A DNA stretch of 64,000 nt from a virus. Shown in pieces: positions 1 to 64,000 of this stretch (positions within the stretch are counted from its first letter, which is position 1; every line of letters starts with the position of its first letter). The stretch is from the IMG/VR virus record IMGVR_UViG_3300025834_000005, one strand, 5' to 3'. The notes below the pieces were generated by a model. It searched no databases. It saw only the letters and a program-made list of their open reading frames with translations, and was not told where the DNA came from. The position numbers were made by a program, and so were the translations under genes.

Positions 1-98
1 AGACGTTAAATATCGAGACACAGTTCTACTTTATCGATCTTATTGAAAAGTATAATGCCGATCAAATTGGTAAACAATTGGAAATTAAATTCGTATAA
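1..98 (+). CDS. partial ORF, 3' end only (hypothetical)
   Basis: Frame 3 is open from the window edge to TAA at 96-98. Confidence 0.3.
   Translation, partial: TLNIETQFYFIDLIEKYNADQIGKQLEIKFV
69..98 (+). promoter_or_regulatory. variant promoter copy (GGTAAAC-N16-CGTATAA)
   Basis: AAC at 73-75, CGTATAA at 92-98, same 16-nt spacing; overlaps the end of the partial upstream ORF. Confidence 0.35.
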
Positions 99-101
99 TT
101 A

Positions 102-377
102 ATGATAAACGAAATAGCACAAATTGGTTCCTTTAGGACTTTACCTAAAGGAACTTTATGTTTCACTTTGGATGGGCATGTATCTGTCAACAATAATGTG
201 ATTGTAAAAATAGTAAGTAATAACATGCATACAGTTAAGGGAAGGGTTCAGCGTTTATTATTCGACATGAACACATATACGCCTTCATTAATTGACAACA
301 ATGAAGAACCTGACATTTGTTTCGATTACGAACATACATTACCATATTCCTTACCGACCTCAATTTTTGGACGATGA
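102..377 (+). CDS. hypothetical protein
   Basis: 91-aa ORF; stop overlaps the next start (ATGA at 374-377). Confidence 0.5.
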   Translation: MINEIAQIGSFRTLPKGTLCFTLDGHVSVNNNVIVKIVSNNMHTVKGRVQRLLFDMNTYTPSLIDNNEEPDICFDYEHTLPYSLPTSIFGR

Positions 378-814
378 TCAAATACGTAAAAGGTGACGCC
401 ACGAAACCGATTGGTCATGGCAACAAATTAATAATACACTGCTCCAACGATGAAAATAAATGGGGGGCAGGTTTTGTACTTGCCCTTAGCAAACGATGGA
501 AACAACCAGAAGCGATGTTTAGGCTTTTAAAAAACGCTAAACTTGGCGAAGTTCAATTCGTAAACGTTGAGAAAGATATTACTGTGGCAAATATGATTGG
601 ACAACATGGTATTAAAGCCATGCCAAATGATAAGCCAATCAGGTACGACGCAATCAATGAGGCACTGAAAAAGGTTAATGAGTATGCTATTCAAAATAAC
701 TTTACAGTACATTGTCCTAAATTCGGGGCAGGTCTCGCAGGTGGAGATTGGAATGTAATCGAAACATTGATCAAATCAAATATTACAGTCGATGTAACTG
801 TTTATGAGTTCTAA
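374..814 (+). CDS. macro domain protein (ADP-ribose binding/hydrolase fold)
   Basis: MIKYVKGDATKP..LIIHCSNDENKWGAGFVLAL and HCPKFGAGLAGGDW match the macro-domain N..GxG and G-G-G loops. Start moved to ATG 374, in frame with the track ORF at 317. Confidence 0.7.
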   Translation: MIKYVKGDATKPIGHGNKLIIHCSNDENKWGAGFVLALSKRWKQPEAMFRLLKNAKLGEVQFVNVEKDITVANMIGQHGIKAMPNDKPIRYDAINEALKKVNEYAIQNNFTVHCPKFGAGLAGGDWNVIETLIKSNITVDVTVYEF

Positions 815-1208
815 ATTAAAAGCGACAATGTCTGTCCGATATGGTATATACGGCGGAGATATAATGTATCTATCAATACCCATTTTCACTGGTAAGGATA
901 GTAACAAAGCATATGATAAACATGTAATCGAATCATTTGACTCTGGCGATTTTATAAGGGACTGGTATAATGCCGTTCAGTATGTCGCAAAATATATGAT
1001 CGGTTATGAAATGAAATATTCAGATGGAATCAAAGACTTCATAAATTTATCAGACCTTTATGAAGAGGCTTATTTAAAAAACGTTAACAAACAATGGTTA
1101 TTAAGCCATGATAAGCCTAACGATTCTGAAAGATCATTTCAGTTATATGTAAATAAGGGAGAATGCCCATCATGGGAAGAATTTAAAAACTATTGTTCAA
1201 CTATATAA
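804..1208 (+). CDS. hypothetical protein
   Basis: ORF track; tiles with same-strand neighbours; no motif recognised. Confidence 0.5.
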   Translation: MSSKLKATMSVRYGIYGGDIMYLSIPIFTGKDSNKAYDKHVIESFDSGDFIRDWYNAVQYVAKYMIGYEMKYSDGIKDFINLSDLYEEAYLKNVNKQWLLSHDKPNDSERSFQLYVNKGECPSWEEFKNYCSTI

Positions 1209-1215
1209 ACCTAAT

Positions 1216-1632
1216 ATGAGTAAACCAGAATTGTTTTTACATATCGAATTGGAATTACCTGATCACACCGCTAAATTAACCGATGCGGAAGCTAAGATTG
1301 AAAATCTAAGAACAAGATTTGTCGAAATACAGAATAGCGGCAAAATTAATAACTACACACATGAGCCACTGTATGATGAAACAGTGCTTATGCTTGATTA
1401 TCTGGGAAGACTTTCAAGACCAATATTTGGTATCGAAAGCACGATTGAAGAGAAATACTGTAAAGAATATGTTTCAGAACCTGTTAAAGTGAAAAAATTA
1501 TGGTACGAGCATTATGAATACATTCATCGCCCATATACTATCTTAAAAAATAGGTGCTACAGGGTTCTCGAAGACCTTGATGACGAATTTTTCAGAGTTA
1601 ATCACTGTTTTCCGAGTAATTATAATTTATGA
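1216..1632 (+). CDS. hypothetical protein
   Basis: ORF track; ATGA overlap with the next gene. Confidence 0.55.
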   Translation: MSKPELFLHIELELPDHTAKLTDAEAKIENLRTRFVEIQNSGKINNYTHEPLYDETVLMLDYLGRLSRPIFGIESTIEEKYCKEYVSEPVKVKKLWYEHYEYIHRPYTILKNRCYRVLEDLDDEFFRVNHCFPSNYNL

Positions 1633-1910
1633 AAAAGCTCATAAGGGATAAAATAGTTAAATACTATAAAGAAAGTGAATTCGAGCACATAACCAATCAG
1701 GAAGAATTGAATGAGTTTTATGCTTTAAAGGTTTATGAGGAACTTGATGAAATACAGCGATCTGGTCATAAGGATGTTACTGAATTCGCTGATCTTATTC
1801 AAGTGGCTATATCGTTTGCAAATGCAAATGGATTCACACTACCTATAGTAATGACGGCGGTGCAAAAAAAAGCAGACGAAAAGGCGAATTTAGTGATATT
1901 GCTTTGCTAA
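1629..1910 (+). CDS. MazG-like nucleoside triphosphate pyrophosphohydrolase (C-terminus possibly frameshifted at an A8 run)
   Basis: KLIRDKIVKYY...EELNEFYALKVYEELDEIQRS...EFADLIQV resembles all-alpha MazG/PRA-PH-like proteins. The -1 frame after A8 (1864-1871) reads KSRRKGEFSDIALLNL to TAA 1949-1951. Confidence 0.6.
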   Translation: MKKLIRDKIVKYYKESEFEHITNQEELNEFYALKVYEELDEIQRSGHKDVTEFADLIQVAISFANANGFTLPIVMTAVQKKADEKANLVILLC

Positions 1911-1952
1911 ATCTAAATCCTAATAATCCAAGCAACAAGATTTATCTATAAT

Positions 1953-1998
1953 AAATGTTGCCAGAAAGTGGTATATAATGCACTTTCTGGCAACATTT
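1953..1998 (+). terminator. hairpin terminator candidate
   Basis: Perfect 16-18 bp inverted repeat ATGTTGCCAGAAAGTG / CACTTTCTGGCAACAT with a 10-nt loop, followed by TTT. Confidence 0.6.
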
Positions 1999-2207
1999 GC
2001 TGTTTATAGCCAACATTGTTATATGAAAGTGCTATTTAATGCACAAATTATTTCCCATATAATTCGATATAGTAGCCAAAAACACTATTTTTGTCGCAGA
2101 TATCATGCATTAGCATCACAAATCGGGGTTTTCGCATGATTTTTCAGTCATGCAAATTAACATAAATAGCCATATTTAGCATTTTTTGTAAAAATAAGTA
2201 TGTATAA

Positions 2208-2237
2208 TTGTAACAAAAACAATTTTTGTACGTATAA
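2208..2237 (+). promoter_or_regulatory. ECF-type promoter copy TTGTAAC-N16-CGTATAA
   Basis: -35 at 2208-2214, -10 at 2231-2237; 14 nt upstream of ATG 2251. Confidence 0.6.
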
Positions 2238-2250
2238 ACAAGAAAAAGAT

Positions 2251-2709
2251 ATGGTAAAAAGAATATTAATGTTAACCTTATTTTTTATGACGATTCTACC
2301 TTTCAGTGGATTTGTCGTAGCAAATAAATCATCGGCGGATGAAAAGAATACTCTAACTCTGGAGAACGTCTACAACGAATTGTGCAGGCTGGGCGTAAGA
2401 GATAAGAATATCGTAATGGCGCAAGTTAGACTTGAAACAGGTCATCTAAATAAAATACAGCATAAAAACAACCTATTTGGCTTCAAGAAGCCTAACGGTA
2501 AATATAACACATATGACACATGGCAAACGAGTGTGGCTGATTTTAAAAGATGGCAAGATAAGTATTTCGTTAATGGCACATATTTAGAATTTATAAAAAA
2601 AAGAGGCTATGCTGCTAACATGCAGAATTATATTATGAATCTAAAAAAATTAATGTCTAAGTATAATAAAGTAAACGCAAGTTATGAACAAACTGATACA
2701 ATTGATTAA
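2251..2709 (+). CDS. secreted or membrane-anchored peptidoglycan hydrolase, glucosaminidase (FlgJ/LytD-like) domain
   Basis: N-terminal hydrophobic segment ILMLTLFFMTILPFSGFVVA, then MAQVRLETGHLN...NNLFGFKK (glucosaminidase AQ..E.G / NNLFG.K pattern). Start set at ATG 2251 because a promoter copy lies inside the longer track ORF. Confidence 0.6.
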   Translation: MVKRILMLTLFFMTILPFSGFVVANKSSADEKNTLTLENVYNELCRLGVRDKNIVMAQVRLETGHLNKIQHKNNLFGFKKPNGKYNTYDTWQTSVADFKRWQDKYFVNGTYLEFIKKRGYAANMQNYIMNLKKLMSKYNKVNASYEQTDTID

Positions 2710-3193
2710 CGAAATGATTGATGTTTTTCACGGAAGTACTAACAAATTTGATGTCTTCGATACAAGTAAAATAGGCACAGGCGACGGCAAAAGTATTGGT
2801 GGCTGGGGTTTAAATTTTTCAGACACAAGGGAAGTTGCTCAACAGTATTTTCTAAAAAGCGGATTTGTTGGTAGCTATAAAATTCCCAATGGAGATTATT
2901 TTAGCTTAGATGATAGGTTTGACCCAAGTGTGGGCGAGCTTATAAAAAGGGCACTCGATAAAATCGGAACTATAAAAGATGATGATATCGAAGAATTTCA
3001 AAACGATTTTATCGATAATGCCGATGAAGTTACCAATAAACAAGTGTATGAGTGGTTGTCATATGTTGTAGGATCTGAAAAGAATGCTTCTCTGCTTTTA
3101 GATCGGATAGGTTTTGTCGGCAATAAGTTCAGCGACAGGTGGAACAGAGAAGCAACAAATTATGTTATTTTCGATTCTAAAAATATTAGATAA
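2684..3193 (+). CDS. hypothetical protein, possible ADP-ribosyltransferase (H-Y-E/PARP-like) fold
   Basis: VFHGSTNKFDVFD...GGWGLNFSDTREVAQQY resembles the PARP-type HGS ... GxGxYFxxxxxxxxxY layout, read by eye only. Confidence 0.4.
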   Translation: MNKLIQLINEMIDVFHGSTNKFDVFDTSKIGTGDGKSIGGWGLNFSDTREVAQQYFLKSGFVGSYKIPNGDYFSLDDRFDPSVGELIKRALDKIGTIKDDDIEEFQNDFIDNADEVTNKQVYEWLSYVVGSEKNASLLLDRIGFVGNKFSDRWNREATNYVIFDSKNIR

Positions 3194-3194
3194 A

Positions 3195-3440
3195 ATGAAA
3201 GATACGCACTCCAAAATTATTCAGATAGTGTCTGAATTCTTAGATCAAAATCCAAATCAACGATTTGGTGAAGCACTTTTTAATTTAAACATCACACAGT
3301 TTAAATACGACCTGAAAGATATCGTAAAGCCGACAGACGTAAGTTATCAAATGCGAGACATTTACAACGATAACGATACATGCATGCTTAACAGAGTAAT
3401 AGAGTCAGGCAAGATTTTTAATTTAAAATCGGCAGAATAA
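3195..3440 (+). CDS. hypothetical protein
   Basis: In-frame ATG 3195 directly after the previous stop; the longer track ORF would overlap the upstream gene. Confidence 0.5.
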   Translation: MKDTHSKIIQIVSEFLDQNPNQRFGEALFNLNITQFKYDLKDIVKPTDVSYQMRDIYNDNDTCMLNRVIESGKIFNLKSAE

Positions 3441-3441
3441 A

Positions 3442-3717
3442 ATGGCAACTCCAATTATTTTCGCTATAGAATACGTTATTCTGAACTCTGACGGTAGGGT
3501 TATAAAAGAAGGCGAAATAAACGTAAAGAATAAAACCACCAAATTTGAAGCTCAATGCTCATTAGAAGTGTTTTTAAAGAAAAAGCATCCTGATTTCAAG
3601 TCGATGATCATAAAAAAATGTAACGAAAAAAGTGACATTTTAAATATGTTTGACGAGATATTTGGGAAAAATAATAAATCGAACCCATTTGGAGGGTCAA
3701 ATCCATTTAAATTTTAA
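3442..3717 (+). CDS. hypothetical protein
   Basis: ORF track; tight tiling. Confidence 0.5.
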   Translation: MATPIIFAIEYVILNSDGRVIKEGEINVKNKTTKFEAQCSLEVFLKKKHPDFKSMIIKKCNEKSDILNMFDEIFGKNNKSNPFGGSNPFKF

Positions 3718-3722
3718 TTATC

Positions 3723-4112
3723 ATGATTCTAAAACTTGACACAGTAGCAAAAACCATCCAAATTGATGGTAGCGTAAATGCTTTTGATTTATTCGAAGCA
3801 TTAGTGGTAATGCTTCCTAATGATCTCTGGAAAGAATTCTCATTATTCCAGAAACCAACTGAATACATTTTTAATCCTGTTTATCCAGCATATCCGACGA
3901 TTCCATATACATCACCGTATATTTGGAATCCGTTCAGTCCAGTTGTAACATTGCCTTGGATTAACTATACAGCCAATGGTAATAATTTTACAGTATCGGC
4001 GGATGCTGGTAATACAGGCGGTAATTTTACTGTTATGCAGCAATATAAAGGCATTTTAAATGAAGGCATTTTTGACGTAGTTTTAATGTCGAAAGACGAT
4101 ATTAAAGAATAA
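3723..4112 (+). CDS. hypothetical protein
   Basis: ORF track; tight tiling. Confidence 0.5.
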   Translation: MILKLDTVAKTIQIDGSVNAFDLFEALVVMLPNDLWKEFSLFQKPTEYIFNPVYPAYPTIPYTSPYIWNPFSPVVTLPWINYTANGNNFTVSADAGNTGGNFTVMQQYKGILNEGIFDVVLMSKDDIKE

Positions 4113-4115
4113 TTT

Positions 4116-4976
4116 ATGATTTGTGTATACCATAAAAAAGATAATGATGGTTTCTGTAGTGCCGCAATTATACAGAGAAAATATCCAGATGCTGAATTTA
4201 TTGGCTATGATCATGGCGATGATCATATCAAATTTCTTGACTTTATCGACGAAGAAATCATAGTTGTTGATATTAGTTTCCCTATGAATATCATGTATAA
4301 CATTGCCAGTCGTAATAAGCTAACATGGATAGATCATCACGCATCGAGCATTGATAGTTATAATGTTTTTGATCATTCTACTGATAATAATATTAATGCT
4401 ATTCTTGAGGTGGGTAGAGCCGCTTGCGAATTAACATGGGAATATATTTTTCCTAATGAATTCATGCCTATAGGTATTGAATGCTTGGGAAAATATGATA
4501 CTTGGCGTGGATATGGCTCTGATGAATGGAATCATTACATTCTACCATTTGAATATGGAATGAGATCAATTTGTTCAAGCTTTGAGACATTTCCAAAGTT
4601 TGTCATAGATTACAATGAAGGCGAAGCTATTGATAGCATAATTAATAGTGGTAGAATCATAATTGGCTACCAAAATGTGGTTGACTCAAAACTATGTGTT
4701 TCAAATTCATTTGTTCGTCGTTTTAAAGGTTATAGAGCACTTTGTTTGAATGTTCCTTACATTGACTCGAATACAATGCAAAGTGTTTTCAACGCATCTG
4801 AACACGATTTAATGCTATCATTTACTTTTAAAGGCACACATTGGAGTTGCAGCCTTAGAAGTCAAGGTGATTTAGATGTCAGTGCTATTGCCAAATCAAT
4901 GGGCGGTGGTGGGCACAAAAACGCATCGGGCATGGAATTAACAACAGCCCAATTAGTAGAATTATTTAAATTGTGA
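4116..4976 (+). CDS. DHH/DHHA1 family phosphoesterase (NrnA/RecJ-like)
   Basis: Motifs HKKDNDG (DxD), VVDISF, WIDHHASS (DHH) and GGGGHKNASG (DHHA1 GGGH). Confidence 0.75.
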   Translation: MICVYHKKDNDGFCSAAIIQRKYPDAEFIGYDHGDDHIKFLDFIDEEIIVVDISFPMNIMYNIASRNKLTWIDHHASSIDSYNVFDHSTDNNINAILEVGRAACELTWEYIFPNEFMPIGIECLGKYDTWRGYGSDEWNHYILPFEYGMRSICSSFETFPKFVIDYNEGEAIDSIINSGRIIIGYQNVVDSKLCVSNSFVRRFKGYRALCLNVPYIDSNTMQSVFNASEHDLMLSFTFKGTHWSCSLRSQGDLDVSAIAKSMGGGGHKNASGMELTTAQLVELFKL

Positions 4977-5659
4977 AAGGAATTTATAAAATAGTATGTA
5001 CTGCTAATGATGTAACTTATATTGGCAGTACATGTGTAGATTTTAAGAAGCGTTTTAAAAAGCATAAACAAAGATTGAGACATAATTATCATGAGAATAG
5101 TTACCTCCAAAATGCATGGAATAAATATGGAGAGGAAACATTTAATTTTATAGTCATAGAAGAATTATTAGACGATATTGAAATAAAGACCAGAGAAAAA
5201 TACTGAATTGATCTATATATCCCATTAGGTAGAGATAGCTGCTTTAATTTAACTGATAATGTTGGTGGTGGTAACACAATTAAAACTGCTGAGATAAAAG
5301 CAAAGCACTCAAATAATTTAAAAAAATCTTATACGCCAGAACTTAGAGAAAAAAGGCGTATAGACCTTACACAAAGAAGCGATCTCTTTAAGATAAATGG
5401 CGATAAAGCAAGATATACTAAAGAATGGAGAGTGGCGCATTCAGCGGCAATGTCTAAATTATCCGATAATAAAATATGGCTTGAAAAGACCAGAGCAAAT
5501 AATAAGTCAAAAGGAAAGCCAGTGAAGACAGATCGAAATGAAATCTTTGAATCCGTATCAGAAGCTGCACGTCAAACAGGAGCATTAAATCCAAATATTA
5601 GACTTTGTATTAGAGGTAAAATAAAATCATGTATGGGTAGAAAGTGGTTTTATTGTTAA
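4973..5659 (+). pseudogene. GIY-YIG homing endonuclease (Seg/I-TevI-like) interrupted by a single in-frame TGA at 5204-5206
   Basis: KGIYKIV..VTYIGST (GIY-YIG), then REKY-TGA-IDLY. The frame stays open to 5659, with NUMOD3-like KHSNNLKK/AHSAAMSK repeats and a C-terminal FESVSEAARQTG..GRKWFY DNA-binding motif. Confidence 0.7.
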
Positions 5660-5733
5660 TAAAAATGCATCTGGGTTCGAAGTCAAAAGCTTTGATGATA
5701 ATTTTGACTAACTAAATACACAGCTTTTAATTA

Positions 5734-5770
5734 AAAATTGCCAATCGGATATAATCTGATTGGCAATTTT
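5734..5770. terminator. bidirectional hairpin between convergent genes
   Basis: AAAATTGCCAATC..GATTGGCAATTTT inverted repeat flanked by A and T runs. Confidence 0.65.
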
Positions 5771-5771
5771 A

Positions 5772-6755
5772 TTATCCCCTAAAATAGCTATCCCCTGCAA
5801 TTTGTTTTGCCTTGTCTTCGCTGCTGGTCTTAATATATCTAAAAAAGCTTTTCTCCGTTGTGTGTCCCGTTAGTGCCATAATCTCATATGTTCCCATCCT
5901 TGCGGTCTGGTACATGTTCGTGGCTGCACTACGTCGAGCTGTATGACTTGAAATAAGTTCCCATGCCTGCTTAGTCTCATAAATCAATTTACCGCCTTTC
6001 GTATAATTAAATTTCACATCCTCGTTAAATCCAATTAGTTTACAAATCTTTTTTATGCTTCTATTAAAGTATTGGATTGAAACTCCCGAATACAAATTTC
6101 CATTATATTTATTAAGAATTTCACGCACATAATCATGGATCGGAATAGTAATCCTTGTTTTTGTTTTCTTGACTATTTTTATGATAAAATCCTTTGTGAA
6201 ATTGTCCGTAGTCAAGGTGGAATAATCAGAAAAGCGTAATGCTGTCAAACATCCAACCACAAACAAATCTCTTATTTTCTCCTGCTTTTTAGTCAATCCC
6301 ATATAGTAATAAATTCTCGTGATTTTATTCATGCTCAGAAAAATCGAGAAAGTGTTTTCAAGCTTAATGCTAACGTCATCATAAGATGGATCAACTGCAT
6401 AGCCGTATTTTGCCGCTTTAGCCGCCATCGATTTAACAAGCGACAGCAAATTTGAGATGTAGTTTTGACGAAGATCATTCCCCTCAAGGTAAGTCACAAA
6501 ATCTTCAAGAAACTCCTCTCCAACAGAGTTCGTATAGATGTTGGCGTTGTATTGTTTCGAAAATGCGTTGAGATGTAGGATAAGGGTATTGTAGTTCTTC
6601 ACATACATTTCACTCATTCTATTTGATTTCCGCAGTGCAGTCACTGCAACAAAATCCGCAAAAAGTACGCCAGTTTTGGGTTCATTTTGTATTAAACGGT
6701 TAATGTAGTCCCGTTTGCCCGATAGGTCTTTTTCCACTTTTAAAGCTACGCTCAT
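5772..6755 (-). CDS. int: tyrosine recombinase / phage integrase
   Basis: LTALRFSD (Arg), HTARRSAATNMY (HxxR), LTGHTTEKSFFRYI (His..Tyr); N-terminal SAM-like region typical of Bacteroidetes-type integrases. Confidence 0.85.
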   Translation of the reverse strand: MSVALKVEKDLSGKRDYINRLIQNEPKTGVLFADFVAVTALRKSNRMSEMYVKNYNTLILHLNAFSKQYNANIYTNSVGEEFLEDFVTYLEGNDLRQNYISNLLSLVKSMAAKAAKYGYAVDPSYDDVSIKLENTFSIFLSMNKITRIYYYMGLTKKQEKIRDLFVVGCLTALRFSDYSTLTTDNFTKDFIIKIVKKTKTRITIPIHDYVREILNKYNGNLYSGVSIQYFNRSIKKICKLIGFNEDVKFNYTKGGKLIYETKQAWELISSHTARRSAATNMYQTARMGTYEIMALTGHTTEKSFFRYIKTSSEDKAKQIAGDSYFRG

Positions 6756-6883
6756 TTCGTAATTTCATTTATAATAATAAAGCCATAATAAGTGTAGAGC
6801 GGCTTACGAAAACCGTTAGTAATGTATCTAAAGCACTTATGGCTTCATTATATATTAATATATAACTCCGTAATTTCTCGCTG

Positions 6884-6891
6884 CAAAGTTA
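6884..6891 (-). promoter_or_regulatory. TAnnTTTG (Bacteroidetes -7-like) motif upstream of the integrase
   Basis: Minus strand reads TAACTTTG, about 128 nt upstream of the int start. Confidence 0.25.
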
Positions 6892-7063
6892 CGGATTTAA
6901 TTTGAAATGATAATAAAAACATATTTTTTTTTCAAACGCACCTCGTTGTTCTCCAATATAAGCTATTAGCATTGGGTTAACTCAACATTTATCAAGAATT
7001 CGTGATAGATCCTGACCCGTCACAAATTAATGTAACAAAGTTCATGTAGTCTCTAAATGTGAA

Positions 7064-8779
7064 CTAAAGTGACTTTGTATATGCCACCCAAGAAAGCACA
7101 TCATAAGCAAGTGAATAAAGCCCCAATAAATCGGGATGATCCGCATCTGCTGCATTTACCCGAACATTATTTCCCGTCATTAGATCAATCGTTGGATATG
7201 ATGTACTGCCGCCGACTGGCAAAGTAAAAAACGATGAAAGTAAAGAAACTCTATCGGTTACTTCAACGTTGTAAACTGCAAGCAAAGCCGCAATAAGAGC
7301 ATGATAATACGCTATTCTTGCATTGCCGGCCTGTAATTTATAGCCAACCAAATTGTCATAATCAAATAGTGTTCCTAACGCTCTCTGTGGCAAAATAGCA
7401 ATGTAAGAGGTTGGTAAATCAGCCTTAGCCTTAGCGACTAATTGCTGAATATCTGCCAGTACTTTAGTGACATTATCGGCAACACTCGTTTGTCCGAAAG
7501 CATTCAAATCATTTCCGCTTACCTCAATTACAAAGTTTGTCGGAGTATTCACATCATAGGCTGCAACGTCAGTAACTTTTGTCCCCACTGTCGGACTTTG
7601 CAGCGTTAATCTTACGCCTGAATCATCAAGCGTACGATAACGTGATATATACTTTGTAATTGAAAAGGCGTAAGTACCCGTTGACCTTGCTACGGCAACA
7701 TCAAAGAAAGGGTTTAATGGATTGACTTCGATTAAATCCTTCATTGCGGCCATGACAGCTACATTCTCACCTATCGAATATGAAGAACCTAAAACATAGC
7801 CCATGTTATTGTATTTCAAGGCATTCCAAAGTTCTTGCGTTAAGTCTGGAAGATAATAGCCATGAGGTGTTGACCGGATTAATTCAAGTTGTGAAACCGA
7901 TCCGGTATAGGTTGTATAAGCAGTTCCTGTGTATGAATCATAGCCATTTGCTTCACTCGTAGTATTCCACACTATTTTTTTACCTAATCCCAAAGAATCC
8001 CATGCCTGTGCACCTTTAGTAAACCATCCTGTCACATAAGATGTTGATGTAGGACGTATATTAGTGCAATGTCTTAAATATGATGCAGCCGTATAACCGC
8101 CACGTCCTTCACAACCGGCATTAAATGTTTTCGTTTGCCCCCTCCATGTTGCTTTTCTGGTAGCAGGTAGAACAGTACCGAGTATATTGTAACCTATCTT
8201 AGGGTCATTGACGCTGTAAGCGGTCATATCCAAATTGATCATCTCGATCATCTTTCCAATCAGAGCAGGGTAATGATAACCCTTTCCCCATGCCGTAGGG
8301 TCAATATTGAACCAATAACCAAAGTCCTGATAGCTCTGACCACTCCAACTATCCCCCATTGCAAGCACCGATAGATATTTATTACGCATATTGGCGGTTG
8401 TGGACTTTACAAGTTTGAAAGTTACATTTTTAGCGATATAACCAGGTGCTGATAATTCAACTGTAATGTTTTCAGATACAACTTTTTGAACATCAGTAAC
8501 CCTTGTATTCGATTCAAGCAAAAAAGTGTCATTTTTATTAATCATCAATTTAATGAGTGAATAAATAAATGATTCCCTGTATAACCTTTGAACAAAGCCA
8601 GAATTATTAAAGTCTGTCCAATTACTAAATTTGTTATCTAAAGCAAAAATTATAGTAGGGTTAAGCGTCATAGGTATTTCAGAATCCCCATCAATGACTG
8701 TTTCATAATGATTTAAATCACTATTCAATGAATTTACAAACTGATCACCTGTCATTCCTATTGTTACATTATTTCTCAT
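7064..8779 (-). CDS. tail fibre/tailspike-like protein with SGNH/GDSL esterase domain
   Basis: Block I VLAMGDSWSG, block III EVSGNDLNAF, block V ADADHPD (DxxH); sits in an operon with other fibre-like ORFs. Confidence 0.55.
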   Translation of the reverse strand: MRNNVTIGMTGDQFVNSLNSDLNHYETVIDGDSEIPMTLNPTIIFALDNKFSNWTDFNNSGFVQRLYRESFIYSLIKLMINKNDTFLLESNTRVTDVQKVVSENITVELSAPGYIAKNVTFKLVKSTTANMRNKYLSVLAMGDSWSGQSYQDFGYWFNIDPTAWGKGYHYPALIGKMIEMINLDMTAYSVNDPKIGYNILGTVLPATRKATWRGQTKTFNAGCEGRGGYTAASYLRHCTNIRPTSTSYVTGWFTKGAQAWDSLGLGKKIVWNTTSEANGYDSYTGTAYTTYTGSVSQLELIRSTPHGYYLPDLTQELWNALKYNNMGYVLGSSYSIGENVAVMAAMKDLIEVNPLNPFFDVAVARSTGTYAFSITKYISRYRTLDDSGVRLTLQSPTVGTKVTDVAAYDVNTPTNFVIEVSGNDLNAFGQTSVADNVTKVLADIQQLVAKAKADLPTSYIAILPQRALGTLFDYDNLVGYKLQAGNARIAYYHALIAALLAVYNVEVTDRVSLLSSFFTLPVGGSTSYPTIDLMTGNNVRVNAADADHPDLLGLYSLAYDVLSWVAYTKSL

Positions 8780-9918
8780 AGTCCATTGATTGATTTAAGA
8801 TAGTTATAAATTAATTGGTGATTTCCATCAGTATCCTTTATTTTTCTTATAATGATTCCTTTAACTTTTATATTACTAAACCTATCATCACCCAGGTAGC
8901 GTGAACCTAACCTGAATCCCGTCATATTAGAACCACCATATATTGCCGTTTCTTTAATATTATTATTGATAATAGAAAATCCATCCCATCCATTCAGGCA
9001 CAATCTCAAAATGCTCCATGTATTTAATCCAAATTGCGTACTAACTAAATGCTGAGCGTTTGTGTAAAAACAAGTTTGAGGCGCTGTATCTCTTAGTTCA
9101 AATGTTCCTTGTCCATGTGGATTTTGATATACATCAAATATTACATCTAATGATGACCATGTGATTACTTTTCCGACAAAATATATCATTTCTGCTGGTT
9201 GTGTTATTCCTAATACCCCAAACAGAGAATCATTTAATCCGTCAAATAAAACCCCATCTGAGTCTAATACTGGCTTTAACGAATCTGCGCCTGTCTGTAA
9301 TAAGTGATTATTATTACCTGATTTATCTGGCCACGATGAAATTGATGTGCCGCTTAAATCTTTATAGCTATACCATCCAACCGTATTGCCATCTGATAAA
9401 ATTGCAGGAGCGTCAATAGGAAATATGCTTTGGCCAATTCTATTTCCTTTTACATGACCATTTGCATTCAAAGAGTTATTCCAAAAAATAGATAGTTGAA
9501 ACCATTTAAAAAGGTCATTTAACTGAGGTTGTGTAAATGTTTCTCCCGACTTGATGATAGCAATCATTCTTATCTGATACGGAGTTGTATCGTCATACTT
9601 AACGGGCGTTCGTTGCAAGTCATATCCAATTAATTCGGCTGTTGTAACTGTCCGATTTGTGGCACTCGTATTAAACCAAATAAAATCAGTATCAGCGGCA
9701 ATGTAGGGTGCAGTATTGGGACATTGAAAAGTTTCTAATCCTGCACTTCCCGAAACGGTGAGCCAATCTGATCCCACCTTATTTGGCATCTTTCCCCCCG
9801 AAATAGCAGAGTAGTCCCCTAAGAACAGAAACTTATCTTTCAGCCATTGCGGAAGTTTCAACAATGCCCCTTGTTGAAATATCTGTCTTATACCTATTCC
9901 TGTTTTTATTCTTGGCAT
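8776..9918 (-). CDS. virion/tail-fibre-associated protein, possible LamG/concanavalin-like domain
   Basis: VLFDGLNDSLFG resembles the LamG FDGxxD pattern; 4-nt overlap with the downstream gene. Confidence 0.4.
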   Translation of the reverse strand: MPRIKTGIGIRQIFQQGALLKLPQWLKDKFLFLGDYSAISGGKMPNKVGSDWLTVSGSAGLETFQCPNTAPYIAADTDFIWFNTSATNRTVTTAELIGYDLQRTPVKYDDTTPYQIRMIAIIKSGETFTQPQLNDLFKWFQLSIFWNNSLNANGHVKGNRIGQSIFPIDAPAILSDGNTVGWYSYKDLSGTSISSWPDKSGNNNHLLQTGADSLKPVLDSDGVLFDGLNDSLFGVLGITQPAEMIYFVGKVITWSSLDVIFDVYQNPHGQGTFELRDTAPQTCFYTNAQHLVSTQFGLNTWSILRLCLNGWDGFSIINNNIKETAIYGGSNMTGFRLGSRYLGDDRFSNIKVKGIIIRKIKDTDGNHQLIYNYLKSINGL

Positions 9919-9988
9919 GTCACGAGTTTTTTTTTACCGTCCGAGTTTTCATGAAAATAAACAAACGGTGAATTATGTAATATTTTCA

Positions 9989-10429
9989 TTATATTGGTTT
10001 TAACCAAGCTGTAATCGAGTCAGCTGCGCCTGTAAGCCGAATACTTGTAATTTTATTTGCGAATGGTTGCCATTCGGTATTTGTTAAAACAAGAGGAACG
10101 GTCTTAAGAACCTCTTCTCCGCCAACTGCGCCAGCGACAATAGGCGTTAAAGCGACATTCTTTTTCAATGCTGCAATGATCACGCCGTCTGTTCGACAAG
10201 TAAATGAGCCAAAACAAAATCCATTAGGCGCAAATGCTTCGGCTATTCCGACAATAATTTTATTTCCGTAATAGCCCTGACTCATTTTTGCATATATATC
10301 GGAAGCATTATTCAAGTCCAAAAGAATTGCGACGCCACTATTAATCAGGATTAAACCTGTTGTATCATCCACATCTACAGATTTTCCAGAAGCTACATCG
10401 TTCCAAGATTGAGTTAATTGTATCAGCAT
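9989..10429 (-). CDS. hypothetical protein (structural context)
   Basis: ORF track; preceded by a GTATTTAT motif copy. Confidence 0.5.
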   Translation of the reverse strand: MLIQLTQSWNDVASGKSVDVDDTTGLILINSGVAILLDLNNASDIYAKMSQGYYGNKIIVGIAEAFAPNGFCFGSFTCRTDGVIIAALKKNVALTPIVAGAVGGEEVLKTVPLVLTNTEWQPFANKITSIRLTGAADSITAWLKPI

Positions 10430-10457
10430 ATCATTTTAAATTAATTACGTATTAAAA

Positions 10458-10465
10458 ATAAATAC
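10458..10465 (-). promoter_or_regulatory. GTATTTAT motif copy (candidate late promoter/initiation element)
   Basis: Minus strand AATATAGTATTTATTTTTAA, 28 nt upstream of ATG 10429. Confidence 0.4.
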
Positions 10466-10574
10466 TATATTAATCAGAAAAAAATATTATTTTACACATT
10501 AAATAGAAAATAATATTAACTCTAAAATGTTGATAGTTTACGGATTTGTTTTTTATCAAATTAGTCGCACACTT

Positions 10575-10604
10575 TTGTAACAAAATAGAAAGTAGTTCGT
10601 ATAA
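10575..10604 (+). promoter_or_regulatory. ECF-type promoter copy TTGTAAC-N16-CGTATAA
   Basis: -35 at 10575-10581, -10 at 10598-10604; upstream of 10627. Confidence 0.6.
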
Positions 10605-10626
10605 GTAAGAAAAATAATACGAGCGA

Positions 10627-11514
10627 ATGACAGATATTGAAATTATTAATAAGCTTCTTGCATCGAAAAAATCGTCAGATATTTTCACAGGTAGTGAATG
10701 GAAGAAAGCATACATCACGTATTCAAAAATGATTCATCCAGATTTTTGTAAGCATCCTAAGTCGGGTGAGGCAATGTCTATAATGAATATATATAAGGAT
10801 ATTATTGAGAATGGCGTTGAGTATGAAGATGAGGCTGGTAAGTTTCGTGTGTTTGATGATAAGATTGTTTACCCGATAAATGCGGCGAATAAATCTCTAA
10901 TCACCGCATCGTTCAGCAATTATCGCATCCTTAAACAAAAAACTGATGCAGCTTCAATTAATTTTCAGAAATACATGCCATTAAGCATGGACATAACAGC
11001 AGATAAATTAACGATAAATCTATTGAATCGTGCTGTTCCGCTTACCAATCAAAAATTACCACAGGAACATGTTAACTGGATATTCAGCCGTTTGTTCGAA
11101 CTTTCAATGTATATTCAAGATCAGGGTTACGCTCATTTAGGCTTTAATCCCACTTCGATCTTTGTAGTCCCTGTAAATCATGGTATAATTTGCACAACAT
11201 TTTATCACATGGCTAAACTGAATAATAAGGCAAAAACAGTTTCGGCAAAGTATAAGATGTGGTATCCAGCGTCATTATTCACGAACAAAATCGCAACTGG
11301 CGATATTGATCTCGAATTAGCTAAAAAGATTGCTTTATATTTGCTCGGCGATAAATCAGCTGCTGGCATGAAATTGAAAACGGACAAATCTGTTAATAAA
11401 GATATCCTGAATTTCTTCATCATTAAACATGATTGCTCCGTTGATCTTTATCAGAAATATAGAGACTTATTAAAGAAGCATTTTCCACCCAAATTTTTTG
11501 ACTTAGATTTATAA
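10627..11514 (+). CDS. J-domain (DnaJ-like) protein
   Basis: KKAYITYSKMIHPDFCKHPKSGEAMSIMNIYKDI: helix II, HPD tripeptide, helix III layout. Confidence 0.55.
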   Translation: MTDIEIINKLLASKKSSDIFTGSEWKKAYITYSKMIHPDFCKHPKSGEAMSIMNIYKDIIENGVEYEDEAGKFRVFDDKIVYPINAANKSLITASFSNYRILKQKTDAASINFQKYMPLSMDITADKLTINLLNRAVPLTNQKLPQEHVNWIFSRLFELSMYIQDQGYAHLGFNPTSIFVVPVNHGIICTTFYHMAKLNNKAKTVSAKYKMWYPASLFTNKIATGDIDLELAKKIALYLLGDKSAAGMKLKTDKSVNKDILNFFIIKHDCSVDLYQKYRDLLKKHFPPKFFDLDL

Positions 11515-11517
11515 GCT

Positions 11518-11784
11518 ATGATTGCAAGAATAAACGATAAAGTAAAAATAGTGAGCATTGGTGATTTATGTGAGGATGGCAGTTGCACACTAATTATTAA
11601 CAGAGGTAAGATCATCGTTAATAATATTACGGAAATATTTAACTCAGGTAGATTATATATGCTGATTGTTTGTAACTTCGAACTTGAATTAACAGAGTCA
11701 GAAGCGGATATGATTAATAAAACAGATGCTCACGATTCATTGGACGATATTTATCCTGATATTTATAAAAAGAATGAAAAATAA
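11518..11784 (+). CDS. hypothetical protein
   Basis: ORF track. Confidence 0.5.
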   Translation: MIARINDKVKIVSIGDLCEDGSCTLIINRGKIIVNNITEIFNSGRLYMLIVCNFELELTESEADMINKTDAHDSLDDIYPDIYKKNEK

Positions 11785-11794
11785 TCACTGAAAG

Positions 11795-11824
11795 TTGTAA
11801 CCTTTTACATTCTTTTACGTATAA
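11795..11824 (+). promoter_or_regulatory. ECF-type promoter copy TTGTAAC-N16-CGTATAA
   Basis: -35 at 11795-11801, -10 at 11818-11824. Confidence 0.6.
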
Positions 11825-11867
11825 CATAGAAACAACATTTTAATATTTACATTTAATAATTTTTATC

Positions 11868-12005
11868 ATGGGAAATCCAAATCATTCAACATTTAAGTCT
11901 TTCGAAGAGGAAGCCGATGCAGCAGAAGCTGTTCTCGTAGAAAAAACATTAGACGAAGCAGTAGCTGGCGAAGTTTCAGACGTAACTCCTGAACCAGTAG
12001 CATAA
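11868..12005 (+). CDS. small acidic protein (45 aa), hypothetical
   Basis: ATG 11868 to TAA 12003-12005; TAATG overlap with the vWA gene; below the ORF-track size cutoff. Confidence 0.4.
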   Translation: MGNPNHSTFKSFEEEADAAEAVLVEKTLDEAVAGEVSDVTPEPVA

Positions 12006-12928
12006 TGGGAGGCGGAAGTTGGTCAGATGATGCTTTCAGAAGCATTAGTTCATCGAAAAAGTATAAGTCAGCAACTGAGATTTTTTCAAGCAAAGAATCA
12101 GTTGATATGACTCCGAAGGTTCTCATTGACAAAAACAGAGAATCAAGGGATAGTGACGAGCATCCCGAATCTTTAGCGGTAATGGTCTTTCTTGACGTTA
12201 CTGGTAGCATGGGAATGGTTCCCGAAAATATCGTGAAAAACAATCTTGGTGGATTAATGAACACCATTATCGACAACGGTATTAAAGACCCACAAGTTCT
12301 ATTCGGAGCAATTGGCGATCATATCAGCGACAATTCACCGCTTCAATTAGGTCAATTTGAGTCCGATACAGTTTTAATTGATAGCTGGCTCACAAAAATG
12401 TACCTTGAAGGTAGAGGCGGAGGTGGTAATCATGAGAGTTACCTATTAGCTTGGCTTGCTGCTGGAAGGCACACATCAATCGATTGCTTTGAGAAAAGAA
12501 GCGTAAAAGGTTTCTTATTCACAATCGGTGACGAACGTAGTCACACTTCGATTGACACCGCTGGTTTGAAAAAGGTCATGGGTTATCCACAAGCTGACGA
12601 TGTTACAGACGAGCAGTTGCTTGCAGAAGCACAGCGTATGTATAACGTTTACCATATTCATGTGAATGAAACCAGTTACAAAGACGATACTCTCGTATTC
12701 AATTACTGGAAAAAGATGATCGGACAGAATTTTATCGTTCTTGAAGACTATACCACGATTTGCGAAACTATTGCAACCATCATTGCTATGCAGAATGGTA
12801 TTGACATGGAAAAAGTAACAAGTAAATTCGATGCAGCGACTTCAAAAAGTGTAACGAATGCTTTGATGGTATTGTCTAAATCAGGCGATTCTATTTCAAA
12901 GACCGATACAGGCGTTATTGAACTTTAA
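12005..12928 (+). CDS. von Willebrand factor A (vWA) domain protein
   Basis: MIDAS-like VFLDVTGSMG and later FTIGDERS. Confidence 0.6.
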   Translation: MGGGSWSDDAFRSISSSKKYKSATEIFSSKESVDMTPKVLIDKNRESRDSDEHPESLAVMVFLDVTGSMGMVPENIVKNNLGGLMNTIIDNGIKDPQVLFGAIGDHISDNSPLQLGQFESDTVLIDSWLTKMYLEGRGGGGNHESYLLAWLAAGRHTSIDCFEKRSVKGFLFTIGDERSHTSIDTAGLKKVMGYPQADDVTDEQLLAEAQRMYNVYHIHVNETSYKDDTLVFNYWKKMIGQNFIVLEDYTTICETIATIIAMQNGIDMEKVTSKFDAATSKSVTNALMVLSKSGDSISKTDTGVIEL

Positions 12929-12944
12929 TTAAAAGGTAATAAAT

Positions 12945-12980
12945 AAAAAGGCGATAATATTCATTTATTATCGCCTTTTT
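12945..12980 (+). terminator. rho-independent terminator
   Basis: AAAAAGGCGATAAT / ATTATCGCCTTTTT, 14-bp stem plus T run. Confidence 0.75.
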
Positions 12981-13009
12981 TGTAACCTTTTATATTTCTT
13001 TACGTATAA
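12980..13009 (+). promoter_or_regulatory. ECF-type promoter copy TTGTAAC-N16-CGTATAA
   Basis: -35 at 12980-12986, -10 at 13003-13009. Confidence 0.6.
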
Positions 13010-13026
13010 ATAAGAAAACATTTCAC

Positions 13027-13524
13027 ATGGATAATATCTTTTGGGTTGACACCGATGGCTGCACTGATTTTCACATTAGCTACAACATTAATTATGGTAA
13101 CGAAATTCGTCTCGATGACGATGACGATAATAATATTGAGGCATACGTTGATGAAATGCTTTGCTTCGATTCACTCATTCAATTTGATAAAGAACAGAAT
13201 GAGATAAATCAAATTGAACTCAACTATGTTAAAGATCATATAAACTATTCCATAGATAATATGAATCTTGATGAATTGTATTGGCAACATGTAGGCTATG
13301 TTGAGGTTGTGGAAACCAGCAATGTTAATACTGGATATCCGAGTTATAAATTCTATCTCGAAAAAGACAACCCCAAATCATTAAGGTATATGCGTCAGGA
13401 TGATGACGGCGAATATCACAACATGGTATGGCAAACAGTGGGTTGCTGTGAGGATGATTATTCAGGATTTCTACTATTTCCATTAAATGATGGAAGATAC
13501 TGGAAAATATCCTATTCTTGTTAA
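13027..13524 (+). CDS. hypothetical acidic protein
   Basis: ORF track. Confidence 0.5.
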   Translation: MDNIFWVDTDGCTDFHISYNINYGNEIRLDDDDDNNIEAYVDEMLCFDSLIQFDKEQNEINQIELNYVKDHINYSIDNMNLDELYWQHVGYVEVVETSNVNTGYPSYKFYLEKDNPKSLRYMRQDDDGEYHNMVWQTVGCCEDDYSGFLLFPLNDGRYWKISYSC

Positions 13525-13545
13525 TTAACTGTAAAATAATATAAT

Positions 13546-14709
13546 ATGAGAACAAGTGTCGTACTCGGATTAGGATTCGGGGATGAAGGTAAGGGAAGTA
13601 TGGTAAACTTTCTATGTAAGGTACATAAAAATGAACGTCCATTGGTGGTTAGATTTAGTTCTGGACACCAAGTAGGTCATACCGTTGTCGAGGGTGATCT
13701 TAGACATGTTTTTTCAAATTTTGGGTCAGGGACTCTTAGTGATGTGCCAACATACTGGTCAGAGTATTGCACGATGAATCCATCAGCCATACGGTCAGAG
13801 GGCGAAGCATTAAAGAAGATGGGTGTATTTCCGACACTATATATTAACGATAATGCGATGGTTACAACACCATACGACATATTAAAGAATCGTATGTCAG
13901 AGACTAAGAATCGTCATGGCAGTGTTGGTGTTGGGTTTGGCTCGACTATTCAGCGTAATGAGGATCATTTCAAGCTATATGCCAGAGATTTGAAATTTCC
14001 TAAAATTCTTGATATTAAATTGAAACATATTGCCGAGATATATCATAAAAGCACTTTTGTCGAATATCCTGATGGTTATGTTGAGAAACTGATAAATAAT
14101 TTTAAGCTTGATTGCAAATATGTTGTAAATGAGCATATGTTTGTTTCTCGCATTAATGATGTTATATATGATAAGCAATTTGGACATTTAATATTCGAAG
14201 GAAACCAAGGTATCATGCTTGATCAGGATTATGGTTTCTTTCCAAATGTAACCAGATGCAATACAACGTCGAAAAATGCTTTTGAGATCATGAAAAAATA
14301 TGGTGTTCATACTGGCGAAACAAACGTTTACTATATGACACGTGCATATCAAACTCGTCATGGTAATGGTGAAATGATTAATGAGGGAATGGATGTGCAA
14401 TACATTGCTGAGAATCCTCTTGAAACCAACGTACAAGGCGAATTTCAAGGTAGTTTTAGGAAAGCACCTCTGGATTTACAGACAATTAAATATGCTTTAT
14501 CATGCGATAAAGTATATAATGACTATAGCATATCGAATCTTGTTATAACATGCATGGATCAAGTTCCTGAACGCATACCTATTATGAACGGCGATAAATT
14601 AGCTCACATGTATCCGTCACTAATAGGTTCTATTCTGAATATAAGACCCTTAAATATATTCATAAGTAAATCGGATAAAGGTGATTTTGAAAATGCAATG
14701 GATTTATGA
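13546..14709 (+). CDS. adenylosuccinate synthetase family protein (PurA/PurZ-like)
   Basis: GFGDEGKGSMV (GDEGKG P-loop), SGHQVGHT, FEGNQG, TRCNTT, QTRHGNG align by eye to the PurA motifs GDEGKGK, GHNAGHT, EGAQG, TSSNT, STRVGxGP. The TKLD position reads TCMD. Confidence 0.8.
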   Translation: MRTSVVLGLGFGDEGKGSMVNFLCKVHKNERPLVVRFSSGHQVGHTVVEGDLRHVFSNFGSGTLSDVPTYWSEYCTMNPSAIRSEGEALKKMGVFPTLYINDNAMVTTPYDILKNRMSETKNRHGSVGVGFGSTIQRNEDHFKLYARDLKFPKILDIKLKHIAEIYHKSTFVEYPDGYVEKLINNFKLDCKYVVNEHMFVSRINDVIYDKQFGHLIFEGNQGIMLDQDYGFFPNVTRCNTTSKNAFEIMKKYGVHTGETNVYYMTRAYQTRHGNGEMINEGMDVQYIAENPLETNVQGEFQGSFRKAPLDLQTIKYALSCDKVYNDYSISNLVITCMDQVPERIPIMNGDKLAHMYPSLIGSILNIRPLNIFISKSDKGDFENAMDL

Positions 14710-15056
14710 TAGACGTAGCATATAAAATAGTTGAGAAGCAATCAGACGGCTCGTATAAATTTTTATTTCACGATAGGAAAAAATCTTTCCGTTCTGGCGA
14801 CATGCTGGTAGCCAATAAAAAATCAGGCTATGAGGATTACAACAAAGATGGCTCAAAAAAGTTATACCTGACAGGTATTCATGCGATTGAAACTCTTGAA
14901 TTGTGCCGAAAGTATCTAAAATATTTTAAAAGAAAGGATAATAAAGCCATAATTTTTTGCGATGTTTTTCATACACGTAAAAAGCCAAATTCACGTAAGG
15001 GTGTCATGCTTGCTGATACAATTATCGTTAGGTCGGAAGTATCCATCGATTTGTAA
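14706..15056 (+). CDS. hypothetical protein
   Basis: ATGA overlap with the purA-like gene. Confidence 0.5.
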   Translation: MIDVAYKIVEKQSDGSYKFLFHDRKKSFRSGDMLVANKKSGYEDYNKDGSKKLYLTGIHAIETLELCRKYLKYFKRKDNKAIIFCDVFHTRKKPNSRKGVMLADTIIVRSEVSIDL

Positions 15057-15198
15057 TCACTGTAAATACTATTTTTTTTGACATTCATCAGAGTTATTTA
15101 TACATATATGTTAATATCTTTAATGTTTGTCAAAAAATAACATAGCTTAGGGAAGTTTTCAGGTATTTTCCGTATTTATAGTAAACGGAATTATTATC

Positions 15199-15471
15199 AT
15201 GGTAGACAGACTTAACAGAAATGTGCAAGTACCGATTTGGGCAATTGGTATAATTATGACAATTTTAATTGCACTGTTTTCATTTACATATAGTTTTAGT
15301 AAAGAATTCAGCAAGGTTGCAACACAAATTGAATTAAACACGGTGGATATTAGATATCTACAGCAAACAAAAACAGATAAAGAAACGATCTTTACCATTG
15401 TCAATACATTGGAACGTATTGAGACCAAGTTAGATAATCACATTGCCAGAGGCTCAGGTAACGGAAATTAA
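15199..15471 (+). CDS. small membrane protein, hypothetical
   Basis: One hydrophobic segment, PIWAIGIIMTILIALFSF. Confidence 0.5.
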   Translation: MVDRLNRNVQVPIWAIGIIMTILIALFSFTYSFSKEFSKVATQIELNTVDIRYLQQTKTDKETIFTIVNTLERIETKLDNHIARGSGNGN

Positions 15472-15502
15472 TTAGAACACCCTTTCTCCCTTTCATAGTA
15501 TG

Positions 15503-15533
15503 GCTGGATATCTAAAAAATATCCAGCTTTTTT
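15503..15533 (+). terminator. rho-independent terminator
   Basis: GCTGGATAT / ATATCCAGC stem, 7-nt loop, T7 run. Confidence 0.75.
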
Positions 15534-15562
15534 TGTAACAAAAAATAATGTGTTACGTATAA
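15533..15562 (+). promoter_or_regulatory. ECF-type promoter copy TTGTAAC-N16-CGTATAA
   Basis: -35 at 15533-15539, -10 at 15556-15562. Confidence 0.6.
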
Positions 15563-15581
15563 TAGATAAAAAATAAACACT

Positions 15582-15947
15582 ATGGGATATTTAACCACAA
15601 TTACAATTTATAATGACGGCTGCGATCAGATCACAAAATTTCCAAAAGAATTTGCAGAAAAAGTACATAATGCATGCTCTGGCGTGTATTCCAGACAAGA
15701 CTGGAATGAGGGTTCATTTGGCTTAGGGTATCATGCAAATCTTGTTACGGTTCAAGCACCGAGACATATGGATGATAGCACTATATATGTTCATATGGGT
15801 AATACTGTGTGCGAAATGAATGCATACTCTGAAAGAACACGAAATCAAATGTATTCATCACCTAAATTCTTCGATGAAATGCTTAAAGAAATGGAGAGAC
15901 AAGTAAAAATGCTAAAAAAACTAAAAATAGAACGTGATGCCGATTAA
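15582..15947 (+). CDS. hypothetical protein
   Basis: ORF track. Confidence 0.5.
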   Translation: MGYLTTITIYNDGCDQITKFPKEFAEKVHNACSGVYSRQDWNEGSFGLGYHANLVTVQAPRHMDDSTIYVHMGNTVCEMNAYSERTRNQMYSSPKFFDEMLKEMERQVKMLKKLKIERDAD

Positions 15948-16167
15948 AATCTATGATGATAAGAAAGAAAAGTGGCAATCATTCGAAGCTACTATCGATA
16001 TTGTTAGAGAAGATATACCCACAGCTGGGTACGGTTCTGATATTAATGAGGCAATCCAAAGTCTTAAAGCCGAAGTGCTTATAGAAATACTCAGACTAAA
16101 GAGGCAAATAGAGGCACTCGAATCTATTGATTATAATGATTTTAGAATCGTAAATACACGAAATTAA
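15934..16167 (+). CDS. hypothetical protein
   Basis: ORF track. Confidence 0.45.
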   Translation: MMPIKIYDDKKEKWQSFEATIDIVREDIPTAGYGSDINEAIQSLKAEVLIEILRLKRQIEALESIDYNDFRIVNTRN

Positions 16168-16168
16168 A

Positions 16169-16381
16169 ATGGCAGATAAATTAATGTGTCCTGTTGTGAC
16201 AATCAGAGCATGTAAAGTAGGTGGTGTTTATAGTGAAGAGTATCCAGACGGATGTGACAATTGTGAAATGCTTAACTGGTGGTCGGCTTTCAAATCTGAA
16301 ATCGAGTGTAATGCAGCATACTTCGCTCAAAATTCTGATGACTTAGAAATAAAGGCTGAATTCATAAAAAAATACTCATAA
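16169..16381 (+). CDS. hypothetical Cys-rich protein
   Basis: ORF track. Confidence 0.45.
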   Translation: MADKLMCPVVTIRACKVGGVYSEEYPDGCDNCEMLNWWSAFKSEIECNAAYFAQNSDDLEIKAEFIKKYS

Positions 16382-16451
16382 TGACAAAGACAAAAAAGAA
16401 AAAATACGAATTTGATCAATTTGCATGTAGCACTCATTTTATTTAAAAACC

Positions 16452-16766
16452 ATGACAGAAAAGGATATAATCAATGCGTACTGTAGGATCAGGGAGATTG
16501 ATCAGACAATACCAGACGAAGTATTAGACTTCATGAAAGAAGCGGCTATCGAAAAGCTTGTTAAAGCTAACCAAGATGATGCAAACTGGATTCCATATGA
16601 TTTTTTTATAAAAGAATCACGACCAAAAGTTTCTGGCAAATATTTCATCTGCCGCAAAGATGGTAAAACACATTGGGAAACATGGAACGGTAATGGATGG
16701 GCTTATAATGAGTCAGTCATTAAATATTGGAAAGATATAAAAGCACCTGCAAAATTAAAGCAATAA
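16452..16766 (+). CDS. hypothetical protein, DUF551-like C-terminus
   Basis: WIPYDFF...GKYFICRKDGKTHWETWNGNGW. Confidence 0.45.
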   Translation: MTEKDIINAYCRIREIDQTIPDEVLDFMKEAAIEKLVKANQDDANWIPYDFFIKESRPKVSGKYFICRKDGKTHWETWNGNGWAYNESVIKYWKDIKAPAKLKQ

Positions 16767-16778
16767 AGTCATTTTATT

Positions 16779-16808
16779 TTGTAACCTTTTAATCTTCTTT
16801 ACGTATAA
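16779..16808 (+). promoter_or_regulatory. ECF-type promoter copy TTGTAAC-N16-CGTATAA
   Basis: -35 at 16779-16785, -10 at 16802-16808; upstream of rtcB. Confidence 0.6.
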
Positions 16809-16833
16809 TTAAGAAACAATTAAAAATTACAAG

Positions 16834-18159
16834 ATGTTTGATTTAAAAGGAAAGCACACAGATGCTATTTTATATTTAGATAATTATGAGGACGGTTTAT
16901 TCGAGCAAATCTACCCAATCATTAACTCATATGTATCCAAAGGCTTAAAGGTTCGTATTATGCCAGATGCCCATATTGGTAAAGGTATCTGTATCGGTTT
17001 CACTATGGAATTGGGTCAGTATTTGAATCCGAACTGGTGTGGCGTTGATATTGGCTGCGGAATGCTGTCAGGCAGATTTAAAGCAAATGGCGTATTAGAC
17101 TTAGCCATGATCGATGAAAAGATCAAGAAATTAGTTCCTATGGGATTTAATGTTCATGAGGGTGCTAAGTCGAAAAAGATTCCATATGCCGAAGTACAGG
17201 AATTAGCGAACAAATTTGCTGAAAAGTATAATGAAAAGTTTGGTACTTCTTATGTTGCGCCTTCTTACAATGAGAAATGGCTGAAAACTAAGCTAAAGAC
17301 TATTGGTATGGATGCTGAGAAGTTATTCAAGTCAATCGGAACTTTAGGTGGTGGTAATCACTTCATTGAACTTGGGTATGACGAAGAGTCAAAGGATAAC
17401 TGGATTACAGTTCACTGTGGTTCAAGAAACTTAGGTGTTAAGGTATGTGAGTACTGGCTGAACCAAGCTAAAACACAGTCAAATGATACCTCACCTGAAT
17501 ATCTTGCGGAATTCGATGCTTTGGTTAAGAATACTGTGGATAGATCAACAATACCTCAGTTGATGAAGGAATTAAGAGAGAAATATAAAAAGGGTATTGA
17601 TCGTGATTACCTTTCAGATGAATTGTCCGTAGGATATTTGTTTGATATGATCTTTGCTCAAAAATATGCTGAATGGAATCGTCAGACTATACTTGATATA
17701 ATCCAAAAGATTTTGAAAGTGAAGGCTTTTGACGAAGTTATTTCATCAGTGCATAACTATGTCGACTTTCATGACTTCATCATCAGAAAAGGCTCTATTT
17801 CATCATATGTGGGTCAAAAAATGATTATTCCTTTTAATCAAAAGGATGGTATGCTTATCTGCGAAGGTAAATCAAATCCTGACTGGAATAACTCTGCGCC
17901 ACACGGAGCAGGTAGACTCTATTCAAGATCGAAAGCTAAGGAATTGATCACTCTTGAAATGGTTGAAGAATCAATGAAAGGAATCTATTCAACATCAGTA
18001 TGTAATTCGACTATTGATGAATCGGTTTTTGCCTACAAAGATTCTAAAATGATCGAAGAAGCGATTCAAGATACCGCAACAATTCTTCATAGGGTAAAAC
18101 CTATTTTGAATATTAAGGATTCAACAGCCGCTCCAAGACGTTCGAAGAAAAATCAGTAA
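16834..18159 (+). CDS. rtcB: RtcB RNA 3'-phosphate/2',3'-cyclic phosphate ligase
   Basis: IMPDAHIGKGICIGF, CGVDIGCGM, GGGNHFIELG, HCGSRNLG, SAPHGAGR: the full set of RtcB metal/GMP-histidine motifs. Confidence 0.93.
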   Translation: MFDLKGKHTDAILYLDNYEDGLFEQIYPIINSYVSKGLKVRIMPDAHIGKGICIGFTMELGQYLNPNWCGVDIGCGMLSGRFKANGVLDLAMIDEKIKKLVPMGFNVHEGAKSKKIPYAEVQELANKFAEKYNEKFGTSYVAPSYNEKWLKTKLKTIGMDAEKLFKSIGTLGGGNHFIELGYDEESKDNWITVHCGSRNLGVKVCEYWLNQAKTQSNDTSPEYLAEFDALVKNTVDRSTIPQLMKELREKYKKGIDRDYLSDELSVGYLFDMIFAQKYAEWNRQTILDIIQKILKVKAFDEVISSVHNYVDFHDFIIRKGSISSYVGQKMIIPFNQKDGMLICEGKSNPDWNNSAPHGAGRLYSRSKAKELITLEMVEESMKGIYSTSVCNSTIDESVFAYKDSKMIEEAIQDTATILHRVKPILNIKDSTAAPRRSKKNQ

Positions 18160-18163
18160 AAAT

Positions 18164-18197
18164 AAAGCCACGTAATTGTAACCTTTTACGTGGCTTT
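18164..18197 (+). terminator. terminator hairpin whose loop contains the next promoter's -35 element
   Basis: AAAGCCACGTAA / TTACGTGGCTTT 12-bp stem; loop TTGTAACCTT. Confidence 0.6.
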
Positions 18198-18205
18198 ACG
18201 TATAA
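18176..18205 (+). promoter_or_regulatory. ECF-type promoter copy TTGTAAC-N16-CGTATAA
   Basis: -35 at 18176-18182, -10 at 18199-18205. Confidence 0.6.
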
Positions 18206-18222
18206 CTAAGAAAATTAAATAA

Positions 18223-18690
18223 ATGGAGAACGCATTGAATAATCAGAAATTAAGCATTTTTAGCGAAATAAGCGATTTCACAAAAGATATGGCGATTTTA
18301 ACAGGCTCACTCGCATTAATAATGCATAATCAGCTTATAGAAAGAGACGCAGGTGATCTTGACATTATTCTTCCGTATTATATTGACTTATCATCATTTG
18401 GTAAGATTGAAAGATTTAACAATCCATATAGTACGGTTTGTTTTGGTCTTAGATACAGAGGATGTGAAATTCATGCAATTATAGACCCTGAATGTCATTA
18501 CACCTCAATGTCACACAACGAAAGAACGTTTAAACTCTCAAATATTCATGATATATGGATTGAGAAATTCAAATCATTTATGTTCTTTAATACGCAAAAG
18601 AATTGTAAAGACTTGAACGAATTGATTCAAAGGAATCTTGTAACAAGGGCTGATAATTCAATAGACTTTAATGACTTAATAAAATCATGA
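18223..18690 (+). CDS. minimal nucleotidyltransferase (Pol beta superfamily)-like protein
   Basis: LTGSLALIMHNQLIERDAGDLDIIL fits G-S-x(9-13)-D-h-D-h. Confidence 0.4.
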   Translation: MENALNNQKLSIFSEISDFTKDMAILTGSLALIMHNQLIERDAGDLDIILPYYIDLSSFGKIERFNNPYSTVCFGLRYRGCEIHAIIDPECHYTSMSHNERTFKLSNIHDIWIEKFKSFMFFNTQKNCKDLNELIQRNLVTRADNSIDFNDLIKS

Positions 18691-19136
18691 GAACGCCTAT
18701 TATTAATGAGAGGATTAAGCCTGAAACAGCTATAATCGCTAAAGACCTTGGGTTTGACGAATATTGTGATCAGTGGTATGAAATAGCTAAGAAAGATATC
18801 ATTGAGTATGATTCAACAAAAATTCAATTTGAAAAGGGCGAAGTTATAGATGCTGCTATGCGCAATTATAATAGTCAGAATACCGATAATAATAACTGGC
18901 GTATATGTTCAGCACCAAATCAAAGTTTATTACAACGATGGTTGAGAGAGAAATATAATTTACACGTTCGAGTTGATATTTCTTTAAATGTATTCGAAGA
19001 AAACTGGTATTTCGAGGTGCAAAAAATACCAGTCGGTGTAACATATATGGTATCTGAATCTACGCCGTTTTTCAATTCATATGAAGAAGCAATGGAAGCA
19101 GGTTTATTAACAGCATTAAAACAAATTAAATTATGA
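18687..19136 (+). CDS. hypothetical protein
   Basis: ATGA overlap. Confidence 0.5.
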   Translation: MRTPIINERIKPETAIIAKDLGFDEYCDQWYEIAKKDIIEYDSTKIQFEKGEVIDAAMRNYNSQNTDNNNWRICSAPNQSLLQRWLREKYNLHVRVDISLNVFEENWYFEVQKIPVGVTYMVSESTPFFNSYEEAMEAGLLTALKQIKL

Positions 19137-19378
19137 AATACATCATCTACGAACTTACCCAGCCAAACATTTTACAAAAAATGGTTCCAGATGGCTATTA
19201 TGTTAAAGAATTGGTGCGCAATGTACTTGAAGAACTCGATGAACCGATGATTTCGTCGAATCACGATACATACGATCTTGCGATGCGAGAAATCATCGAG
19301 AATAAGGATAAATTAAAATACAAAAATCTTACCATACTGCCGATCATATCAATCAAATGGAATGGGGATATATATTAA
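19133..19378 (+). CDS. hypothetical protein
   Basis: ATGA overlap. Confidence 0.5.
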   Translation: MKYIIYELTQPNILQKMVPDGYYVKELVRNVLEELDEPMISSNHDTYDLAMREIIENKDKLKYKNLTILPIISIKWNGDIY

Positions 19379-19754
19379 GAACATGAGAGTAGAATATATT
19401 ATAATCATCATTATCTTCATACATTGGGTTGGGGATTTCCTTTGTCAGACTTTCGAAATGGCTACGAAGAAAAGTACAAGCAATTTTCATCTTTTTACAC
19501 ATGTTTGCATATATTCGCTTGTGTGGCTGTTCGCAGGTATATTCTTTTTTAGACTTGAGCAAGTAATGGTATTTGTCTGCATCACATTTCAAACGCATTT
19601 CATGGTGGATTATATTACAAGTAGATGGACTTCGAAGCTTCATAAGAAAGAAAAATTTTATGGCTTTCCAGCATTTTTTAGCGTAATTGGCTTAGATCAG
19701 TTTATACATTACGCACAATTAATATTGACTTATATGCTAATAAACACATTTTAA
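19362..19754 (+). CDS. membrane protein, DUF3307-like
   Basis: HWVGDFLCQT (HxxxDFxxQ) plus several hydrophobic segments. Confidence 0.45.
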   Translation: MGIYIKNMRVEYIIIIIIFIHWVGDFLCQTFEMATKKSTSNFHLFTHVCIYSLVWLFAGIFFFRLEQVMVFVCITFQTHFMVDYITSRWTSKLHKKEKFYGFPAFFSVIGLDQFIHYAQLILTYMLINTF

Positions 19755-19784
19755 TTGTAACCTTATATAATTATTTACGTATAA
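19755..19784 (+). promoter_or_regulatory. ECF-type promoter copy TTGTAAC-N16-CGTATAA
   Basis: -35 at 19755-19761, -10 at 19778-19784. Confidence 0.6.
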
Positions 19785-19794
19785 CTAAGAAAAT

Positions 19795-20124
19795 ATGAGT
19801 ATGATGAGAATAAATAATATGAGTTATAGTGGCAACAACATAGTTATTTCCAAAGGAAAGGTTATAATTGATGGCGTTGACGTAACACCTGATTCAAAAA
19901 AAATCAACATTGTTGTTGACGGTAACATCGATAAATTGAATGTGGATACTTGCGATACACTACAAATAACTGGTGATGTGGACACAGTGTCTACTATGTC
20001 TGGCGACGTTGATATAACTGGTAATGTTACTGGCAGTGTTAAAACTATGTCTGGCGATGTTAAATGCGAAAATATCGGCGGTGGCGTATCTACTATGTCT
20101 GGCGATATCAAATACAGAAAATAA
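19795..20124 (+). CDS. beta-helix repeat protein, bactofilin-like (polymer-forming)
   Basis: Repeated (S/K)TMSGD(V/I) units and G-x-V/I periodicity; the DNA repeat actatgtctggcga occurs three times. Confidence 0.4.
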   Translation: MSMMRINNMSYSGNNIVISKGKVIIDGVDVTPDSKKINIVVDGNIDKLNVDTCDTLQITGDVDTVSTMSGDVDITGNVTGSVKTMSGDVKCENIGGGVSTMSGDIKYRK

Positions 20125-20813
20125 TGAAATTTTTAATTCAAATAGATAAAGGCAGAGTAATACATGATTTTGCCTTCACATTGCTTGAGAGTATTGAGTA
20201 TCTAAACTGGATTTCAGACGAAAAAATAGTGACGTACAGGCTCACTGAAAACTCAATGCCAGCTGGTTTTGTGCCGATAGGTACTGTTGAGTTTGTTAGC
20301 GACTACATTGAGAAATATTCAGGTAGTAGACCTAAGCCTATAAATATACCAGCTGAATTAATGTCACATGAATTTACCCATAGGCATGTGAAGAACGGTA
20401 CTGAACTGGACATTGTTCAGAAGTCATTTGTAAAATCGAGTGACCACATCAAGTCATTCGCAGAGATTTGCGATCATGCACCAATGGGTAACTACCAAAT
20501 ATCTGATATTATCGAGATTGAGAGCGAATGGAGAGCATTTGTATACAATGGTAAGTTAGTTGGGCTTCAAAATTATTCTGGAAGTTTTACCGAGTTTCCC
20601 AACGTGTACTCAATTCAATGTATGATTAATGCTTATAAGTCAGCACCCATAGCATACACATTAGATGTTGCAATTACAAAAGGCGGATGGACTTCGGTAA
20701 TTGAGGTTCATGACTTTTTTAGCTGTGGATTATACGGATTTGCTGATCACAAAATACTACCATTCATGTTTTCAAGATGGTATGGCGAATATATACGTAA
20801 TTTAGCTTACTAA
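20124..20813 (+). CDS. ATP-grasp fold protein (phage DUF4343-like)
   Basis: SEWRAFVYNGKLVGLQNYSG and a C-terminal ..VIEVHDFFSCGLYG pattern; start at ATG 20124 (TAATG overlap). Confidence 0.45.
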   Translation: MKFLIQIDKGRVIHDFAFTLLESIEYLNWISDEKIVTYRLTENSMPAGFVPIGTVEFVSDYIEKYSGSRPKPINIPAELMSHEFTHRHVKNGTELDIVQKSFVKSSDHIKSFAEICDHAPMGNYQISDIIEIESEWRAFVYNGKLVGLQNYSGSFTEFPNVYSIQCMINAYKSAPIAYTLDVAITKGGWTSVIEVHDFFSCGLYGFADHKILPFMFSRWYGEYIRNLAY

Positions 20814-21013
20814 TGGCGGAAATAAGAAATACAGGCGCAAAATTCAAAATATACGACGTCACAGAAATACAAAAAGTTTATGCTCAACATGCTTATCATT
20901 GCGGAACAGTTTTATATTCTACTGATGGGGGCTATGTCTGGCAATCAGTTGGGATGGACTCTGGAAAATGGGATTATCATAATTGGCTATTCGCATTCAT
21001 TAGTTTTAAATAA
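20813..21013 (+). CDS. hypothetical protein
   Basis: TAATG overlap. Confidence 0.45.
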   Translation: MAEIRNTGAKFKIYDVTEIQKVYAQHAYHCGTVLYSTDGGYVWQSVGMDSGKWDYHNWLFAFISFK

Positions 21014-21022
21014 AAATACAAT

Positions 21023-22081
21023 ATGAAAGATTTATTAATAACAGCATTCAGGGATATTCAGGCTAAAGGTATTATTCCGCTTCAAAAAGACGGATTATAT
21101 CACACAGGCGATATATGCGCAGCGAATAATAATTGGTATAAGGCTGAATCCTTTTTATTTGACACTGACAATTACGAAATTTTTAGTGTAAAAAGACTCA
21201 CTGATAACGTTGAATTCCATATAGGCGACAGCTTTATCTGGTGTGAAGAGAAAATTTTAACGATAGATAAAATCAGTTATGAGGGTGGGTCAATTCTATT
21301 GAAAAATTCGGCTCGTGATAAAATAGCATATGGCGGTAACGTGCTATTCGCAAAAAAAGCGAATATTAAAAATATGCGTAGATTTGAATTAATAAAGAGA
21401 TACCCAAATAGTCCTGAATTAGGTGTAGTTGGATATGTCGGATATAAAGGTTTAAAACTTGAAGATTTTATAATGTTTACAGACAATTGGAAAGAGATTG
21501 AGAAATCTTTCAAGGTTTTACGATATGCTGACGGTTTCAGCGAATATTATTTAAAAAAGAATGGTATGTATACCGTTAACGGTAAAGACGAATACAGCTA
21601 TGCCGATTTAGCTCATTTCGTTAATAAAAATCTCCATATAAAAACTGTTCGCAGAGAATCTGATGGTGTTAATTTTACTCTTGGGGATAAAATAGTTAGC
21701 AGTAATAACAGTGTTTGTGCTATTGAGAGATTTATGATATCTGCTAATTTTTCCGACATAAAAATATACTCAAAAGACTCTGTATTAACATATATATCTC
21801 TTGAAAAAGCTGTATTGGTCGATATGCTATTCACAACAGCCGATGGCGTTATAATTACTGAGAAAAATTTTAATAATTACGACTACTTTTATGTGGGTGA
21901 AAATTACGGTATCTCACTTATTTGTTTTCCTATGGATTATGATTACAGCAGGTATCTAAACACTCTATTCACATCAAAAAAAGCTGCTGATAAATATATT
22001 TACGACCATAAGCCAGTATACACTGAAAAGGAATATCAACAAGCCTTAGCACCGAAAGGTGGTGACGGTATGTTTAACTAA
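21023..22081 (+). CDS. hypothetical protein with an internal duplicated module
   Basis: SVKRLTDNVEFHIGDSF and KTVRRESDGVNFTLGDKIV look like two copies of one module. Confidence 0.5.
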   Translation: MKDLLITAFRDIQAKGIIPLQKDGLYHTGDICAANNNWYKAESFLFDTDNYEIFSVKRLTDNVEFHIGDSFIWCEEKILTIDKISYEGGSILLKNSARDKIAYGGNVLFAKKANIKNMRRFELIKRYPNSPELGVVGYVGYKGLKLEDFIMFTDNWKEIEKSFKVLRYADGFSEYYLKKNGMYTVNGKDEYSYADLAHFVNKNLHIKTVRRESDGVNFTLGDKIVSSNNSVCAIERFMISANFSDIKIYSKDSVLTYISLEKAVLVDMLFTTADGVIITEKNFNNYDYFYVGENYGISLICFPMDYDYSRYLNTLFTSKKAADKYIYDHKPVYTEKEYQQALAPKGGDGMFN

Positions 22082-22085
22082 TATA

Positions 22086-22601
22086 ATGGCAGAACTAATA
22101 TTTAATCGTGTGTGGGAAATGCCTAATAGTCGAACATTCGACATTAGATGCATTAAGAAACTGATCGGTAAGTATCATGCTGACGGTGTTGTAAGTATTG
22201 ACCCTTTCGCTAATTTGAATAAAATTGCAAGCATTACCAATGACTTAGACCCTGACATGGGAACTACGTATAATTTAGATGCTATGGACTTTTTGAAATT
22301 ATTTAAGGATAATAGCGTCGATTTTGTCTTATACGACCCACCATATTCAACACGTCAGGTATCTGAATGCTATAAGAAATTTGGTAGGACTGTGAATATG
22401 CAGACAACCCAAGCAAGCTTCTGGGGTAATTTAAAAAAAGAAATTGCTCGAATAGTTAAGCCTAATGGATTAGTGATCTCATTCGGTTGGAACTCAAACG
22501 GCATCGGTAAAACATTAAATTTTGAACAGCTTGAAATATTGATGGTTGCACATGGCGGAATACATAACGACACAATTTGCACCGTAGAACGTAAAAAATA
22601 A
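22086..22601 (+). CDS. DNA methyltransferase (DPPY motif; N6-adenine or N4-cytosine)
   Basis: VDFVLYDPPYS catalytic motif; start at ATG 22086. Confidence 0.65.
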   Translation: MAELIFNRVWEMPNSRTFDIRCIKKLIGKYHADGVVSIDPFANLNKIASITNDLDPDMGTTYNLDAMDFLKLFKDNSVDFVLYDPPYSTRQVSECYKKFGRTVNMQTTQASFWGNLKKEIARIVKPNGLVISFGWNSNGIGKTLNFEQLEILMVAHGGIHNDTICTVERKK

Positions 22602-22606
22602 ATATT

Positions 22607-22762
22607 ATGGACTTTGTATTATATGATAAAGAAATTTCAGAAAAGATTACATCACACGCAACTGTACGTCTCGACGAATTAGTGCAAGTACTAAAGGAAA
22701 ACCAAAGCAGCGGAATTCACCCAACATTCGAATTAACATATATAAGAAAAAATCATGCATAA
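22607..22762 (+). CDS. small hypothetical protein (51 aa)
   Basis: ATG 22607 to TAA 22760-22762; overlaps the next start; below the track cutoff. Confidence 0.35.
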   Translation: MDFVLYDKEISEKITSHATVRLDELVQVLKENQSSGIHPTFELTYIRKNHA

Positions 22763-23522
22763 AAATATTACAACAATAGAATTTAAGGATATCATATCCT
22801 TTCCATGCTTATCATGCGATTTGGGTGACGGCGACTGGTGCGTGACAACCTCTCTGTTTACAGTGCCTCGACATTACTTCCAGTTAGCATTACTATCGGA
22901 TGAAAGTTTCGTACCAAGGAACTCGCCCATATATTATGATGGTGAGATACATCAATCAAAAACAAATGAACCTAACGTGATGATAGTCGCTATATTTCCA
23001 AAAATGTATGAACTGCCAACATTTACGGATGAATTTATAGCTGAATGGCTTATAACACGACCAACTGGTGTTGATGTGGCATATTTGGAAGAAATGGGAC
23101 AAGATTATCATAAAGCTAAACTGTTCGTATTCAATGATTTGGTTCATTGTAAAATAATCGAACCGTTATTTAATGCCGAAGAAATAATCGAATTACATAA
23201 GAGAAATGATATTTCCACCAATATAACTACAGAGGTTTTAGCTGAAATGGAAACAAAACTTGATAAAGCTCTTGAAGATGAAAGCGAGGAAACCCTAACA
23301 GCTTGGGTTGAAGAACAGCGTGAAAAAGACAAAATTCTATGTAAGCTTATCCCTAAAACGATGGCATTTGAATTTGCTGAATATTGTGGAGAAGGCTATA
23401 TTAAATGTGGCGGTGGCTGGATGTCTAAATATGCATCGCAAATAAAATCAAGCATTTATACAACAGCCGATTTATTCGAATCATATAAAACGTTTAAATA
23501 TTTTTTTACAAATGGAAGATAA
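22755..23522 (+). CDS. hypothetical protein
   Basis: ORF track. Confidence 0.5.
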   Translation: MHKNITTIEFKDIISFPCLSCDLGDGDWCVTTSLFTVPRHYFQLALLSDESFVPRNSPIYYDGEIHQSKTNEPNVMIVAIFPKMYELPTFTDEFIAEWLITRPTGVDVAYLEEMGQDYHKAKLFVFNDLVHCKIIEPLFNAEEIIELHKRNDISTNITTEVLAEMETKLDKALEDESEETLTAWVEEQREKDKILCKLIPKTMAFEFAEYCGEGYIKCGGGWMSKYASQIKSSIYTTADLFESYKTFKYFFTNGR

Positions 23523-23616
23523 AAGAGTTAAATGCCTAAGTTGTGGTATTATACATTATAGCGTTATTTGTCCAAATTGTAATTCTGTGGTTTGTGCTGA
23601 TGTTATCGATAAATAA
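23512..23616 (+). CDS. small zinc-ribbon protein (34 aa)
   Basis: MEDKRVKCLSCG...CPNCNSVVC: two CxxC pairs. Confidence 0.35.
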   Translation: MEDKRVKCLSCGIIHYSVICPNCNSVVCADVIDK

Positions 23617-23628
23617 AATTCACCAAAT

Positions 23629-23658
23629 TTGTAACAAATACATATTTTTCACGTATAA
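23629..23658 (+). promoter_or_regulatory. ECF-type promoter copy TTGTAAC-N16-CGTATAA
   Basis: -35 at 23629-23635, -10 at 23652-23658. Confidence 0.6.
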
Positions 23659-23676
23659 TAAATAAAATTCACGATA

Positions 23677-23958
23677 ATGGAAATAGATGAACTGAAATTA
23701 GGAAATGATCTTCACGAAAAAATCAAAAAATCTGATGACCTTTTGGATTGCTTTGATTGGATTGCCGAAGATGAAAATGGTAACGTAACAAACTGCGGAA
23801 GTAGAAACCCAAGGCTAATCATCGAATTTGACGGTAATGACGATGATCGGGAAACCATGAAAGTCCCTTTCGTATTAAATCCTGTCTTAATCGAAATGAT
23901 TAAAGATTTCATTAGACATGAGAGATTTAAATTAGCCAAAGAATTTAAGGAATTGTGA
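23677..23958 (+). CDS. hypothetical protein
   Basis: ORF track. Confidence 0.5.
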   Translation: MEIDELKLGNDLHEKIKKSDDLLDCFDWIAEDENGNVTNCGSRNPRLIIEFDGNDDDRETMKVPFVLNPVLIEMIKDFIRHERFKLAKEFKEL

Positions 23959-24114
23959 AAATACCCAACCCAAAAACAGAAATTGCTTATTGGGAAGAGG
24001 GACAGAAAAATCCATACCCTTGGTATAAGAAAGGGTTTTTCAAAAAGTATCTAAGAAAGAAATTTCTACGAAAAATATTCGCACAGGATAATAACAATCA
24101 TAAATAATAAAAAC

Positions 24115-24483
24115 ATGTATAAAGAGAACGAAGTAGAAGGAACTGTCTTAGAATTTGACGGCGAGGTAATTGCAACAGCTGAACAATGTAACGGCGAAAT
24201 AATTCCGACAAAGGAATTATCAAATAATAATGGTTCATTCAAAGGATTTAGTCCTGCTGAATATTATCTGTTAACAGTTAAGTCATTATTGCTATCGCAA
24301 TTATCATTAATGCGTAATGTATTCCCAGATAGTGACGCATGGTATTGCGGTTCAGCTATTATCGGCGATCTTAGCAATTGTAGAAATTTGAGTTTTGTAT
24401 TTGGCTCAGAAGAAGATGCCGAATCCATTAAAGAAGGCTCAGATGTTTACGTTGAATTACCTTATCCTGTAGTAAATGAATAA
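24115..24483 (+). CDS. hypothetical protein
   Basis: ORF track. Confidence 0.5.
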   Translation: MYKENEVEGTVLEFDGEVIATAEQCNGEIIPTKELSNNNGSFKGFSPAEYYLLTVKSLLLSQLSLMRNVFPDSDAWYCGSAIIGDLSNCRNLSFVFGSEEDAESIKEGSDVYVELPYPVVNE

Positions 24484-24694
24484 TTGGATTAAATTAGAAG
24501 CACAATTTCCAGCAAATGGTCGAGAGGTTATTTGCTGGAATGGCACATCTGCTGTAATGGCTATCTATTTCGATGGTATCGGAGGTGGCTTTCAGGCTCA
24601 ACGCTATGCGACAATTGGTGATAGAATATCAGTATTATACTGGAATAATGTAACTCATTGGATGCCAAAACCCTTAAAACCAGAGGAATTGTGA
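24476..24694 (+). CDS. DUF551-like protein
   Basis: WIKLEAQFPANGREVICWNG...NVTHWMPKPLKPE. Confidence 0.5.
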   Translation: MNNWIKLEAQFPANGREVICWNGTSAVMAIYFDGIGGGFQAQRYATIGDRISVLYWNNVTHWMPKPLKPEEL

Positions 24695-24963
24695 GCATAC
24701 TTCAAGATATCATCGAATCATATGATGACGAAACATTTTTAAAAGCCGATGGCTTCGACGAAGCAATTATAGGCGTTGATGAAGCCACTATGAGACTAAT
24801 CTATTCAGTATCCAAATGTTTGGATATATTAATCAAACGTGATGGACTGTTATGGGAAGAAGCTGTTGAGCATTTCAACTTCAATGTAAGCGGAGCATAT
24901 ATGGGTGTGAAAACGCCAATCTGGTGTGAAGATCAATTTGAATCCTTTCGTGATGAAAAATAA
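24658..24963 (+). CDS. hypothetical protein (conserved phage family; start may be GTG 24691)
   Basis: GFDEAIIGVD...AVEHFNFNVSGAYMG; GTGA overlap at 24691-24694. Confidence 0.5.
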   Translation: MDAKTLKTRGIVSILQDIIESYDDETFLKADGFDEAIIGVDEATMRLIYSVSKCLDILIKRDGLLWEEAVEHFNFNVSGAYMGVKTPIWCEDQFESFRDEK

Positions 24964-25007
24964 TCTACAATCACCCCGAAAAATATTTCGAAAATAATTA
25001 AAGATTT

Positions 25008-25037
25008 TTGTAACATTTGAAAAGTTCTTACGTATAA
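25008..25037 (+). promoter_or_regulatory. ECF-type promoter copy TTGTAAC-N16-CGTATAA
   Basis: -35 at 25008-25014, -10 at 25031-25037; heads the TROVE/RNA unit. Confidence 0.6.
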
Positions 25038-25067
25038 CGAAGAAACAATAATTAAAACAATAAAAAT

Positions 25068-26501
25068 ATGAGTAAATTGAACCCTATTTTAAAAAGTGGC
25101 GTTTCTGATTTAAAATCAGATGAAAGACTTGCTGGTGGATTTGGAACCAGAGCAGCTAAACAAGACGAATTAGCTCTATTACGTAGAGTTGTTTTAGCGA
25201 ACCTATTATGGGAAAACATTGCGTATGCTAACGGTGAAGATGTTTCAACACAGATCAGCCAGTTGATTCCGCAATGTAATCCTCAAGATGTTGCTGATCT
25301 TGCTGTTGAGGCGAGACTTGAGCAGAAATTGCGTCATACTCCTTTGTTTATTTGTGTTGAAATGCTGAAACACGTTGGATATTCTGCGTTGGTTGCCGAT
25401 ATCTTACCAAAGATTATCACAAGAGCAGACATGATTACAGACTTTCTTGCTATCTACAAGAAACAGAATGGCGGTAAGCTAAAGCCTTTGGCTGCTGCTG
25501 CTAAGAAAGGTTTGGCGAAAGCATTCGATAACTTTAACGAATACCAATTCGCTAAATATGACAGGGATGCCGAGATCAAGTTAAGGGATGCTATGTTTTT
25601 AGCTCACCCAAAACCATCTTCACAGGAAAAGATTGAACTTTACAAGAAAGTTGCTGATCGTACTTTGAAAACTCCTGATACATGGGAAGTTGCTTTATCG
25701 ACAGGTAAAGATAAGAAAGCCACATGGGAGAGATTGATCGATGAAAAGAAAATCGGTGGTTTGGCAATGTTGCGCAATGTACGTAATATGGTTCAGTCGG
25801 GTGTTAACTCGAATAGCATTAGAAAGGGATTGAAAAATCTAAATAGTTCGATGTTATTGCCTTTCAATTTCTTAACAGCCTCAAGGTTTGCACCTGAGTA
25901 TTCGAGAGATATTGAGGATGCTATGGTTGAGTCTTATAAGAATCTTCCTAAATTATCTGGAAAGACATTATTCATTGTCGATATTTCAGGCTCAATGGGT
26001 GCTAAATTATCTGACAAGTCGGGAATGTCCAGAATGGATGCTGCTTGTGCAATGGCTATGCTTGCGATTAATCAATGTGAAAACTATGAAATCGTAGCAA
26101 CTGCTGGGAATGATGGTTCGCATAAAGGTGCTCATAAGCATATTCTAAATCCAAAAAAGGGATTCGATGTGTTCAAGCAAATTCAAAGTGCTGGAAGTGA
26201 AATCGGCTGTGGTGGTATTTTCACCAGACAGTGTATCGAATGGTGTAAAGCCAACGTATCTGATACATTCGACAGAATTATCATATTCTCTGACTCACAG
26301 GATTGCGATCTTATGAATGCGAGAATTCCAGCACCTTACGGCAAATATAACTATATTTGCGACGTATCGTCAAATGAGAGAGGCGTTAACTTTAGGAATG
26401 TATGGGATGCCGAAATTACAGGTATGTCTGAAAACTTCCTAACATATATCGCTGCAAACGAAGGTCTAACAAATAAATTTGACGACCAGAGTGAAAATTA
26501 A
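25068..26501 (+). CDS. rsr: Ro60-like TROVE domain + vWA domain protein (Rsr-like)
   Basis: LLRRVVLANLLWENIAYANGED...RLEQKLRHTPLFICVEM and GGLAMLRNVRNM fit the TROVE pattern (compare Ro60 ..LLRNLGKM). C-terminal MIDAS FIVDISGSMG ... IIIFSDSQD. Confidence 0.8.
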   Translation: MSKLNPILKSGVSDLKSDERLAGGFGTRAAKQDELALLRRVVLANLLWENIAYANGEDVSTQISQLIPQCNPQDVADLAVEARLEQKLRHTPLFICVEMLKHVGYSALVADILPKIITRADMITDFLAIYKKQNGGKLKPLAAAAKKGLAKAFDNFNEYQFAKYDRDAEIKLRDAMFLAHPKPSSQEKIELYKKVADRTLKTPDTWEVALSTGKDKKATWERLIDEKKIGGLAMLRNVRNMVQSGVNSNSIRKGLKNLNSSMLLPFNFLTASRFAPEYSRDIEDAMVESYKNLPKLSGKTLFIVDISGSMGAKLSDKSGMSRMDAACAMAMLAINQCENYEIVATAGNDGSHKGAHKHILNPKKGFDVFKQIQSAGSEIGCGGIFTRQCIEWCKANVSDTFDRIIIFSDSQDCDLMNARIPAPYGKYNYICDVSSNERGVNFRNVWDAEITGMSENFLTYIAANEGLTNKFDDQSEN

Positions 26502-26504
26502 TCA

Positions 26505-26554
26505 ACAAAGGTACTATTTATACTTGCAAATTAAATATTAAATAGTACCTTTGT
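26505..26554 (+). other. long perfect hairpin after the TROVE stop (attenuator or processing site; no T run)
   Basis: ACAAAGGTACTATTTA / TAAATAGTACCTTTGT 16-bp stem, 18-nt loop. Confidence 0.5.
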
Positions 26555-26562
26555 AAAAATAT

Positions 26563-26634
26563 TAAGTAATAGCGTTCGGTAAGGGTTACTTCCTCCATAA
26601 ATGAAATCACACCCTACCATCAGTTCTTTGCTTA
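26563..26634 (+). ncRNA. Y-RNA-like stem-loop RNA 1 (conserved module + anticodon-arm-like apex)
   Basis: Ends pair TAAGTAA-t-AG / CT-TTGCTTA; internal loop cgttc/atcagtt; helix GGTAaGGGT/ACCCTACC; apex ACTTC-10nt-GAAAT. Confidence 0.6.
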
Positions 26635-26642
26635 CAAAAATT

Positions 26643-26712
26643 TAGATAATGGCGTTCGATACGGTTACTTCCTTTTACGAAATATTCACCGTATTATCTT
26701 TTTCCTTATCTA
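26643..26712 (+). ncRNA. Y-RNA-like stem-loop RNA 2 (conserved module + tRNA-Lys(UUU)-like anticodon arm)
   Basis: TAGATAA-t-GG / CC-TTATCTA; loop cgttc/atcttttt; helix GATACGG/CCGTATT; apex ACTTC-CTTTTAC-GAAAT. Confidence 0.65.
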
Positions 26713-26719
26713 TTTATAT

Positions 26720-26785
26720 CGGAGTGTGTCTTGGCTTGTAATGCAGTATACGGTATTATATGAGGATCGTCCCCTCGCACACCGA
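26720..26785 (+). ncRNA. degenerate tRNA-like element (acceptor-like pairing + T-arm-like hairpin, no canonical D/anticodon arms)
   Basis: CGGAGTG/CACACCG (one A-A mismatch); TGAGG-ATCGTCC-CCTCG keeps G53, T55, C56, C61 equivalents; only 34 nt between. Confidence 0.3.
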
Positions 26786-26788
26786 CAA

Positions 26789-26900
26789 ATGAATAATGGC
26801 GTTAGAAACAGTTTCATCAACTCAATCTCAATAATTAAGATCAACTCAATCTCAATAATTAAGTAAATACAAAACTCTGTCTCTCATTTTCCTTATTCAT
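26789..26900 (+). ncRNA. Y-RNA-like stem-loop RNA 3 (conserved module, long apex with 24-bp tandem duplication)
   Basis: ATGAATAA-t-GG / CC-TTATTCAT; loop cgtta/tcatttt; helix GAAACAG/CTGTCTC (one A-C mismatch). Confidence 0.6.
26816..26863 (+). repeat. perfect 24-bp tandem duplication
   Basis: atcaactcaatctcaataattaag occurs twice, inside the apex of RNA 3. Confidence 0.9.
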
Positions 26901-26909
26901 CTATATTAT

Positions 26910-27033
26910 AGGGCGTTAGCTCAGTTGGTAGAGCGCGAAATTCTCTTTTACACCTTTTCCCTTTATTGTGGCGTTCGTAAAAGTTACTTCATTCTTAATG
27001 ACGAGGTCGGTGGTTCGAGTCCATCATGCCCTA
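26910..27033 (+). tRNA. tRNA-Lys(CUU)-like gene with a 51-nt insertion between D arm and anticodon arm
   Basis: Acceptor AGGGCGT/ATGCCCT; U8; D arm GCTC-AGTTGGTA-GAGC; insertion 26936-26986; anticodon arm CTTCA-TTCTTAA-TGACG (one U-C mismatch); AGGTC; T arm GGTGG-TTCGAGT-CCATC. Confidence 0.6.
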
Positions 27034-27035
27034 CG

Positions 27036-27120
27036 AAAAACAATAGTGTTCGAGACAGTTTCATCAAAAAAATCGAAATTTTTATACAAAAAACTCTGTC
27101 TTAACTGTTCTTTGTTTTTT
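27036..27120 (+). ncRNA. Y-RNA-like stem-loop RNA 4 (conserved module; apex related to RNA 3)
   Basis: AAACAA-t-AG / CT-TTGTTT; loop tgttc/aactgtt; helix GAGACAG/CTGTCTT; apex TTTCATCAA...ATACAAAAAACT. Confidence 0.6.
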
Positions 27121-27128
27121 TTGAATAT

Positions 27129-27165
27129 AAAAGGTCAACATACTCAAAATATGTTGACCTTTTTT
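27129..27165 (+). terminator. rho-independent terminator closing the TROVE/RNA unit
   Basis: AAAAGGTCAACATA / TATGTTGACCTTTT 14-bp stem, 7-nt loop, T run. Confidence 0.8.
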
Positions 27166-27193
27166 GTAACCTTTTTTATCGAGTTACGTATAA
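27164..27193 (+). promoter_or_regulatory. ECF-type promoter copy TTGTAAC-N16-CGTATAA
   Basis: -35 at 27164-27170, -10 at 27187-27193. Confidence 0.6.
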
Positions 27194-27219
27194 TATAGAA
27201 ACAATTTAAATTTATTGAA

Positions 27220-27777
27220 ATGTTAAAAAATACTGAAATTAAGATCATCGACTTTAGAACGTCGTTAAACAAAGAAAACGAAAATGAATACGTTATTCAG
27301 CCTAATTATAAGGTTCAATACGAGAACGTTATAATTGAATTAAAAGGTAAAACATTTCTCGTTAATATTGGCTGTCAGAGTGTGACAATCAATAAGGATA
27401 ATGTATTACCAATCGCTCAAGAGTTTGAGGGTATCGATAAAAAACCAGTGCTTTACAAACTAATTTTGCCAAATGATGATAAACGTGAATTAAAATCAAT
27501 GAGAAATCTCCCAATATATAAAGAGTCTTCGCCATCCTTACACATATCGTCAAATGGTAAAGTTTATGACAGAGAGAAATTTAGCATCGTTGAAAAAACG
27601 ATAACGCCATCTAATGAGTATTTTAAGAAAAGTGATACGTTGAGCACTGTGCAATATTTAAAAAAAGACCGTAGATTGTACAGGGACGACATACAAAATA
27701 TAAGAAAAATTTTAAATACAATGTGCGATCATTTTAACATTGAATACCCTGACGTTAAAGACTCTAAAAATGAGTAG
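27220..27777 (+). CDS. hypothetical protein
   Basis: ORF track. Confidence 0.5.
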   Translation: MLKNTEIKIIDFRTSLNKENENEYVIQPNYKVQYENVIIELKGKTFLVNIGCQSVTINKDNVLPIAQEFEGIDKKPVLYKLILPNDDKRELKSMRNLPIYKESSPSLHISSNGKVYDREKFSIVEKTITPSNEYFKKSDTLSTVQYLKKDRRLYRDDIQNIRKILNTMCDHFNIEYPDVKDSKNE

Positions 27778-27907
27778 TTCCGAGGTTAAAATAGAGTTTC
27801 CATCGCCAAAATTAATCGCATGGCTGGTTGCGGAACGAAAGCGTCAAAAAGAGAAAATGGATATGTTAAAGATCACCGAAACAGATACAAATATAATAAG
27901 AAAATGA
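27770..27907 (+). CDS. small hypothetical protein (45 aa)
   Basis: ATG 27770 to TGA 27905-27907; ATGA overlap with ATG 27904. Confidence 0.3.
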   Translation: MSSSEVKIEFPSPKLIAWLVAERKRQKEKMDMLKITETDTNIIRK

Positions 27908-28188
27908 AAAAAGCTAAAGAAGTTAATTTAAAAAAAATACTGGCACAAGTATTTGCCATTGCGGCTAATTCTGAATCGTTTTTATCACTCGGTTTGAAAG
28001 ATGAACAGTTATTACAGACAGTTGTATTAACCGCAATGAAAGAAGCCTGTGAGCAGACAATCAAGCTTTGTGTCGATAACGCTGCCGTCACAACAAAAAA
28101 AGTGCCTACTGGTAGTTTTGGTATATTCTATCCTTTAAAAATTGTCGATAAAAAATCAATAAAAAACACTTTAAAACAAATAGTATAA
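27904..28188 (+). CDS. hypothetical protein (the track ORF starts at 27820; ATG 27904 preferred)
   Basis: In-frame MKKAKEV start coupled to the upstream small ORF. Confidence 0.45.
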   Translation: MKKAKEVNLKKILAQVFAIAANSESFLSLGLKDEQLLQTVVLTAMKEACEQTIKLCVDNAAVTTKKVPTGSFGIFYPLKIVDKKSIKNTLKQIV

Positions 28189-28189
28189 T

Positions 28190-28459
28190 ATGGAATTGAA
28201 AATGAATAGTAACTTCTCAGTGCTTTACGATGGTAAGCCAATGATGAAAGCAATTACAACCCAGAAAAGGGATATGACCGAAGATGAAAAAAGAAATTTC
28301 ATCGAAAAGTTGAATCTGGCGTATAAAACCGTCAACGAGCTTACTGATCAATTAGCCGAAATTTACAAGCTACACTCAAACAGAAATCTGAGCGATGCTA
28401 TGGTCTCTGCGGCTGAATGCCAACGATCTATAAATGTTTTTAACAGCTCCCTACAGTAA
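28190..28459 (+). CDS. hypothetical protein
   Basis: ORF track. Confidence 0.5.
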   Translation: MELKMNSNFSVLYDGKPMMKAITTQKRDMTEDEKRNFIEKLNLAYKTVNELTDQLAEIYKLHSNRNLSDAMVSAAECQRSINVFNSSLQ

Positions 28460-28650
28460 TGCCGATATTTAAAAGTGTTAAGGTGGAATTAGAAAATGGC
28501 GATATAGTTGATATCACTGATCTACCGCAAGATAAATATGAGTATTTCTTAAATATGATTGTTATGATAAACAATGCATACAGATTAATGATACTTAAAG
28601 GCGAAATAATTAATTCAAATAATTATGAATCACAACCCTTACAATCTTGA
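28459..28650 (+). CDS. hypothetical protein
   Basis: TAATG overlap. Confidence 0.45.
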   Translation: MPIFKSVKVELENGDIVDITDLPQDKYEYFLNMIVMINNAYRLMILKGEIINSNNYESQPLQS

Positions 28651-28816
28651 AGTTGGCGACGAAGTCGTTTTAGACGCCGACTTTGCTAATCATGGTCTTG
28701 TTACTATTGAGTCATTCACGCCACTCAAACTATATGCTATGGTGCGATCAGGCACTACTTGCTGGGAAACTATGACAGGTAGATTAACTCCAAAAACAGA
28801 AAAAGATGTTAAATAA
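28625..28816 (+). CDS. hypothetical protein
   Basis: ORF track. Confidence 0.45.
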   Translation: MNHNPYNLEVGDEVVLDADFANHGLVTIESFTPLKLYAMVRSGTTCWETMTGRLTPKTEKDVK

Positions 28817-29186
28817 TGAGAAAATAAGTCTCTATGAGAAAATAGAAAGCCATCTTATTAATAAATTTAAGGATGATATGATCTCAGAATTAAAGAAAAA
28901 TAGGAATAAAGGCACTATTTTAGACATGACAGACTTTAACGCCATAATAGCTGAAATGGAGTATCATAAAGCCAAACTATTTTTAGCTATACGAGTAAAA
29001 AATGAAGGTGCTATACGTGAATATATTGCAGACACAGCTAATTATTTGTTCGCTATAGGTAATTTGTTCGGACTTTACGATGAAGAGGCTAATAATCCAG
29101 AAACATGCTTCGAAATTAATAAAGAAGCCGAATTATTCATAGAGATTCCAATTAACAAGAAATCATTAGGGCAAACTCTTATTTAA
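28806..29186 (+). CDS. hypothetical protein, possible second MazG-like all-alpha NTP pyrophosphohydrolase
   Basis: AEMEYHKAKL...IREYIADTANYLFAIGNLFG resembles the MazG E..E / E..D..N helix pair; weak. Confidence 0.3.
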   Translation: MLNNEKISLYEKIESHLINKFKDDMISELKKNRNKGTILDMTDFNAIIAEMEYHKAKLFLAIRVKNEGAIREYIADTANYLFAIGNLFGLYDEEANNPETCFEINKEAELFIEIPINKKSLGQTLI

Positions 29187-29187
29187 A

Positions 29188-29430
29188 ATGGCATTATTAA
29201 CTGATAACTCTGATTTTAGTACCGTCTATTTCCGAATTATAACTGGAAACGATGGTGATTACTATCCGCAGATCATTTCTGAGGACGAAAATGGTAATCT
29301 GAATACGGCTGGTATAAGGGTTTGTATGAGCGGAGGAAATGCTCCTACTGATGTTAAATTGGCTATTGCTAATTTATACCGAGCATTGGAGAAACATCAT
29401 CTGAATGAATATCCAAATGATGCTCCATAA
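29188..29430 (+). CDS. hypothetical protein
   Basis: ORF track. Confidence 0.5.
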   Translation: MALLTDNSDFSTVYFRIITGNDGDYYPQIISEDENGNLNTAGIRVCMSGGNAPTDVKLAIANLYRALEKHHLNEYPNDAP

Positions 29431-29676
29431 TTACCAAGTCTTTTTATTAAAAAGATAAACAGGCATATACATCCATCCTGTAGGCCATTGACGATTATCC
29501 GTAACATTTGTATTTGGCGTAATCGGTGTAGATGCTATAATATTTCTGGGGTTCTTTGGATTAGAACGACCATTTCTCTCTTTAGTCTCAACCCCAACCG
29601 TTAATTTTATCATAAAGTATTTACATATAAATACGAAAATATGGATAATAGTTACTAATTTCTGTAACAAAAACAA
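29431..29676 (-). CDS. possible antisense-oriented small gene (hypothetical)
   Basis: Only long ORF in an otherwise 276-nt gap; its 5' end overlaps the promoter copy, so the true start may be internal. Confidence 0.3.
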   Translation of the reverse strand: MFLLQKLVTIIHIFVFICKYFMIKLTVGVETKERNGRSNPKNPRNIIASTPITPNTNVTDNRQWPTGWMYMPVYLFNKKTW

Positions 29677-29691
29677 TTTAATTACGTATAA
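29662..29691 (+). promoter_or_regulatory. ECF-type promoter copy (CTGTAAC-N16-CGTATAA)
   Basis: -35 at 29662-29668, -10 at 29685-29691. Confidence 0.55.
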
Positions 29692-29706
29692 AAAGAAAAA
29701 AGAACT

Positions 29707-29952
29707 ATGATTTTTAAAAAAATTACAGATACATGTAAACCACCGTTTAATCAGCCAATACTTTTACTTGAAAGTAGAAATAAAGTAAATACAGTATCAA
29801 CAGGGCATTTAACGTCTATAGATGCAAAAGGCTTTAATTTCTCAACGTCAAATATGGGTGACATATTCGGCATATTCGGTTCGAATTTGAATCCATTTAA
29901 GCCGACGCATTGGTGTGAAATTATTATAGAATTGGAGGACTCATGTCAATAA
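29707..29952 (+). CDS. hypothetical protein
   Basis: ORF track. Confidence 0.5.
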   Translation: MIFKKITDTCKPPFNQPILLLESRNKVNTVSTGHLTSIDAKGFNFSTSNMGDIFGIFGSNLNPFKPTHWCEIIIELEDSCQ

Positions 29953-30200
29953 AACTAAATGACAGATGTGCCAATTTTAAAGTAGCCATGAATATCGCAG
30001 AAATGCCTGTTGATGACGTTGGTATCGAATTTATAGTAGGGGTGTTCGATCTCTTAAATCAAAAAAGAGGCGAAGCTACTATTAGAGAAATTTTAAAACT
30101 AAAAAATAAAATTATCAGTAAATATGTTGTAGACGCTCAACAACAGCAACTTAATAGCATGAATGATATAAATGACGAAAATATAAACGAAAATGAATAG
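29943..30200 (+). CDS. hypothetical protein
   Basis: ORF track. Confidence 0.45.
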   Translation: MSIKLNDRCANFKVAMNIAEMPVDDVGIEFIVGVFDLLNQKRGEATIREILKLKNKIISKYVVDAQQQQLNSMNDINDENINENE

Positions 30201-30663
30201 AACAAATTTAGAATATAGAATGTATTTTCTTGTGTTAGGCTCACTACAAGGTATTAATAAAGGAATTCAGTGTGGGCATGCCGCATTAGAGTATGTGGAC
30301 GAATATGGCAGTAATGACGATTACCGAGACTTTTTCGAGAATGATAAAACATTCATTATGCTGAATGGCGGAACGTCTAATAATGGCTTCGATGAAGATG
30401 GTAAATTCTTAGGTTCTTTGAATATGATTGCTGATGAATTAAATTCAAATAATATCAACTTTGCCATGTTTTATGAGCCAGATATTAACAATGCCTTAAC
30501 AGCTGTATGTTTTCTTGCTGATGAAAGAGTTTATAATAAGTTTATTTATCCTGACTATGATTCAGATAATTTCACGTCCTATGAGCAATGGCTTTCAGAT
30601 ATTGGCGGAACTAAGAACTTCATCCTACGAGAAATTCTCGACGGAAAAAAATTAGCGTCATGA
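30193..30663 (+). CDS. peptidyl-tRNA hydrolase PTH2-like protein
   Basis: YRMYFLVLGSLQGINKGIQCGHAALEY parallels PTH2 ..VVRxDLxMGKGKxAAQCxHAA..; later FIMLNG and ALTAVCF segments fit the fold order. Confidence 0.45.
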   Translation: MNRTNLEYRMYFLVLGSLQGINKGIQCGHAALEYVDEYGSNDDYRDFFENDKTFIMLNGGTSNNGFDEDGKFLGSLNMIADELNSNNINFAMFYEPDINNALTAVCFLADERVYNKFIYPDYDSDNFTSYEQWLSDIGGTKNFILREILDGKKLAS

Positions 30664-31187
30664 CAACAGAGCCAACATTCATAATTATAGCGGCTGTTAG
30701 CCTTGACGGAAAAATTGGACATGATAATGATCTATTATGGCATATACCCGAAGACCTTAAGCATTTCAAAGAAAACACCATAAATCAGGTATTACTTATG
30801 GGCTTAAATACCTTTAAGTTTTTGCCAGAGGTTGCAAAAAAGAACCGTAAGTTTATCATTCTTAATGGTAGCGAAGAAGATTTAAAACATGAGTCTATCT
30901 TATTTCAATGTGCTTCAATAACTGAATTATTCGAAGAATTAAAATTTGATCAATATCAGGATATAAAAAGCATTTATGTTGCTGGTGGTGCAATGGTTTA
31001 CAATTCAATGATACCATTCTGCGATAAGGCTTTATTAACTCTTGTTGAAGAATGTTTCCCCGATGCTAATAAAGGCTTTCCATCGGAACTATTTCTAAAA
31101 ATGTTTGAATTAGATGATGATGATTTCGTATACAATAGAAGCAAATCAAATATAATATATTCATTTCGTCGATATACTCGCAAATGA
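30660..31187 (+). CDS. folA: dihydrofolate reductase
   Basis: IIAAVSLDGKIGHDNDLLWHIPEDLKHFKENTINQVLLMGLNTF and VAGGAMVY. Confidence 0.8.
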   Translation: MTTEPTFIIIAAVSLDGKIGHDNDLLWHIPEDLKHFKENTINQVLLMGLNTFKFLPEVAKKNRKFIILNGSEEDLKHESILFQCASITELFEELKFDQYQDIKSIYVAGGAMVYNSMIPFCDKALLTLVEECFPDANKGFPSELFLKMFELDDDDFVYNRSKSNIIYSFRRYTRK

Positions 31188-31220
31188 TGTAACAAAAAAA
31201 AATAACTTAGTATGAATAAT
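31187..31220 (+). promoter_or_regulatory. variant promoter copy (ATGTAAC-N16-GTATGAATAAT)
   Basis: Same -35 and spacing, diverged -10; upstream of the helicase gene. Confidence 0.35.
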
Positions 31221-31262
31221 GTGTATGAGTCAAACCATGCACATTATTTTTAATATATACAT

Positions 31263-32678
31263 ATGAACGACAAAGAACTAATATTACCAAATAATAAGTT
31301 GATCACATTTAATGATCAGCAATATGATGGCATTAATTTAATGCGTCAATGGCTTAAAACCGATAATAAGTTCTTCACTTTAGCTGGCTATGCTGGAACA
31401 GGTAAAACTACCATAGTAAAGAAAATACTTGATGAATCCAGCAGAAAAATAGCCGTATCAGCACCTACACATAAAGCTAAGAAAGTTGTTGCACGATCAA
31501 CATCACAAGAAGCTTTAACATTACAAGCTATATGTGGATTAAGACCAGATGTAGACCTTGATAATTTCAATCCAAATAGTCCCGAATTCGGAGTAATCGC
31601 AATACCTAAGATCAGCAATTTTGATATTTTAGCTATTGATGAAGCATCTATGATCAACGCTGATTTATTCGCTTTAATTAAAAGGTTATCCGAAAAAGCA
31701 GCTACTCAGATATTATTCATGGGTGACCCTGCACAGATACCGCCCATAAATGAGAAAGAAAGTGTTGTTTTCAACGATTCGTCAATCTTAATGCATTGGC
31801 TTACAAAGATAGAACGTCAAACTGACGGCAATGCATTGTGTGTTATTTACGATGCATTAAGAAACAACCTAAACAGATCGGACGGCGGATTCAACAGAAT
31901 CACAGATATTAACAGCGATGGTGAAGGCGTTATCTTTACAAAGAGTAAAAGATTTTTTAGAGATCGCTTACTAAAGGAATTTTCATCAGAAGAGTTTAAA
32001 AGAGATACTGATCACGTTAAATTAATAGCTTGGAAGAACGAGACTGTGATGTATTCTAATAAAATGATACGTGACAGTTTATTTGGTGCTAATAGCGATA
32101 TAGTTGAGATTAACGACCTTTTAATGGGCTATCGAAGTATTGGCGATAAAAGTCGGTTATATAATATTATTGAGAATTCGGCGGATTACAGAATTGTAAC
32201 CAAATCTGATCTGGAACAAAGCGAATTGGATATATTCGGCTATTATGTCAAGCTACGTGAAAATACAGGCTTTGGAAGTTACACATTCCGAGACGTTTTC
32301 ATTGTAGATACCAATGACGTGAGTAACATGCATTTATATGCTGAATATCATGACTTTTTCAGAGATATGGCAAGTAAAAATAAAAAACTATGGACTAAAT
32401 ATTACGATTTTAGACGTAATAATATGATTCTACGCAACATCACTGAATTCAGAAATGGTACTTTACGTGGACGTAAGGATATTATTGTAAAAGATTTGGA
32501 TTATGGATTTGCTATCACAGGTCATAAATCACAAGGTAGTACCTATAAGAATGTTTTCATTCTTGAGGATGATATTGACGAAAACTGGTCTATTAAAGAA
32601 CGAAATCAGATAAAATACGTTGCTATGACACGACCATCGAAGTCTGCAACCATTTTAACATCAAATGCGATGGATTAA
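31263..32678 (+). CDS. SF1 RecD/Dda-like DNA helicase
   Basis: Walker A AGYAGTGKTT, Walker B ILAIDEASMI, GDPAQIPPI, GHKSQGSTYKNVFI. Confidence 0.8.
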   Translation: MNDKELILPNNKLITFNDQQYDGINLMRQWLKTDNKFFTLAGYAGTGKTTIVKKILDESSRKIAVSAPTHKAKKVVARSTSQEALTLQAICGLRPDVDLDNFNPNSPEFGVIAIPKISNFDILAIDEASMINADLFALIKRLSEKAATQILFMGDPAQIPPINEKESVVFNDSSILMHWLTKIERQTDGNALCVIYDALRNNLNRSDGGFNRITDINSDGEGVIFTKSKRFFRDRLLKEFSSEEFKRDTDHVKLIAWKNETVMYSNKMIRDSLFGANSDIVEINDLLMGYRSIGDKSRLYNIIENSADYRIVTKSDLEQSELDIFGYYVKLRENTGFGSYTFRDVFIVDTNDVSNMHLYAEYHDFFRDMASKNKKLWTKYYDFRRNNMILRNITEFRNGTLRGRKDIIVKDLDYGFAITGHKSQGSTYKNVFILEDDIDENWSIKERNQIKYVAMTRPSKSATILTSNAMD

Positions 32679-32698
32679 TATGAAATACTTCAATATTT

Positions 32699-32728
32699 TT
32701 GTAACCTTTTGTATTAAATTACGTATAA
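32699..32728 (+). promoter_or_regulatory. ECF-type promoter copy TTGTAAC-N16-CGTATAA
   Basis: -35 at 32699-32705, -10 at 32722-32728. Confidence 0.6.
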
Positions 32729-32752
32729 CATAGAAAATATAAAAATTTAAAC

Positions 32753-33520
32753 ATGGATTCACTAAAATATTGCGTGATTTGCGACAGATATCCTATTGAG
32801 ATTGATTTGTGTAAAGAAGAGGCTGATATTAGGTGTTATGAACATCAAAACAAAACAGACTGTTTCACGCATTCATATGTCTCAATTCAGAACATAAGTT
32901 CTCTCGGAGAATGTTTAATGAGTGAGATATATAAGATTAAAGCACGTTTAATCTTAAAACCTGAAAACATCGCAGAAGACCGAATTATAGCTGATTACGA
33001 TTTTTATTCACATATATTTGATGGTGAAGCAAGGCGTGGACACCCAGAGGGAGCTATTATTAATCATATTGTTGAAGTTTTTGATAATATTAACCTGTAC
33101 TCAGTCGGAAATGATGAAAGAAGATTATTGAGACTGATCGCACTAATTCATGATAGTTTCAAGTATAAAGTAGATCGAAGCAAACCGAGAGTCGATGAAA
33201 ACCATCATGGTGCTATCGCAAAAAACTTCGCTCTTAAGTATATCACTGGCTTAAGGACTTTGTTCGTAATTGAAGAACATGATGTAGCGTACAATGTGTG
33301 GCGTAGTGGCTCTAAAGGCGGCTGGGAACAAGCAACAAAAAGAGCAGTGGCGTTAATTAAAAAGCTTGACGCACTCGATGTGCTTGATCTGTATGTTAAA
33401 TTCTACCAATGTGATAATGAAACTGGTGATAAAACTCATGAATGTTTCGCATGGTTCTTAAATTTAGTTAATGAATATAAAAAAAGAAATAAAAATGAAA
33501 AAACAAATTTGTTCTATTAA
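32753..33520 (+). CDS. HD-domain metal-dependent phosphohydrolase
   Basis: GHPEGAIINHIVEV ... LRLIALIHDSFKYK (H...HD). Confidence 0.6.
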   Translation: MDSLKYCVICDRYPIEIDLCKEEADIRCYEHQNKTDCFTHSYVSIQNISSLGECLMSEIYKIKARLILKPENIAEDRIIADYDFYSHIFDGEARRGHPEGAIINHIVEVFDNINLYSVGNDERRLLRLIALIHDSFKYKVDRSKPRVDENHHGAIAKNFALKYITGLRTLFVIEEHDVAYNVWRSGSKGGWEQATKRAVALIKKLDALDVLDLYVKFYQCDNETGDKTHECFAWFLNLVNEYKKRNKNEKTNLFY

Positions 33521-33929
33521 GCATTTCGAAAGAATGCTTAAACAATTCGGGAAAAAAGCATGCACACAAATAATCAATAAGATTTTATTTGTTGATAAAA
33601 AATATCCTGATTCTGAATTTTTATCAATAAGTAATTTTCTCGGAGGATACACTGATTTTTGTGCCAACGATTTGGAATCACTATTTTTAAAATTACTAAA
33701 CGACCAATTCAAATCAAACACGTTTAAAACCAAATCAGGCGTTTCTATAGCGTATATTGATTCAGTGGTTGAGGTGAACTATACAGTTGAAGACGAGAAT
33801 CACAACAGATTAAAATCAATCGATAGTGAGGTATGGCCAGACAAAAAGTACATCACTTTTAGAATATATCGTAAAAAGACAAGAAAGAAACTATTGGTTA
33901 GATGGTCTGTCCCAATGACATGGATTTAA
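33471..33929 (+). CDS. hypothetical protein (start may be ATG 33495)
   Basis: ORF track; overlaps the end of the HD gene. Confidence 0.45.
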   Translation: MNIKKEIKMKKQICSIKHFERMLKQFGKKACTQIINKILFVDKKYPDSEFLSISNFLGGYTDFCANDLESLFLKLLNDQFKSNTFKTKSGVSIAYIDSVVEVNYTVEDENHNRLKSIDSEVWPDKKYITFRIYRKKTRKKLLVRWSVPMTWI

Positions 33930-33977
33930 GTATAATGTCCAAAATAAAGTTTTAAGTGTAAATTAAAAATAAAAAAA

Positions 33978-35345
33978 ATGAATGTTGATTTAAGTGTAAA
34001 CAAACTCGTGGTATATCAGTCAGCCACAAAAGAGTTTAAAGGGTTTCTAATAAAAACCGATGGCTTGTATAGTATTAAGGTGATCGAGTCAACAAAAGGC
34101 AAGATTAAGGTTGATAGCACATATAAGCTTAATAGTAATGAACTGGATTATCTGAACCAGTCCGAATACCCTAAACTGATGGCTGTAAGCATGAGGTCAT
34201 GGCATTATCATCTGGTAAAATATGTTCTGGGTAGCGGAGCACCAACGCCAGAAACAATGCGTAATGGCTGTCCATATTTCTGGCTGTTTATATTTTCACT
34301 ATTTGTATGCACATTTGTTTTCATCGGTAGCATGATCAAAAAGGTCGCAATGTTATTTGATAGCGGAATACAGAAATTTTTCGACGTATTGATCGACCAT
34401 TGGCTTTTAAATGTGGGTGAAAGTGAAATGTATGATTATGCACAGAATGATGGCGATTATTACAAGCCAAATTATTTTACGAAAGCCATTTCAGGTAATA
34501 AATATAATGTTTTTGATAAATTTGTGTTACTTAAATATGGTATAGATAAAAATACGGATTCAGCCTTATACATGCAAAAGAATAATGAGTTATTTGAAAA
34601 ATGGAAAGCATGGCGTAAAGAGGAGAATGAATATGCTGAAAAAAATAGAGCCGAATATCAGAAAAATCTTGCTAAAAAGAAGATTAAGGATGCCAAATGG
34701 GAAGCAAGAATGAAACCTATAAACAACGCATTTGCAAATGCCTCAAATAGCATGTCAAATTTCTTTAACAAAATTCACGATGCTTTCACTGTCAATGCTA
34801 ATATCATAAAAAATACCAAAAAGATTGTAGGATTTCTTGTAACTGTTTTCCTATTAGCAACTTCATTTATAGTCGCATCGATTATATCATATCTATTAGT
34901 CATGCTCTTTGAGGGTGCAGCAAATAATATCGGCACTATTTTAATGGTATTAGGTTATTCAGGTGTTTTTATAGCTTTAGTTCTCGTGTTACTATTCATT
35001 TATTTTGTTCTCGATGCTTTCGCTAAAGACTGTATGAAAAATAAAAATACATGGTATTCTAAATTCCTACGTTCAGCTATCTTTAGTCCTATCGCAATTG
35101 CTGGGATATTCATATTAAGAGTTATATACTATATTATAATACTACCTTTGAAATTCGTTGTATATGATTTTCTCTGGAAAATAGTATGTGTAGCGATCAT
35201 AGCTGGCTCAGCAGTGGGAATATTCAATCTGATATTAAACTCTGGAGGTATCTTCTCAGATTACTTTAAAGCAAGTTATAGTGATTACTGCCCTGGAATT
35301 GAGTGGATTGACACGGAAGACGAAGTAAAAAATAATAAAAAATAA
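33978..35345 (+). CDS. large polytopic membrane protein, hypothetical
   Basis: Several long hydrophobic segments (e.g. FWLFIFSLFVCTFVFIGS, VGFLVTVFLLATSFIVASIISYLLVMLF) around a Lys/Glu-rich coil. Confidence 0.55.
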   Translation: MNVDLSVNKLVVYQSATKEFKGFLIKTDGLYSIKVIESTKGKIKVDSTYKLNSNELDYLNQSEYPKLMAVSMRSWHYHLVKYVLGSGAPTPETMRNGCPYFWLFIFSLFVCTFVFIGSMIKKVAMLFDSGIQKFFDVLIDHWLLNVGESEMYDYAQNDGDYYKPNYFTKAISGNKYNVFDKFVLLKYGIDKNTDSALYMQKNNELFEKWKAWRKEENEYAEKNRAEYQKNLAKKKIKDAKWEARMKPINNAFANASNSMSNFFNKIHDAFTVNANIIKNTKKIVGFLVTVFLLATSFIVASIISYLLVMLFEGAANNIGTILMVLGYSGVFIALVLVLLFIYFVLDAFAKDCMKNKNTWYSKFLRSAIFSPIAIAGIFILRVIYYIIILPLKFVVYDFLWKIVCVAIIAGSAVGIFNLILNSGGIFSDYFKASYSDYCPGIEWIDTEDEVKNNKK

Positions 35346-35349
35346 AAAC

Positions 35350-35928
35350 ATGTATACATTTCTATTAGTATCATTAGTAACAATCATAGTCTCGGCATGC
35401 TTCTTCAAAGGAAGTATGTCATGGGACAAAAAATTTCTAATCATAGGTATAATTGCCTTCGTAACTATGGTATCATTCGTTGTGACAGATTTATCCACAA
35501 GGGATAAAAAGAAAACTGTAATTTCTTACAATTCTATTCACGAGTTATTTAGTATTAAATGCAAAACAGATAGTATAGACACTGTTAAGAATTTTGTTTT
35601 ATATACCAATTTAAATTCGGATTCGATTATATATAAAACGGCTGTAAACACACACATTGTTTTTGCACAGATAGGTAGCGATACAATGGTCTATTACATG
35701 AAAAACGATGGTAAGATCACATCTAAATATCTGAAGGATATTTATTTTAGAAAAGACACCACGAATAAAGCATATCACATGATAAAAACAGCGTTATATG
35801 ATCGTGAGTTGAATAACTGGTATAATCCATTCACATTGAACGCATACTTATCAGAGATCGTACTGGTATTACCATCAAATGAATTCGATATGATTCCAAA
35901 AAGTCTTATTAAACCAGAAAAATTTTAA
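35350..35928 (+). CDS. membrane protein, hypothetical
   Basis: Two N-terminal hydrophobic segments. Confidence 0.5.
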   Translation: MYTFLLVSLVTIIVSACFFKGSMSWDKKFLIIGIIAFVTMVSFVVTDLSTRDKKKTVISYNSIHELFSIKCKTDSIDTVKNFVLYTNLNSDSIIYKTAVNTHIVFAQIGSDTMVYYMKNDGKITSKYLKDIYFRKDTTNKAYHMIKTALYDRELNNWYNPFTLNAYLSEIVLVLPSNEFDMIPKSLIKPEKF

Positions 35929-35930
35929 AT

Positions 35931-36185
35931 ATGAAAACAAGTTTACTAAAAGTTGTTCTCTGCAAAGAGAGACTACATTGGAATAGGGTTATTGAGATAT
36001 ATGGTAAATTTGACAATATTCTCTCCAAAATGATAGCTGGTACGATTGTATCATTATTATTCACTGTAGGGCATTATTTTCATGTTGTGATGCATGTTTT
36101 ATACGAATTAGTTCTATATGTATTTTATCGTGATGCATTCAAGGGCAATTTGATCAAACTTGCCAATACCTGTAATACAAAATAA
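35931..36185 (+). CDS. small membrane protein, hypothetical
   Basis: ORF track. Confidence 0.45.
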   Translation: MKTSLLKVVLCKERLHWNRVIEIYGKFDNILSKMIAGTIVSLLFTVGHYFHVVMHVLYELVLYVFYRDAFKGNLIKLANTCNTK

Positions 36186-36208
36186 AATTGTCCATAATTA
36201 AAAATAAC

Positions 36209-36243
36209 GAAACGCTAATAGCTATAAAGGTTGTTAGCGTTTC
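36209..36243 (+). terminator. hairpin terminator candidate
   Basis: GAAACGCTAA / TTAGCGTTTC 10-bp stem. Confidence 0.5.
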
Positions 36244-36263
36244 TCATAATACATAAATAAGCC

Positions 36264-36482
36264 ATGATTAAATCATTATTAACATATTTGTTTCTACTAT
36301 TCATTGAGTCGATAGTTATAGCCGCAATTATTTTTGTTATATCTTACTATCCATTACAAAATGAATTTGCTATTCACGTTAAATATATTAACTTTGTATA
36401 TTTAACGTTTGGATTTAAAATAATGTCAACAAATTTTATCGCTTTAATGAGTGCGATAGATGCACAAGAAAAACAAGAATAA
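36264..36482 (+). CDS. small membrane protein, hypothetical
   Basis: ORF track. Confidence 0.45.
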   Translation: MIKSLLTYLFLLFIESIVIAAIIFVISYYPLQNEFAIHVKYINFVYLTFGFKIMSTNFIALMSAIDAQEKQE

Positions 36483-36484
36483 TT

Positions 36485-36700
36485 ATGAGATACAGTAAAG
36501 ACAGTTCAAGAATCACCGTCAAATATATTGACGCAAATACAGAGGATACGATATTCGAAATTCCTAATAGGAATCATACGAATATCGGTGAGCTATTTTC
36601 AGATTTCTATGCCAGTTCAATCATGGAAAACGAAATTAAGGATGGTAAATTTCCTAAAAAAATAATAATTTTAGCGGCAATCGAATTAACGCTCAACTAA
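36485..36700 (+). CDS. hypothetical protein
   Basis: ORF track. Confidence 0.45.
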   Translation: MRYSKDSSRITVKYIDANTEDTIFEIPNRNHTNIGELFSDFYASSIMENEIKDGKFPKKIIILAAIELTLN

Positions 36701-36701
36701 G

Positions 36702-37016
36702 ATGATAAATAAGCTAAATCGGTGTAGATTTAAGTCCTTTATGTCAGAGCACACTAAGGACGGAGGTAAAATTCCTCAAAAGTATGCTTTAACAGAGTTG
36801 GTCAAAGAATGTATAATATCCAAAGACTATAAGATATATTTTGGTGGCGGTTATGAATATGGGACGAAAAATGCCATAAATAAATATGATGTTGTTTGTT
36901 ACATCAACATGACTGGTGACCCATTCTTCATGGTATGTATGGATAATGAGGATGGCGATTTTTGCACATTGTTCTGCTGCAACTCAGATTGCGAATTTGA
37001 AAAAATAGAAATTTAA
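36702..37016 (+). CDS. hypothetical protein
   Basis: ORF track. Confidence 0.45.
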   Translation: MINKLNRCRFKSFMSEHTKDGGKIPQKYALTELVKECIISKDYKIYFGGGYEYGTKNAINKYDVVCYINMTGDPFFMVCMDNEDGDFCTLFCCNSDCEFEKIEI

Positions 37017-37020
37017 ATAT

Positions 37021-37326
37021 ATGAGAACAAGATTAATAACAGGTCATGTTGAGCATTACTCACCTGACGAACCAAGCAAAGAACTTGGAATAATGATGAA
37101 TTATAATATCGACGGAAAATCAATCAGATTCGAATCGACGTTACCGTATATTTTCAAAAACGGTAATTATATCTTTTTTGAAACATTGTTAACAATGTTC
37201 GATTACTACTTAAACGGTAATGTTTATCTTAAACGTGCATATCTACCAGAAGCTGAATTTGACGCATATTTCGATGCGGAATTCATAGATGGATTATTTA
37301 AAGATAAACTCGAATGGATGGAATAA
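37021..37326 (+). CDS. hypothetical protein
   Basis: ORF track; last gene of the + block. Confidence 0.5.
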   Translation: MRTRLITGHVEHYSPDEPSKELGIMMNYNIDGKSIRFESTLPYIFKNGNYIFFETLLTMFDYYLNGNVYLKRAYLPEAEFDAYFDAEFIDGLFKDKLEWME

Positions 37327-37360
37327 AAAAAGGGAGCAAATTAATTTGCTCCCTTTTTTT
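37325..37360. terminator. bidirectional terminator at the + / - block junction
   Basis: Perfect palindrome AAAAAAAGGGAGCAAATT / AATTTGCTCCCTTTTTTT. Confidence 0.85.
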
Positions 37361-37376
37361 GTACAATGTCCTTTCA

Positions 37377-38126
37377 TTATATCATCCTGAGATCATTCAT
37401 TAATTGCATAGCAAGATTAACCTTTGTCATAGACTGCATAGAAGCCCAACTAATAACCTTATCATTATCAGCCTCAATATTTGCCCAATAAAACATAGAA
37501 GCGTCAACCTCATTAAAAATTTCAACAGTCTTCTTTAATCCTAAGAATTCGGATATTATCATTAAATTAGCGGATACAGCACCCCCAAATTTCCACACTT
37601 CCTCAACATCAACAATATTATCACCCTCCCAAGGTTTTGATGATAAAGACTCCTTCAAGATTGCTGGCAACTCAACAGGCTTACTAAATTTACTTCGGTT
37701 AACCATATACCTTTTAATTAAAAATGGTATTCTCATCTTTGATAAATTAAAGCCGCAAATTGCTGGAAACTTTGTGCCAGCTTCACCACATGAATTTAAG
37801 TAGTCAAAAAATGCTTCGATAACGATATCCTCATTAGGACTTGCAACCTTTTTAAAATTTCTTTTTACCTCACCGTTCACCATCGTCATAGTGCCATACG
37901 AAATCGACACTATTTTACACAACTCAGGGCATCTAACAGCGGCTCTCTCATAAGGCAGATTATAATCATCCCTATAATTAGTCCTGATCTCCATCCACTG
38001 GTCATACAAGCCTTTATTACCCTTCTCAAGTGCATCTAATGTCGGGTATTCCAATACACTATCTATCGATACAAATAGCATATTATAAATGCTTGCACGA
38101 TTAAAAACTGTCTTAAATAAGTCCAT
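37377..38126 (-). CDS. RNase H-fold protein resembling the PolB-type 3'-5' exonuclease domain (catalytic residues appear diverged)
   Basis: LFVSIDSV..., PELCKIVSISYG, ICGFNLSKMRIPFLIKRY follow the order of the DIET / IvaIs / gfN..FD.P.L motifs, but the first acidic motif is SIDS. Confidence 0.3.
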   Translation of the reverse strand: MDLFKTVFNRASIYNMLFVSIDSVLEYPTLDALEKGNKGLYDQWMEIRTNYRDDYNLPYERAAVRCPELCKIVSISYGTMTMVNGEVKRNFKKVASPNEDIVIEAFFDYLNSCGEAGTKFPAICGFNLSKMRIPFLIKRYMVNRSKFSKPVELPAILKESLSSKPWEGDNIVDVEEVWKFGGAVSANLMIISEFLGLKKTVEIFNEVDASMFYWANIEADNDKVISWASMQSMTKVNLAMQLMNDLRMI

Positions 38127-38174
38127 ATTTATAATTAATTTTTTATTTTTACAAAGATAAGGTATTTATATGAA

Positions 38175-38639
38175 ATGGACAAGAAAATTACACCCACATC
38201 TACAAATATTTCCAAAGGTTTTTGGAGTGATATTTTAACTGATAATAACTCATACAGATTTAGTATGACTAAAGTCGGCTCTCTTATTGGTCTGCTTATG
38301 ATGTTTATCGTAATCATGGCTTCCACAGTTATTATGGTTGATAAAAAGGAAATAGACCATGTGTTAATCGTAGAAATAATCGGTTTCACCTTAACAGCCA
38401 TTGGGTATAAAAATGGTTTCGGCTTTAATGTTAGTAACAAGATTGGGAGTATGGATGCTGAGACTATTAACTCCATAAACGCCATAAATAACAATAATAA
38501 TGGCGTCGCAGGTGTTAATAATGCTATGCCTAAAATGCCATCAATGCCAAATGTGACAGCAATGGCAAATATTCCGATTGTTATGAGTGATATGCCACCA
38601 GATGGCTCAAAAATAGAGGAATCTCAAACTAACCAATAA
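38175..38639 (+). CDS. membrane protein, hypothetical; lone + strand gene inside the - block
   Basis: Two hydrophobic segments and an Asn-rich tail; the overlapping - strand ORF 38135..38494 looks like an antisense artefact. Confidence 0.4.
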   Translation: MDKKITPTSTNISKGFWSDILTDNNSYRFSMTKVGSLIGLLMMFIVIMASTVIMVDKKEIDHVLIVEIIGFTLTAIGYKNGFGFNVSNKIGSMDAETINSINAINNNNNGVAGVNNAMPKMPSMPNVTAMANIPIVMSDMPPDGSKIEESQTNQ

Positions 38640-39042
38640 TAAATTTGATTAGTTTGAGGATAAATGATTTGTTTTTCTCTTTCACACTCACATATATCTC
38701 ACTAATTTCAGCAAGATCATAGTTTAATAGACTATACTCCTGATAATCCTTCGAATGCTTTAATATATATTGAATACATTCAAGTCTTTTATCCTCTGAT
38801 AATTTTCTCTTTATTTCCATATTTTTCACATATGTGTCGCCAAAGCCTTCAATATCATTAGCAAACATTTTCATCGAGCGTTGATTCTCGCCCTTAATCT
38901 GCTTAATTTCGGCGGCATACATGCTCTTTGAGACTGGCTTATCAGCACCAATCTCAATAACTTCTTCTAATAATTCACGATCTTCATCGCTTAAATTTGA
39001 TTTAGGCTTTGGTATTTGATTTGGGTTCTGATTTTGTGTCAT
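38629..39042 (-). CDS. hypothetical protein
   Basis: ORF track. Confidence 0.5.
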   Translation of the reverse strand: MTQNQNPNQIPKPKSNLSDEDRELLEEVIEIGADKPVSKSMYAAEIKQIKGENQRSMKMFANDIEGFGDTYVKNMEIKRKLSEDKRLECIQYILKHSKDYQEYSLLNYDLAEISEIYVSVKEKNKSFILKLIKFIIG

Positions 39043-39427
39043 CTACAATAGGTTTAAATGATGTTTCACGCATGTCATCGAGTTCCTTATAAAACTGATT
39101 AGCTTTATTCTCGAAGGTGCTTTTAAAGTTTTCCATTTTCTTTGCGAATAAGGCTTCCTTTTCAGCTATTTTTTTATTAGTGTTTATTAATAACTTCATA
39201 AAATCAACCAAAGTTCCAAGACCAACATCTGATTTCGCTGGTGCTAAGATCACAATCTTACCGTTTTCATCGTCGCTAACAATTTCACACGCCACAAACT
39301 GATTACCAGCAATAGCCCATTTAGCTGGTATACCAACTTCTAACTCATACCATCCGACTTCAGTATTACGTGTTATCGAGATTAAATAGCCATCTAATGG
39401 CTCTAACATTTTTTCTATTCTGTCCAT
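39002..39427 (-). CDS. hypothetical protein
   Basis: ORF track. Confidence 0.5.
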   Translation of the reverse strand: MDRIEKMLEPLDGYLISITRNTEVGWYELEVGIPAKWAIAGNQFVACEIVSDDENGKIVILAPAKSDVGLGTLVDFMKLLINTNKKIAEKEALFAKKMENFKSTFENKANQFYKELDDMRETSFKPIVDDTKSEPKSNTKA

Positions 39428-39429
39428 AA

Positions 39430-39630
39430 TTATAATATAAAGCTAATAAATACGCCGATTGATATCCATAAAATCATTTTTTCAACACCAGTCATAACAA
39501 ACTTGGTATCGTTTCCGAAATATATTTTACTGTAAGCTTTAATTAAGATGTCGATAATAATATGTATAATATATATTATCGACATTATAAACATAAACTG
39601 GTAAATTTCTGCGAGAATTCCTATAATCAT
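39430..39630 (-). CDS. small membrane protein, hypothetical
   Basis: ORF track. Confidence 0.45.
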   Translation of the reverse strand: MIIGILAEIYQFMFIMSIIYIIHIIIDILIKAYSKIYFGNDTKFVMTGVEKMILWISIGVFISFIL

Positions 39631-39642
39631 TTTTATTTGTTT

Positions 39643-39861
39643 TTATTTTTCTAAATCATTAGATACAACATCCTTAAAATAATGATCAACCATATCTATT
39701 TTTGAATTTATTAGTATAATTTCACCAAGAATTTCACTAATTTTATCGATTTTAGCACGATAGCCATGAGCCGATGAATTTATATAATCATGCAGTTCAA
39801 CCTCAGCCAGATATTTATCTGTTGATAGCTTACTCAATATATCATACTTAATATTAATCAT
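39643..39861 (-). CDS. hypothetical protein
   Basis: ORF track. Confidence 0.45.
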   Translation of the reverse strand: MINIKYDILSKLSTDKYLAEVELHDYINSSAHGYRAKIDKISEILGEIILINSKIDMVDHYFKDVVSNDLEK

Positions 39862-39906
39862 TTTTTTTGTAAAAGTATATAATATTTATCAATTATACAA
39901 GTACTT

Positions 39907-40338
39907 TCACACTTTTTCGAGTAATTTTTTTTTCAAAACCAATGACTTATCAAACTTAACATATACTTCGACAAGTAAATTCATATCATAACCCACTTTA
40001 TTAAACTTATAGTTGAAAATACTTCTCCAAAACTTATCAAGCTTATTAATATCTATTGAAGACTTATCTGTACAGGTATTAGAATTATAGATATGTAACT
40101 CATAAAACGAATAGAAATAAGTTCTAAGATCATCGTTATCGGCAAACATCATATTTTCCTTAGCGAATGACTTACACACCTCATTATAACACCAATTATA
40201 ATGATTGTATTTATCATTCTTATCATTTAACGTTTTAGAGTCTAAATAATAATCATAAATCTTATGCAATAAATTTATCGTAAAATCACGATAAAGTTCT
40301 ACTCTCATGATAACAATTTTTACTTTCTGTTCAGCCAT
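39907..40338 (-). CDS. hypothetical protein
   Basis: ORF track. Confidence 0.5.
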   Translation of the reverse strand: MAEQKVKIVIMRVELYRDFTINLLHKIYDYYLDSKTLNDKNDKYNHYNWCYNEVCKSFAKENMMFADNDDLRTYFYSFYELHIYNSNTCTDKSSIDINKLDKFWRSIFNYKFNKVGYDMNLLVEVYVKFDKSLVLKKKLLEKV

Positions 40339-40372
40339 TATATATTTTTTTACTTTTGTCTTTTATTCGTGG

Positions 40373-40380
40373 CAAATATA
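40373..40380 (-). promoter_or_regulatory. TAnnTTTG (Bacteroidetes -7-like) motif
   Basis: Minus strand TATATTTG, 34 nt upstream of ATG 40338. Confidence 0.3.
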
Positions 40381-40437
40381 ATACAAAATATCCGAAATAC
40401 AACCATTACGAGTTAAAATATTTATAAACAAAAAAAA

Positions 40438-40473
40438 GGATATTTAATTATAAATAGTTATAATTAAATATCC
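40438..40473 (-). terminator. rho-independent terminator (minus strand)
   Basis: GGATATTTAATTATAA / TTATAATTAAATATCC 16-bp stem, 4-nt loop; A8 on + gives a T run on -. Confidence 0.75.
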
Positions 40474-40510
40474 CTGATAATTTGTTAGAATTATAGTCTG
40501 TATTCTGTTA

Positions 40511-42328
40511 TCAGATTCTTGTGTTATTTCTCATGTCCACAAAATCAGATGATTGATACTCAAATAAGTGTTTCATCTTATCTAAAGATTCGTTAACAAC
40601 TGCTTTTTCGGTGGTATTCTCGCTCAACATTTTACTTTTCTCAACAACGAAAATGTTTTTGGTAGCATCAACATAATAATCATATGATACGATTAGATCA
40701 GCAACGCCTTCATTAACGCCAATTTTACGAGTAGTTGAATCCAATTTATTTGTATACGTATTGCCTAATCCATTAAGATTTAATGCAAACCAATTAGATT
40801 CAGCCTTTTTTGCTTCATTGGCTTCATTTAACGTGAAGTCAATGATGTGTGACTTACCAAAGTCATCAAAATATTTACCGCTCATAAAAGACTCATTTAC
40901 TTTAGCCGTATTCGTAGGCTGTGAATCTTTGTTATACATAGGCTGATTATGACGCATGTCCAATTTCTTCAATCTCATTTCATAATTTTTATCGCCCATA
41001 TCCGTTTTCATACGGTCTTCGAACTTCTTATCAGGTTTAATCGAATAGTCCAAATCGCCAAGACCTAATCTATAGCTATCAACCTCTTCTTGTTCATCAG
41101 TGCTAAGATTTCGTTTTGGAATTTCGTTACCCTTTTCGTTAGCCGAATTACCAACATTTTCAAGAGCATTTCCCTTAGTTTTCTTAATAACATCCTTTTC
41201 AATATCGGAACTAAGTTTTTTAGGGTCTTTAATATCAGTTTGTTGATCTTTCCACTGTAATTCTTTCTCCACATTGATGATTTCTTTAGTACCACTATGC
41301 TGCATATCCTGTTTAAAGTTTTTAGCGTTGTCAGTACCCATTCTATCAACATTCACCAGCGATGGTGTTCTCTTATCTTCTGATATATTTTTTAAACCTG
41401 TTTGTTGTTCGCTTAACTGAGTTAGCTCTGCGTCTAATTCATTTAAAATATCGTTTTCGCTCATATCTTGTTTTGTTTTTTTATTTTCACTCATTGGTGC
41501 AGAAGCTCCGCCGCCATTCATACCTCTCTCAATACCGCCACCCTCTGTTCCGATAGGCTGTTTAGTTGCCATACTATCAGGATTGGTGTCGAGCATGGAA
41601 ACCTCACTAACTTTTTCTTTCTCGTCAACATTACCACCAATATTAGCAGTATCCCATTTATGTGTTTTCATTTGTTTGTTAATCACATTAAGGTCTGAAT
41701 TGCTCATATTTTTTGTCTCATTACCGTAAGCATCAGAATTGTTACCAATGCTCGCCAATGTACTTTCTCTGTTGAATTGCTCATCTAAAATATTGATATA
41801 ATCAGCAAATACAGACGCATTTATTAGATAATTCTCCTGTATAACAGTACCATTAGGAAAAATGGGTTTACGAACTGGTGATAATGACGAATTACCTAAT
41901 AAGTCGCCATTTGGTGACCAAGCCGAAGGGCTTGAGTATGCGCCAGAACTACTTGAGTCTGTTTCATCGATCTCTGTCGCTGTTTTACCAGCTTTATCAG
42001 CTATCTTTTCAATCGCATCGTTTTTTAGTTTATTAATTCCTGATTTATCACGTCTTTTCTTTTCTTTTGGAATAGCCATCTTATATTTCTGAAGAAATTT
42101 AGGACTATTTAGAATATAATCATTGAATATAATATTCATAATAGTTTCGTTATAATGATATCCGTACTTTTCTTCACCGTTTACAGACATATCGTCATAT
42201 ATGGAAGTCAACTTAGGATCAGAGAACACAAGTGTCTCCATTTTTCCAAGCGAAAATATCTTCTTTTTTAACGATTGTTCCTTTTCGTTTAATAAGTTGT
42301 CAATCTCATTTATGTTCATTTTGTTCAT
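40511..42328 (-). CDS. large hypothetical protein (605 aa, low-complexity central region)
   Basis: ORF track. Confidence 0.55.
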   Translation of the reverse strand: MNKMNINEIDNLLNEKEQSLKKKIFSLGKMETLVFSDPKLTSIYDDMSVNGEEKYGYHYNETIMNIIFNDYILNSPKFLQKYKMAIPKEKKRRDKSGINKLKNDAIEKIADKAGKTATEIDETDSSSSGAYSSPSAWSPNGDLLGNSSLSPVRKPIFPNGTVIQENYLINASVFADYINILDEQFNRESTLASIGNNSDAYGNETKNMSNSDLNVINKQMKTHKWDTANIGGNVDEKEKVSEVSMLDTNPDSMATKQPIGTEGGGIERGMNGGGASAPMSENKKTKQDMSENDILNELDAELTQLSEQQTGLKNISEDKRTPSLVNVDRMGTDNAKNFKQDMQHSGTKEIINVEKELQWKDQQTDIKDPKKLSSDIEKDVIKKTKGNALENVGNSANEKGNEIPKRNLSTDEQEEVDSYRLGLGDLDYSIKPDKKFEDRMKTDMGDKNYEMRLKKLDMRHNQPMYNKDSQPTNTAKVNESFMSGKYFDDFGKSHIIDFTLNEANEAKKAESNWFALNLNGLGNTYTNKLDSTTRKIGVNEGVADLIVSYDYYVDATKNIFVVEKSKMLSENTTEKAVVNESLDKMKHLFEYQSSDFVDMRNNTRI

Positions 42329-42343
42329 ATTAGTTTAATATAA

Positions 42344-42556
42344 TTATTTAATGTCTGTCTTCCAAAAATCTTTTTTCTGCCATAATACTTTGAATATGGA
42401 TTCCATAGAATTTTTTATAGTTCTAATCATTTCGTCTCTGGCTGGGTTATTTTTCTTATTAAGTGCTTTACCAACCTCTTTATTCAGAGATTCATCAGAG
42501 AATTTACGCAATTCATCTTTTATAATTCTTTTTATGTCTTCCTCAGTAATTGCCAT
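42344..42556 (-). CDS. hypothetical protein (start moved to MAITEED)
   Basis: A GTATTTAT motif copy lies 20 nt upstream of ATG 42556 and inside the longer track ORF. Confidence 0.45.
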   Translation of the reverse strand: MAITEEDIKRIIKDELRKFSDESLNKEVGKALNKKNNPARDEMIRTIKNSMESIFKVLWQKKDFWKTDIK

Positions 42557-42576
42557 AATTTGTACGTATTCAATAT

Positions 42577-42584
42577 ATAAATAC
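42577..42584 (-). promoter_or_regulatory. GTATTTAT motif copy
   Basis: Minus strand GTTAATGTATTTATATATTG. Confidence 0.35.
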
Positions 42585-42635
42585 ATTAACTTTGAATAAA
42601 CGTATTTATATATCGCATTTAAATGCTTAATGCCT

Positions 42636-43427
42636 TTACTTTAATGCTCTGCCTATAAAATATCCACCTACAAGTGCTGTTGGGGTTATAATTAGCATCT
42701 TATTCTTACCAATCGATATACCTGCTCGCTGTATGAAGTTCGGTTTAACGGTTTTCTTATCTAATTGAGGTATCGCATAACTAACAATATCAAATGTCTT
42801 AAAATACTTATTACTGTTCGATACGCTAAATGCCACAGGATTACCTTCCCTCACATTATCTTTCCATAGGAAGTCAATGTATTGAGTATTGATCAAATCG
42901 AACTGATTAAACCTAATTGCTGGCTTATTCGAGGCGTTTAAAGCCTTTACGTTCATAACATCAATGTTGTACTTGATATAGCTTGTACTATCCTTAAAAC
43001 CCACTCTATTATTCAATGAATCCACTGTTACCACTGGATTGCTAAGAGAATCAATTATCACATGTGTCTCGATCAACGCTGCTGCTATTACGGTGTAATC
43101 TTTCTCGGCTTTCTTCACTCTCGCAAGCAAATTCTTTTCATTTGATGTGAGATTATTGTTTTTATCTGTAAGCCCCTTAATTGTACCTTGTAGCGTTAAT
43201 TTTTCGGCAACAATCTCTTTATAAGAGTTTACATGAAATTGAATCGTATCGACCAAAGCATTCTTTAATTTTGTCTCTGTATCAAGCTTTTCCTTTAAAT
43301 TACCAACTCTATTTGAATAGAGCATCCATCCGCCGCCTATTAATACTATAAGAGCTATGACAATTATAATTATCTGCCCTACGTTAATCGTGACTACACG
43401 AGTTGTCTCTGTTGTTGATACTGCCAT
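42636..43427 (-). CDS. membrane-anchored coiled-coil protein, hypothetical
   Basis: N-terminal IIIIVIALIVLIGGGWML segment. Confidence 0.5.
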   Translation of the reverse strand: MAVSTTETTRVVTINVGQIIIIVIALIVLIGGGWMLYSNRVGNLKEKLDTETKLKNALVDTIQFHVNSYKEIVAEKLTLQGTIKGLTDKNNNLTSNEKNLLARVKKAEKDYTVIAAALIETHVIIDSLSNPVVTVDSLNNRVGFKDSTSYIKYNIDVMNVKALNASNKPAIRFNQFDLINTQYIDFLWKDNVREGNPVAFSVSNSNKYFKTFDIVSYAIPQLDKKTVKPNFIQRAGISIGKNKMLIITPTALVGGYFIGRALK

Positions 43428-43438
43428 AATATTACGTT

Positions 43439-43903
43439 TTATTGATTATTATTTGTGTCTCCTAAATTTTCAATCCAGTATTTATTAAACTTATCGTAAT
43501 TCGATTCAAGTCTACTGGTTATATCGGTATTAGCCTCATTGTCCTTGTTAAAGGCATCGGAATATTTAAATTCGACGCCAGTGGTATTTTCCACAGGCGG
43601 AACAGTGTACGTAAATTCGATCTCATTATTGATTACGCCACCCCAGAATACGAAATCGTCATAAACTTCAAGCTCATAATAATCAATTGAAACGTTAATA
43701 TCTTGGAATAATCCGTCGATAATATTCTGCTCTCTCTCCTGATCGCCCTGAGTAGCTTTATTCACTCTTTCAGCGTCAGCATTATCAATGGTGACATCCT
43801 CATTAAGTTTTCTGGTGATCTTTAACATGTCACGCATTGTCATGTCAATCTTTTCGCCTTTATTGAAGTGCTCCATTATCTTGGAAATTCTATTGATATT
43901 CAT
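43439..43903 (-). CDS. hypothetical protein
   Basis: ORF track; preceded by a GTATTTAT copy. Confidence 0.5.
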   Translation of the reverse strand: MNINRISKIMEHFNKGEKIDMTMRDMLKITRKLNEDVTIDNADAERVNKATQGDQEREQNIIDGLFQDINVSIDYYELEVYDDFVFWGGVINNEIEFTYTVPPVENTTGVEFKYSDAFNKDNEANTDITSRLESNYDKFNKYWIENLGDTNNNQ

Positions 43904-43918
43904 AGTTAATAATTTATT

Positions 43919-43926
43919 ATAAATAC
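43919..43926 (-). promoter_or_regulatory. GTATTTAT motif copy
   Basis: Minus strand AATAAGTATTTATAATAAA, 15 nt upstream of ATG 43903. Confidence 0.4.
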
Positions 43927-44526
43927 TTATTTTCTTAATAGTTTAGTAAATTTAGGAATATCAAAATGCGGAATGCAATATGCATCAATATCAAAATAAT
44001 TACTTTTAAAAACAATACCTTTAGACTTATTAATATCCTTATGATAAAAGTCAAAAGAAATACACACAGGCTCGATGTTAAACTTATCGCATAAGTATAA
44101 TGATAATTCGGCTGTTGACTCCATTTGCTCTATGGTGATCTCTTCCCAATAATAATATCCATAATACTTCATTTCAACAATATTACCACCACAAATCTCA
44201 TTCAGATGATTATGCAACCCAAATTCATCCTTTATAAGAGCACCCATGTTTTCCATAACAATACTAATATTATTCTTATTACTGGATTCAATACCCAAGA
44301 ACTTGCTATAATACTTAGGATTATAATGCTCGTAAATCGTACCGTCTCGACCTACAGTATAGGTGTTCCATTCTTTACATACACCATTATCTTTATTAGC
44401 TAATCTAACCAATTGATTATGATCATTTCTATTAGATATGTCTAATATAATCTGATCCTTAGCCGTTTCGCTACTGATATAATTTTTACAAGTAGCTGGA
44501 AAATCTTCAATATTAATGTTAATCAT
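43927..44526 (-). CDS. possible N-acetylmuramoyl-L-alanine amidase (PGRP/amidase_2-like)
   Basis: YTVGRDGTIYEHYNP...NNISIVMENMG resembles the amidase_2 core; metal ligands not verified. Confidence 0.4.
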   Translation of the reverse strand: MININIEDFPATCKNYISSETAKDQIILDISNRNDHNQLVRLANKDNGVCKEWNTYTVGRDGTIYEHYNPKYYSKFLGIESSNKNNISIVMENMGALIKDEFGLHNHLNEICGGNIVEMKYYGYYYWEEITIEQMESTAELSLYLCDKFNIEPVCISFDFYHKDINKSKGIVFKSNYFDIDAYCIPHFDIPKFTKLLRK

Positions 44527-44792
44527 ATTTTATATTTTTGTAAAATTTTTTCATACATTTCAAGAGTATCCCAGCCACCAGCAATCCATACAATATCCTC
44601 ATATTTAACCGAGTATTTTGTATGATCTGGTCTCTCTTTAACATCTAAAAGCATTCTTGCGCTTCCTGACATTAAATAGCTGGGTCTTTTTCTGCCTATT
44701 ACATACGTATCATCATCTATACTCTGAATATGTTTATCATGTAAGATTTCTATACCATCTATAACACCCAACCTCGGCTTATTTTTTACCAT
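44523..44792 (-). CDS. hypothetical protein
   Basis: 4-nt overlap on both sides. Confidence 0.5.
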   Translation of the reverse strand: MVKNKPRLGVIDGIEILHDKHIQSIDDDTYVIGRKRPSYLMSGSARMLLDVKERPDHTKYSVKYEDIVWIAGGWDTLEMYEKILQKYKI

Positions 44793-47700
44793 TATAATGT
44801 GTTTATTGTTAATGTTGATATTTCATTCTCATCTAATTGAACATTGATTACATAATCAGGGTTAATCTCGTGATTATGCTCAATAACCAATACTTTTTGC
44901 ATGTTATCCTTAATTAATTGAAGGATTTCGTTAAATTCCTCGATACTATCGGCACTCAGTTTACCCATAACCTCATCAAGCATGAATATAGTTGGCTTTA
45001 CCTTAGCATTAATTTGATTTAAAGCGAATTTTAAAACAATAGCAGAAAATGTACGTTCCTTACCTGATGCGCTAATGCAGTCAATCACAGCTAACGGACG
45101 GCTATTATAAGCCAATTTAGGTCTAAGATCATCTAAGTCCAGCCATACTTTGAACGCCGACACAGATAAAATACTTGCAAGTGTGTTGTTAATTTTAGGT
45201 ATAATATAATTAACAAGCATCTGTCTTGGGATTCCGTCTCTATGAACACATTTAATGTATAAAGCATAAACATTATCAACATGTTCTTGTGCTTTGAATA
45301 ATTTTACAAGAGACTCTGTTTGAACTATCTTACTATTCGAATCGTTAATAGCTAAACGTTTATTATATATATTAGACTGTACAACCTTTAAATCGTCAGC
45401 ATATTTCTGTATTTTTGCGTCAGCCTGTTTAATACGTTCGCTTAGTTTCTTATTTTCATCAATCTGAATAATATTCTCACCATATCTTATGATTTTCTGA
45501 CCGATAATGTCAAGCTCAAGTTCATTAGTTCTGATATACAGCGGTATCCTTTCAAGCTCGTCAGCCAATTTCAAACGAAGCATATAATCATTCTTGTCGT
45601 TATTTAAAACACCTATCTCAGCAAGAACTCCAACCATTGTAAGACTAATAACTTCGATTTGTTCTTTAACAATATTGATTTCAGCATTTAGTCCGACTAT
45701 ACTATCTTTAAGAGCTATAATGTCTACACTCTCATAGTTTTTAATCGTGTCGGCAATTGAGAACATTTCTGTTTTTAGATCACTTATTTTTTGTTTTATA
45801 TGTTCATTATCCTGAGCAACACTCTGATGACATGTTGGACATGTGTGCTCCGTTGTTCCCTGTTTAAAGCCAATAAGTTCATTTTTAATCTTTAAACCGT
45901 CTCTCTTAAGATTTACAATTTTGCCGTTGATTATCTCAATTTCATGATCTTTTCTACTTATAGTACTTTCAAAATCCTTAATCTTTAATTTAAGGGCATA
46001 TTCTGAATTTCTATGTGTATCTTTTTGAGCAACTAATTCATTGTATCGTGCCTCATCATAAGTATTTTTCAACTCGGACATGCTTTTTTCGATAATTTCA
46101 ATACGCTTATAATAATCGCTAATAGTTATCTTGTATTTCTCAGCACTTCTATTAGCCTGTTCAATATCCATATTATAGATTTCATCATCTATTTTATGCA
46201 TATCTTTATGTAAGGTATCGACATATTTCCTACCGTTACTCATTGAGTTCTCAATTTCGACAACTGTAACCGATTCTAACTCCGTTAATTGTAACTCCAA
46301 TTCGGATATAGAATTTTTAAGTCTTAGAATTTCGTTATCAGAGTTCTCAACATTGCAGTTTATACGCCCCTTTTCGGCTAATCTTTTCTGATTCTTTTTA
46401 CATGCATCGAGTTTTTTATCAAATATGTCAAGTCCACTATCGAATAATAGCGAATCGATGAATGTTGACATATCGTTCGACAATATCTTATTAAGAGTAT
46501 CGGCAGTTGTAACAACAATACGCATAAAATTATCATAACTACCAATCAAAGACTCTATAATTTTCTGAGTCTTTATTCTCTGGTCACCGCTCATATTATC
46601 CAATGAGTTCTGATCATTCATTTCGTCATCAGGTGACGCCATCAGATAATAATTCAATGTTGTTGGAGCACCGTTTATAGCACCGTCCTTAGACCTTGTA
46701 ATGGTTGTCCTCTTTTTTATTCCATAATATTCAGAATTATAATCAAATACCATGTAAGCATCGCAAAAAGTAGCACCGTTTCTATTGTTAACATATCGTG
46801 AATCGCCGAATTTAACACGACCCTCAGTTTCGAGTGATTTGTTATATAGAATGTATGAGATTAATTTAATAAGAGTTGTCTTCCCAGCTGTATTCTTACC
46901 GACAATCTGAAATAAGCCGTTAAGTTCTCTCCAATCAATATCAATAGTCTCATAAGAGGCAAAGTTTCTGCCACCGAATTTAATGATATTGAAATTTCCG
47001 CCCACATCATCAGTATGATCGATTTCGCCTGAAATAATATCATCAAGATCAATAACATCTTTAATTGTTGCAGCCTCAATACCCATAGCATCTAAATGCT
47101 CTGTGAATATCGCTTGTTGGACTGTGGTTTCGTTAATACTTACAAGCGTAACGTCTTCGCTTACAACAATTTTATTATCAATAATGAAGTCGCTTTTATT
47201 AGATACAGACGTAATATTGGGGTATTTGCCTTTAATATAAGCCACCAGCTTATTCTCATTGATCGAAGTTCTAACATATGGTAATGTTTTCCATATAAAT
47301 CTGACCTTCATAAAGGTTGTAGGCTCGTCAATTTCAATGTCAATATCATCAAAATCAACATATGATGATATGATAATGTTTTTAAATGAATAATCGTTAG
47401 CTATAGGCTTTTCAATTACGGTAGATTTTTCTACATTCCATAATAAATAGCCATGAAAATTATCGTCACCCTCACCAAAATCCTGTGCAATAAGCGATGA
47501 CGGATATGACCCGAATAATGCGTTATTTTTATAAAAATATTGCTTTTTGTGAATATCACCAAGAAATAATAGGTCACCATTAAAATCGCCCAAGTTCCTT
47601 AATGTCTTTTTTGTCATTTCAAAACCTGTTACTGTTTGACAGCCGTTTATAGGGTCATGAAATAAGTCAATATACACTCTATTAGGGTCTTTATTGGCGA

Positions 47701-48142
47701 CAAGTTCTATACCAGTTTTAGTAGTCCAAGGTGAGTTTGAAGATGAACCATGATGCCATACGCACCATGTAATATTTTCATCGTCAATAAAGCCTGTTGT
47801 ATCGTAATAAATAATGTTCTTATTATGTAATGTGTCTACGATGGCTTTAACAGAATCCACTCTTTGAGGATTAATTCTTTTAAAGTCGTGATTACCACGC
47901 ACAATTCGAACTGGTGCAATTAATGCTAACTGATCTAAAAGATCAGATGCAAGTATAAGCTGTTCGCCCTCAAGATGTAGATAATCGTGAACAAGGTCAC
48001 CGTTTATCATGATACGAGAAGGTTTATCCTTTCTTAATGATTTATATAAATTTGCAAAAACAGATGCATACTCTACGTTTCTCGTTGGTATGTTCCTAAG
48101 ATGTATATCAGCTATTTGCGCTACCGTTATTATTTGTCCCAT
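44792..48142 (-). CDS. fused SbcD/Mre11-like nuclease + SbcC/Rad50-like ATPase
   Basis: N-terminal ADIHL, NGDLVHD, RGNHD, LGDIH phosphoesterase motifs. Then Walker A GKNTAGKTT, long coiled coil with a CPTC zinc hook, SASGKERT signature and Walker B IFMLDEV. Confidence 0.8.
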   Translation of the reverse strand: MGQIITVAQIADIHLRNIPTRNVEYASVFANLYKSLRKDKPSRIMINGDLVHDYLHLEGEQLILASDLLDQLALIAPVRIVRGNHDFKRINPQRVDSVKAIVDTLHNKNIIYYDTTGFIDDENITWCVWHHGSSSNSPWTTKTGIELVANKDPNRVYIDLFHDPINGCQTVTGFEMTKKTLRNLGDFNGDLLFLGDIHKKQYFYKNNALFGSYPSSLIAQDFGEGDDNFHGYLLWNVEKSTVIEKPIANDYSFKNIIISSYVDFDDIDIEIDEPTTFMKVRFIWKTLPYVRTSINENKLVAYIKGKYPNITSVSNKSDFIIDNKIVVSEDVTLVSINETTVQQAIFTEHLDAMGIEAATIKDVIDLDDIISGEIDHTDDVGGNFNIIKFGGRNFASYETIDIDWRELNGLFQIVGKNTAGKTTLIKLISYILYNKSLETEGRVKFGDSRYVNNRNGATFCDAYMVFDYNSEYYGIKKRTTITRSKDGAINGAPTTLNYYLMASPDDEMNDQNSLDNMSGDQRIKTQKIIESLIGSYDNFMRIVVTTADTLNKILSNDMSTFIDSLLFDSGLDIFDKKLDACKKNQKRLAEKGRINCNVENSDNEILRLKNSISELELQLTELESVTVVEIENSMSNGRKYVDTLHKDMHKIDDEIYNMDIEQANRSAEKYKITISDYYKRIEIIEKSMSELKNTYDEARYNELVAQKDTHRNSEYALKLKIKDFESTISRKDHEIEIINGKIVNLKRDGLKIKNELIGFKQGTTEHTCPTCHQSVAQDNEHIKQKISDLKTEMFSIADTIKNYESVDIIALKDSIVGLNAEINIVKEQIEVISLTMVGVLAEIGVLNNDKNDYMLRLKLADELERIPLYIRTNELELDIIGQKIIRYGENIIQIDENKKLSERIKQADAKIQKYADDLKVVQSNIYNKRLAINDSNSKIVQTESLVKLFKAQEHVDNVYALYIKCVHRDGIPRQMLVNYIIPKINNTLASILSVSAFKVWLDLDDLRPKLAYNSRPLAVIDCISASGKERTFSAIVLKFALNQINAKVKPTIFMLDEVMGKLSADSIEEFNEILQLIKDNMQKVLVIEHNHEINPDYVINVQLDENEISTLTINTL

Positions 48143-48160
48143 TATTAATTATATATTTTG

Positions 48161-48168
48161 CAAATGTA
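48161..48168 (-). promoter_or_regulatory. TAnnTTTG (Bacteroidetes -7-like) motif
   Basis: Minus strand TACATTTG, 18 nt upstream of ATG 48142. Confidence 0.35.
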
Positions 48169-48203
48169 TGTATTATTTATGATACCCACAACAATATTTC
48201 GTG

Positions 48204-48755
48204 TTAATCGAGAATCAAATGCTTATTAGCCTTATGATTTTTCAACACGGTCTTAATATAGTTAATTTTATTAGCTATACACGTGCTTGTTGTGTTAAAT
48301 TCTTTGCCTATCTCATGGTAATTATATCCGTCAAGATATTTCATACTTAACATAGTGTAATCATCATTTGAGATTTGCTTCGAAATGAAATCTAAGCTAT
48401 TATTTGTCTCATATTCAATATAATCATTAGTACTTGTTGTTGTTCTTAAATTCCTACAAATTGCTCTTCGAACATTATTATCTCTAACGATATTTCTCAT
48501 ATGATTATTAGTTATAGTAAAAACCCATGTTCTAAAATCAGATTTCTTCTCGTCGTATTTAGCTAAATTTGAGAAAATTTTAATCATAATATCCGCAACA
48601 TAATCATCGATACAATCTTCCATTTGATTGTACTTATCATATTTAGCGTGAATAAACTGTTTTATCTGTTTTTTATATTTGAAGTAAATGAGTTGTTCGG
48701 AATTTTTATTCCCTTTTAAAATATTTTGTATATGGATCGTATCTTTCTGATTCAT
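48204..48755 (-). CDS. sigma-70 family sigma factor, ECF-like (regions 2 and 4 only)
   Basis: FRTWVFTITNNHMRNIVRD (region 2) and MLSMKYLDGYNYHEIGKEFNTTSTCIANKINYIKTVLK (region 4 HTH); 183 aa. Confidence 0.7.
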   Translation of the reverse strand: MNQKDTIHIQNILKGNKNSEQLIYFKYKKQIKQFIHAKYDKYNQMEDCIDDYVADIMIKIFSNLAKYDEKKSDFRTWVFTITNNHMRNIVRDNNVRRAICRNLRTTTSTNDYIEYETNNSLDFISKQISNDDYTMLSMKYLDGYNYHEIGKEFNTTSTCIANKINYIKTVLKNHKANKHLILD

Positions 48756-49749
48756 GCATTTTTGTTATAAAATAATCATTTATTGTCAGCGACCTCAAAC
48801 TATACAAAGCTTCGGCAACCCTCTCGTCGCCCTGAAAACGTCTCATTTCATCTAAGTCGTCATTATTTGGCAATGCGATTAATTTTACTTTATCCTCACA
48901 ATCAATATATATTGTATGAAGTTTGTAAAATAATTCAACACTGTTTTTATAAGCATCAGGGTCTAATAATATTACAATATTGGGTTTCAGTTCTTTAATT
49001 TTCATAAATAATGCATCGGATATGGTTTTACCGAGCATTGGTGTTGTATTAATTGGGAGTGTAAGCATTTCAAAAGCACCTTCAACAACATATAATGTCA
49101 TATCCCAATTTATCATACCCTCATTGAATATGATTCTTGATTTGTCGGACTTGGGATTATCATACGGTTTGATCTTGAATTTGCCATTACCTTTATCGTA
49201 ATTTCTGGCTACAAAATAGTTGACGATACCATTTTTATCATAAGATGGAATTATGATTCGTTTTTTATATTTACCCTCAATACAAAATCCGATGCCAAAT
49301 TTAATTAAAAGACTTCTATCGATTTTACGCTCATTAATCATATAATTATACGCTTCAAAATGAGCAACATTCGAGGCATCCATTTTTGAAAATGGAATCA
49401 TTTCCTCTGGAAGTTCCACAGGAACATATTCAACTTCTTCTTCCTCATAATCATCATACCCAGCATATGAAGCATTATATATTTTATATAGGTCATAATC
49501 GATTTTAGAGCCATATAAATGAACAAGTTTTCCTAAGCTACCGCTGAACTTAGGGTCGTCACACTTCCAGCATCTAAACATTCGCCTTGCGGTGTTTATT
49601 TCGAGATTTGTTTTACCATCGGAAAATGCTAAGCCTTCATTCTCCTGACATCTTGGGCAATTGACCTGAACCTGTTCAGATACATTTAAGCCCTTGGCGT
49701 CTGGAAACATGCCTTGTATTATACTATGAAATTCTTGCCCTCTAATCAT
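48706..49749 (-). CDS. DNA primase (zinc finger + Toprim)
   Basis: CPRCQ...CWKCD zinc finger; Toprim VVEGAFEMLTL and VILLDPDA. Confidence 0.7.
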   Translation of the reverse strand: MIRGQEFHSIIQGMFPDAKGLNVSEQVQVNCPRCQENEGLAFSDGKTNLEINTARRMFRCWKCDDPKFSGSLGKLVHLYGSKIDYDLYKIYNASYAGYDDYEEEEVEYVPVELPEEMIPFSKMDASNVAHFEAYNYMINERKIDRSLLIKFGIGFCIEGKYKKRIIIPSYDKNGIVNYFVARNYDKGNGKFKIKPYDNPKSDKSRIIFNEGMINWDMTLYVVEGAFEMLTLPINTTPMLGKTISDALFMKIKELKPNIVILLDPDAYKNSVELFYKLHTIYIDCEDKVKLIALPNNDDLDEMRRFQGDERVAEALYSLRSLTINDYFITKMHESERYDPYTKYFKRE

Positions 49750-49764
49750 GCAACAAAAATAAGT

Positions 49765-49806
49765 AAAAAATACCTGAAATCAAAATCATTTCAGGTATTT
49801 TTTTTA
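49765..49806. terminator. hairpin with A and T runs on both sides
   Basis: AAAAAATACCTGAAAT / ATTTCAGGTATTTTTT. Confidence 0.6.
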
Positions 49807-49808
49807 CA

Positions 49809-50408
49809 CTAATATTGTTCGTCAGTAAAAGTCTTATAGTCTTTAAGGTATGGAAACATTTCGATCAACCTATTCATAAAGCCTCTGGGATTAATGATAA
49901 AATTCGTACCCCATTTATGATGCATATCCTGTAATTCGGTAAATAGATCAACAGTTTTCTGTTTCAAAATATCCTCATCACCCAACGAATCATAATTATT
50001 ATAAGTAACTCCGTCATCTGTTGGCTGAACATAAACGCCGTTAGTTGCCTTTGCTAATTGAATTCTAAGCTGTTCAGACTCTTCGGTAAGCCTTTCAACC
50101 TGTTCCTCAAGCCACAATCTATTATCATCATTCTTATTAATATATTTTGTAGCATCTGTTTGTATTGTGACAGGTTCAACCTTTTTTGTGCTCAGATCAA
50201 CATCCAAACATAAGCTATTAACCAATTCTTTAGCTTTTCTTGCACGTTCAGCCTCAGCATCAACTGGTTTTACAATTTCAGCTGGTTTAACTTCGGGGTT
50301 TTTAACTGCTTTTTGAACTGGTTTTGGTGTTGGCTTGCTCTCAGCTTTGGGTTTACTTGTTCCTTTTGCTAATTTAAGTAAGCCTTTATTAGAAGTAATA
50401 TCTTTCAT
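49809..50408 (-). CDS. hypothetical protein with Lys/Pro-rich N-terminus
   Basis: ORF track; preceded by a GTATTTAT copy. Confidence 0.5.
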   Translation of the reverse strand: MKDITSNKGLLKLAKGTSKPKAESKPTPKPVQKAVKNPEVKPAEIVKPVDAEAERARKAKELVNSLCLDVDLSTKKVEPVTIQTDATKYINKNDDNRLWLEEQVERLTEESEQLRIQLAKATNGVYVQPTDDGVTYNNYDSLGDEDILKQKTVDLFTELQDMHHKWGTNFIINPRGFMNRLIEMFPYLKDYKTFTDEQY

Positions 50409-50426
50409 TTTTTATATAATTTTATA

Positions 50427-50434
50427 ATAAATAC
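50427..50434 (-). promoter_or_regulatory. GTATTTAT motif copy
   Basis: Minus strand TTTATAGTATTTATTATAAAA, 18 nt upstream of ATG 50408. Confidence 0.4.
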
Positions 50435-50470
50435 TATAAAAGTATAAATAAGTATACTAAGTAATAAAAA

Positions 50471-50502
50471 AAACCCATTAAATATTTCTACTTAATGGGT
50501 TT
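50471..50502 (-). terminator. rho-independent terminator (minus strand)
   Basis: AAACCCATTAA / TTAATGGGTTT; A run on +. Confidence 0.65.
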
Positions 50503-50531
50503 TAGATCATAAACAACTCTATGTTAAGAAT

Positions 50532-52070
50532 TTATTCAGGTATATTTGAATTTAAATGCGCAACTAATCCGAGTTTATCATTCCATATGAAAGCATCGGC
50601 GGCTTTAACTGCTCCAATGAAACCTTTCTTATGATGCCATTCCTCAGTACCTGTTAATGATGATAAGTAACGTATAATAACGCCTTGTTCCTCATTAATA
50701 ACAGTGTCTCTGTTGAAATCAACGCCATGTCTGTAAGTTTTCTTTCTATGTTGGTGACCTAAATGCCATTCATGAAATCTTGTCTCACTCCACATTTTCT
50801 TAGATTCAATATCATTTGCCATAATTAATGGTAATGATGCTTCTTTTTCTTCGCTACCATGAGTAAAACCAAGTAATACTTCATGATATTTATAATATTT
50901 ACGTGGCGATGCACCGTTATCAATTGTCACCTGTGTGTCGTTATTAAACCATGCTTTTAGAACCGAGCCAAGATAAAAACTTCTTTCAAAGTCGTGATTT
51001 CCAGGGATTACAAGGACATCAATCGGAACTCCTTGTTCTTTCAACAAATAAATTGCGTCAGCTAATAAGGTAACTCCAACCTCAAATGTTTTCTGCCAGC
51101 GTAAATCTTCGTCCTGTTGTGTACCATGAGTTGTTGTATTGTTCATGTTATCACTATTGAAAAAGTCATTGCCGATAGGAAATAGAATACGTTCGTATTT
51201 GAATGTAGAGGCGTGTTTAAGCAACTTATTAATAGCATACATAAAACGTTCACGTGCTATCTTTGTATCGTAATTTTCACCTGTTTCGCCGTTCCAACCT
51301 AATTTTCCAATGTGAAGGTCGAATAAAGATATTTCCAACAAGTTGTGATCCTCATTAGGGTCGTTTGATATTGTTTTTACGTCTACTTGGGGTACGGTGT
51401 ATTTGCTAATTACGCCTTCAATTATTTCACCGACATTAATGGCTTTGAAAAGAGGCATGTTTCTTTCAAGTCTTGCTTTAACTTGAAAATTCTGAGCAGT
51501 AACTGGCGTCATTGTTTTAAATGATGTTACATCCCATTTATTAACAGTATAATCTTTAACAGCCCACATTTCCATATCAACCTCTGCGGCTTTCAATAGT
51601 TCGTCAAGTGTTTTAATATGTCCATTGGGATAGTTACTGCCATTTTTCCAGTCAATATCAGCGACATTCCCCTGTACTTCGAATTTAAGCTGTTCATTAG
51701 TGGCGACAGGTAAATCTGTTGGTTTAGATTGCTTCACATCCTTGTTAAGCGTAATTACTGGACTATATTGTCCAGATGGAACGCCATTAGGACAATATGA
51801 ATTATCTCCATATACAGGCATATTATTCGTAGTAATAGTGGCTTCGATTTTACAGACCTTTTCTAAATATTCATCATACTTATCCATGAATAGTTTATAA
51901 TCTTGCAGTGCTATTGTTTTTTTATTGAATTTATCGATAACCTTACGTTTCACATTTTTAACATATGTATCAGCGTATCCTGATTTGATCGATGCTGTGG
52001 TAAGTGATATGTTATTATTGATTGCGGAATCAATAACCTCAATTCCTTTTAATATTCTATCTCTAATCAT
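50532..52070 (-). CDS. calcineurin-like metallophosphoesterase with an N-terminal HTH-like region
   Basis: LFDLHIGK, PIGNDFF, VIPGNHDFE, GFTHGSE, WHLGHQH. Confidence 0.5.
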   Translation of the reverse strand: MIRDRILKGIEVIDSAINNNISLTTASIKSGYADTYVKNVKRKVIDKFNKKTIALQDYKLFMDKYDEYLEKVCKIEATITTNNMPVYGDNSYCPNGVPSGQYSPVITLNKDVKQSKPTDLPVATNEQLKFEVQGNVADIDWKNGSNYPNGHIKTLDELLKAAEVDMEMWAVKDYTVNKWDVTSFKTMTPVTAQNFQVKARLERNMPLFKAINVGEIIEGVISKYTVPQVDVKTISNDPNEDHNLLEISLFDLHIGKLGWNGETGENYDTKIARERFMYAINKLLKHASTFKYERILFPIGNDFFNSDNMNNTTTHGTQQDEDLRWQKTFEVGVTLLADAIYLLKEQGVPIDVLVIPGNHDFERSFYLGSVLKAWFNNDTQVTIDNGASPRKYYKYHEVLLGFTHGSEEKEASLPLIMANDIESKKMWSETRFHEWHLGHQHRKKTYRHGVDFNRDTVINEEQGVIIRYLSSLTGTEEWHHKKGFIGAVKAADAFIWNDKLGLVAHLNSNIPE

Positions 52071-52087
52071 TATTTATTAATTTTGTG

Positions 52088-52095
52088 CAAAAATA
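52088..52095 (-). promoter_or_regulatory. TAnnTTTG (Bacteroidetes -7-like) motif
   Basis: Minus strand TATTTTTG, 17 nt upstream of ATG 52070. Confidence 0.35.
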
Positions 52096-52132
52096 ATTTA
52101 TTTATTCGTATAAAACAAGTAAAATTATAAAT

Positions 52133-52438
52133 CTATATGAATGTATTACCCATTAAGCGTAAATTTTTTATAGATTCATCGATAATTTTACAGTTCTTTA
52201 TGAAGTCAACTTCCTCAGATATAGATAAATCAAACCACTCGCCATTTTGCCGAGCATGCATATATTTATTATGCAACCCAGCTTCTATTAATGATGCGTT
52301 TGATGACTCATATGATTCAATCATCCTTAGTTTCTCTGGGTTGCCAGTGTTTAGTTGATCAATTCTTTTATTAGGGTTAATAGATATTCCTATCTTATAC
52401 TTTCCGTCATTAGACCTAATCAAATATACTTTTTTCAT
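52133..52438 (-). CDS. T5orf172/MUG113-type GIY-YIG superfamily protein
   Basis: VYLIRSNDGKYKIGISINPNKRIDQLNTGNP...LHNKYMHARQNGEWFDL. Confidence 0.65.
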   Translation of the reverse strand: MKKVYLIRSNDGKYKIGISINPNKRIDQLNTGNPEKLRMIESYESSNASLIEAGLHNKYMHARQNGEWFDLSISEEVDFIKNCKIIDESIKNLRLMGNTFI

Positions 52439-53047
52439 TTATTTTATTATTCCAATTATTTTCAATCCAGCATATCCAACACAATATGAGTCACTCATAT
52501 CATAATTAATATCCTTTATTTTACCGTTCTTATCAAGTATCCACTCGATATGAGGCTCTAATCTCGCAACTTTTTGACGAATATATTCTTTTTTCTGATC
52601 CTTCCAAGCAGCTGGGAACGATAATACTTCGACAATAATACCTTTTTTCTTCTCAGAGTGTACGAATTCAGATAAGAAAAGTTTCCTACTATCAGCAACG
52701 GATATCTTCATGGCATACACATCAAATACTTCATGTAGAATATAACGACACATACCATTGAAACTGTGTAGCAAAGCAACTGTAAAAGCGTTATTACTTC
52801 CGCCGATAGGTTCTTCGATCACAATATTGACAATAGTTCCATTTAATTCAGTCTCAATCCTTTTTTTATAGGCTATACAATAATTTTTGAAATTATTAGC
52901 CTTGTGAATATCTCTGGTTTCTTTCGGGACGGACTTTTCGACATTCAATATTAAATGCTTCATTTCGATCAGCTTACCTTCCGAATTCCATAATGCAGAC
53001 CCAACATTAGTTGTTGATAAATCTAACGACCATATATATTTTTCCAT
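52439..53047 (-). CDS. RuvC-like Holliday junction resolvase
   Basis: IWSLDLSTTNVG (Asp), VIEEPIGG (Glu), YDMSDSYCVGYAG (C-terminal Asp). Confidence 0.5.
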   Translation of the reverse strand: MEKYIWSLDLSTTNVGSALWNSEGKLIEMKHLILNVEKSVPKETRDIHKANNFKNYCIAYKKRIETELNGTIVNIVIEEPIGGSNNAFTVALLHSFNGMCRYILHEVFDVYAMKISVADSRKLFLSEFVHSEKKKGIIVEVLSFPAAWKDQKKEYIRQKVARLEPHIEWILDKNGKIKDINYDMSDSYCVGYAGLKIIGIIK

Positions 53048-53049
53048 TT

Positions 53050-53250
53050 TTAGATTTTTTTAGATTTATCAAGTTCTTCAGTTAATTCATTACATTGCTT
53101 AGGATTATAAAGGTATAAAGCGATTAAATCACTCACTACCGATCCGATTTTCAAACCCCTACCCATACAATAAAGCTTCAATTTACCATGAAGTTTTCCA
53201 TCAATTATAATTGATTTTTGTTTATTTTTATCATCTTTTATAGTATTCAT
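53050..53250 (-). CDS. small protein, possible ribbon-helix-helix DNA binder
   Basis: SIIIDGKLHGKLKLYC..GLKIGSVVSDLIALYL; weak. Confidence 0.35.
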   Translation of the reverse strand: MNTIKDDKNKQKSIIIDGKLHGKLKLYCMGRGLKIGSVVSDLIALYLYNPKQCNELTEELDKSKKI

Positions 53251-53265
53251 TATATATATTTAAAA

Positions 53266-53273
53266 ATAAATAC
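53266..53273 (-). promoter_or_regulatory. GTATTTAT motif copy
   Basis: Minus strand ATTACAAGTATTTATTTTTAA, 15 nt upstream of ATG 53250. Confidence 0.4.
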
Positions 53274-53306
53274 TTGTAATTTATAAAAAAATATAAAAAT
53301 TTACAC

Positions 53307-53855
53307 TTATTTATGAAATAGTATGTTTTTTAATTCACTCTCAATGCTATTCGCTCTTTTAAACGCATCCATTTCATATTCACGGTTTTCATAAGGAACT
53401 TCGAATAAATGTATAGTATCGTTCATCCATATGTTATACTTATCTGATACTGATGGCGATGGCACTATTAAAAAGCCTTTTTCCATCTGGTCAAAATGAA
53501 CCAACTCATGTGATAGTAACGAGTATATATTATATTCTTTATATTTTGATGATATGTATATGTTGTAAGTATGGTTAACATACTCAACTTTGGTGATGAA
53601 GCCATATATTTGAATATTGTCACCGTTAAATACCTTTGGCATGTAAAATACATTAAAAGTAGCTGTATCATACTTCAATATCTTATTAACGATGGTCATG
53701 ATAATAGTATCGGCTAACTTAGCATCAGTATAATTATTTATAACGATTGCCGTTGGGAATTGAAGAACTGCTCTCTTTTTAGGCTTGCTTGTGAAGATTA
53801 TAATAGCGATTATTATTAAGATTATCGCTATTATTAAGTACCAAATTTTTTTCAT
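53307..53855 (-). CDS. membrane-anchored zinc metallopeptidase-like protein (HExxH)
   Basis: N-terminal IWYLIIAIILIIIAIIIF; LLSHELVHFDQ. Confidence 0.45.
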   Translation of the reverse strand: MKKIWYLIIAIILIIIAIIIFTSKPKKRAVLQFPTAIVINNYTDAKLADTIIMTIVNKILKYDTATFNVFYMPKVFNGDNIQIYGFITKVEYVNHTYNIYISSKYKEYNIYSLLSHELVHFDQMEKGFLIVPSPSVSDKYNIWMNDTIHLFEVPYENREYEMDAFKRANSIESELKNILFHK

Positions 53856-53866
53856 ATGTAATTTAA

Positions 53867-54589
53867 TTAAAAGTCTATTCCAAATACAAGTGTTCTTGCT
53901 ATTGATGAATCTTTAGAAACTGGATAATTTAACTTAGCTATTGCTACAAGCTCTTTGTCAGAATTATATATGCCCACTTCGGATATCATTAACGTAGATA
54001 ATCCATCCCATGTTTTATTAGTTGTTATATTAAATTCATTCAAAGGCAAATGTATATCTATCTCAGTGCAATGTGCAATCGCTTCAATATGCGTCTTAAC
54101 ATTACCAAAGAAAATTTCCTCGTCGCCAAAATTCAAAGTGCTACCATTAATAAAAGGTGTTGAATAGTCAATATAGCCTAAATCATAGTAGTCAGCCTCA
54201 GTGTATCTATTTAAAGATATTTTAAAAATGGTTTGAATTAAATTAACAGCTAAAATATCGTCCCCAGCGGTATAAAATTTAATCTGATCTGTAACAGGAT
54301 ATATTCTCCACTCTTTTGAGTCGGCGATAACATCATTCAAGCTATTGAATGATGAATTATCAACAACCTGAATAAGAATCTCCATTTGTTTAGCTCTATA
54401 GCCTATAACGCCACTACTATCGGTTAGAAATTTAAAGTCATTAATATCCTCGAAATACAAACTAACATCCTTATTAAAAGGAGTGTCAATCTGCATTTTA
54501 TTTATATAGTTACAGTGAATCGCATCACCGTAACCATATTTAACGTCTGTTAAGAATCTATAAGAAAAAAATACTGTATGTCCTGTCAT
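53867..54589 (-). CDS. hypothetical protein (virion-module context)
   Basis: ORF track. Confidence 0.5.
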   Translation of the reverse strand: MTGHTVFFSYRFLTDVKYGYGDAIHCNYINKMQIDTPFNKDVSLYFEDINDFKFLTDSSGVIGYRAKQMEILIQVVDNSSFNSLNDVIADSKEWRIYPVTDQIKFYTAGDDILAVNLIQTIFKISLNRYTEADYYDLGYIDYSTPFINGSTLNFGDEEIFFGNVKTHIEAIAHCTEIDIHLPLNEFNITTNKTWDGLSTLMISEVGIYNSDKELVAIAKLNYPVSKDSSIARTLVFGIDF

Positions 54590-54605
54590 TTTATATTTGT
54601 TTTAT

Positions 54606-57029
54606 TTATGCTGGTGGGCAACTAAATGGATCGCCAGAAACTCTTGTAACGCTTATGTTTGTACCCAACATTGGGTCGAAGAGATATCCGCTTGTTACAA
54701 CGTAAAATACGCCTGTCGCTCCCTCAACCCTCATACCATCGCTTAGATCATTCGTTGGTCGAGGCCCTGTGTAATAGGTAGTACCGTTTGGAATACATTT
54801 TGATAACGCATGCCAATATTGCCGAGGCGCAGCCGTAGTTGTGGGTGCTAATGTTGTTGTAGTTATCGGCGTTGTTGTACAATCAACATAAGCACCATCA
54901 ATACAATTTTTACCCCAGATATCACTACATATAATAGATGTTGCACCAAAATCAACTATGGCTGAGACTATTGTTACAATTGCTGAGCCTGATTTTGCAT
55001 TTAAACCGCCAACACAATCAATCTGAGCATCAACTTTAATCATGCTGATGTTCGTAATACCTGTGATAACAATACTTCCAGATGATGTTTGCACATCAGA
55101 CTGTTCAGTAGGAAAATTACCGCCGCTTACAGTTGCTGTAACAGTGTCTCGTTCAATCCAATTAACGCCATTATCGATGCTATATAACATTCTTGTGGTC
55201 GCCTGATTAGCGTCAGCACCGCTTGTGCCCACATTATCACACGATGCATCAATCACGTAATCCAACGTCACTGTAAATGTTTGACCAAGCGAATTTAACT
55301 CTTCGATAACACCGCCAGAATTAAAGAAATGTATTCGACTTACTGGTGCTACCGTTGTAGGTGCTAACGTGGTTGTAGGTGCTACAGTTGTGGTTGCAGG
55401 TGACAATGTTGTGGTTGCAGGTGGCAATGTTGTCGTTGTGGTTGTTGTGGTTGGCGGCAATGTTGTCGTTGTGGTAACTGGTTGAATTATTGTAACAGTG
55501 TTACCAGTTACTTTACAATCATGTACGCCAAGATCATATAAATATGACGAATATACACCACCTGTCAAATTTGTTAAAGTAATACCAGAAGCTAAAATAG
55601 GCTGGAAGTAAATTCTATTAGAACCCTCATAAACTTCAAGTAATAAGGTTGAATCCGATACATTCTGTATATTATATACACTTAACGTACCGTCACCGTA
55701 TATAGTTGGTGTATTGCCGCTAACCTCGAAAGATGCTTGACATGATGGACAGTTACTTATAACGCTGTTAAGTCCAACACGATAATCAGGTAGAGTCCAT
55801 GATCTATTTGCCTTGTAAGACATTGCAAATAATAATTCCTGATCTTCAATTACGAATAGTTTTAAATTATTCAATATTTTGCCAACGATATTATTATTAT
55901 CATCGGCTAAGTCATAATATGCTGTATTTAAGCCATCAAGTTTTTTTGACGCTCCAAATGCTTTTAAATTAACACCAAGGGTTGTACCACTGGCTTTATG
56001 CCACATTATTGTTGGAATATATAATTCAGGTGTGTTTCTGTAAAAACCCTCACCATATTGATTTGACGGCGAAGAATTTGTATAATGAATAACACCCATT
56101 TTTCTTATAATAGCACTCTGATTCTGAATATATGAGACAAAACCAGCATATTCAGAGGTTTTAAATTCTGGATATTTAGTAGTTCCAGTTATAGCACCAG
56201 CAATATTTTCAGTGTATAAGATAGACATTTTCCAATAAGGAAATGCAGGCATATCGCACTGAGCATTACTATAAAAAGACAAAACAGCATCTGATAGGTA
56301 ATCAACAGAGTCGTAAATCGTTGAGCCGCTATATGAATTATAGAATACTATTACACCTGCATAGCTGCCAACGCCATCATTAATATAACTCGGTAACGAT
56401 CTATCGACAGTAACCTCCAAATCATCACCACTCAATGTACCACTTATTACATCTTCAATTTTATAGAATAGATACGGCTTAGGATTTGTTATTTCGACAG
56501 TATTATTTAAAGTGTCACCATTATGGTTATTCATTTTTATCATAACCATATCACCAATGGATGGTTCAGGAGAACCCACTACATAGTTTACAGATTTATA
56601 TAGCTTTAATGTATTACTACCTATTAATTCGCTTAATAATACTTTAGCATTAGGCTGTTTAACATATTCAGTGCTCGTTTTAATGGTTACTGTCCCACCG
56701 CTATCAATATTAAAAAATCCCACTGAATCAATAGTATTCTCAACGATCATCGGATATGACGGTACACTTGTTATAGCATTGAATTCAGTGCTTCCACTTG
56801 TATTTGTGATAAATGATATTAAATCAGGATTCTTATCGGCTGGTCTTAAAATAGAAGGCGAATATGTCGGGTCAAATACCGTCGAAGCTTTAATTAGATT
56901 ATAATCAATCTCACTATCGCCAACAGCAAAATAATCAAAAGTTAACTTACCTTTTGATAGTAATTCTCTCCCTTTTGTTGTTAATTTTATACTTAATACT
57001 GTGGGATCATTTTTTTCAATAAATGCCAT
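54606..57029 (-). CDS. tail fibre / receptor-binding-like protein with Thr/Pro-rich linkers
   Basis: 807 aa; TTTTTLPPTTTTTTTTLPPATTTLSPATTTVAPTTTLAPTTVAP and TTTPITTTTLAPTTTAAP linkers between beta-rich segments. Confidence 0.55.
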   Translation of the reverse strand: MAFIEKNDPTVLSIKLTTKGRELLSKGKLTFDYFAVGDSEIDYNLIKASTVFDPTYSPSILRPADKNPDLISFITNTSGSTEFNAITSVPSYPMIVENTIDSVGFFNIDSGGTVTIKTSTEYVKQPNAKVLLSELIGSNTLKLYKSVNYVVGSPEPSIGDMVMIKMNNHNGDTLNNTVEITNPKPYLFYKIEDVISGTLSGDDLEVTVDRSLPSYINDGVGSYAGVIVFYNSYSGSTIYDSVDYLSDAVLSFYSNAQCDMPAFPYWKMSILYTENIAGAITGTTKYPEFKTSEYAGFVSYIQNQSAIIRKMGVIHYTNSSPSNQYGEGFYRNTPELYIPTIMWHKASGTTLGVNLKAFGASKKLDGLNTAYYDLADDNNNIVGKILNNLKLFVIEDQELLFAMSYKANRSWTLPDYRVGLNSVISNCPSCQASFEVSGNTPTIYGDGTLSVYNIQNVSDSTLLLEVYEGSNRIYFQPILASGITLTNLTGGVYSSYLYDLGVHDCKVTGNTVTIIQPVTTTTTLPPTTTTTTTTLPPATTTLSPATTTVAPTTTLAPTTVAPVSRIHFFNSGGVIEELNSLGQTFTVTLDYVIDASCDNVGTSGADANQATTRMLYSIDNGVNWIERDTVTATVSGGNFPTEQSDVQTSSGSIVITGITNISMIKVDAQIDCVGGLNAKSGSAIVTIVSAIVDFGATSIICSDIWGKNCIDGAYVDCTTTPITTTTLAPTTTAAPRQYWHALSKCIPNGTTYYTGPRPTNDLSDGMRVEGATGVFYVVTSGYLFDPMLGTNISVTRVSGDPFSCPPA
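55344..55482 (-). repeat. imperfect tandem repeats encoding the Thr/Pro/Ala linker
   Basis: Repeated caatgttgtggttgcaggtg and ggcaatgttgtcgttgtggt units on the + strand. Confidence 0.7.
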
Positions 57030-57044
57030 ATATTCTATTTTTTA

Positions 57045-57052
57045 ATAAATAC
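57045..57052 (-). promoter_or_regulatory. GTATTTAT motif copy
   Basis: Minus strand TTTATAGTATTTATTAAAAAATAG, 15 nt upstream of ATG 57029. Confidence 0.45.
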
Positions 57053-57067
57053 TATAAACTTTAATAG

Positions 57068-57322
57068 TTATGTGATTGAATCTGCCAAAAGACTATCAAT
57101 ATCCTTTTTTGATTCAACTCCAACGTAATTTAAAAAATTAAGTACACGAAATTCATAGTCTGCATCTGAAAGAGCAGCCGCACTATCCATTGTTAATGCT
57201 ATAAACGTTACATTATCAAATACAAAAGCACCCATTAAATCATACGAGCTGGAAGTATACTTTCCGCCAATACAATGACTTCTCAAATCTGTTAACGTTA
57301 ATAAATATTTTCGATTACCCAT
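57068..57322 (-). CDS. hypothetical protein
   Basis: ORF track. Confidence 0.45.
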   Translation of the reverse strand: MGNRKYLLTLTDLRSHCIGGKYTSSSYDLMGAFVFDNVTFIALTMDSAAALSDADYEFRVLNFLNYVGVESKKDIDSLLADSIT

Positions 57323-57327
57323 ATAGT

Positions 57328-58248
57328 TTAAAATATTAAATTTTTAAAGTTTATCTCAGTTTCTTTAATCTCTTTCACGTAATTGTATGAACAGTGTTTC
57401 TCGCTACAGCTAATACTCTTATTAAAAGGAGATAATTGGTGAGCTGTTTTCATAAATAGCACACCATTATTCTCGGTAACGCCAGCATTATGAAATATCT
57501 GGCATTCATACCATCTATGAATACCGTCAGTAGCCCATGCAAAATCAAGACCTTTATCAATTTTAACCTCGTGATTAAAATATATTGCATTCCATAAAAC
57601 AGCCCACATATCAGCAGTCCAAGCCTGTATAGGATAATTTGGTGAATATATTTTAGACGTTGACACCATATATTCGTACAATGTCTCGGAATCTCTTTCA
57701 CATTTTCTCCAAAATTCAGCATCAACATTTTTTATCATATATTGTGCACCGCCAGCATTTTTATCATTACTCTCAATAACAGATGGCGATACGCCAACAA
57801 TATCACACATACCCTTAAATAACTCAACGCTTTTACTTTTTATATAATTACTATCAATGTATGAACGTGTATCACTAAGATACCATATATTATCATGATC
57901 ATACTTACTTAAGTCCATTTTCTCAGTAAATATAACATCAGGGTCTGTAAAGAAAAATGTCTCTTTATTTAAAAATGGAAACATTTCAAAGAATTGAGCT
58001 AATATATTATGCCTAAATGATACACCGTATTTAGTATTTTTACGCTGATCTTCATAGAAATGAAAGTTACATTTGATTGAACTATCAGCAGCTATTTTCA
58101 ACATATTGTTGTTATACTTAGCTCCCTTGTGCTTTCCTACAACGTATATAACATCTTGCTCAATCCCTAATTTTCTAAAATTATTTATCTGAACCAAAAT
58201 CTGCCATACATAGTAATTATTATCTGGTAATGCTATTAATATCTTCAT
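57328..58248 (-). CDS. possible GT-A-type glycosyltransferase
   Basis: N-terminal MKILIALPDNNYY.. Rossmann-like start and FFFTDPDVIF (DxD-like); weak. Confidence 0.3.
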   Translation of the reverse strand: MKILIALPDNNYYVWQILVQINNFRKLGIEQDVIYVVGKHKGAKYNNNMLKIAADSSIKCNFHFYEDQRKNTKYGVSFRHNILAQFFEMFPFLNKETFFFTDPDVIFTEKMDLSKYDHDNIWYLSDTRSYIDSNYIKSKSVELFKGMCDIVGVSPSVIESNDKNAGGAQYMIKNVDAEFWRKCERDSETLYEYMVSTSKIYSPNYPIQAWTADMWAVLWNAIYFNHEVKIDKGLDFAWATDGIHRWYECQIFHNAGVTENNGVLFMKTAHQLSPFNKSISCSEKHCSYNYVKEIKETEINFKNLIF

Positions 58249-58258
58249 AAATTAATTT

Positions 58259-61200
58259 TTATACTGATGGTGTTAATGTGTCATTGCCGTTTATGTATCC
58301 TAAACCTGTTGAAATCGTGTATGTTAATGTTGCAACACGATCACCACTACTAAGTGCTTTAACAGGATAACCTGTAGAAAGCACAACTGTTGAGGTTGAA
58401 TCGATATTATACGTACTTGTATATCCAGTATTTATAAAATTATATCCAGTACCCGTATCAGCCTGTCTAATCATTGTACCGCCTTTATATAAGGATGCTG
58501 CGACATTTACGGCTGTAGTGCCACTCACGCCATACCAAAATGCTCTCGCATCGACTACAATTGTATCTTCTAACGGATACAATGTTTTAAAATTTATTAA
58601 ATCGATTTTTACAGCCTCAAAACCAATACCCATATTATCGCCACCCCATGTTAGAATTGGAATTCCTGTTGAGGGATAAATAGTCCTTCCTGACCCAGAT
58701 GACCCAGATGGAACGCCCCATCCAAGATAATCTTGCTGAGTTGATTGTCCAATATTAGGACTAACAATTCGAGTCCTTGTATCTAAATCACTACCATCGG
58801 TAAATTGATAGGTTAATACCATATAATCAGCATCAAATACAAATGCGCCAACTATTGTTGAACCTGTTACTGAGCATCCCATACTATCAGTAACCATAAT
58901 CATAATTTCTGATCCACCTGATAAGCCTGTAGATGTGTTAGTTGCCGATGAACTATTTAAAGTATACTGACCAACACTCCAAACATAATCATATGGAGAT
59001 GATCCTCCAACAACTGCTACGGTTGCCGTTCCGTCAGAAGCACCAACAGTGGTTGGGTTTGTTGATGTGAACGATATAGTCATAGGATTACTCACACATG
59101 GCGATACTGTTGTGGTGGTTGTGGTGGTTGTGGTGGTTACAACATCGTCAAGCCATTCGTATAACGGCATAGGCTGTAATTTTTTTATAATACTGCCATC
59201 ATCGCCAAGATATTTGAAATTGTAATCAGTATTAAAAACCGTAGCATTTTCAGTATCGCCAGATAATGCGATCATGCCCATATAAGCACCTCTACGATAA
59301 GCGAATTTCTGTTTCGTAAACATACTGTTTCGAACAATCATGCCACTTTTTCTTAATATAATTGTCGGTGATAATAATTTGTCAACGAATTTATGAAAGA
59401 AAGCATTATATTTGTTAAGGAATGCATATAGATTTGAAAAAGTATAGCCATTGGAGTGATTCAGATCATCAACCTGCGATAGTCCATTTTTTAAATAATC
59501 CAAATAAACTTTCAGCAAAGATGGATACCATCCGCCTTTGCCGTCTGTAATTGTTTTACGATTCTTAGCATTAATTAAATTTTTCTGAGTCTGATCAATA
59601 AAATCCATGAATGATAATTGTGTTATATTATCAATACCGTATACCTTATAGGTATTTAAATAATAAACACTAAAAACGGTATAATGTGCGATTGGTTGTG
59701 TTAACACAATCTTATAAGGATTAGATATATCCATATAATAATCACTATTAACGGCAAGACCAATACCGTTCATCAATATTTTTATATCACTTGGCTTATT
59801 TACCCTGTAATTAATCATTAAAACATACTTACCAATGGTGGTATCGAAGAATACTTTACTATTATCACTTGAGTTATAGTAAAGTATTTCATTATCCATA
59901 TTGACTGTATTATTTGAAACTATCACAAATGTAACCTGAACAATAGGGTCTATAATAAGGTAATCAGTAAAGAATGAATTCAGTATCAGTATCTGCGTAG
60001 GGTCACTCGGATTAATCTTATAATCACCATCAATTCCTGTTCCAGTTCCAGCATTTATCAATTCAATACCGTTAATTGTTAGCTGAACCTTTCCATTAGG
60101 TTCTGATGGTAGTTGTAGAATTGTTCCCACAGCATTTGCAGATACTCTTGTTGAAATATATCTAACAAGTGTATCATTGGCTACCAAACTATTTTTATAG
60201 ATGTATGTTATCTCAACAACATCATCACTTCCAGATACAGGATTGTTTAAAGTAACGACATTTCCAGATAATGAATAGTCAATGTCATATGATGTAGTGC
60301 CAGTATTTCCACTTCTATTGGTACTTAATAGAATACCGTTAAATCTAACCTCAACATCACCCTCTGGCATATAAGGCAACGTAAATACAGTGTCGCTATT
60401 ACTATGATCTAATGATAAATTTATAAAAAAATTAGAATCTGGAATAGCATTTGTTTTAGCATATGAAAACATATCATACTCAATACCTCTGGCAACGTCT
60501 AATCCGACATCGACTTCTTTGGTATTTAAAACAAGTCTACTATCTTCCTGATAATATTGAGGAGTTGACTGATGTGAACGAATTGTCTCGCCAGACTGTA
60601 CCCATGATTTTTTATTATCAATTGTCTGATAAAGATCAAAGCCAGCTTTTCTAAAAACATTCATATAATCCTGTCCACTATCCGTATTACCAGACACCTG
60701 AAAATAGAAGTCATTAGTTTCCAAAGGCGCAACAGGATATCCGTTAACATCAAATGGTAATGAATTCGTAGGATAATTCTGTTTTATTCTTAATGGTGAA
60801 TTTTCTGCGGGGTTAATTTTACCATCAACAGTATAAACATATTCAGTTATATTAATAAATGGCTCAGGAATACCTATAAGTAAAAATATAGACTTGATAG
60901 CATCCCTTGTGCCTTTTGATTTCCAATAATAGTTGGTGTTAATTAAAATTCGTCTCCAAACCTCGATATCTATTTCAAGAGGCAATAAATCGGAATTTAA
61001 ATTTCTTTCCTTATCATCAACAGATAATAAGCTATTCATTAAATCAACCTCATTGGTAATTGGGAAATAATCCCAGCCAAATGTTTGAGCTAAATTTGAA
61101 ACGAATGCATCAGGAACATTGTCCTTCTTATCATATGACACACGATTAACATACTGTAACGAATCCACAAATATTCTGAGTTGATCAAACTCATAGCCAT

Positions 61201-62257
61201 AAGTCCTTAATAATTTAGTGATTTTATTATTATCAGTTAAATCATAAGCTTTTAGTGATGATGTTGTCAAAAATCTGGCAATTAAGTCAGTTTTTATAGC
61301 ATCAAATTTACCGCCAATATTTAATAATGCCTCTAAAAATTGCTTATAAGGCATATTATTTATGTCTATATTATAGCCATCAATGGTAGGCCATATCAAG
61401 TTACTGTTAATATATTCAATCTCGCCATCATCATTTATTGATGGATTATTTACAGTGAATGAAAAACCTTTATCAACCCTCTCTGATAACATATATCTCT
61501 CATAATCCTTCAAGCCAAGTCTATATTCATCGAATACATTAACATTTGGCTTTATATGGAAGTCAAACTTACCATAAGCTGAATTATTTGTAAACTCAAA
61601 AGGATTGCCTTCTGCTGTGATAATTATAAAATCGTTTACAGAATCGTATCCTGTAAAACTTGTTATCTTATATGAATTTTCGGAATTGAATGTAGACCAT
61701 ATTGCGTATTTCTCAAATGATATGCAAACATTACTTAATTCAGTACCTGTATAGTGTGTGCTAAAGTCACTGTTATATGTTAAATTAAATTTACTATCTA
61801 TAACAGATACAGGCACTTTGAAGGTTGAGGTATTGCTTATTGGGTCGAATAAATAATCATAATATGTTACGATTTGACTCCTATCCTTCTGTGAATTAGA
61901 GAACAAGCTACCTGGGAAATTACTGATTATGTTTTGCACAGCAAATCTAAAATACTCATAAGCAGAGCCAAATCTAATATATTTATTTATGTCAGATTTT
62001 TCTAAATTTAATTTTATCTCATTGGTGTTAGAGAAAATTAAATCGGATTGTGTTTTGGTAACGCCGAGGGTCTCCAATGTGATAGGCTTTACGAATCCGC
62101 TCAGCTTATTACTATGATTGACAGTTCTTTTGTTATCGAAATTTGAAGTAACTCTAAACTTACCGAATGAAAAAATGGTTTCAGATGTAATGTTATTAAA
62201 GTTTCCACCATTGACATTCTGATCCTGATTATATGTTAAAACTCTTTTTATAGCCAC
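58259..62257 (-). CDS. giant tail fibre/adhesin-like protein with poly-Thr linker and SprB-type repeat (GTG start)
   Basis: 1332 aa; TTTTTTTTTVSP linker followed by TTVGASDGTATVAVVGGSSPYDYVWS, which resembles the SprB repeat G.sDGs..v.v.GG..PY.Y.W. Confidence 0.55.
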   Translation of the reverse strand: MAIKRVLTYNQDQNVNGGNFNNITSETIFSFGKFRVTSNFDNKRTVNHSNKLSGFVKPITLETLGVTKTQSDLIFSNTNEIKLNLEKSDINKYIRFGSAYEYFRFAVQNIISNFPGSLFSNSQKDRSQIVTYYDYLFDPISNTSTFKVPVSVIDSKFNLTYNSDFSTHYTGTELSNVCISFEKYAIWSTFNSENSYKITSFTGYDSVNDFIIITAEGNPFEFTNNSAYGKFDFHIKPNVNVFDEYRLGLKDYERYMLSERVDKGFSFTVNNPSINDDGEIEYINSNLIWPTIDGYNIDINNMPYKQFLEALLNIGGKFDAIKTDLIARFLTTSSLKAYDLTDNNKITKLLRTYGYEFDQLRIFVDSLQYVNRVSYDKKDNVPDAFVSNLAQTFGWDYFPITNEVDLMNSLLSVDDKERNLNSDLLPLEIDIEVWRRILINTNYYWKSKGTRDAIKSIFLLIGIPEPFINITEYVYTVDGKINPAENSPLRIKQNYPTNSLPFDVNGYPVAPLETNDFYFQVSGNTDSGQDYMNVFRKAGFDLYQTIDNKKSWVQSGETIRSHQSTPQYYQEDSRLVLNTKEVDVGLDVARGIEYDMFSYAKTNAIPDSNFFINLSLDHSNSDTVFTLPYMPEGDVEVRFNGILLSTNRSGNTGTTSYDIDYSLSGNVVTLNNPVSGSDDVVEITYIYKNSLVANDTLVRYISTRVSANAVGTILQLPSEPNGKVQLTINGIELINAGTGTGIDGDYKINPSDPTQILILNSFFTDYLIIDPIVQVTFVIVSNNTVNMDNEILYYNSSDNSKVFFDTTIGKYVLMINYRVNKPSDIKILMNGIGLAVNSDYYMDISNPYKIVLTQPIAHYTVFSVYYLNTYKVYGIDNITQLSFMDFIDQTQKNLINAKNRKTITDGKGGWYPSLLKVYLDYLKNGLSQVDDLNHSNGYTFSNLYAFLNKYNAFFHKFVDKLLSPTIILRKSGMIVRNSMFTKQKFAYRRGAYMGMIALSGDTENATVFNTDYNFKYLGDDGSIIKKLQPMPLYEWLDDVVTTTTTTTTTTVSPCVSNPMTISFTSTNPTTVGASDGTATVAVVGGSSPYDYVWSVGQYTLNSSSATNTSTGLSGGSEIMIMVTDSMGCSVTGSTIVGAFVFDADYMVLTYQFTDGSDLDTRTRIVSPNIGQSTQQDYLGWGVPSGSSGSGRTIYPSTGIPILTWGGDNMGIGFEAVKIDLINFKTLYPLEDTIVVDARAFWYGVSGTTAVNVAASLYKGGTMIRQADTGTGYNFINTGYTSTYNIDSTSTVVLSTGYPVKALSSGDRVATLTYTISTGLGYINGNDTLTPSV
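59109..59138 (-). repeat. 9-bp tandem repeat (about 3.3 copies) encoding poly-Thr
   Basis: gttgtggtg occurs three times on the + strand. Confidence 0.8.
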
Positions 62258-62258
62258 A

Positions 62259-62295
62259 GTTTTGCTTTTTTAATAAATACATAAAAAAGCAAAAC
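62259..62295 (-). terminator. intergenic hairpin whose loop carries the GTATTTAT motif
   Basis: GTTTTGCTTTTTTA / TAAAAAAGCAAAAC 14-bp stem, 9-nt loop. Confidence 0.55.
62273..62280 (-). promoter_or_regulatory. GTATTTAT motif copy
   Basis: Minus strand TTTTATGTATTTATTAAAAAAG, 15 nt upstream of GTG 62257. Confidence 0.4.
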
Positions 62296-62310
62296 TTAAT
62301 GGCGTGAAAA

Positions 62311-63213
62311 TTATATACCTTCAGGTATTATCTGGGTGGCATCAATGTTATCAACTCGTTTTCTTTTTGCTTCTAACGATACAGATTTTGTAATATCATC
62401 CTCATAGGTTAATAAGTCATACTGAGTCCTAATAATACCCTCACCATCGTATAACGTTAATATACCATTATCAACATCCTTTAGTTGATTTCCAAGTAAC
62501 ACATCCGATAAGGTCTGGACTGTATTTTCAACAAATTCAACCTCAATTGACACTGGCGTAAAATTTGTATTAGATAGGATTATATATTGCGATGGTATGC
62601 CTATAAATGGTAATACATTAGGCTTGATCTCTGAAGGACTACTTGGCGTCAACTGAAGAAATATAAGTGTACCAGAGTCGTCTAATCGATATCTGATAGC
62701 TTTTTGTGATGTTGAGCCTACATTCTCCTGAACAGGCACAACCTTATTTGAGGTTACAACAGTTCTTGTGACGTTTCTAAGTTTTGTGAGGTCTTGATTG
62801 ATATACTCAATTCTATAACCCTGTAAAGCATTATTCGATTTTAAAGCCGATGATGTTAATAATGTTGAATCAATTATAATACCTTTAGTTGTTGGCATTG
62901 CTGATAATACACCGCAATCCAATATAGGTATAATGTAAGATTTAGGCTTTAAATATATTGTATATATCCCCTTTTGATTAAAAATAGATGCTGGTAATTT
63001 TAGATTATACATTCCCTCTATAAGATTTTCCATACCAGATACATATTCGCTATCAGTGGTTGAGATCGTACAGTACTCTAAAACAGATGCTGAGGGAACG
63101 GATACCATTAAAGTATTGCTTGTTTCTCTATTTGATACGAAATTATAATAAACGCTAATATCATCAATACTAACATCGGATGATCTTATTGCGCCAGTTA
63201 CACCTATACTCAT
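62311..63213 (-). CDS. hypothetical protein (virion-module context)
   Basis: ORF track; preceded by a GTATTTAT copy. Confidence 0.5.
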   Translation of the reverse strand: MSIGVTGAIRSSDVSIDDISVYYNFVSNRETSNTLMVSVPSASVLEYCTISTTDSEYVSGMENLIEGMYNLKLPASIFNQKGIYTIYLKPKSYIIPILDCGVLSAMPTTKGIIIDSTLLTSSALKSNNALQGYRIEYINQDLTKLRNVTRTVVTSNKVVPVQENVGSTSQKAIRYRLDDSGTLIFLQLTPSSPSEIKPNVLPFIGIPSQYIILSNTNFTPVSIEVEFVENTVQTLSDVLLGNQLKDVDNGILTLYDGEGIIRTQYDLLTYEDDITKSVSLEAKRKRVDNIDATQIIPEGI

Positions 63214-63229
63214 AAACTATTATTTGTTA

Positions 63230-63237
63230 ATAAATAC
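63230..63237 (-). promoter_or_regulatory. GTATTTAT motif copy
   Basis: Minus strand TTGTCGTATTTATTAACAAA, 16 nt upstream of ATG 63213. Confidence 0.4.
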
Positions 63238-63245
63238 GACAATTA

Positions 63246-63917
63246 TTATATATTATTAATGATATTAAAAAATCCACCACCCACATATGTCTCAAGCTGT
63301 AATATGCTATCAATATGCTCAAGTCTATAGACAGAGTCGAAAACGCTAATATTTTGACGATCAATAAACACATCACTAATAATATTGGGTTCTGTAGCCA
63401 AACCAACAATTAAATCATCGGTATAAATAATCTCATCGTTAACAACCATTATTCCCATCGTTAATCGCTGATTCATAGCATTACTAAGAGACTCAGCGAA
63501 ATCAGGCGATGTATATCCCATACCCTGAAAATTAGCCACCGTAACATTATTAAGTTTGTTATCGATATATTGGATATTATCAATATAATAAACGATATGA
63601 GTGCCGTCATCTGATACCACGCCAGTACCACCTGTTATCGGTCTGATAATGTAATAGTCACTTAATGTAGCCGCTGTTGCTGGAGCATATTTAGTTAATT
63701 CTGAAAGTCTTGACTGAACAGTAGCTCCCGATATAAAGCATGTTGTACCAGAAAATGATGTTGTGGCTGATAAGGGCGGCTCATTATAAACCAAATCTGT
63801 TGTTAAGCATATATTAAAGCTATAAACAGCATCTAAATCATCAACAAATTTAAAAGTACCGTCGTTATTAAACTCCTGTTTTACTTTCCACAATATTTTC
63901 TTCTTAATCAATTCCAT
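63246..63917 (-). CDS. hypothetical protein (virion-module context)
   Basis: ORF track. Confidence 0.5.
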   Translation of the reverse strand: MELIKKKILWKVKQEFNNDGTFKFVDDLDAVYSFNICLTTDLVYNEPPLSATTSFSGTTCFISGATVQSRLSELTKYAPATAATLSDYYIIRPITGGTGVVSDDGTHIVYYIDNIQYIDNKLNNVTVANFQGMGYTSPDFAESLSNAMNQRLTMGIMVVNDEIIYTDDLIVGLATEPNIISDVFIDRQNISVFDSVYRLEHIDSILQLETYVGGGFFNIINNI

Positions 63918-64000
63918 TAAATATCAGTTCTTTTTCTTAAATACACTCTAATATCCTTTTCAGGGTATTTTATTTCGAACATTGAGTCAGGGTCAGAATA

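Follow-up and report, generated by a model that had tools for sequence, protein, structure and literature searches.

In the window, the 64,000-nt stretch of viral DNA analyzed here, a bipartite element, TTGTAAC-N16-CGTATAA, recurs in the intergenic gaps of the + strand. This raises the question of what kind of signal it is and, if a promoter, which sigma factor reads it. The DNA comes from an uncultured T4-like jumbo phage of Bacteroidota with a genome of ~328 kb, in which T4-like genes for rIIB, gp25, and an SbcCD-like nuclease are present. The sequence inspected comprised the window and a further 20 kb, i.e., 84 kb of that genome.

A one-stranded array of bipartite sites

A motif search recovered 12 exact copies in the window, all on the + strand and each where a sequence-only reading had placed it; the thirteenth site of that reading, a one-mismatch version with CTGTAAC at 29662, was likewise recovered. 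The exact motif is absent from 100 dinucleotide shuffles of the window, and none is expected by chance. With a 44-nt weight matrix, the 13 sites score 35-47 bits, as against at most 9.7 bits in the rest of the window and maxima of 7-18 bits in base-shuffled sequences. Two positions earlier listed as variants score at chance level and do not belong to this set: at 31187 the CGT is missing and the score is -1.9 bits, and the sequence at 69, with 8.7 bits, is contained in the 3' end of the preceding gene and stops 3 nt short of the following ATG. The 10 kb preceding the window contains five more + strand copies, among them those before the rIIA-like and rIIB genes. The strand bias thus holds over the 84 kb, with 18 copies (13 of them in the window) on the + strand and none found on the - strand; the structural-gene block downstream of the window likewise yielded no copies. 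Across the window and the upstream 10 kb, each of the 18 unique copies has a spacer of exactly 16 nt, and no versions with spacers of 14, 15, or 17-19 nt were found. All 13 window sites are intergenic and close to a start codon, as had been claimed, with the distance from motif end to the next ATG being 10-43 nt rather than 14-45 nt. The nnnAGAAA tail, described as usual, is in register in 10 of the 13 copies, replaced by ATAAA in two, and shifted by one base in one. Relatives with 50-90% protein identity keep the boxes and their spacing at the orthologous intergenic sites, while the spacer sequence and flanks diverge; the first motif position varies (T, C, or A), leaving TGTAAC-N16-CGTATA as the invariant core.

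These sites would head short transcription units, often insulated by hairpins, that together form a non-structural block. The copy at 2208..2237, of the AACAAAA subclass, lies 13 nt before the ATG (2251) of a glucosaminidase-like gene, and that at 10575..10604, which reads CTGTAAC-N16-CGTATAA at the orthologous site of L110 and L052, precedes the ATG of a 295-aa gene (10627) by 22 nt. The copy at 11795..11824, of the AACCTTTT subclass, is separated by 43 nt from the ATG at 11868 and is kept at orthologous sites in five relatives (L110, L052, L068, L042, and L096) with diverging flanks. Further copies precede the RtcB gene 16834-18159 (16779..16808, by 25 nt), the ATG at 19795 upstream of an ATP-grasp gene at 20064-20813 (19755..19784, by 10 nt), the ATG at 23677 (23629..23658, by 18 nt; kept in L028), and the Ro60/TROVE gene 25068-26501 (25008..25037, by 30 nt). 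The CTGTAAC copy at 29662..29691 precedes the ATG at 29707 by 15 nt, in an operon reaching the DHFR gene 30660-31187, and that at 32699..32728 precedes the ATG at 32753 by 24 nt and is kept in L107, whose contig also codes for a 70%-identical version (L118) of the sigma factor considered below.

Folding predicts terminator-like + strand hairpins directly adjoining three of the promoters downstream of them, as had been proposed: 12945..12980 before the copy at 12980..13009, whose operon includes a PurA-like gene (13546-14709); 15502..15528 before that at 15533..15562, 19 nt from the ATG at 15582; and 27129..27163, the end of a cassette of Ro60 and a tRNA-like RNA, before that at 27164..27193, 26 nt from the ATG at 27220. 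The fourth proposed case proved different, in that the hairpin at 18163-18198 encloses in its loop the -35 box of the copy at 18176..18205, 17 nt from the ATG at 18223, a layout also seen in L028. The folding z-scores of the four range from -4.9 to -7.5. The statement that every + strand cassette is headed by a copy is too strong, because ~20 other + strand gaps of at least 35 nt have none.

Promoter class and the division between strands

The identification of these sites as promoters of the ECF (group 4 sigma-70) type, first proposed from the letters alone, is strongly supported by comparison with published promoters. TGTAAC would be the -35 box, often with a T-tract next to it, and CGTATAA the -10 box after the fixed 16-nt spacer; transcription would be expected to start ~6-7 nt past CGTATAA, within the conserved AGAAA. 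The AAC -35 box, T-tract, 16-nt spacer, and CGTA -10 box fit the published ECF pattern, as in the Bacillus subtilis sigma-W promoter, tGAAACnTTTt with CGTA, and in the sigma-X and sigma-V promoters, which likewise combine an AAC-ending -35 box and T-tract with a 16-17 nt spacer and a CGTA -10 box (PMC5758882). The phage version differs in having TGTAAC in place of TGAAAC, in its extended -10 box, (TTA)CGTATAA, and in the phylum concerned; in ~5 of the 13 phage copies an A-tract replaces the T-tract, a change that weakens ECF promoters in B. subtilis (PMC5758882).

The ECF-type reading goes beyond resemblance because the boxes are identical to those of a host class with mapped starts. SM6 of Flavobacterium psychrophilum, an organism probably of the phage's host phylum, is a sigma-ECF promoter class for which GTAAC-N16-CGTATAA has been mapped experimentally (PMC9723704 Table S2, Guerin et al. 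2021); one of its members is TTTGTAAC-N16-CGTATAA, whose mapped start lies 6 nt past the -10 box (PMC9723704). Both SM6 and the proximal rpoD promoter of this species have the GTAAC and CGTATAA boxes of the phage, with starts mapped 6-7 nt past the -10 box, and the SM6 examples also have the 16-nt spacer, whereas that of the rpoD version is 17 nt. However, these cellular promoters are few per genome and serve membrane, secretion, and sigma genes, in contrast to a density of ~1 per 2.6 kb in the phage.

The two strands differ in both promoters and gene content. The + block consists of non-structural genes coding for rII-like proteins, nucleotide metabolism, RNA repair, a helicase, and many small products; the earlier label of "accessory" is therefore misleading for a block encoding rIIA/rIIB-like proteins, DHFR, PurA-like, RtcB, and Ro60 proteins, a helicase, and a DHH phosphoesterase. 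Its treatment as one class is supported within the 84 kb inspected, where no credible sigma-A box was found on the + strand. The - block has five sigma-A boxes, where 0.6 would be expected, and 6-7 late-type boxes of the form TAGTATTTAT, which co-occur with the sigma family of the window across 69 loci with strong strand bias and for which no -35 box was seen. Since the host sigma-A -7 box, TAnnTTTG, was not found in the -10 region of the motif sites, a MotA-like appropriation of sigma-A is unlikely.

Candidates for the factor reading the array

The ORF at 48204..48755 on the - strand encodes a 183-aa ECF-like protein with only the sigma-2 and sigma-4 domains, and its assignment to the sigma-70 family stands, with matches to Pfam Sigma70_r2 and Sigma70_ECF and to NCBIfam TIGR02937 above the cut-off. 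Its family is large, mostly metagenomic, and present in phage contigs of up to ~360 kb. We favor, with a probability of about 0.5, the reading in which this phage sigma reads the motif class as part of a cascade. It is a real ECF-like protein and the sole sigma within the 84 kb; a sigma of its family and exact motif copies occur together in 10 IMG/VR contigs. Moreover, in independent phages with few or no other detectable genes in common with the window, arrays of this motif have ECF sigma genes next to or within them: L034 has 13 copies and two sigmas, one within a motif-driven operon; at least nine copies directly follow the sigma gene in L041; the motif lies 18 nt upstream of the sigma gene in L071; and a copy lies ~1.2 kb downstream of it in L046.

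Several observations weigh against this assignment. The sigma-4 recognition helix of the window family, S-N-K-V-N-Y-I-K-T-K, is, judged by sequence, divergent from the canonical ECF helix, G-T-V-K-x-x-I-x-R-A-K/R, of host SigW-like sigmas and of the phage sigmas adjoining other motif arrays. That a changed helix should read an unchanged TGTAAC box is not what one would most simply expect, and the sigmas physically adjoining motif arrays are of the canonical type rather than of the window family. The identity of the boxes to a host class also means that a phage sigma is not strictly needed, and the late box tracks the window family equally, so that co-occurrence fits either class as the one this sigma reads.

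The foremost alternative, already named in the sequence-only reading and in our view possible but clearly less probable, is that a host ECF sigma, the reader of SM6-type promoters in Flavobacteriia, recognizes the sites directly. In that case, the + block would form an early class needing no phage protein, in keeping with its typically early functions (rIIA/rIIB, nucleotide metabolism), and the window sigma, with its divergent -35 helix, would serve another class. What makes this option much more concrete is that hosts use the same boxes, not only in the mapped SM6 promoter with its 16-nt spacer but also, with a 17-nt spacer, before rpoD in at least 89 of 120 Bacteroidota loci, and upstream of host SigW-like ECF genes (L204, L194). 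In F. psychrophilum, the ECF-box start is the main rpoD start under all conditions (101 versus 3 reads; PMC9723704), and hence the responsible sigma seems active in ordinary growth. Against it, nearly every sufficiently checkable phage contig with a multicopy motif array has an ECF-like sigma of its own, the gene for which adjoins the array in several; this would be unnecessary if a host factor sufficed. The strict 16-nt spacer of the phage also departs from the 17 nt of the widespread host rpoD promoter, and ECF sigmas tend to be in short supply or sequestered by anti-sigma factors.

It is rather unlikely that the motif is read by a canonical ECF-type sigma whose gene lies in another part of the 328-kb genome, with the divergent sigma of the window reading the -10-only TAGTATTTAT class. 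The inspected 84 kb leave room for a second sigma, canonical-type sigmas do adjoin arrays in other phages, and the association of the late box with the window family points the same way. There is a precedent in phiEco32 gp36, a distant homologue of sigma factors, the middle and late promoters of which share an AATGTA element centered at -11.5 (PMC12276001). However, no second sigma gene was found in the 84 kb, nor in 69 neighborhoods of 20 kb around sigma genes of the window family, and the sigma-4 domain predicts use of a -35 box, which the late class does not show. In T4 itself, gp55 together with gp33 recognizes the late promoters. A minimal sigma and a gp33 orthologue are found in T4-like jumbo phages generally (PMC7824862), which also argues against this alternative.

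That the sites are instead operators, recombination or cassette-exchange sites, or promoters of a phage-encoded RNA polymerase is very improbable: they do lie at cassette borders, some right after hairpins, but they consist of two conserved boxes around a free-sequence spacer of fixed length, face downstream genes in one orientation at a fixed short distance from start codons, and match a mapped host promoter, whereas promoters of single-subunit RNA polymerases are contiguous blocks.

A putative phage sigma cascade

The gene for the window sigma lies on the - strand in an operon whose first gene is primase-like (48706..49749). Upstream of this operon, after a hairpin, is a Bacteroidota sigma-A-type promoter, TTTG-N19-TATTTTTG (49754..49784, - strand), the -7 box of which is kept in L118, as would fit a cascade. 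The TGTAAC-N16-CGTATAA motif was not found upstream of the sigma gene, suggesting that the factor is not autoregulated, a point that counts against its being the reader of the array. Both the assignment of this sigma to the motif and the temporal order of the classes are inferred.

Going by its description, phiEco32 gp36 is comparable as a small, distant phage sigma homologue that binds host core RNA polymerase and drives post-early genes, but it needs a partner protein, gp79 (PMC12276001), and its single-element promoters are unlike any host class, whereas the window motif has host-class boxes. T4 and the group 2 (T4-like) jumbo phages resemble the window phage in having three promoter classes split by gene function, and they combine host core RNA polymerase with phage-encoded sigma factors, as proposed here (PMC7824862). 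They differ in that T4 middle promoters depend on host sigma-70 remodeled by AsiA and MotA, not on a separate two-domain sigma, and the jumbo-phage review describes minimal and RpoD-like phage sigmas rather than an ECF-like family (PMC7824862).

Cascades of phage sigma factors and promoters are already known as a kind of system. In the one proposed here, the host sigma-A holoenzyme would transcribe the primase-sigma operon from its TAnnTTTG promoter; the phage sigma, with host core RNA polymerase, would then turn on the TGTAAC-N16-CGTATAA class; and the separate - strand TAGTATTTAT class would drive the structural genes.

The array and its promoter identity

An exact search of the window bears out the array of TTGTAAC-N16-CGTATAA sites described by the sequence-only reading, returning 12 copies, all on the + strand, and none in 100 dinucleotide-preserving shuffles. 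A mismatch-tolerant search of the window adds only the site at 29662 (CTGTAAC), the remaining matches, with two to three mismatches, occurring at chance frequency. A 44-nt weight matrix built from these 13 sites scores them at 35-47 bits, as against at most 9.7 bits for the rest of the window and 7-18 bits for base-shuffled sequences. On these scores, two variants originally counted with the array had to be dropped: the one at 31187 reaches -1.9 bits and the one at 69 reaches 8.7 bits, the latter also lying within the end of the upstream gene, with the next ATG 3 nt beyond it. Each of the 13 sites is intergenic and just ahead of a start codon, as had been claimed, with the distance from motif end to ATG corrected from 14-45 to 10-43 nt; the four hairpins named in the same reading fold far better than shuffled sequences (z -4.9 to -7.5).

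The 10 kb on each side of the window hold five further + strand copies, all of them upstream and two preceding the rIIA-like and rIIB genes. The -35 box TGTAAC is unchanged in 13/13 window and 5/5 upstream copies, as is the -10 box CGTATAA in all 18, and AAC and CGT are exactly 16 nt apart in 18/18 unique copies, with no other length observed. With the AAC and CGT elements of ECF promoters and a spacer within their range of 16-17 nt, the sites are predicted to be ECF (group 4 sigma-70) promoters. The extended consensus comprises a T-rich stretch, TTGTAAC, CTTTT or AAAA, a variable stretch, and TTA-CGTATAA-nnn-AGAAA. A T-tract next to the -35 box is frequent but not universal in ECF promoters; here AAC is followed by CTTTT or CTTAT in seven of the 13 copies, by AAAA or AAAT in five, and by ATTTG in one, a difference between T-tract and A-tract that separates two subclasses of copies.

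The closest systems for the promoter DNA are the sigma-W promoters of Bacillus subtilis and a class known from the host phylum. ECF promoters of B. subtilis have a -35 tGAAAC followed by a T-tract, and CGTA is their -10 box of the sigma-W type (PMC5758882); the phage motif fits this architecture, the CGTA within CGTATAA being of that type. In Flavobacterium psychrophilum, mapping of 5' ends has defined SM6, a class of sigma-ECF promoters with a CGT box (PMC9723704). In Table S2 of that study, which gives sequences from -50 to +10, the SM6 promoter of the Band-7 gene reads TTTGTAAC-N16-CGTATAA, with the start 6 nt past the last A, and that of yceA likewise has AAC-N16-CGT, so that these two SM6 examples combine GTAAC / CGT boxes at this spacing with a mapped start. 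Judged by its sequence, the phage motif belongs to the SM6 class. The expectation that starts fall 5-10 nt past the -10 box holds, at 6-7 nt, for the same sequence in F. psychrophilum; in the phage, the 6th-7th base past CGTATAA is inside the conserved AGAAA, the predicted start region.

In IMG/VR, more than 117 stretches contain the exact pattern, many of them from relatives of the phage with 50-92% protein identity and gene order in common. At orthologous intergenic sites of these relatives, the boxes and their spacing are kept while the spacer sequence and flanks have changed, and the first motif position is T, C or A. A functional bipartite site would be expected to leave such a footprint.

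Three promoter classes in a T4-like jumbo phage

The window comes from a T4-like jumbo phage for which metagenomes are the only source. Its window sigma, an ECF-like protein of 183 aa encoded at 48204-48755 (-), has an unchanged copy on contigs of about 328 kb. The T4-like functions in the window and flanks comprise rIIB, a large rIIA-like protein, the gp25 baseplate protein, an SbcCD-like nuclease and a primase-like protein. Among GenBank phages there is no near relative by DNA or by the window sigma protein, and the best match of the SbcCD-like protein, in a 735-kb metagenomic phage, is 31% identical. The G+C content is about 33%, and Bacteroidota-type TAnnTTTG boxes together with an SprB-repeat protein point to a Bacteroidota host.

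The genes headed by motif copies include those for a glucosaminidase-like protein, a PurA-like enzyme, RtcB, an ATP-grasp protein and Ro60/TROVE, a DHFR operon, and many small ORFs; the same + strand block also encodes a DHH phosphoesterase and an SF1 helicase. These are non-structural genes, among them nucleotide and RNA enzymes, and "accessory", as the block had been called, is therefore the wrong label. The structural-gene block downstream of the window, of which 10 kb was fetched, has no motif copy.

Within 60 nt upstream of + strand genes, the ECF-type motif precedes 13 genes and the only TAnnTTTG match overlaps the motif at 32699 by chance. Over the same distance on the - strand there is no ECF copy, and TAnnTTTG, the sigma-A-type -7 box, occurs five times against about 0.6 expected, often followed by C. 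These - strand boxes lie before genes 37377-38126 and 39907-40338, upstream of 48142 (SbcCD-like gene), upstream of 49749, and before gene 50532-52070. Replication and recombination genes are preceded by such boxes, as is the primase-sigma operon, in which the primase-like gene (48706-49749) is followed by the sigma gene. With the box before 49749 separated from the first ATG by only 4 nt, translation may in fact begin at about 49710, the start codon chosen by the gene caller. Counted genome-wide, TAnnTTTG is not enriched overall, the enrichment being limited to just upstream of - strand genes; a scan for the E. coli-type sigma-70 consensus gave no enrichment, as expected of a consensus that is not that of Bacteroidota.

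A second repeated - strand box, GTATTTATT, appears six to seven times before structural and neighbouring genes. In the form (TA)TAGTATTTAT(T) it is located on the - strand at 10457, 39445, 50426, 53265, 57044, 62272 and 63229, 15-25 nt before start codons. The loci L118 and L121 and nearly all of L123-L190 have it too; its strand bias is strong, and conservation extends over 69 sigma-family loci. This late box resembles a -10-only promoter of the T4-late type; in T4, late promoters are served by a gp55-type system. Both - strand classes are kept at orthologous positions in the relative L118. The way ECF-type, sigma-A-type and late boxes are divided between the strands shows that the 84 kb seen has three promoter classes, which follow gene function.

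The + block offers several further observations. An Rfam tRNA model matches 26910-27033 (+) with 42.6 bits, the acceptor, D and T arms being intact and a 64-nt insertion replacing the anticodon arm; ARAGORN calls no tRNA there. The element sits in a 496-nt non-coding gap after the Ro60/TROVE gene (25068-26501), and the block also contains RtcB (16834-18159); with these neighbours it resembles a Y RNA of the YrlA type that includes a tRNA-like module. If so, the phage would carry a Ro60 / Y RNA / RtcB set for RNA repair. The gene at 13546-14709 (+) encodes an adenylosuccinate-synthetase-like protein (Pfam E 3e-41, with about 318 of the 416 profile positions covered), perhaps a PurZ-type enzyme acting in the 2-aminoadenine DNA pathway. 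The block is interrupted by a short - strand island (5772-10429); with the GIY-YIG domain ORF (4973-5206, +) and the tyrosine-recombinase/integrase-like gene (5772-6755, -) found at 4973-6755, it is possibly a mobile insertion.

A divergent ECF-like sigma family

The description of the window sigma as a sigma-70 protein of two regions holds: it has sigma-2 and sigma-4 and neither region 1.1 nor region 3, at a length within the approximately 180-200 aa of ECF sigmas. Pfam detects Sigma70_r2 (E 1e-8) and Sigma70_ECF over residues 8-174 (23.6 bits; cut-off 21.1), NCBIfam TIGR02937 is hit at 48.7 (cut-off 42.9), and the best match among solved structures, a weak one, is E. coli RpoE. A closer placement with the host SigW-like ECF group was rejected, the likeness being at the generic ECF level only (hhalign, 19% identity; no SigW preference in NCBIfam).

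A protein search retrieves five sequences from the single window sigma and 150 from the family profile, nearly all metagenomic and several of the 150 on contigs of 100-340 kb; clustering at 50% identity gives 31 clusters below E 1e-30 and 125 below 1e-10. A search of IMG/VR with the single protein finds no match; alignments locate members there, and 68 IMG/VR loci encode one. The sigma-2 region of the family is similar to that of other ECF sigmas. The sigma-4 helix has the consensus T-S-x-T-x-S-N-K-V-N-Y-I-K-x-K-L-K, which is not of the canonical G-T-V-K/R-x-R-x-x-R-A-R type: its recognition helix reads S-N-K-V-N-Y-I-K-T-K, whereas that of the canonical host and other phage ECF sigmas reads G-T-V-K-x-x-I-x-R-A-K/R.

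An adjacent anti-sigma gene and positive autoregulation are typical, if not universal, features of ECF sigmas. No anti-sigma gene lies beside the window sigma gene, the neighbours of which are the primase-like and SbcCD-like genes, and there is no motif upstream of it, a sigma-A-type box being found there instead; a de novo bipartite motif search around the sigma genes of 69 loci likewise yields no ECF copies near the sigma gene. The sequence upstream of the primase-sigma operon is TTTG-N19-TATTTTTG, with the -7 box conserved in L118, and the window sigma would accordingly seem to be expressed from a host-type promoter. A sigma so placed would be of the same cascade kind as phiEco32 gp36, SPO1 gp28 and T4 gp55. 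In regulatory logic, the closest systems are phiEco32 gp36 (PMC12276001) and the T4 programme. The 84 kb seen contains no other sigma gene.

Candidate readers of the motif and the host ECF class

We favour, at a probability of about 0.5, the reading that the window sigma recognizes the motif: the sigma-A promoter would drive the sigma gene, the product of which would then drive the ECF class. Besides this cascade logic, a two-domain architecture suits a bipartite promoter; 10 IMG/VR contigs carry both a family member and exact motif copies; in other phages, ECF sigma genes adjoin motif arrays; and the late promoters of T4-like phages have a separate gp55-type system (PMC7824862). Against it, the boxes are those of the host, yet the helix that would read them is changed; the late TAGTATTTAT box accompanies the sigma family just as closely; autoregulation is lacking; and the 84 kb seen is about one quarter of a genome of ~328 kb.

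The host side of this question was addressed by scanning bacterial genomes, one per species, for TGTAACCTTTT-N12-CGTATAA, a pattern with a 17-nt spacer that shows host N17 promoters. It gave at least 120 loci (L191-L310), almost all in Bacteroidota. Among the matches listed, the first ORF downstream is a protein of 287-288 aa in 89 of the 109 loci with a callable ORF, and a representative has sigma-70 regions 1.2, 2, 3 and 4, identifying it as the primary sigma RpoD. In at least 89 species of Flavobacteriia and relatives, rpoD has the N17 boxes 6-47 nt upstream. The main rpoD start on the F. psychrophilum map is that of the N17 promoter, with 101 reads versus 3 for the distal sigma-A start, and the map gives it no sigma class (PMC9723704). 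It would seem from these boxes and this start that an ECF-type promoter accounts for most transcription of the housekeeping sigma gene in these bacteria. Boxes also stand directly upstream of two host SigW-like ECF sigma genes (N17 in L204, N16 in L194). Taken together, the rpoD, F. psychrophilum and SigW-like gene boxes indicate that the "TGTAAC ... CGTATAA" specificity belongs to a host ECF sigma, which seems to be active in normal growth. That this host factor alone reads the phage copies, as the shared boxes might suggest, is possible but less likely than recognition by the window sigma.

Two scan results concern probable phage DNA. A 362,763-bp contig (L260 / L205) labelled as a Candidatus Paceibacterota MAG probably represents a jumbo phage that was placed in a bacterial MAG during binning; IMG/VR contig 3300029288_000055, also of 362,763 bp, encodes a relative of the window sigma. 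Locus L308 looks like phage DNA and has a canonical-type sigma and three motif copies.

Some motif-bearing contigs have few or no other detectable genes in common with the window and carry an ECF sigma gene beside or within the array. L034 has 13 copies in 5 kb, with one sigma gene just before the array and a second inside a motif-driven operon; L041 has at least nine copies directly after a sigma gene; L071 has the motif 18 nt upstream of a sigma gene; and in L046 a copy lies about 1.2 kb downstream of a sigma gene. Their sigmas are canonical and closer to host ECFs than to the window family. Phages thus do encode sigmas of their own for the TGTAAC/CGTATAA class, which does not imply that the divergent window sigma is one of them. 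A reading in which another phage sigma serves the motif, for which these contigs offer a model and the unseen three quarters of the genome a place, is quite unlikely. In L034, an unrelated 39.5-kb phage contig, identical TCTTAAACAAAC follows 11 of the 13 copies (8534-13580), a conserved leader comparable to the AGAAA after the window copies and a lineage-specific sequence around the predicted start.

That the sites are not promoters is highly improbable; a recombination site is ruled out by fixed orientation and fixed distance to start codons, MotA-type appropriation of sigma-A by the lack of a -7 box, and a promoter for a T7-like or multisubunit phage RNA polymerase by the bipartite form with a free spacer.

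More tentatively, the phage promoter class may deliberately copy the host ECF class that fronts host rpoD with one extra spacer base. In one version, a phage sigma that has no anti-sigma partner and reads DNA through a remodelled helix would imitate the host factor in its specificity, and phage middle genes and host SM6-type genes would be switched on together. In the other, the whole non-structural programme would run on a host alternative sigma and not on the housekeeping one. Either, if true, would be an unusual wiring of early or middle transcription for a lytic phage.

Phage-encoded sigmas that retarget the host polymerase are well known; the window sigma family, its likely promoter, and the copying of a host ECF class by that promoter were not found in the papers searched. 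The analysis provides a three-class promoter map (sigma-A type, ECF type and late type) for uncultured T4-like jumbo phages of Bacteroidota, which form a large clade, with a candidate sigma-promoter pair that is testable in vitro, and ties a phage promoter class to a host ECF class whose N17 boxes front rpoD across many Flavobacteriia. If the phage sigma is sufficient, the pair could be an orthogonal expression switch for Bacteroidota; should a host sigma be the reader instead, the main non-structural programme of the phage would rely on an alternative sigma of its host.

Follow-up and report, generated by a model that had tools for sequence, protein, structure and literature searches.

Together, Ro60 and its Y RNAs form a conserved particle for RNA surveillance. 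Ro60 is also a major autoantigen in lupus and Sjögren disease. Phage Ro60 proteins with Y RNAs are already known as a kind (PMC4201824, PMC12135203). Y RNAs encoded near Ro60 genes were reported from >250 bacteria and 22 phages, and their motif GNCGAAN0-1G was proposed to be what Ro60 (Rsr) recognises in them (Chen et al. 2014, PMC4201824). The characterised representatives YrlA, YrlB, Yrl1, and Yrl2 are free RNAs (PMC4201824, PMC12135203). In the Thermus phage phiLo, the partners bound by Ro60 are two Yrl RNAs of the phage and the host PNPase (PMC12135203).

The locus considered here belongs to a crAss-like gut phage (IMG/VR record IMGVR_UViG_3300025834_000005), of which one stretch of 64,000 nt, the window, was analysed. 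A first-pass annotation had read it as a phage Ro60 gene followed by several cognate Y-RNA-like genes in a unit running from promoter to terminator, and this core reading, with one tRNA-like gene among them, is upheld by evidence at the family level. The region (Table 1) probably constitutes a phage-encoded Ro60 ribonucleoprotein module with its cognate RNAs downstream. A literature search on crAss together with Y RNA, Ro60, or YrlA, whose coverage is incomplete, found no description of these RNAs, and both the five-RNA array and the tRNA hybrid seem to be undescribed.

Table 1. Positions in the window of the Ro60 gene, the array elements, and the flanking signals.
Feature	Position	Strand	Characteristics
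Promoter-like motif TTGTAAC-N16-CGTATAA	25008-25037	+	30 nt 5' of Ro60 start codon
Ro60/Rsr orthologue, 477 aa	25068-26501	+	TROVE HEAT-repeat region and vWA with MIDAS-type DxSxS
16-bp hairpin, no U tract	26505-26554	+	directly 3' of stop codon, 5' of first RNA
Y-RNA-like module 1, plain, no tRNA domain	26563-26634	+	R1 60.2 bits; R2 45.3 bits, E 4.8e-07
Y-RNA-like module 2, plain	26643-26712	+	R1 61.7 bits; R2 47.8 bits, E 1.4e-07
Small structured element	26720-26785	+	terminal stem and T-arm-like hairpin (GAGG-AUCGUCC-CCUC)
Y-RNA-like module 3, plain	26789-26900	+	R1 47.8 bits, E 5.3e-09; R2 38.8 bits, E 1.1e-05
tRNA/Y-RNA chimera	26910-27033	+	Rfam tRNA RF00005, 42.6 bits (gathering score 29)
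Y-RNA-like module 4, plain	27036-27120	+	R1 78.3 bits; R2 69.9 bits, E 2.9e-12
Intrinsic terminator	27125-27168	+	14-bp core stem, then UUUUUUG

The Ro60 gene and its putative transcription unit

The long open reading frame encodes a Ro60/Rsr orthologue. The TROVE region claimed for its N-terminal part is matched by Pfam (PF05731) with E 1.6e-16 and 61 bits against a cut-off of 23; of the two Pfam matches expected, the second was obtained only weakly, since vWA_Ro60 scored 22.9 bits, under its cut-off of 27.7. The vWA domain with a MIDAS site finds its support in the alignment of FIVDISGSMG (D305-I-S307-G-S309) with VDVSGSM of the solved Thermus phage phiRo60, and in the invariance of D305, S307, S309, T345, and D409 among 32 relatives. 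This phiLo protein (9KOP/9L5Y) is the closest solved relative both by sequence (E 5e-18 over residues 38-415, about 21% identity) and by fold. When an AlphaFold model of the window protein (pLDDT 79.5, pTM 0.59) was compared with the PDB using Foldseek, the top 13 matches were all Ro60/Rsr structures, including 9KOP, 9L5Y, 2NVO, 1YVP, and 9NEN, with a probability of 1.00 over about 500 columns and TM-scores of just 0.38-0.47. With these TM-scores and this pTM, the comparison speaks to the overall fold and not to ring closure. The window protein is predicted to bind Y RNAs.

The motif described as a promoter copy at the 5' end of the unit is indeed an exact copy, one of 12 between 2208 and 32728, all on the plus strand, against 0.02 expected, and is regarded as a putative promoter; weaker copies of it were absent from 25038-27163. 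The strong terminator said to close the unit is likewise recovered (-17.9 kcal/mol, z -6.3, a stability that none of 200 shuffled sequences attained), and its U tract shares positions with the following copy of the promoter-like motif, at 27164-27193. A generic scan for sigma-70 promoters and terminators gave counts equal to those of shuffled sequences and did not pick up this terminator. As had been stated for the ~620 nt that follow the Ro60 gene, there is no credible ORF: none longer than 76 aa occurs in 26502-27219, and the shorter ones overlap the RNA elements. These elements are tightly packed, with spacers of 2-9 nt, and the coordinates first given for the six of them were correct to 1-2 nt. 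The five RNAs that bear the module described below lie 62-620 nt 3' of the Ro60 gene on the plus strand. Such a layout suggests co-transcription from the motif at 25008 to the terminator.

An rtcB gene had also been pointed out upstream, and it is present (16834-18159, Pfam 4.4e-56). Its functional association with Ro60 fared less well: rtcB has its own copy of the promoter motif, 8 kb from the Ro60 unit, and in crAss001-type phages, which carry a Ro60 gene and the RNA array, a search with E up to 1e-5 brought up no RtcB. A conserved link between the two genes was therefore rejected.

A covarying module shared by five RNAs

Six Y-type elements had been proposed. Four of them stand as such, the fifth is a tRNA with an inserted module, and the sixth, at 26720-26785, has no family match. 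The four plain RNAs and the tRNA all bear one conserved, covariation-supported module. In it, stem 1 (7 bp) is followed by a bulged U and two pairs, R-Y and G-C, that lead into an asymmetric internal loop (5' YG.., 3' ..KUU), beyond which come stem 2 (7 bp) and UUACUUCA. Covariation bears out the architecture given in the first-pass annotation, which named a terminal helix, a bulged pyrimidine, and an internal loop. Two covariance models were used: R1, whose seeds include three of the four plain window modules (module 3 being the non-seed one), and R2, built without any window sequence. Searched against the 64-kb window, R1 recovered the four modules at E 1.4e-16 to 5.3e-09 and nothing else up to E=10, and R2 recovered the same four at E 2.9e-12 to 1.1e-05, its sole extra match having E=0.055. 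The model matches end at 26563-26634, 26643-26712, 26790-26899, and 27037-27118. In modules 1 and 2 the minimum-energy fold is the consensus fold, and the apical loop of module 3 contains two identical 24-nt stretches in tandem (26816-26839, 26840-26863).

Among 112 distinct relatives retrieved as model matches, in an alignment that is fitted to the model and so favours pairing, 96.7% of the pair cells are paired and compensatory changes occur in 16/16 pairs, against 35-54% paired when the partners of the same matches were slid. For 16 hand-picked modules the corresponding values are 98.8% of pair cells and 15/17 pairs, with 41-49% for slid partners. In viral Ro60 loci (549 kb), 164/164 matches lie on the strand of the Ro60 gene and near it, on either side; in bacterial or MAG Ro60 loci, 40/40 lie on that strand. 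Relatives usually have two to four model matches per locus, compared with the five module-bearing RNAs of the window, and carry ordinary tRNA and tmRNA genes nearby. The cultured crAss001 has the same array, in an unannotated gap of about 900 nt (NC_049977, 95965-96869).

Several features are shared with the YrlA/YrlB systems (PMC4201824; RF02553). The RNAs and the Ro60 gene are neighbours on one strand, a conserved motif in the 5' strand of the basal stem occupies the same structural position, and each locus combines one tRNA-like RNA with extra plain RNAs that are YrlB-like. All five window RNAs show the proximity expected of Y RNAs, within a few kb of Ro60 and on its strand, and the four plain modules have the covarying basal stem, bulge, loop, and stem 2 beside Ro60 that are typical of a YrlB-like RNA. 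However, the window has five module-bearing RNAs in series rather than one or two, and its RNAs lack GNCGAAN0-1G near the 5' end. At the GNCGAA position they carry AGCGUUCG, GGCGUUCG, GGCGUUAG, and AGUGUUCG, that is, a motif [AG]G[CU]GUU[CA]G in which G.CG is retained in 3/4 and UU replaces AA. Bacterial members of the same model have GGCGAAG at the position homologous to GGCGUUCG of the window, and distant phage loci too carry GGCGAAG in the module; in the bacterial as in the distant phage loci, the module often encloses a tRNA-like domain. Long members in five loci (L067, L082, L012, L086, and L070) have a T arm followed by a closed acceptor hairpin and then a D arm, and are matched by Rfam YrlA at E 8e-07 to 0.08, under the gathering score.

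The tRNA-like domain in this YrlA order is absent from the window, and the gathering score of 69 bits is not reached there, the best relatives attaining 44 bits. The proposed check with Rfam models of bacterial Y RNAs was negative: over 24800-27500 and at E up to 10, only the tRNA family was found, with no YrlA or Y_RNA match, other matches (miRNA, CRISPR-DR, PK-HAV) falling on hairpins or being due to chance. The window genes are nevertheless classed as Y-RNA-like, because elsewhere the same module carries GGCGAAG and a YrlA-detectable tRNA-like domain; these homologous positions mark the module as a diverged form of the motif by which bacterial Y RNAs bind Ro. Its layout is also that of metazoan Y RNAs (RF00019; Xenopus 1YVP), in which the terminal helix is followed by one bulged pyrimidine in the 5' strand, two more pairs, and an internal loop, but the module lacks GGUCCGA/UUGACU and any Rfam match, and the apical domains are unrelated. 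The earlier view that the module departs from the metazoan sequence was correct, whereas its likeness to Ro-binding RNAs goes beyond the mere architecture then supposed.

The phiLo system also consists of a phage Ro60 with phage Y-like RNAs adjoining (PMC12135203; 9KOP, 9L5Y). Its RNAs number two, lie 5' of the gene, and have the CGAA motif, and no tRNA-like RNA is mentioned in PMC12135203. Contacts with Ro60 and host PNPase were demonstrated in phiLo; their counterparts in the window are predictions.

The tRNA/Y-RNA chimera

One element of the array is an Rfam tRNA with the module inserted; its alignment to the Rfam model has a 64-nt unaligned insert. The tRNA body is complete: besides a 7-bp acceptor stem it has D and T arms, the variable loop AGGUC, and an anticodon-like loop, UUCUUAA. 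Its anticodon stem is interrupted between 28 and 29 by 51 nt (26938-26988), a Y module in circularly permuted form, and consequently is not the unbroken 5-bp stem with 7-nt loop of a regular tRNA. Standard ARAGORN called no tRNA in the whole window, but once the module was removed in silico it called tRNA-Lys(CUU). In intron mode the same program parsed 26910-27033 as tRNA-Ser(ACU) with a 42-nt intron; this parse was rejected in favour of an anticodon-stem insertion because relatives keep the 3-bp stem and 7-nt loop after UUACU. The chimera has no encoded CCA, its 3' flank being CGA.

Pairing in the chimeras was counted with an anchor-based script, the identical search being applied to shuffled sequence as a null. 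Permuted stem 2 is perfect (7/7 pairs) in 71% of 73 distinct chimera relatives, against 2.7% in shuffled sequence. MAFFT alignments of the chimeras (A4, A6) were left out of this count, the upstream strand of stem 2 being misregistered in them by 1-2 columns. Apparent chimeras in the bacterial loci L162, L138, and L103 were discarded as script artefacts that spanned two adjacent YrlA genes. The anticodon-like loops of related phages vary (Lys CUU/UUU, Arg CCU/UCU, Pro, Tyr, Thr), and the idea that all of them correspond to Lys or Arg was rejected in view of this diversity across the 73 chimeras.

A tRNA with a built-in docking module seems to be a topology without description in the literature found. 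YrlA is a closed-acceptor T/acceptor/D permutation, whereas the chimera keeps the ordinary order of a tRNA, has an anticodon-like loop, and leaves its acceptor ends open; its Ro module, unlike that of YrlA, is closed by its own hairpin. The nearest parallel in end product is Mycobacterium smegmatis, with a Ro-bound tRNA mimic that has an open tRNA-like acceptor end. There, however, a closed acceptor loop is cut to give two base-paired pieces, while in the window the gene itself specifies an open acceptor within one continuous RNA.

Proposed function and competing explanations

Transcription would start at the 25008 promoter-like motif and proceed through to the terminator, and the precursor would be cleaved into RNAs of about 70-125 nt, with RNase P and RNase Z cutting at the tRNA-like elements and the remainder being trimmed to Ro60-protected stems. 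Each of these predicted discrete RNAs would dock on the phage Ro60 via its loop and bulged helix. Tethering of Ro60 to host factors, for which PNPase and tRNA-handling enzymes are candidates, could then fall to the apical parts, which vary, and to the body of the tRNA; this proposal, including PNPase as a candidate partner in this phage, is made by analogy with Deinococcus Rsr/Y RNA/PNPase and with phiRo60/Yrl/PNPase of phiLo. Host RNA decay and quality control might thereby be redirected or damped early in infection.

That the repeats are chance or compositional features of AT-rich intergenic DNA, or tandem terminators, could be suspected from the G+C content of the array region (26-39%) and from the modest thermodynamic z-scores of single modules (-1.0 to -2.9). 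This explanation is refuted by the compensatory changes at every pair of the model, by shuffle and slide controls that are far lower, and by the recovery of the same four sites in 64 kb with R2. A second possibility is a role in cis, in which the elements would belong to the 3' UTR of the Ro60 mRNA (as stabilisers, attenuators, or RNase barriers) and would not be separate trans-acting RNAs. The lack of a promoter-like motif between ORF and array, the tight packing, and the hairpin immediately 3' of the stop codon would all fit, but in more distant phage and bacterial loci the modules are 5' of the Ro60 gene, at times 0.3-1.5 kb away, and in cr112_1 an HNH endonuclease ORF lies between modules and gene. 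Structure is thus conserved where position relative to the mRNA is not, and the homologues YrlA, YrlB, Yrl1, and Yrl2 are free RNAs (PMC4201824, PMC12135203), which makes a purely cis-acting role very improbable.

It is also quite unlikely that the tRNA-like element is a working tRNA or its precursor, with the module as an intron-like insert or handle, either excised or tolerated, and the plain modules as degenerate copies or processing by-products in place of Ro60 partners. The insert sits at no known bacterial intron site and is not a group I intron, even though the tRNA core is complete, scores well above the Rfam threshold, and, with the module deleted, is called by ARAGORN as an ordinary tRNA in the window and in most relatives. 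The phage does encode an RtcB ligase, and ordinary tRNA and tmRNA genes lie near in relatives, but crAss001-type phages have chimeras and no RtcB match. Moreover, the triplet is CUU in the window and CCU in the close relative L004, and the module is structurally selected and also found free-standing and in bacterial YrlA-type RNAs beside Ro60.

If the locus is read as a Ro60 ribonucleoprotein module, a more speculative extension, judged unlikely, is that the chimeras are Ro60-docked tRNA mimics, matured by RNase P and RNase Z and CCA-tailed, which would act as decoys, sensors, or repair substrates for anticodon-loop nucleases of the host. Their anticodon-like loops change quickly between related phages. 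A Ro60 that holds a tRNA look-alike would be an anti-defence or RNA-repair platform, together with RtcB in this lineage, and would amount to a new task for Y RNAs and a new counter-defence in the most abundant phage family of the human gut.

The analysis defines the conserved docking module of this family and ties it to the published bacterial motif. CrAss-like phages, cultured crAss001 included, have a Ro60 gene with module-bearing RNAs arrayed behind it. An unannotated gap of 0.6-0.9 kb in these genomes becomes a set of genes open to test in a culturable system. One idea is that commensal Ro60 orthologues prime anti-Ro60 autoimmunity, and a gut phage Ro60 may bear on it. The phages would be a gut source of a Ro60 orthologue expressed early in infection, the TROVE gene of crAss001 being transcribed no later than 10 min after infection (PMC8375218).

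Two smaller structures accompany the array. The hairpin at 26505-26554 (-19.4 kcal/mol, z -7.3), absent from the element list of the first-pass annotation, occurs at the same position in L005 with the same sequence and in L090 with a different sequence that still forms about 17 bp. Its possible roles are stabilisation of the mRNA 3' end, processing, and leaky termination. Most transcripts could end at this strong hairpin, which separates the ORF from the first RNA, in which case the RNAs may depend on read-through or on an unrecognised promoter. The weakly supported element at 26720-26785 resembles a tRNA minihelix and folds with -18 kcal/mol, but with a z of -0.7, and it has no Rfam, R1, or R2 match. 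Absent from L090, it has its sole relative in L004/L005, where the T-like stem shows one compensatory change, and it is possibly a processing signal.

The Ro60 gene and what is new beside it

The stretch comes from a crAss-like phage, and the nearest GenBank relatives of the region are Bacteroides phages of the Steigviridae, including crAss001; the gene is about 65% identical to theirs at the DNA level, and the protein is 59–61% identical. In these relatives the gene is labelled as a 'TROVE domain-containing' or 'RNA-binding' protein. The first-pass annotation had read the ORF as a phage Ro60 with TROVE and vWA domains, and this assignment is borne out. Besides the Pfam TROVE match (see table), a Ro60-type vWA match lies just under the Pfam cut-off, and by sequence the Ro60 of Thermus phage phiLo (9KOP/9L5Y; E 5e-18, residues 38–415) is the closest solved relative, its MIDAS-type VDVSGSM being aligned with the FIVDISGSM of the window protein. 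When its AlphaFold model (pLDDT 79.5, pTM 0.59) was compared with the PDB by Foldseek, the top 13 matches were all Ro60 or its bacterial counterpart Rsr (phage, Deinococcus, Xenopus, and human). The product is a Ro60 orthologue. The exact protein also occurs on contigs of 0.2–1 Mb, such as ENA contig k141_1156773 (L091; 328,453 bp), whereas related crAss-like genomes measure only about 100–113 kb; misassembly or concatemeric assembly may explain these contigs.

Y-like RNAs adjoining Ro60 genes are already established in phages: 22 phages were described with them (PMC4201824), PMC12135203 names mycobacteriophages, CcrColossus, and Bacillus phage G as examples, and phiLo itself is another case. 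The TROVE gene of crAss-like phages is likewise already annotated. As far as could be checked, the novelty is threefold: the RNA array itself, absent from the RefSeq annotation of crAss001; a defined module, with a predicted docking role, that joins phage and bacterial members; and the topology of a tRNA with a built-in module.

Coordinates of the Ro60 gene, its RNA array, and associated features (L-numbers denote fetched loci encoding relatives of the Ro60 protein; R1 and R2 are covariance models)
Feature	Position	Strand	Characteristics
DHH/DHHA1 phosphoesterase	4116–4976		same strand block
Adenylosuccinate synthetase	13546–14709		same strand block
RtcB RNA ligase	16834–18159		Pfam 4.4e-56; own promoter-motif copy at 16779
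R2K-type ATP-grasp protein	20064–20813		same strand block
Ro60 orthologue	25068–26501	+	477 aa; Pfam TROVE 1.6e-16
Hairpin	26505–26554	+	16 bp, z −7.3, no U tract; directly 3' of Ro60 stop codon
Y-like module 1	26563–26634	+	R1 and R2 match
Y-like module 2	26643–26712	+	R1 and R2 match
Small structured element	26720–26785	+	terminal stem and T-arm-like hairpin
Y-like module 3	26790–26899	+	R1 (not among seeds) and R2 match
tRNA-like chimera	26910–27033	+	Rfam tRNA 42.6 bits, large insert
Y-like module 4	27037–27118	+	R1 and R2 match
Terminator	27125–27168	+	z −6.3, U tract
Dihydrofolate reductase	30660–31187		same strand block
Second chimera type	L001 6319–6456; L003 5874–6012; L018 4341–4479; L023 4476–4614

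A covarying module beside Ro60 genes

A repeated design was read from the 620 nt that follow the gene and from the equivalent gaps in three annotated relatives. It comprises stem 1 (7–8 bp), a bulged U, R-Y and G-C pairs, an asymmetric internal loop (YG and about 3 nt on the 5' side, about 4 nt and KUU on the 3' side), stem 2 (7 bp), a near-invariant single-stranded UUAC(U/A)UCA, and a variable apical part. The consensus runs stem 1, U, R, G, U, G, W, N, N, stem 2, UUACWUCA, and the variable part, followed on the 3' side by stem 2', A, R, N, U, K, U, U, C, Y, and stem 1'; the C in RGCG is a minority base, used by three of the four modules of the window. Candidate docking parts are the bulged U, the RG/CY pairs, the YG and KUU of the loop, and UUACUUCA.

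Among 16 hand-picked modules from five phages, pairing holds in 98.8% of pair cells and compensatory changes occur at 15 of the 17 pairs; sliding the partners by 1–3 columns lowers pairing to 41–49%. The 112 distinct sequences among the 150 best viral matches to R1, the covariance model made from this alignment, are paired in 96.7% of cells, with compensatory changes in 16/16 pairs; their alignment is fitted to the model and thus biased toward pairing, but the margin over slid controls (35–54%) is nonetheless large. Over the 64-kb window, R1 finds exactly four sites, and R2, built solely from non-window R1 matches, recovers the same four (E 2.9e-12 to 1.1e-05; next match E=0.055). A search with R1 of 89 viral loci (549 kb) encoding relatives of the protein yields 164 matches, every one of which shares the strand of the Ro60 gene and lies near it, upstream or downstream; the best 150 of the 164 are spread over 71 loci, usually two or three per locus. 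Another 40 matches adjoin Ro60 genes in bacterial chromosomes or MAG contigs, including Acidobacteria, Alphaproteobacteria, and Desulfococcaceae, again all on the strand of the gene. In the fetched locus of crAss001 (L172, from NC_049977), positions 3016–3734 hold three clear matches (E 7e-15 to 3e-07), a marginal one (E 0.006), and a tRNA-like element carrying the module (Rfam tRNA 46.6 bits), within a 900-nt stretch (NC_049977 95965–96869) downstream of the TROVE gene gp96 that bears no annotated feature in RefSeq.

Six structured RNAs had initially been proposed for the array. Four are Y-like modules according to both models and the one at 26910–27033 is a tRNA containing the module, but the small structured element matches no model. 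Five RNAs share the covariation-supported module, which in the examined loci is specific to the surroundings of Ro60 genes. The remaining element is found in one relative only (fold z-score −0.7), and because it resembles a tRNA minihelix, it is possibly a processing signal.

None of the Rfam Y-RNA models matches 24800–27500 at E up to 10. In distant phage loci (protein identity about 40–55%), the apical part of long members consists of a T arm, a closed acceptor-like hairpin, and a D arm, which is the layout of YrlA itself; Rfam YrlA matches them at E 8e-07 to 0.08, under its gathering score. The 5' motif of bacterial and MAG members, GGCGAAG or GGUGAAG, is the GNCGAAN0-1G element proposed by Chen et al. 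as the Rsr recognition site (PMC4201824). Since these members belong to the same model, the window motif [AG]G[CU]GUU[CA]G is a diverged form of the bacterial one in homologous position. The module is homologous to the proposed bacterial Ro-binding element, and YrlA-type members, matches beside bacterial Ro60 genes, and the GNCGAA-type motif tie the window RNA family to known Y RNAs. With the metazoan Ro-binding helix, the likeness is confined to architecture, as had been suggested: helix, single bulged pyrimidine, two pairs, and loop are laid out in parallel fashion, whereas the sequence is unmatched.

The apical loop of module 3 contains a perfect 24-nt tandem duplication (ATCAACTCAATCTCAATAATTAAG twice, 26816–26839 and 26840–26863); the corresponding loop in L005 is shorter and unrelated. 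In cr112_1, an HNH endonuclease ORF (L001 5370–5882) separates the Ro60 gene from the RNAs, so the array need not abut the gene. Genes for tmRNA and ordinary tRNAs lie within 1–2 kb of Ro60 in several relatives (L008 5022–5329, L006 1093–1617, L067 1927–2280, and L002 1401–1704), which suggests that small RNA genes cluster in an island in these phages.

A tRNA body carrying a permuted module

One of the five module RNAs bears a tRNA body, at which standard ARAGORN calls no tRNA. It has a 7-bp acceptor stem, a D arm (GCUC AGUUGGUA GAGC), an AGGUC variable loop, a T arm (GGUGG UUCGAGU CCAUC), and a 7-nt anticodon-like loop (UUCUUAA). On the 5' side of its anticodon stem, 51 nt separate the outer pairs (C27-G43 and G28-C42) from the inner ones (U29-A41, C30-G40, and A31-U39). 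This insert is a circularly permuted Y module, in the order stem 2 3'-strand, UUUUCC, closing hairpin, UGGCG, stem 2 5'-strand, and UUACU; the minimal closing hairpin replaces stem 1, and the inner anticodon stem is made from the UCA of the conserved motif.

A scripted search of the fetched loci gave 73 distinct chimeras. Their permuted stem 2 is perfect (7/7 pairs) in 71%; an identical search with the upstream part shuffled gives 2.7%. The two strands of this stem occur in 31 distinct combinations, and covariation is also seen in the closing hairpins, for example CCCGAAGGGG, AUGGAAGCAU, and CUGGUAAAGCAG. Once the module is deleted in silico, ARAGORN recognises ordinary tRNAs. The window yields Lys(CUU) and its relative L004, at 86% identity, Arg(CCU); many further anticodons appear elsewhere. 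In a second type, seen in relatives, the permuted module follows the D arm and precedes an anticodon arm that is complete. Among RNAs of this type that are near-identical elsewhere, the anticodon arm differs like a swapped cassette (GUA, UGG, and AGG).

According to an earlier description (bioRxiv 10.1101/312249), YrlA is a circularly permuted tRNA that lacks an anticodon loop and whose acceptor stem is closed. The phage chimeras reverse this arrangement: the tRNA is in normal order with open acceptor ends and an anticodon-like loop, while the Ro module is closed. No description of a normal-order tRNA with a built-in Ro module was found in a literature search of incomplete coverage. In a bolder and much less probable reading, the chimeras, whose anticodon-like loops change fast, might act as decoys or repair substrates for host anticodon nucleases.

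Proposed transcription unit and mechanism, and neighbouring genes

The motif TTGTAAC-N16-CGTATAA has 12 exact copies in the window (2208–32728; expected 0.02), all on the + strand ahead of ORFs, and probably serves as promoter for a single temporal class of phage genes. It is unlike the Bacteroides sigma-70-type consensus. A one-mismatch copy lies at 29662, on the + strand and also ahead of an ORF. One copy precedes the Ro60 gene by 30 nt, the next starts inside the U tract of the terminator, and no degenerate copies were found between them. Since the motif stands before the gene and a terminator after the array, with no copy between, the simplest reading of the sequence is that both form one promoter-to-terminator unit. 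The single unit claimed in the first-pass annotation is thus bracketed as expected, but it is from this bracketing that we infer co-transcription, for which the main uncertainty is the post-stop hairpin, overlooked in that list of elements. Kept in position and structure at ~3935–3985 in L005 and ~2290–2340 in L090 (16–17 bp), with a different sequence in the latter, the hairpin might stabilise the mRNA 3' end, be cut by RNase III, or act as a leaky terminator.

With these corrections, the overall interpretation first given was essentially right. Gene and array would be transcribed as one precursor, from which RNase P and RNase Z would free individual RNAs by cutting at the tRNA-like elements, and exonucleases would trim the remainder to protected stems. 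The RNAs would then dock on Ro60 via the bulged helix and loop, and their variable or tRNA-like parts may recruit host factors, with PNPase, tRNA-modifying enzymes, and nucleases as candidate partners. The best precedents for such a mechanism are Rsr, Y RNA, and PNPase in Deinococcus, and phage phiLo, whose Ro60 and two Yrl RNAs bind and attenuate host PNPase (PMC12135203). A role in the takeover of host RNA metabolism would fit, because the crAss001 TROVE gene is an early gene (PMC8375218).

The suggested link to rtcB is weak. The RtcB gene is real, its closest GenBank phage match being an uncultured 735-kb phage (59% identity), but it has its own promoter-motif copy, and crAss001-type phages with the Ro60 gene and RNA array are absent among 683 phage records with an RtcB match. 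The association is lineage-specific and no conserved part of the Ro60 module. The same strand block also encodes the four other auxiliary genes listed in the table.

What the first reader, a model, noticed from the sequence alone, without database searches (positions are those of the whole stretch)
26563..27120. Five copies of one RNA module supported by compensatory base changes
The same architecture recurs five times with different helix sequences. It consists of a terminal helix, a bulged T, a 2-bp RG/CY step, an asymmetric internal loop (5' YGTTM, 3' 7-8 nt T-rich) and a 7-9 bp inner helix. RNA1: TAAGTAA-t-AG-cgttc-GGTAaGGGT ... ACCCTACC-atcagtt-CT-TTGCTTA. RNA2: TAGATAA-t-GG-cgttc-GATACGG ... 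CCGTATT-atcttttt-CC-TTATCTA. RNA3: ATGAATAA-t-GG-cgtta-GAAACAG ... CTGTCTC-tcatttt-CC-TTATTCAT. RNA4: AAACAA-t-AG-tgttc-GAGACAG ... CTGTCTT-aactgtt-CT-TTGTTT. The fifth copy sits inside the tRNA-like gene: CTTTTAC-acctttt-CC-[ctttattgt]-GG-cgttc-GTAAAAG. Outer and inner helices differ in sequence in every copy yet keep pairing. The GG/CC step covaries to AG/CT. The single-stranded YGTTC stays conserved. This pattern fits a protein-binding RNA motif rather than a DNA repeat or a coding sequence.
Basis: seen in the sequence. Interest (0 to 1): 0.85.

Follow-up and report, generated by a model that had tools for sequence, protein, structure and literature searches.

The report
Phage Ro60 with five Y RNAs
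Just downstream of its Ro60-like (TROVE) gene, this crAss-like gut phage encodes four hairpin RNAs and one tRNA-shaped RNA that all carry the docking stem known from bacterial Y RNAs, so this is a known kind of system, but its tRNA-shaped member has an arrangement I did not find described.

Summary
A covariance model built only from other phages finds exactly four linear copies in the 64-kb window (E 2e-14 to 1e-5; next hit E about 1). A second model finds the tRNA-embedded copy at 109 bits.

Across 110 distinct homologues, 93.9% of cells pair, against 35-47% when partners are slid. All 17 pairs show double changes. The RG:CY step is AU 69, GC 39, GU 2 and is never unpaired.

The module is not new. 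It is the Ro60/Rsr-binding stem of bacterial-type Y RNAs (YrlA/YrlB). It has a bulged U, a variant of GNCGAAN0-1G (here GGCGUUCG) and a 7-8 bp helix, followed by the YUAY-containing motif UUACWUC. The same module lies beside rsr in Reyranella, Acidobacteria, Moraxella, and Xanthomonas and Caulobacter phages, where it brackets Rfam YrlA hits.

The window is a crAss-like phage. Its relatives, including crAss001, carry 5-6 such RNAs, none annotated in the records I checked.

The tRNA-shaped copy is the new variant. It is a complete cloverleaf with an open 7-bp acceptor stem, and the capped Ro arm is inserted into the anticodon stem. This is the inverse of the circularly permuted YrlA.

Binding to the TROVE protein and the downstream function are inferred.

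The parts
25068..26501 (+). Ro60/Rsr orthologue (TROVE + vWA protein, 477 aa), the presumed protein partner
   Evidence: Pfam TROVE 1.6e-16. About 60% identical to crAss001 gp96. Homologous to Thermus phage phiLo Ro60, PDB 9KOP/9L5Y, E 5e-18.
26505..26554 (+). 16-bp perfect hairpin just after the TROVE stop codon; possibly a boundary or processing signal, function not established
   Evidence: Fold -19.4 kcal/mol, z -7.05. Conserved in L005.
26563..26634 (+). Y RNA 1 (stem-loop type): outer helix, bulged U26570, AG:CU, CGUUC loop, inner helix, UUACUUC
   Evidence: R1 37.9 bits, E 4e-7. Compensatory inner-helix changes against L005.
26643..26712 (+). Y RNA 2 (stem-loop type)
   Evidence: R1 41.5 bits, E 4e-8. 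The MFE fold reproduces the module, z -2.39.
26719..26785 (+). Extra structured element without the Ro module (terminal stem plus T-arm-like hairpin); membership in the system is uncertain
   Evidence: Fold. One compensatory change against L005. Found only in L004/L005.
26789..26900 (+). Y RNA 3 (stem-loop type) with a 24-nt tandem duplication (26816-26863) in its apical loop
   Evidence: R1 32.3 bits, E 1e-5. The duplication is absent from L005.
26910..27033 (+). tRNA-shaped Y RNA: open 7-bp acceptor stem, D arm, anticodon-type hairpin (loop UUCUUAA), AGGUC variable loop and T arm, with a 51-nt extra arm inserted between nt 28 and 29
   Evidence: Rfam tRNA 42.6 bits with a 64-nt insert. ARAGORN misses it. 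R2 109 bits. After excision of the arm, ARAGORN calls a cloverleaf, Lys-CUU.
26945..26990 (+). Capped (strand-swapped) Ro-binding module inside the tRNA-shaped RNA: CUUUUAC-accuuuu-CC-[cuuuauug]-u-GG-cguuc-GUAAAAG-UUACUUC
   Evidence: Sequence. Helices 4 and 5 of the R2 alignment are 94-99% paired with double changes.
27037..27118 (+). Y RNA 4 (stem-loop type)
   Evidence: R1 65.5 bits, E 2e-14.
27129..27166 (+). Terminator-like hairpin followed by a U run, closing the RNA cluster
   Evidence: Fold -17.9 kcal/mol, z -5.27. Conserved in L005. Not flagged by the consensus terminator scan.

Best explanation
The region is a cluster of five Y RNAs of a crAss-like phage, encoded directly downstream of, and on the same strand as, the phage's Ro60 orthologue.

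Shown:
- Each RNA carries one conserved, covarying module: helix, bulged U, R-G:C-Y, asymmetric internal loop (5' YGUWN, 3' ...GUU), a 7-8 bp helix, then single-stranded UUACWUC.
- The same module lies beside rsr/TROVE genes in many bacteria and phages. There it forms the terminal stem of RNAs that Rfam's YrlA model recognises.

Inferred from the homologous systems (Xenopus and D. radiodurans Ro60; Thermus phage phiLo Ro60-Yrl2):
- The variable distal part of each RNA, either an A/U-rich loop or a tRNA-shaped domain, recruits or blocks a different partner. Candidates are host PNPase, tRNA-recognising enzymes or the phage's own RtcB ligase.
- The phage thereby reprogrammes host RNA decay or repair early in infection.

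Inferred from the anatomy:
- The RNAs are packed 3-8 nt apart between two strong hairpins, so they are probably cut from one precursor.
- The tRNA-shaped RNA has a 7-bp acceptor stem, discriminator A and all the tertiary-contact nucleotides. It is probably released by RNase P, trimmed at the 3' end and given CCA. It would then resemble the RNase P-cleaved, CCA-tailed M. smegmatis YrlA, but as a single chain.
For: Specificity:
- A model trained elsewhere finds only these four linear copies in 64 kb.
- It gives 149/149 and 63/63 hits on the TROVE strand in TROVE-centred phage and bacterial loci.
- It gives 0 hits in 692 kb of TROVE-less viral DNA.

Structure:
- Linear RNAs: 93.9% paired against 35-47% when slid; 17/17 pairs with double changes; covariation score 0.948 against 0.07-0.17.
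- tRNA-shaped RNAs: 94.9% paired, 24/28 pairs with double changes, 76 distinct sequences.
- RNAalifold agrees on a structure-blind alignment.
- G.U 77 against A.C 19.

Identity with known Y RNAs:
- R1 hits enclose the Rfam RF02553 YrlA hits in Xanthomonas phage Tenjo, L012 and L080.
- Reyranella sp. and Caulobacter phage CcrColossus read u-GG-cguag-helix-UUACUUC ... guu-CC.
- The motif GNCGAAN0-1G and the conserved YUAY are described in PMC4201824 and 10.1101/312249.

Protein partner:
- TROVE domain.
- Homologue of phiLo Ro60, which binds its own Y-like RNAs through the stem-bulge CGAA region and also binds host PNPase.

Context:
- The crAss001 TROVE gene is an early gene.
- The window also encodes RtcB, the ligase that sits in bacterial rsr-yrlBA-rtcBA operons.
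Against: - There are no expression or binding data for any crAss-like phage RNA.
- Rfam's YrlA and metazoan Y_RNA models give no hit in the window even at E<=10.
- The loop reads CGUU or UGUA where characterised Y RNAs have CGAA. In phiLo, A-to-U changes in CGAA lowered affinity 3-4 fold.
- The T-stem sequence that is nearly invariant in YrlA (GCGGG/CCCGC) is not kept here.
- Neither the effector nor the benefit to the phage is known.
- No promoter or terminator signal above chance was found.
Confidence: 0.85

Rival explanations
1. The structures are cis-acting parts of the TROVE mRNA, for example a structured 3' UTR, autoregulatory Ro60 binding sites or processing and stability signals, and not separate small RNAs.
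For: The cluster starts 62 nt after the TROVE stop codon on the same strand. No independent promoter stands out.
Against: In many relatives and bacteria the same modules lie upstream of TROVE. Known homologues are discrete RNAs cut from polycistronic precursors. A strong hairpin separates the ORF from the cluster. One member is a complete tRNA-shaped gene with an RNase P-type acceptor stem.
Confidence: 0.06
2. The module is bound by a partner other than the TROVE protein, either another phage or host RNA-binding protein or the ribosome. The linkage to TROVE would then reflect only a shared pathway.
For: Binding has not been measured. The most conserved element (UUACWUC) is not the one shown to contact Ro60 in Xenopus or phiLo.
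Against: Module and TROVE co-occur strictly across phyla and phages, on the same strand. The module has the bulged-helix architecture and the GNCG core of experimentally mapped Ro60/Rsr sites.
Confidence: 0.05
3. The tRNA-like gene is a working, decoding tRNA (Lys-CUU) that tolerates an extra arm, and the four hairpins are unrelated terminators or spacers.
For: It scores 42.6 bits on the Rfam tRNA model. Once the arm is excised, ARAGORN calls a cloverleaf with a 7-nt loop UUCUUAA and discriminator A.
Against: The 'anticodon' changes between close relatives that share the same acceptor stem: Lys, His and Ser in one group; Lys, Thr and a 9-nt loop in another; CUU in the window against CCU in the 86%-identical L004. 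The arm interrupts the anticodon stem between nt 28 and 29, a part of the stem that as far as I know contacts the ribosome (my own knowledge). The four hairpins share the module with it and covary as one family.
Confidence: 0.03
4. The copies are DNA-level repeats, such as protein-binding sites, recombination sites or remnants of duplication, with no RNA function.
For: Five similar units lie in 560 bp. RNA3 and RNA4, and the outer helices of RNA2 and RNA3, look like recent duplicates.
Against: Pairing is kept through changes on both sides at every helix position. G.U outnumbers A.C four to one. All hits lie on one strand. Only the unpaired motifs are conserved in primary sequence.
Confidence: 0.01

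Closest known systems
Bacterial YrlA (Rfam RF02553; S. Typhimurium, M. smegmatis; Chen et al. 2014; crystal structure 6CU1)
   Same: It is encoded next to rsr on the same strand. It has the same terminal module (GNCG-type motif in a bulged stem, 7-bp helix, YUAY) joined to a tRNA-like domain with a UAGCUCAGUUGGUAGAGC D arm and a UUCGA T loop. M. smegmatis YrlA is cut by RNase P and receives CCA.
   Different: In YrlA the T arm comes before the D arm, the acceptor stem is closed by a loop and the RNA ends lie in the Ro stem. Here the ends lie in an open 7-bp acceptor stem, the D arm comes before the T arm, and the Ro stem is capped by a loop and inserted in the anticodon stem. The motif reads CGUU or UGUA, not CGAA. 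The T-stem sequence differs. RF02553 does not score the window at all.
YrlB / D. radiodurans Yrn2-type hairpin Y RNAs
   Same: They are long hairpins whose paired 5' and 3' ends carry the Ro-binding site, with a small variable loop. They are encoded beside YrlA and processed from a common precursor.
   Different: The window has four paralogues where characterised bacteria have one. Their apical loops are A/U-rich and evolve fast, and one has a 24-nt duplication.
Thermus phage phiLo Ro60 with Yrl1/Yrl2 (NAR 2025, PDB 9KOP/9L5Y)
   Same: A phage-encoded Ro60 homologue (E 5e-18 to the window protein) sits next to adjacent Y-like RNAs. The stem-bulge region is the binding site. The complex engages host PNPase.
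   Different: phiLo has two RNAs, upstream of the gene, with a CGAA motif. As far as I read the paper, no tRNA-shaped member is reported (its text contains no 'tRNA-like'). Its host is a different phylum.
Metazoan Y RNAs (Rfam RF00019)
   Same: Same logic: the terminal helix has a single bulged pyrimidine on the 5' strand, a few base pairs and an asymmetric internal loop that forms the Ro60 site. Several paralogues exist per genome, each with a different distal loop.
   Different: There is no sequence or model similarity (no Rfam hit at E<=10). Metazoan Y RNAs are Pol III transcripts with no tRNA-like domain.
b7a-tRNA (tRNA-like RNA predicted near Band-7/RtcB, occasionally near Rsr; Burroughs & Aravind 2016, as cited in 10.1101/312249)
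   Same: It is a tRNA-like RNA of ordinary topology linked to RNA-repair loci. crAss001 has an SPFH/Band-7 gene 2.3 kb downstream of its RNA cluster.
   Different: I could not read the original description. The window has no Band-7 homologue. Whether b7a-tRNA carries a Ro-binding arm is unknown to me.

Membership tests
Bacterial/phage Y RNA (Ro60/Rsr-associated ncRNA, sensu Chen et al. 2014) | Encoded within about 4 kb of a Ro60/TROVE gene and on the same strand | tested here: met
   The cluster 26563-27118 starts 62 nt after the TROVE stop codon on the + strand. Across related loci, 149/149 and 63/63 hits are on the TROVE strand.
Bacterial/phage Y RNA (Ro60/Rsr-associated ncRNA, sensu Chen et al. 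2014) | Stem formed by the RNA ends that carries the Ro-binding motif GNCGAAN0-1G | tested here: inconclusive
   The stem and the GNCG core are present (GGCGUUCG, AGCGUUCG, AGUGUUCG), but UU replaces AA. Bacterial and phage relatives read GGCGUAG or GGUGAAG in the same place. In the tRNA-shaped copy the stem is internal, not terminal.
Bacterial/phage Y RNA (Ro60/Rsr-associated ncRNA, sensu Chen et al. 2014) | At least one RNA per locus has a tRNA-like domain | tested here: met
   26910-27033 scores 42.6 bits on Rfam tRNA (gathering score 29). D-arm and T-loop tertiary nucleotides are present.
Bacterial/phage Y RNA (Ro60/Rsr-associated ncRNA, sensu Chen et al. 2014) | Physically bound by, and stabilised by, the Ro60 orthologue | not testable with these tools
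   This needs immunoprecipitation or a gel shift. The only support is homology to phiLo Ro60-Yrl2.
Rfam RF02553 YrlA | Match to the covariance model (gathering score 69 bits) | tested here: not met
   No YrlA hit at E<=10 in 26400-27250. The model does hit RNAs that carry the same module in L015, L016, L012 and L080, at 29-56 bits.
Rfam RF02553 YrlA | Circularly permuted tRNA order (T arm, closed acceptor stem-loop, D arm) with the RNA ends in the Ro stem | tested here: not met
   The window RNA has the order D arm, Ro arm, hairpin, T arm, with an open acceptor stem. The canonical order does occur in the related locus L008 4410-4564.
Canonical tRNA (RF00005) | Cloverleaf with an uninterrupted anticodon arm that tRNA finders recognise | tested here: not met
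   ARAGORN finds no tRNA in the window. Rfam aligns it only by skipping a 64-nt insert. It is recognised only after the arm is excised in silico.
Canonical tRNA (RF00005) | Anticodon conserved among orthologues (decoding identity) | tested here: not met
   The loop varies among RNAs that share an acceptor stem: Lys, His, Ser, Thr, Gln and loops that are not 7 nt.
Metazoan Y RNA (RF00019) | Match to the covariance model | tested here: not met
   No hit at E<=10.

The most novel reading that the evidence does not exclude
The tRNA-shaped copy is a natural, non-permuted form of YrlA. It is a complete tRNA (free acceptor end, elbow, anticodon-type hairpin) with a Ro60-docking arm grafted into its anticodon stem.

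If so, Y RNAs of this lineage could have arisen from a single tRNA that gained an arm, and the permuted YrlA could derive from tandem copies of it. In function, Ro60, possibly together with the phage's RtcB, would be tethered to an RNA that tRNA enzymes treat as a tRNA: RNase P, the CCA-adding enzyme, perhaps a synthetase or an anticodon nuclease.

One purpose would be to act as a decoy for, or a repair platform against, host tRNA-cleaving defences. The fast-changing anticodon-type loop, most often CUUUUAA (to my knowledge the anticodon-loop sequence of tRNA-Lys(UUU)), would fit an arms race.
Probability: 0.25. Interest if true: 0.75.

Novelty: new variant of a known kind. Interest (0 to 1): 0.55.

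Why it matters
1. Annotation. Cultured and reference crAss-like phages (crAss001, cr112_1, cr106_1) have 0.5-0.9 kb of unannotated 'intergenic' DNA after the TROVE gene. It holds five or six structured RNAs that ARAGORN and Rfam's Y-RNA models miss.

2. A tractable system. What Y RNAs do is a long-standing open question. crAss001 on Bacteroides intestinalis is a culturable pair in which the Ro60 gene is expressed within 10 minutes of infection (PMC8375218). That makes the partners and effects of several Y RNAs directly testable.

3. Origin of Y RNAs. The open-acceptor tRNA-shaped RNA shows that the Ro-binding arm can sit on an otherwise complete tRNA. This bears on the proposed origin of Y RNAs from tRNAs. 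Together with RtcB in the same phage, it also bears on the proposed link between Ro60, tRNA mimicry and RNA repair or anticodon-nuclease conflicts (PMC7790460).

4. Possible medical angle (my own knowledge, not tested here). Ro60 is a major lupus and Sjogren autoantigen, and Ro60 orthologues of commensals have been proposed as triggers. Ro60 RNPs made by very abundant gut phages would add to that pool.

Tried and rejected
- **Rfam at E<=10 on the region.** Only the tRNA hit is meaningful. The microRNA, snoRNA and sRNA matches are at chance level.
- **Promoter and terminator scan.** Counts do not exceed the shuffles.
- **Exact-pattern scan of IMG/VR (TGGTGTA-N9-11-GTTACTTC).** The 80 loci returned were chance matches with no TROVE gene, no convincing module and no R1 hit. 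They serve only as a negative control and do not amount to a census of TROVE-less modules.
- **Pairing CUUC of the conserved motif with GAA after the D arm (equivalent to YrlA 'helix 3').** Not conserved. It is replaced by the covarying 2-bp 27-28:42-43 helix plus a local hairpin.
- **The tRNA-shaped RNA as a conserved tRNA-Lys mimic.** CUUUUAA is the commonest loop, but the loop is not conserved.
- **Link to Band-7/b7a-tRNA.** The window has no Band-7 homologue, and the source paper was not available.
- **The element 26719-26785.** No homologue beyond the two closest relatives, so it cannot be classified.
- **Exact register between GNCGAAN0-1G of Salmonella-type YrlA and uRG-YGUWN here.** Rfam's alignment of the Tenjo RNA suggests a different register. 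This is left unresolved.
Full report
**What is there**

The window is a crAss-like phage. Its 477-aa protein at 25068-26501 has a TROVE domain (Pfam 1.6e-16). It is about 60% identical to gp96 of Bacteroides phage crAss001 and to other Steigviridae. It is homologous to the Ro60 of Thermus phage phiLo, PDB 9KOP/9L5Y (E 5e-18).

Between a 16-bp hairpin right after the stop codon (26505-26554) and a terminator-like hairpin (27129-27166) lie, 3-8 nt apart:
- RNA1, 26563-26634
- RNA2, 26643-26712
- a 67-nt element without the module, 26719-26785
- RNA3, 26789-26900
- a tRNA-like gene, 26910-27033
- RNA4, 27037-27118

Rfam reports only a tRNA, at 42.6 bits with a 64-nt insert. ARAGORN reports nothing.

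**Checking the observation**

To test them without circularity I took homologous loci around TROVE genes from GenBank phages and IMG/VR. I aligned 42 stem-loop RNAs from phages other than the window and its 86%-identical relatives and built covariance model R1.

With filters off on both strands of the 64-kb window, R1 returns exactly the four linear copies: 65.5, 41.5, 37.9 and 32.3 bits, E 2e-14 to 1e-5. The next hit is at 13 bits, E about 1.

On 92 TROVE-centred sources it gives 149 hits, all on the TROVE strand. In the 110 distinct sequences:
- 93.9% of cells pair, against 35-47% when the 3' partners are slid.
- All 17 pairs have changes on both sides.
- The covariation score is 0.948, against 0.07-0.17.
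- The 2-bp step is A-U 69, G-C 39, G-U 2, and never unpaired.

RNAalifold finds the same helices on the structure-blind alignment. G.U pairs outnumber A.C by 77 to 19, so the fold belongs to the + strand RNA. Even against the closest relative (L005) there are compensatory changes in the RNA1 inner helix and in the tRNA-like T stem.

Small corrections:
- The inner helices of RNA3 and RNA4 are nearly the same, and RNA3 has an A.C mismatch.
- Only Y-G of the 5' loop is conserved across the family.

**What it is**

The module is the Ro60/Rsr-binding module of bacterial-type Y RNAs. Chen et al. 2014 (PMC4201824) described Y RNAs within 4 kb of rsr on the same strand in more than 250 bacteria and 22 phages. 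These carry a 5' motif GNCGAAN0-1G and a conserved YUAY, and one RNA per species has a tRNA-like domain.

Rfam's YrlA model (RF02553) gives sub-threshold but significant hits upstream of TROVE in:
- Xanthomonas phage Tenjo
- Caulobacter phage CcrColossus
- two IMG/VR loci

Those RNAs read outer helix, u, GG, ugaag/uguag/cguag, 7-bp helix, UUACUUC ... guu, CC, outer helix. R1, built from crAss-type RNAs, brackets these YrlA hits.

In bacterial genomes R1 gives 63 hits, all on the rsr strand. They come from Acidobacteria, Moraxella, Cytophagales, Chloroflexota and the isolate Reyranella sp. CPCC 100927. The Reyranella RNAs show the module around a textbook YrlA: T arm, closed acceptor stem-loop, D arm.

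As a negative control, 692 kb of TROVE-less viral DNA that carries the bare linear motif gives no R1 hit at E<=0.1.

The window's GGCGUUCG is thus a variant of GNCGAAN0-1G, and UUAC is the YUAY. Rfam's YrlA and metazoan Y_RNA models do not score the window at all. I found no paper linking crAss-like phages to Y RNAs. The RefSeq records of crAss001, cr112_1 and cr106_1 leave the region unannotated.

**The tRNA-shaped copy**

Model R2, built from 23 such genes, scores the window RNA at 109 bits. It finds 91 RNAs above 57 bits, of which 76 are distinct. In these, 94.9% of cells pair, 24 of 28 pairs show double changes, and the 2-bp step again covaries, U-A 44 and C-G 31.

The anatomy in the window is:
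- acceptor AGGGCGU/AUGCCCU plus discriminator A
- U8-A9, then D arm GCUC-AGUUGGUA-GAGC, then G26
- C27-G28
- a 51-nt insertion made of:
  - linker AAAUUCU
  - CUUUUAC, accuuuu
  - CC, cap cuuuauug, bulged u, GG
  - cguuc, GUAAAAG
  - UUACU
- U29-C30-A31, loop UUCUUAA, U39-G-A-C-G43
- variable loop AGGUC
- T arm GGUGG-UUCGAGU-CCAUC

Pairs 27-28 with 42-43 covary across the family: CG/CG, CU/AG, UG/CA, GU/AC, GC/GC.

So this is a full cloverleaf with an open acceptor stem. The Ro arm, closed by a loop, is grafted into the 5' strand of the anticodon stem. When the arm is removed in silico, ARAGORN of 76 family members as tRNAs. The window's is called Lys-CUU. The 'anticodon' differs among RNAs with the same acceptor stem (Lys, His and Ser in one group; Lys, Thr and a 9-nt loop in another), so it is not a decoding identity.

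This is the inverse of YrlA, which the literature describes as resembling a circularly permuted tRNA with a closed acceptor stem. Both forms sit side by side in L008: canonical at 4410-4564, open-acceptor at 4567-4692.

High-scoring open-acceptor forms (above 70 bits) were found almost only on crAss-like contigs. The exceptions are an unrelated 92-kb viral contig (L013) and one AT-rich Hyphomicrobiales MAG contig (L151).

**How it probably works**

Shown:
- a conserved, covarying RNA module
- strict linkage to TROVE genes
- identity with the stem of YrlA-class RNAs

Inferred from homologues: the module docks on the Ro60 ring.
- In Xenopus and D. radiodurans, the 5' strand of the bulged helix is contacted.
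- In phiLo, cryo-EM density and CGAA mutations map binding to the stem-bulge.

The distal parts then bind or block other factors. In D. radiodurans and S. Typhimurium the partner is PNPase. In phiLo the complex with host PNPase slows RNA decay.

The crAss001 TROVE gene is expressed within 10 minutes, so the RNP would act early.

The window also encodes RtcB at 16834-18159 (Pfam 4.4e-56). This echoes bacterial rsr-yrlBA-rtcBA operons, which respond to cleaved tRNAs. For those, YrlA has been suggested as a competitive inhibitor of an anticodon nuclease. A role in countering tRNA-directed host defences is therefore plausible but untested.

Processing from one precursor, with RNase P releasing the tRNA-shaped RNA, is inferred from the tight spacing and the 7-bp acceptor stem. 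The precedent is M. smegmatis YrlA.

**Verdict**

The module itself is already known, and the crAss-like phage RNAs are new, unannotated members. The open-acceptor tRNA-shaped Y RNA is a new variant, as are the size of the array (five here, five or six in relatives) and the YGUW form of the loop.

My confidence that these are Ro60-bound Y RNAs is 0.85. Confidence in any particular downstream function is much lower.

Noticed in passing
window 16834-18159 (+): A gene for an RtcB RNA ligase (Pfam RtcB 4.4e-56) lies about 7 kb upstream of the TROVE gene on the same strand. This recalls the bacterial rsr-yrlBA-rtcBA RNA-repair operon. The crAss001 group is not among the best phage matches for this protein.
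   Followed up: partly
window 26719-26785 (+): A 67-nt element lies between Y RNA 2 and Y RNA 3. It has a 10-bp terminal stem with one A.A mismatch and a T-arm-like hairpin GAGG-AUCGUCC-CCUC, which changes compensatorily to AAGG/CCUU in L005. It has no Ro module and is found only in the two closest relatives. It may be another small RNA of the cluster.
   Followed up: partly
window 26816-26863 (+): An exact 24-nt tandem duplication (AUCAACUCAAUCUCAAUAAUUAAG, two copies) sits in the apical loop of Y RNA 3. It is absent from the 86%-identical relative L005, so the distal loops change quickly.
   Followed up: yes
window 26505-26554 (+): A perfect 16-bp hairpin with an 18-nt loop lies immediately after the TROVE stop codon (z -7). 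It is conserved in L005 and has no U run. It could be a processing site or a terminator for a phage polymerase.
   Followed up: no
L001 4948-5086 (crAss001), L002 5367-5504 and many IMG/VR loci: Relatives carry a second class of tRNA-shaped Y RNA with a reduced D arm (GGGGAUG-UGGUGAAAUAAAGC...), the cap CCC-GAA-GGG and a longer covarying hairpin before the T arm. The window lacks this class.
   Followed up: partly
L008 4410-4564 and 4567-4692: One crAss-like contig encodes a canonical, permuted YrlA-type RNA directly followed by an open-acceptor tRNA-shaped one. Both topologies therefore coexist in one phage.
   Followed up: partly
L003 431-735, L008 5522-5829, L006 1593-2117: Relatives carry phage-encoded tmRNA genes (Rfam 52-74 bits) and several tRNA genes within 1-3 kb of the TROVE locus.
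   Followed up: no
L001 6691-7416 (crAss001 gp91): An SPFH/Band-7 protein is encoded 2.3 kb downstream of the crAss001 RNA cluster. Band-7 proteins have been linked in the literature to a predicted tRNA-like RNA (b7a-tRNA). The window has no homologue.
   Followed up: partly
window 2684-3193, 4116-4976, 13546-14709, 20064-20813, 30660-31187, 31263-32678: Other recognisable genes in the window, in that coordinate order: an ART-PolyVal ADP-ribosyltransferase domain, a DHH/DHHA1 phosphoesterase, adenylosuccinate synthetase, an R2K ATP-grasp protein, dihydrofolate reductase and an SF1 helicase.
   Followed up: no
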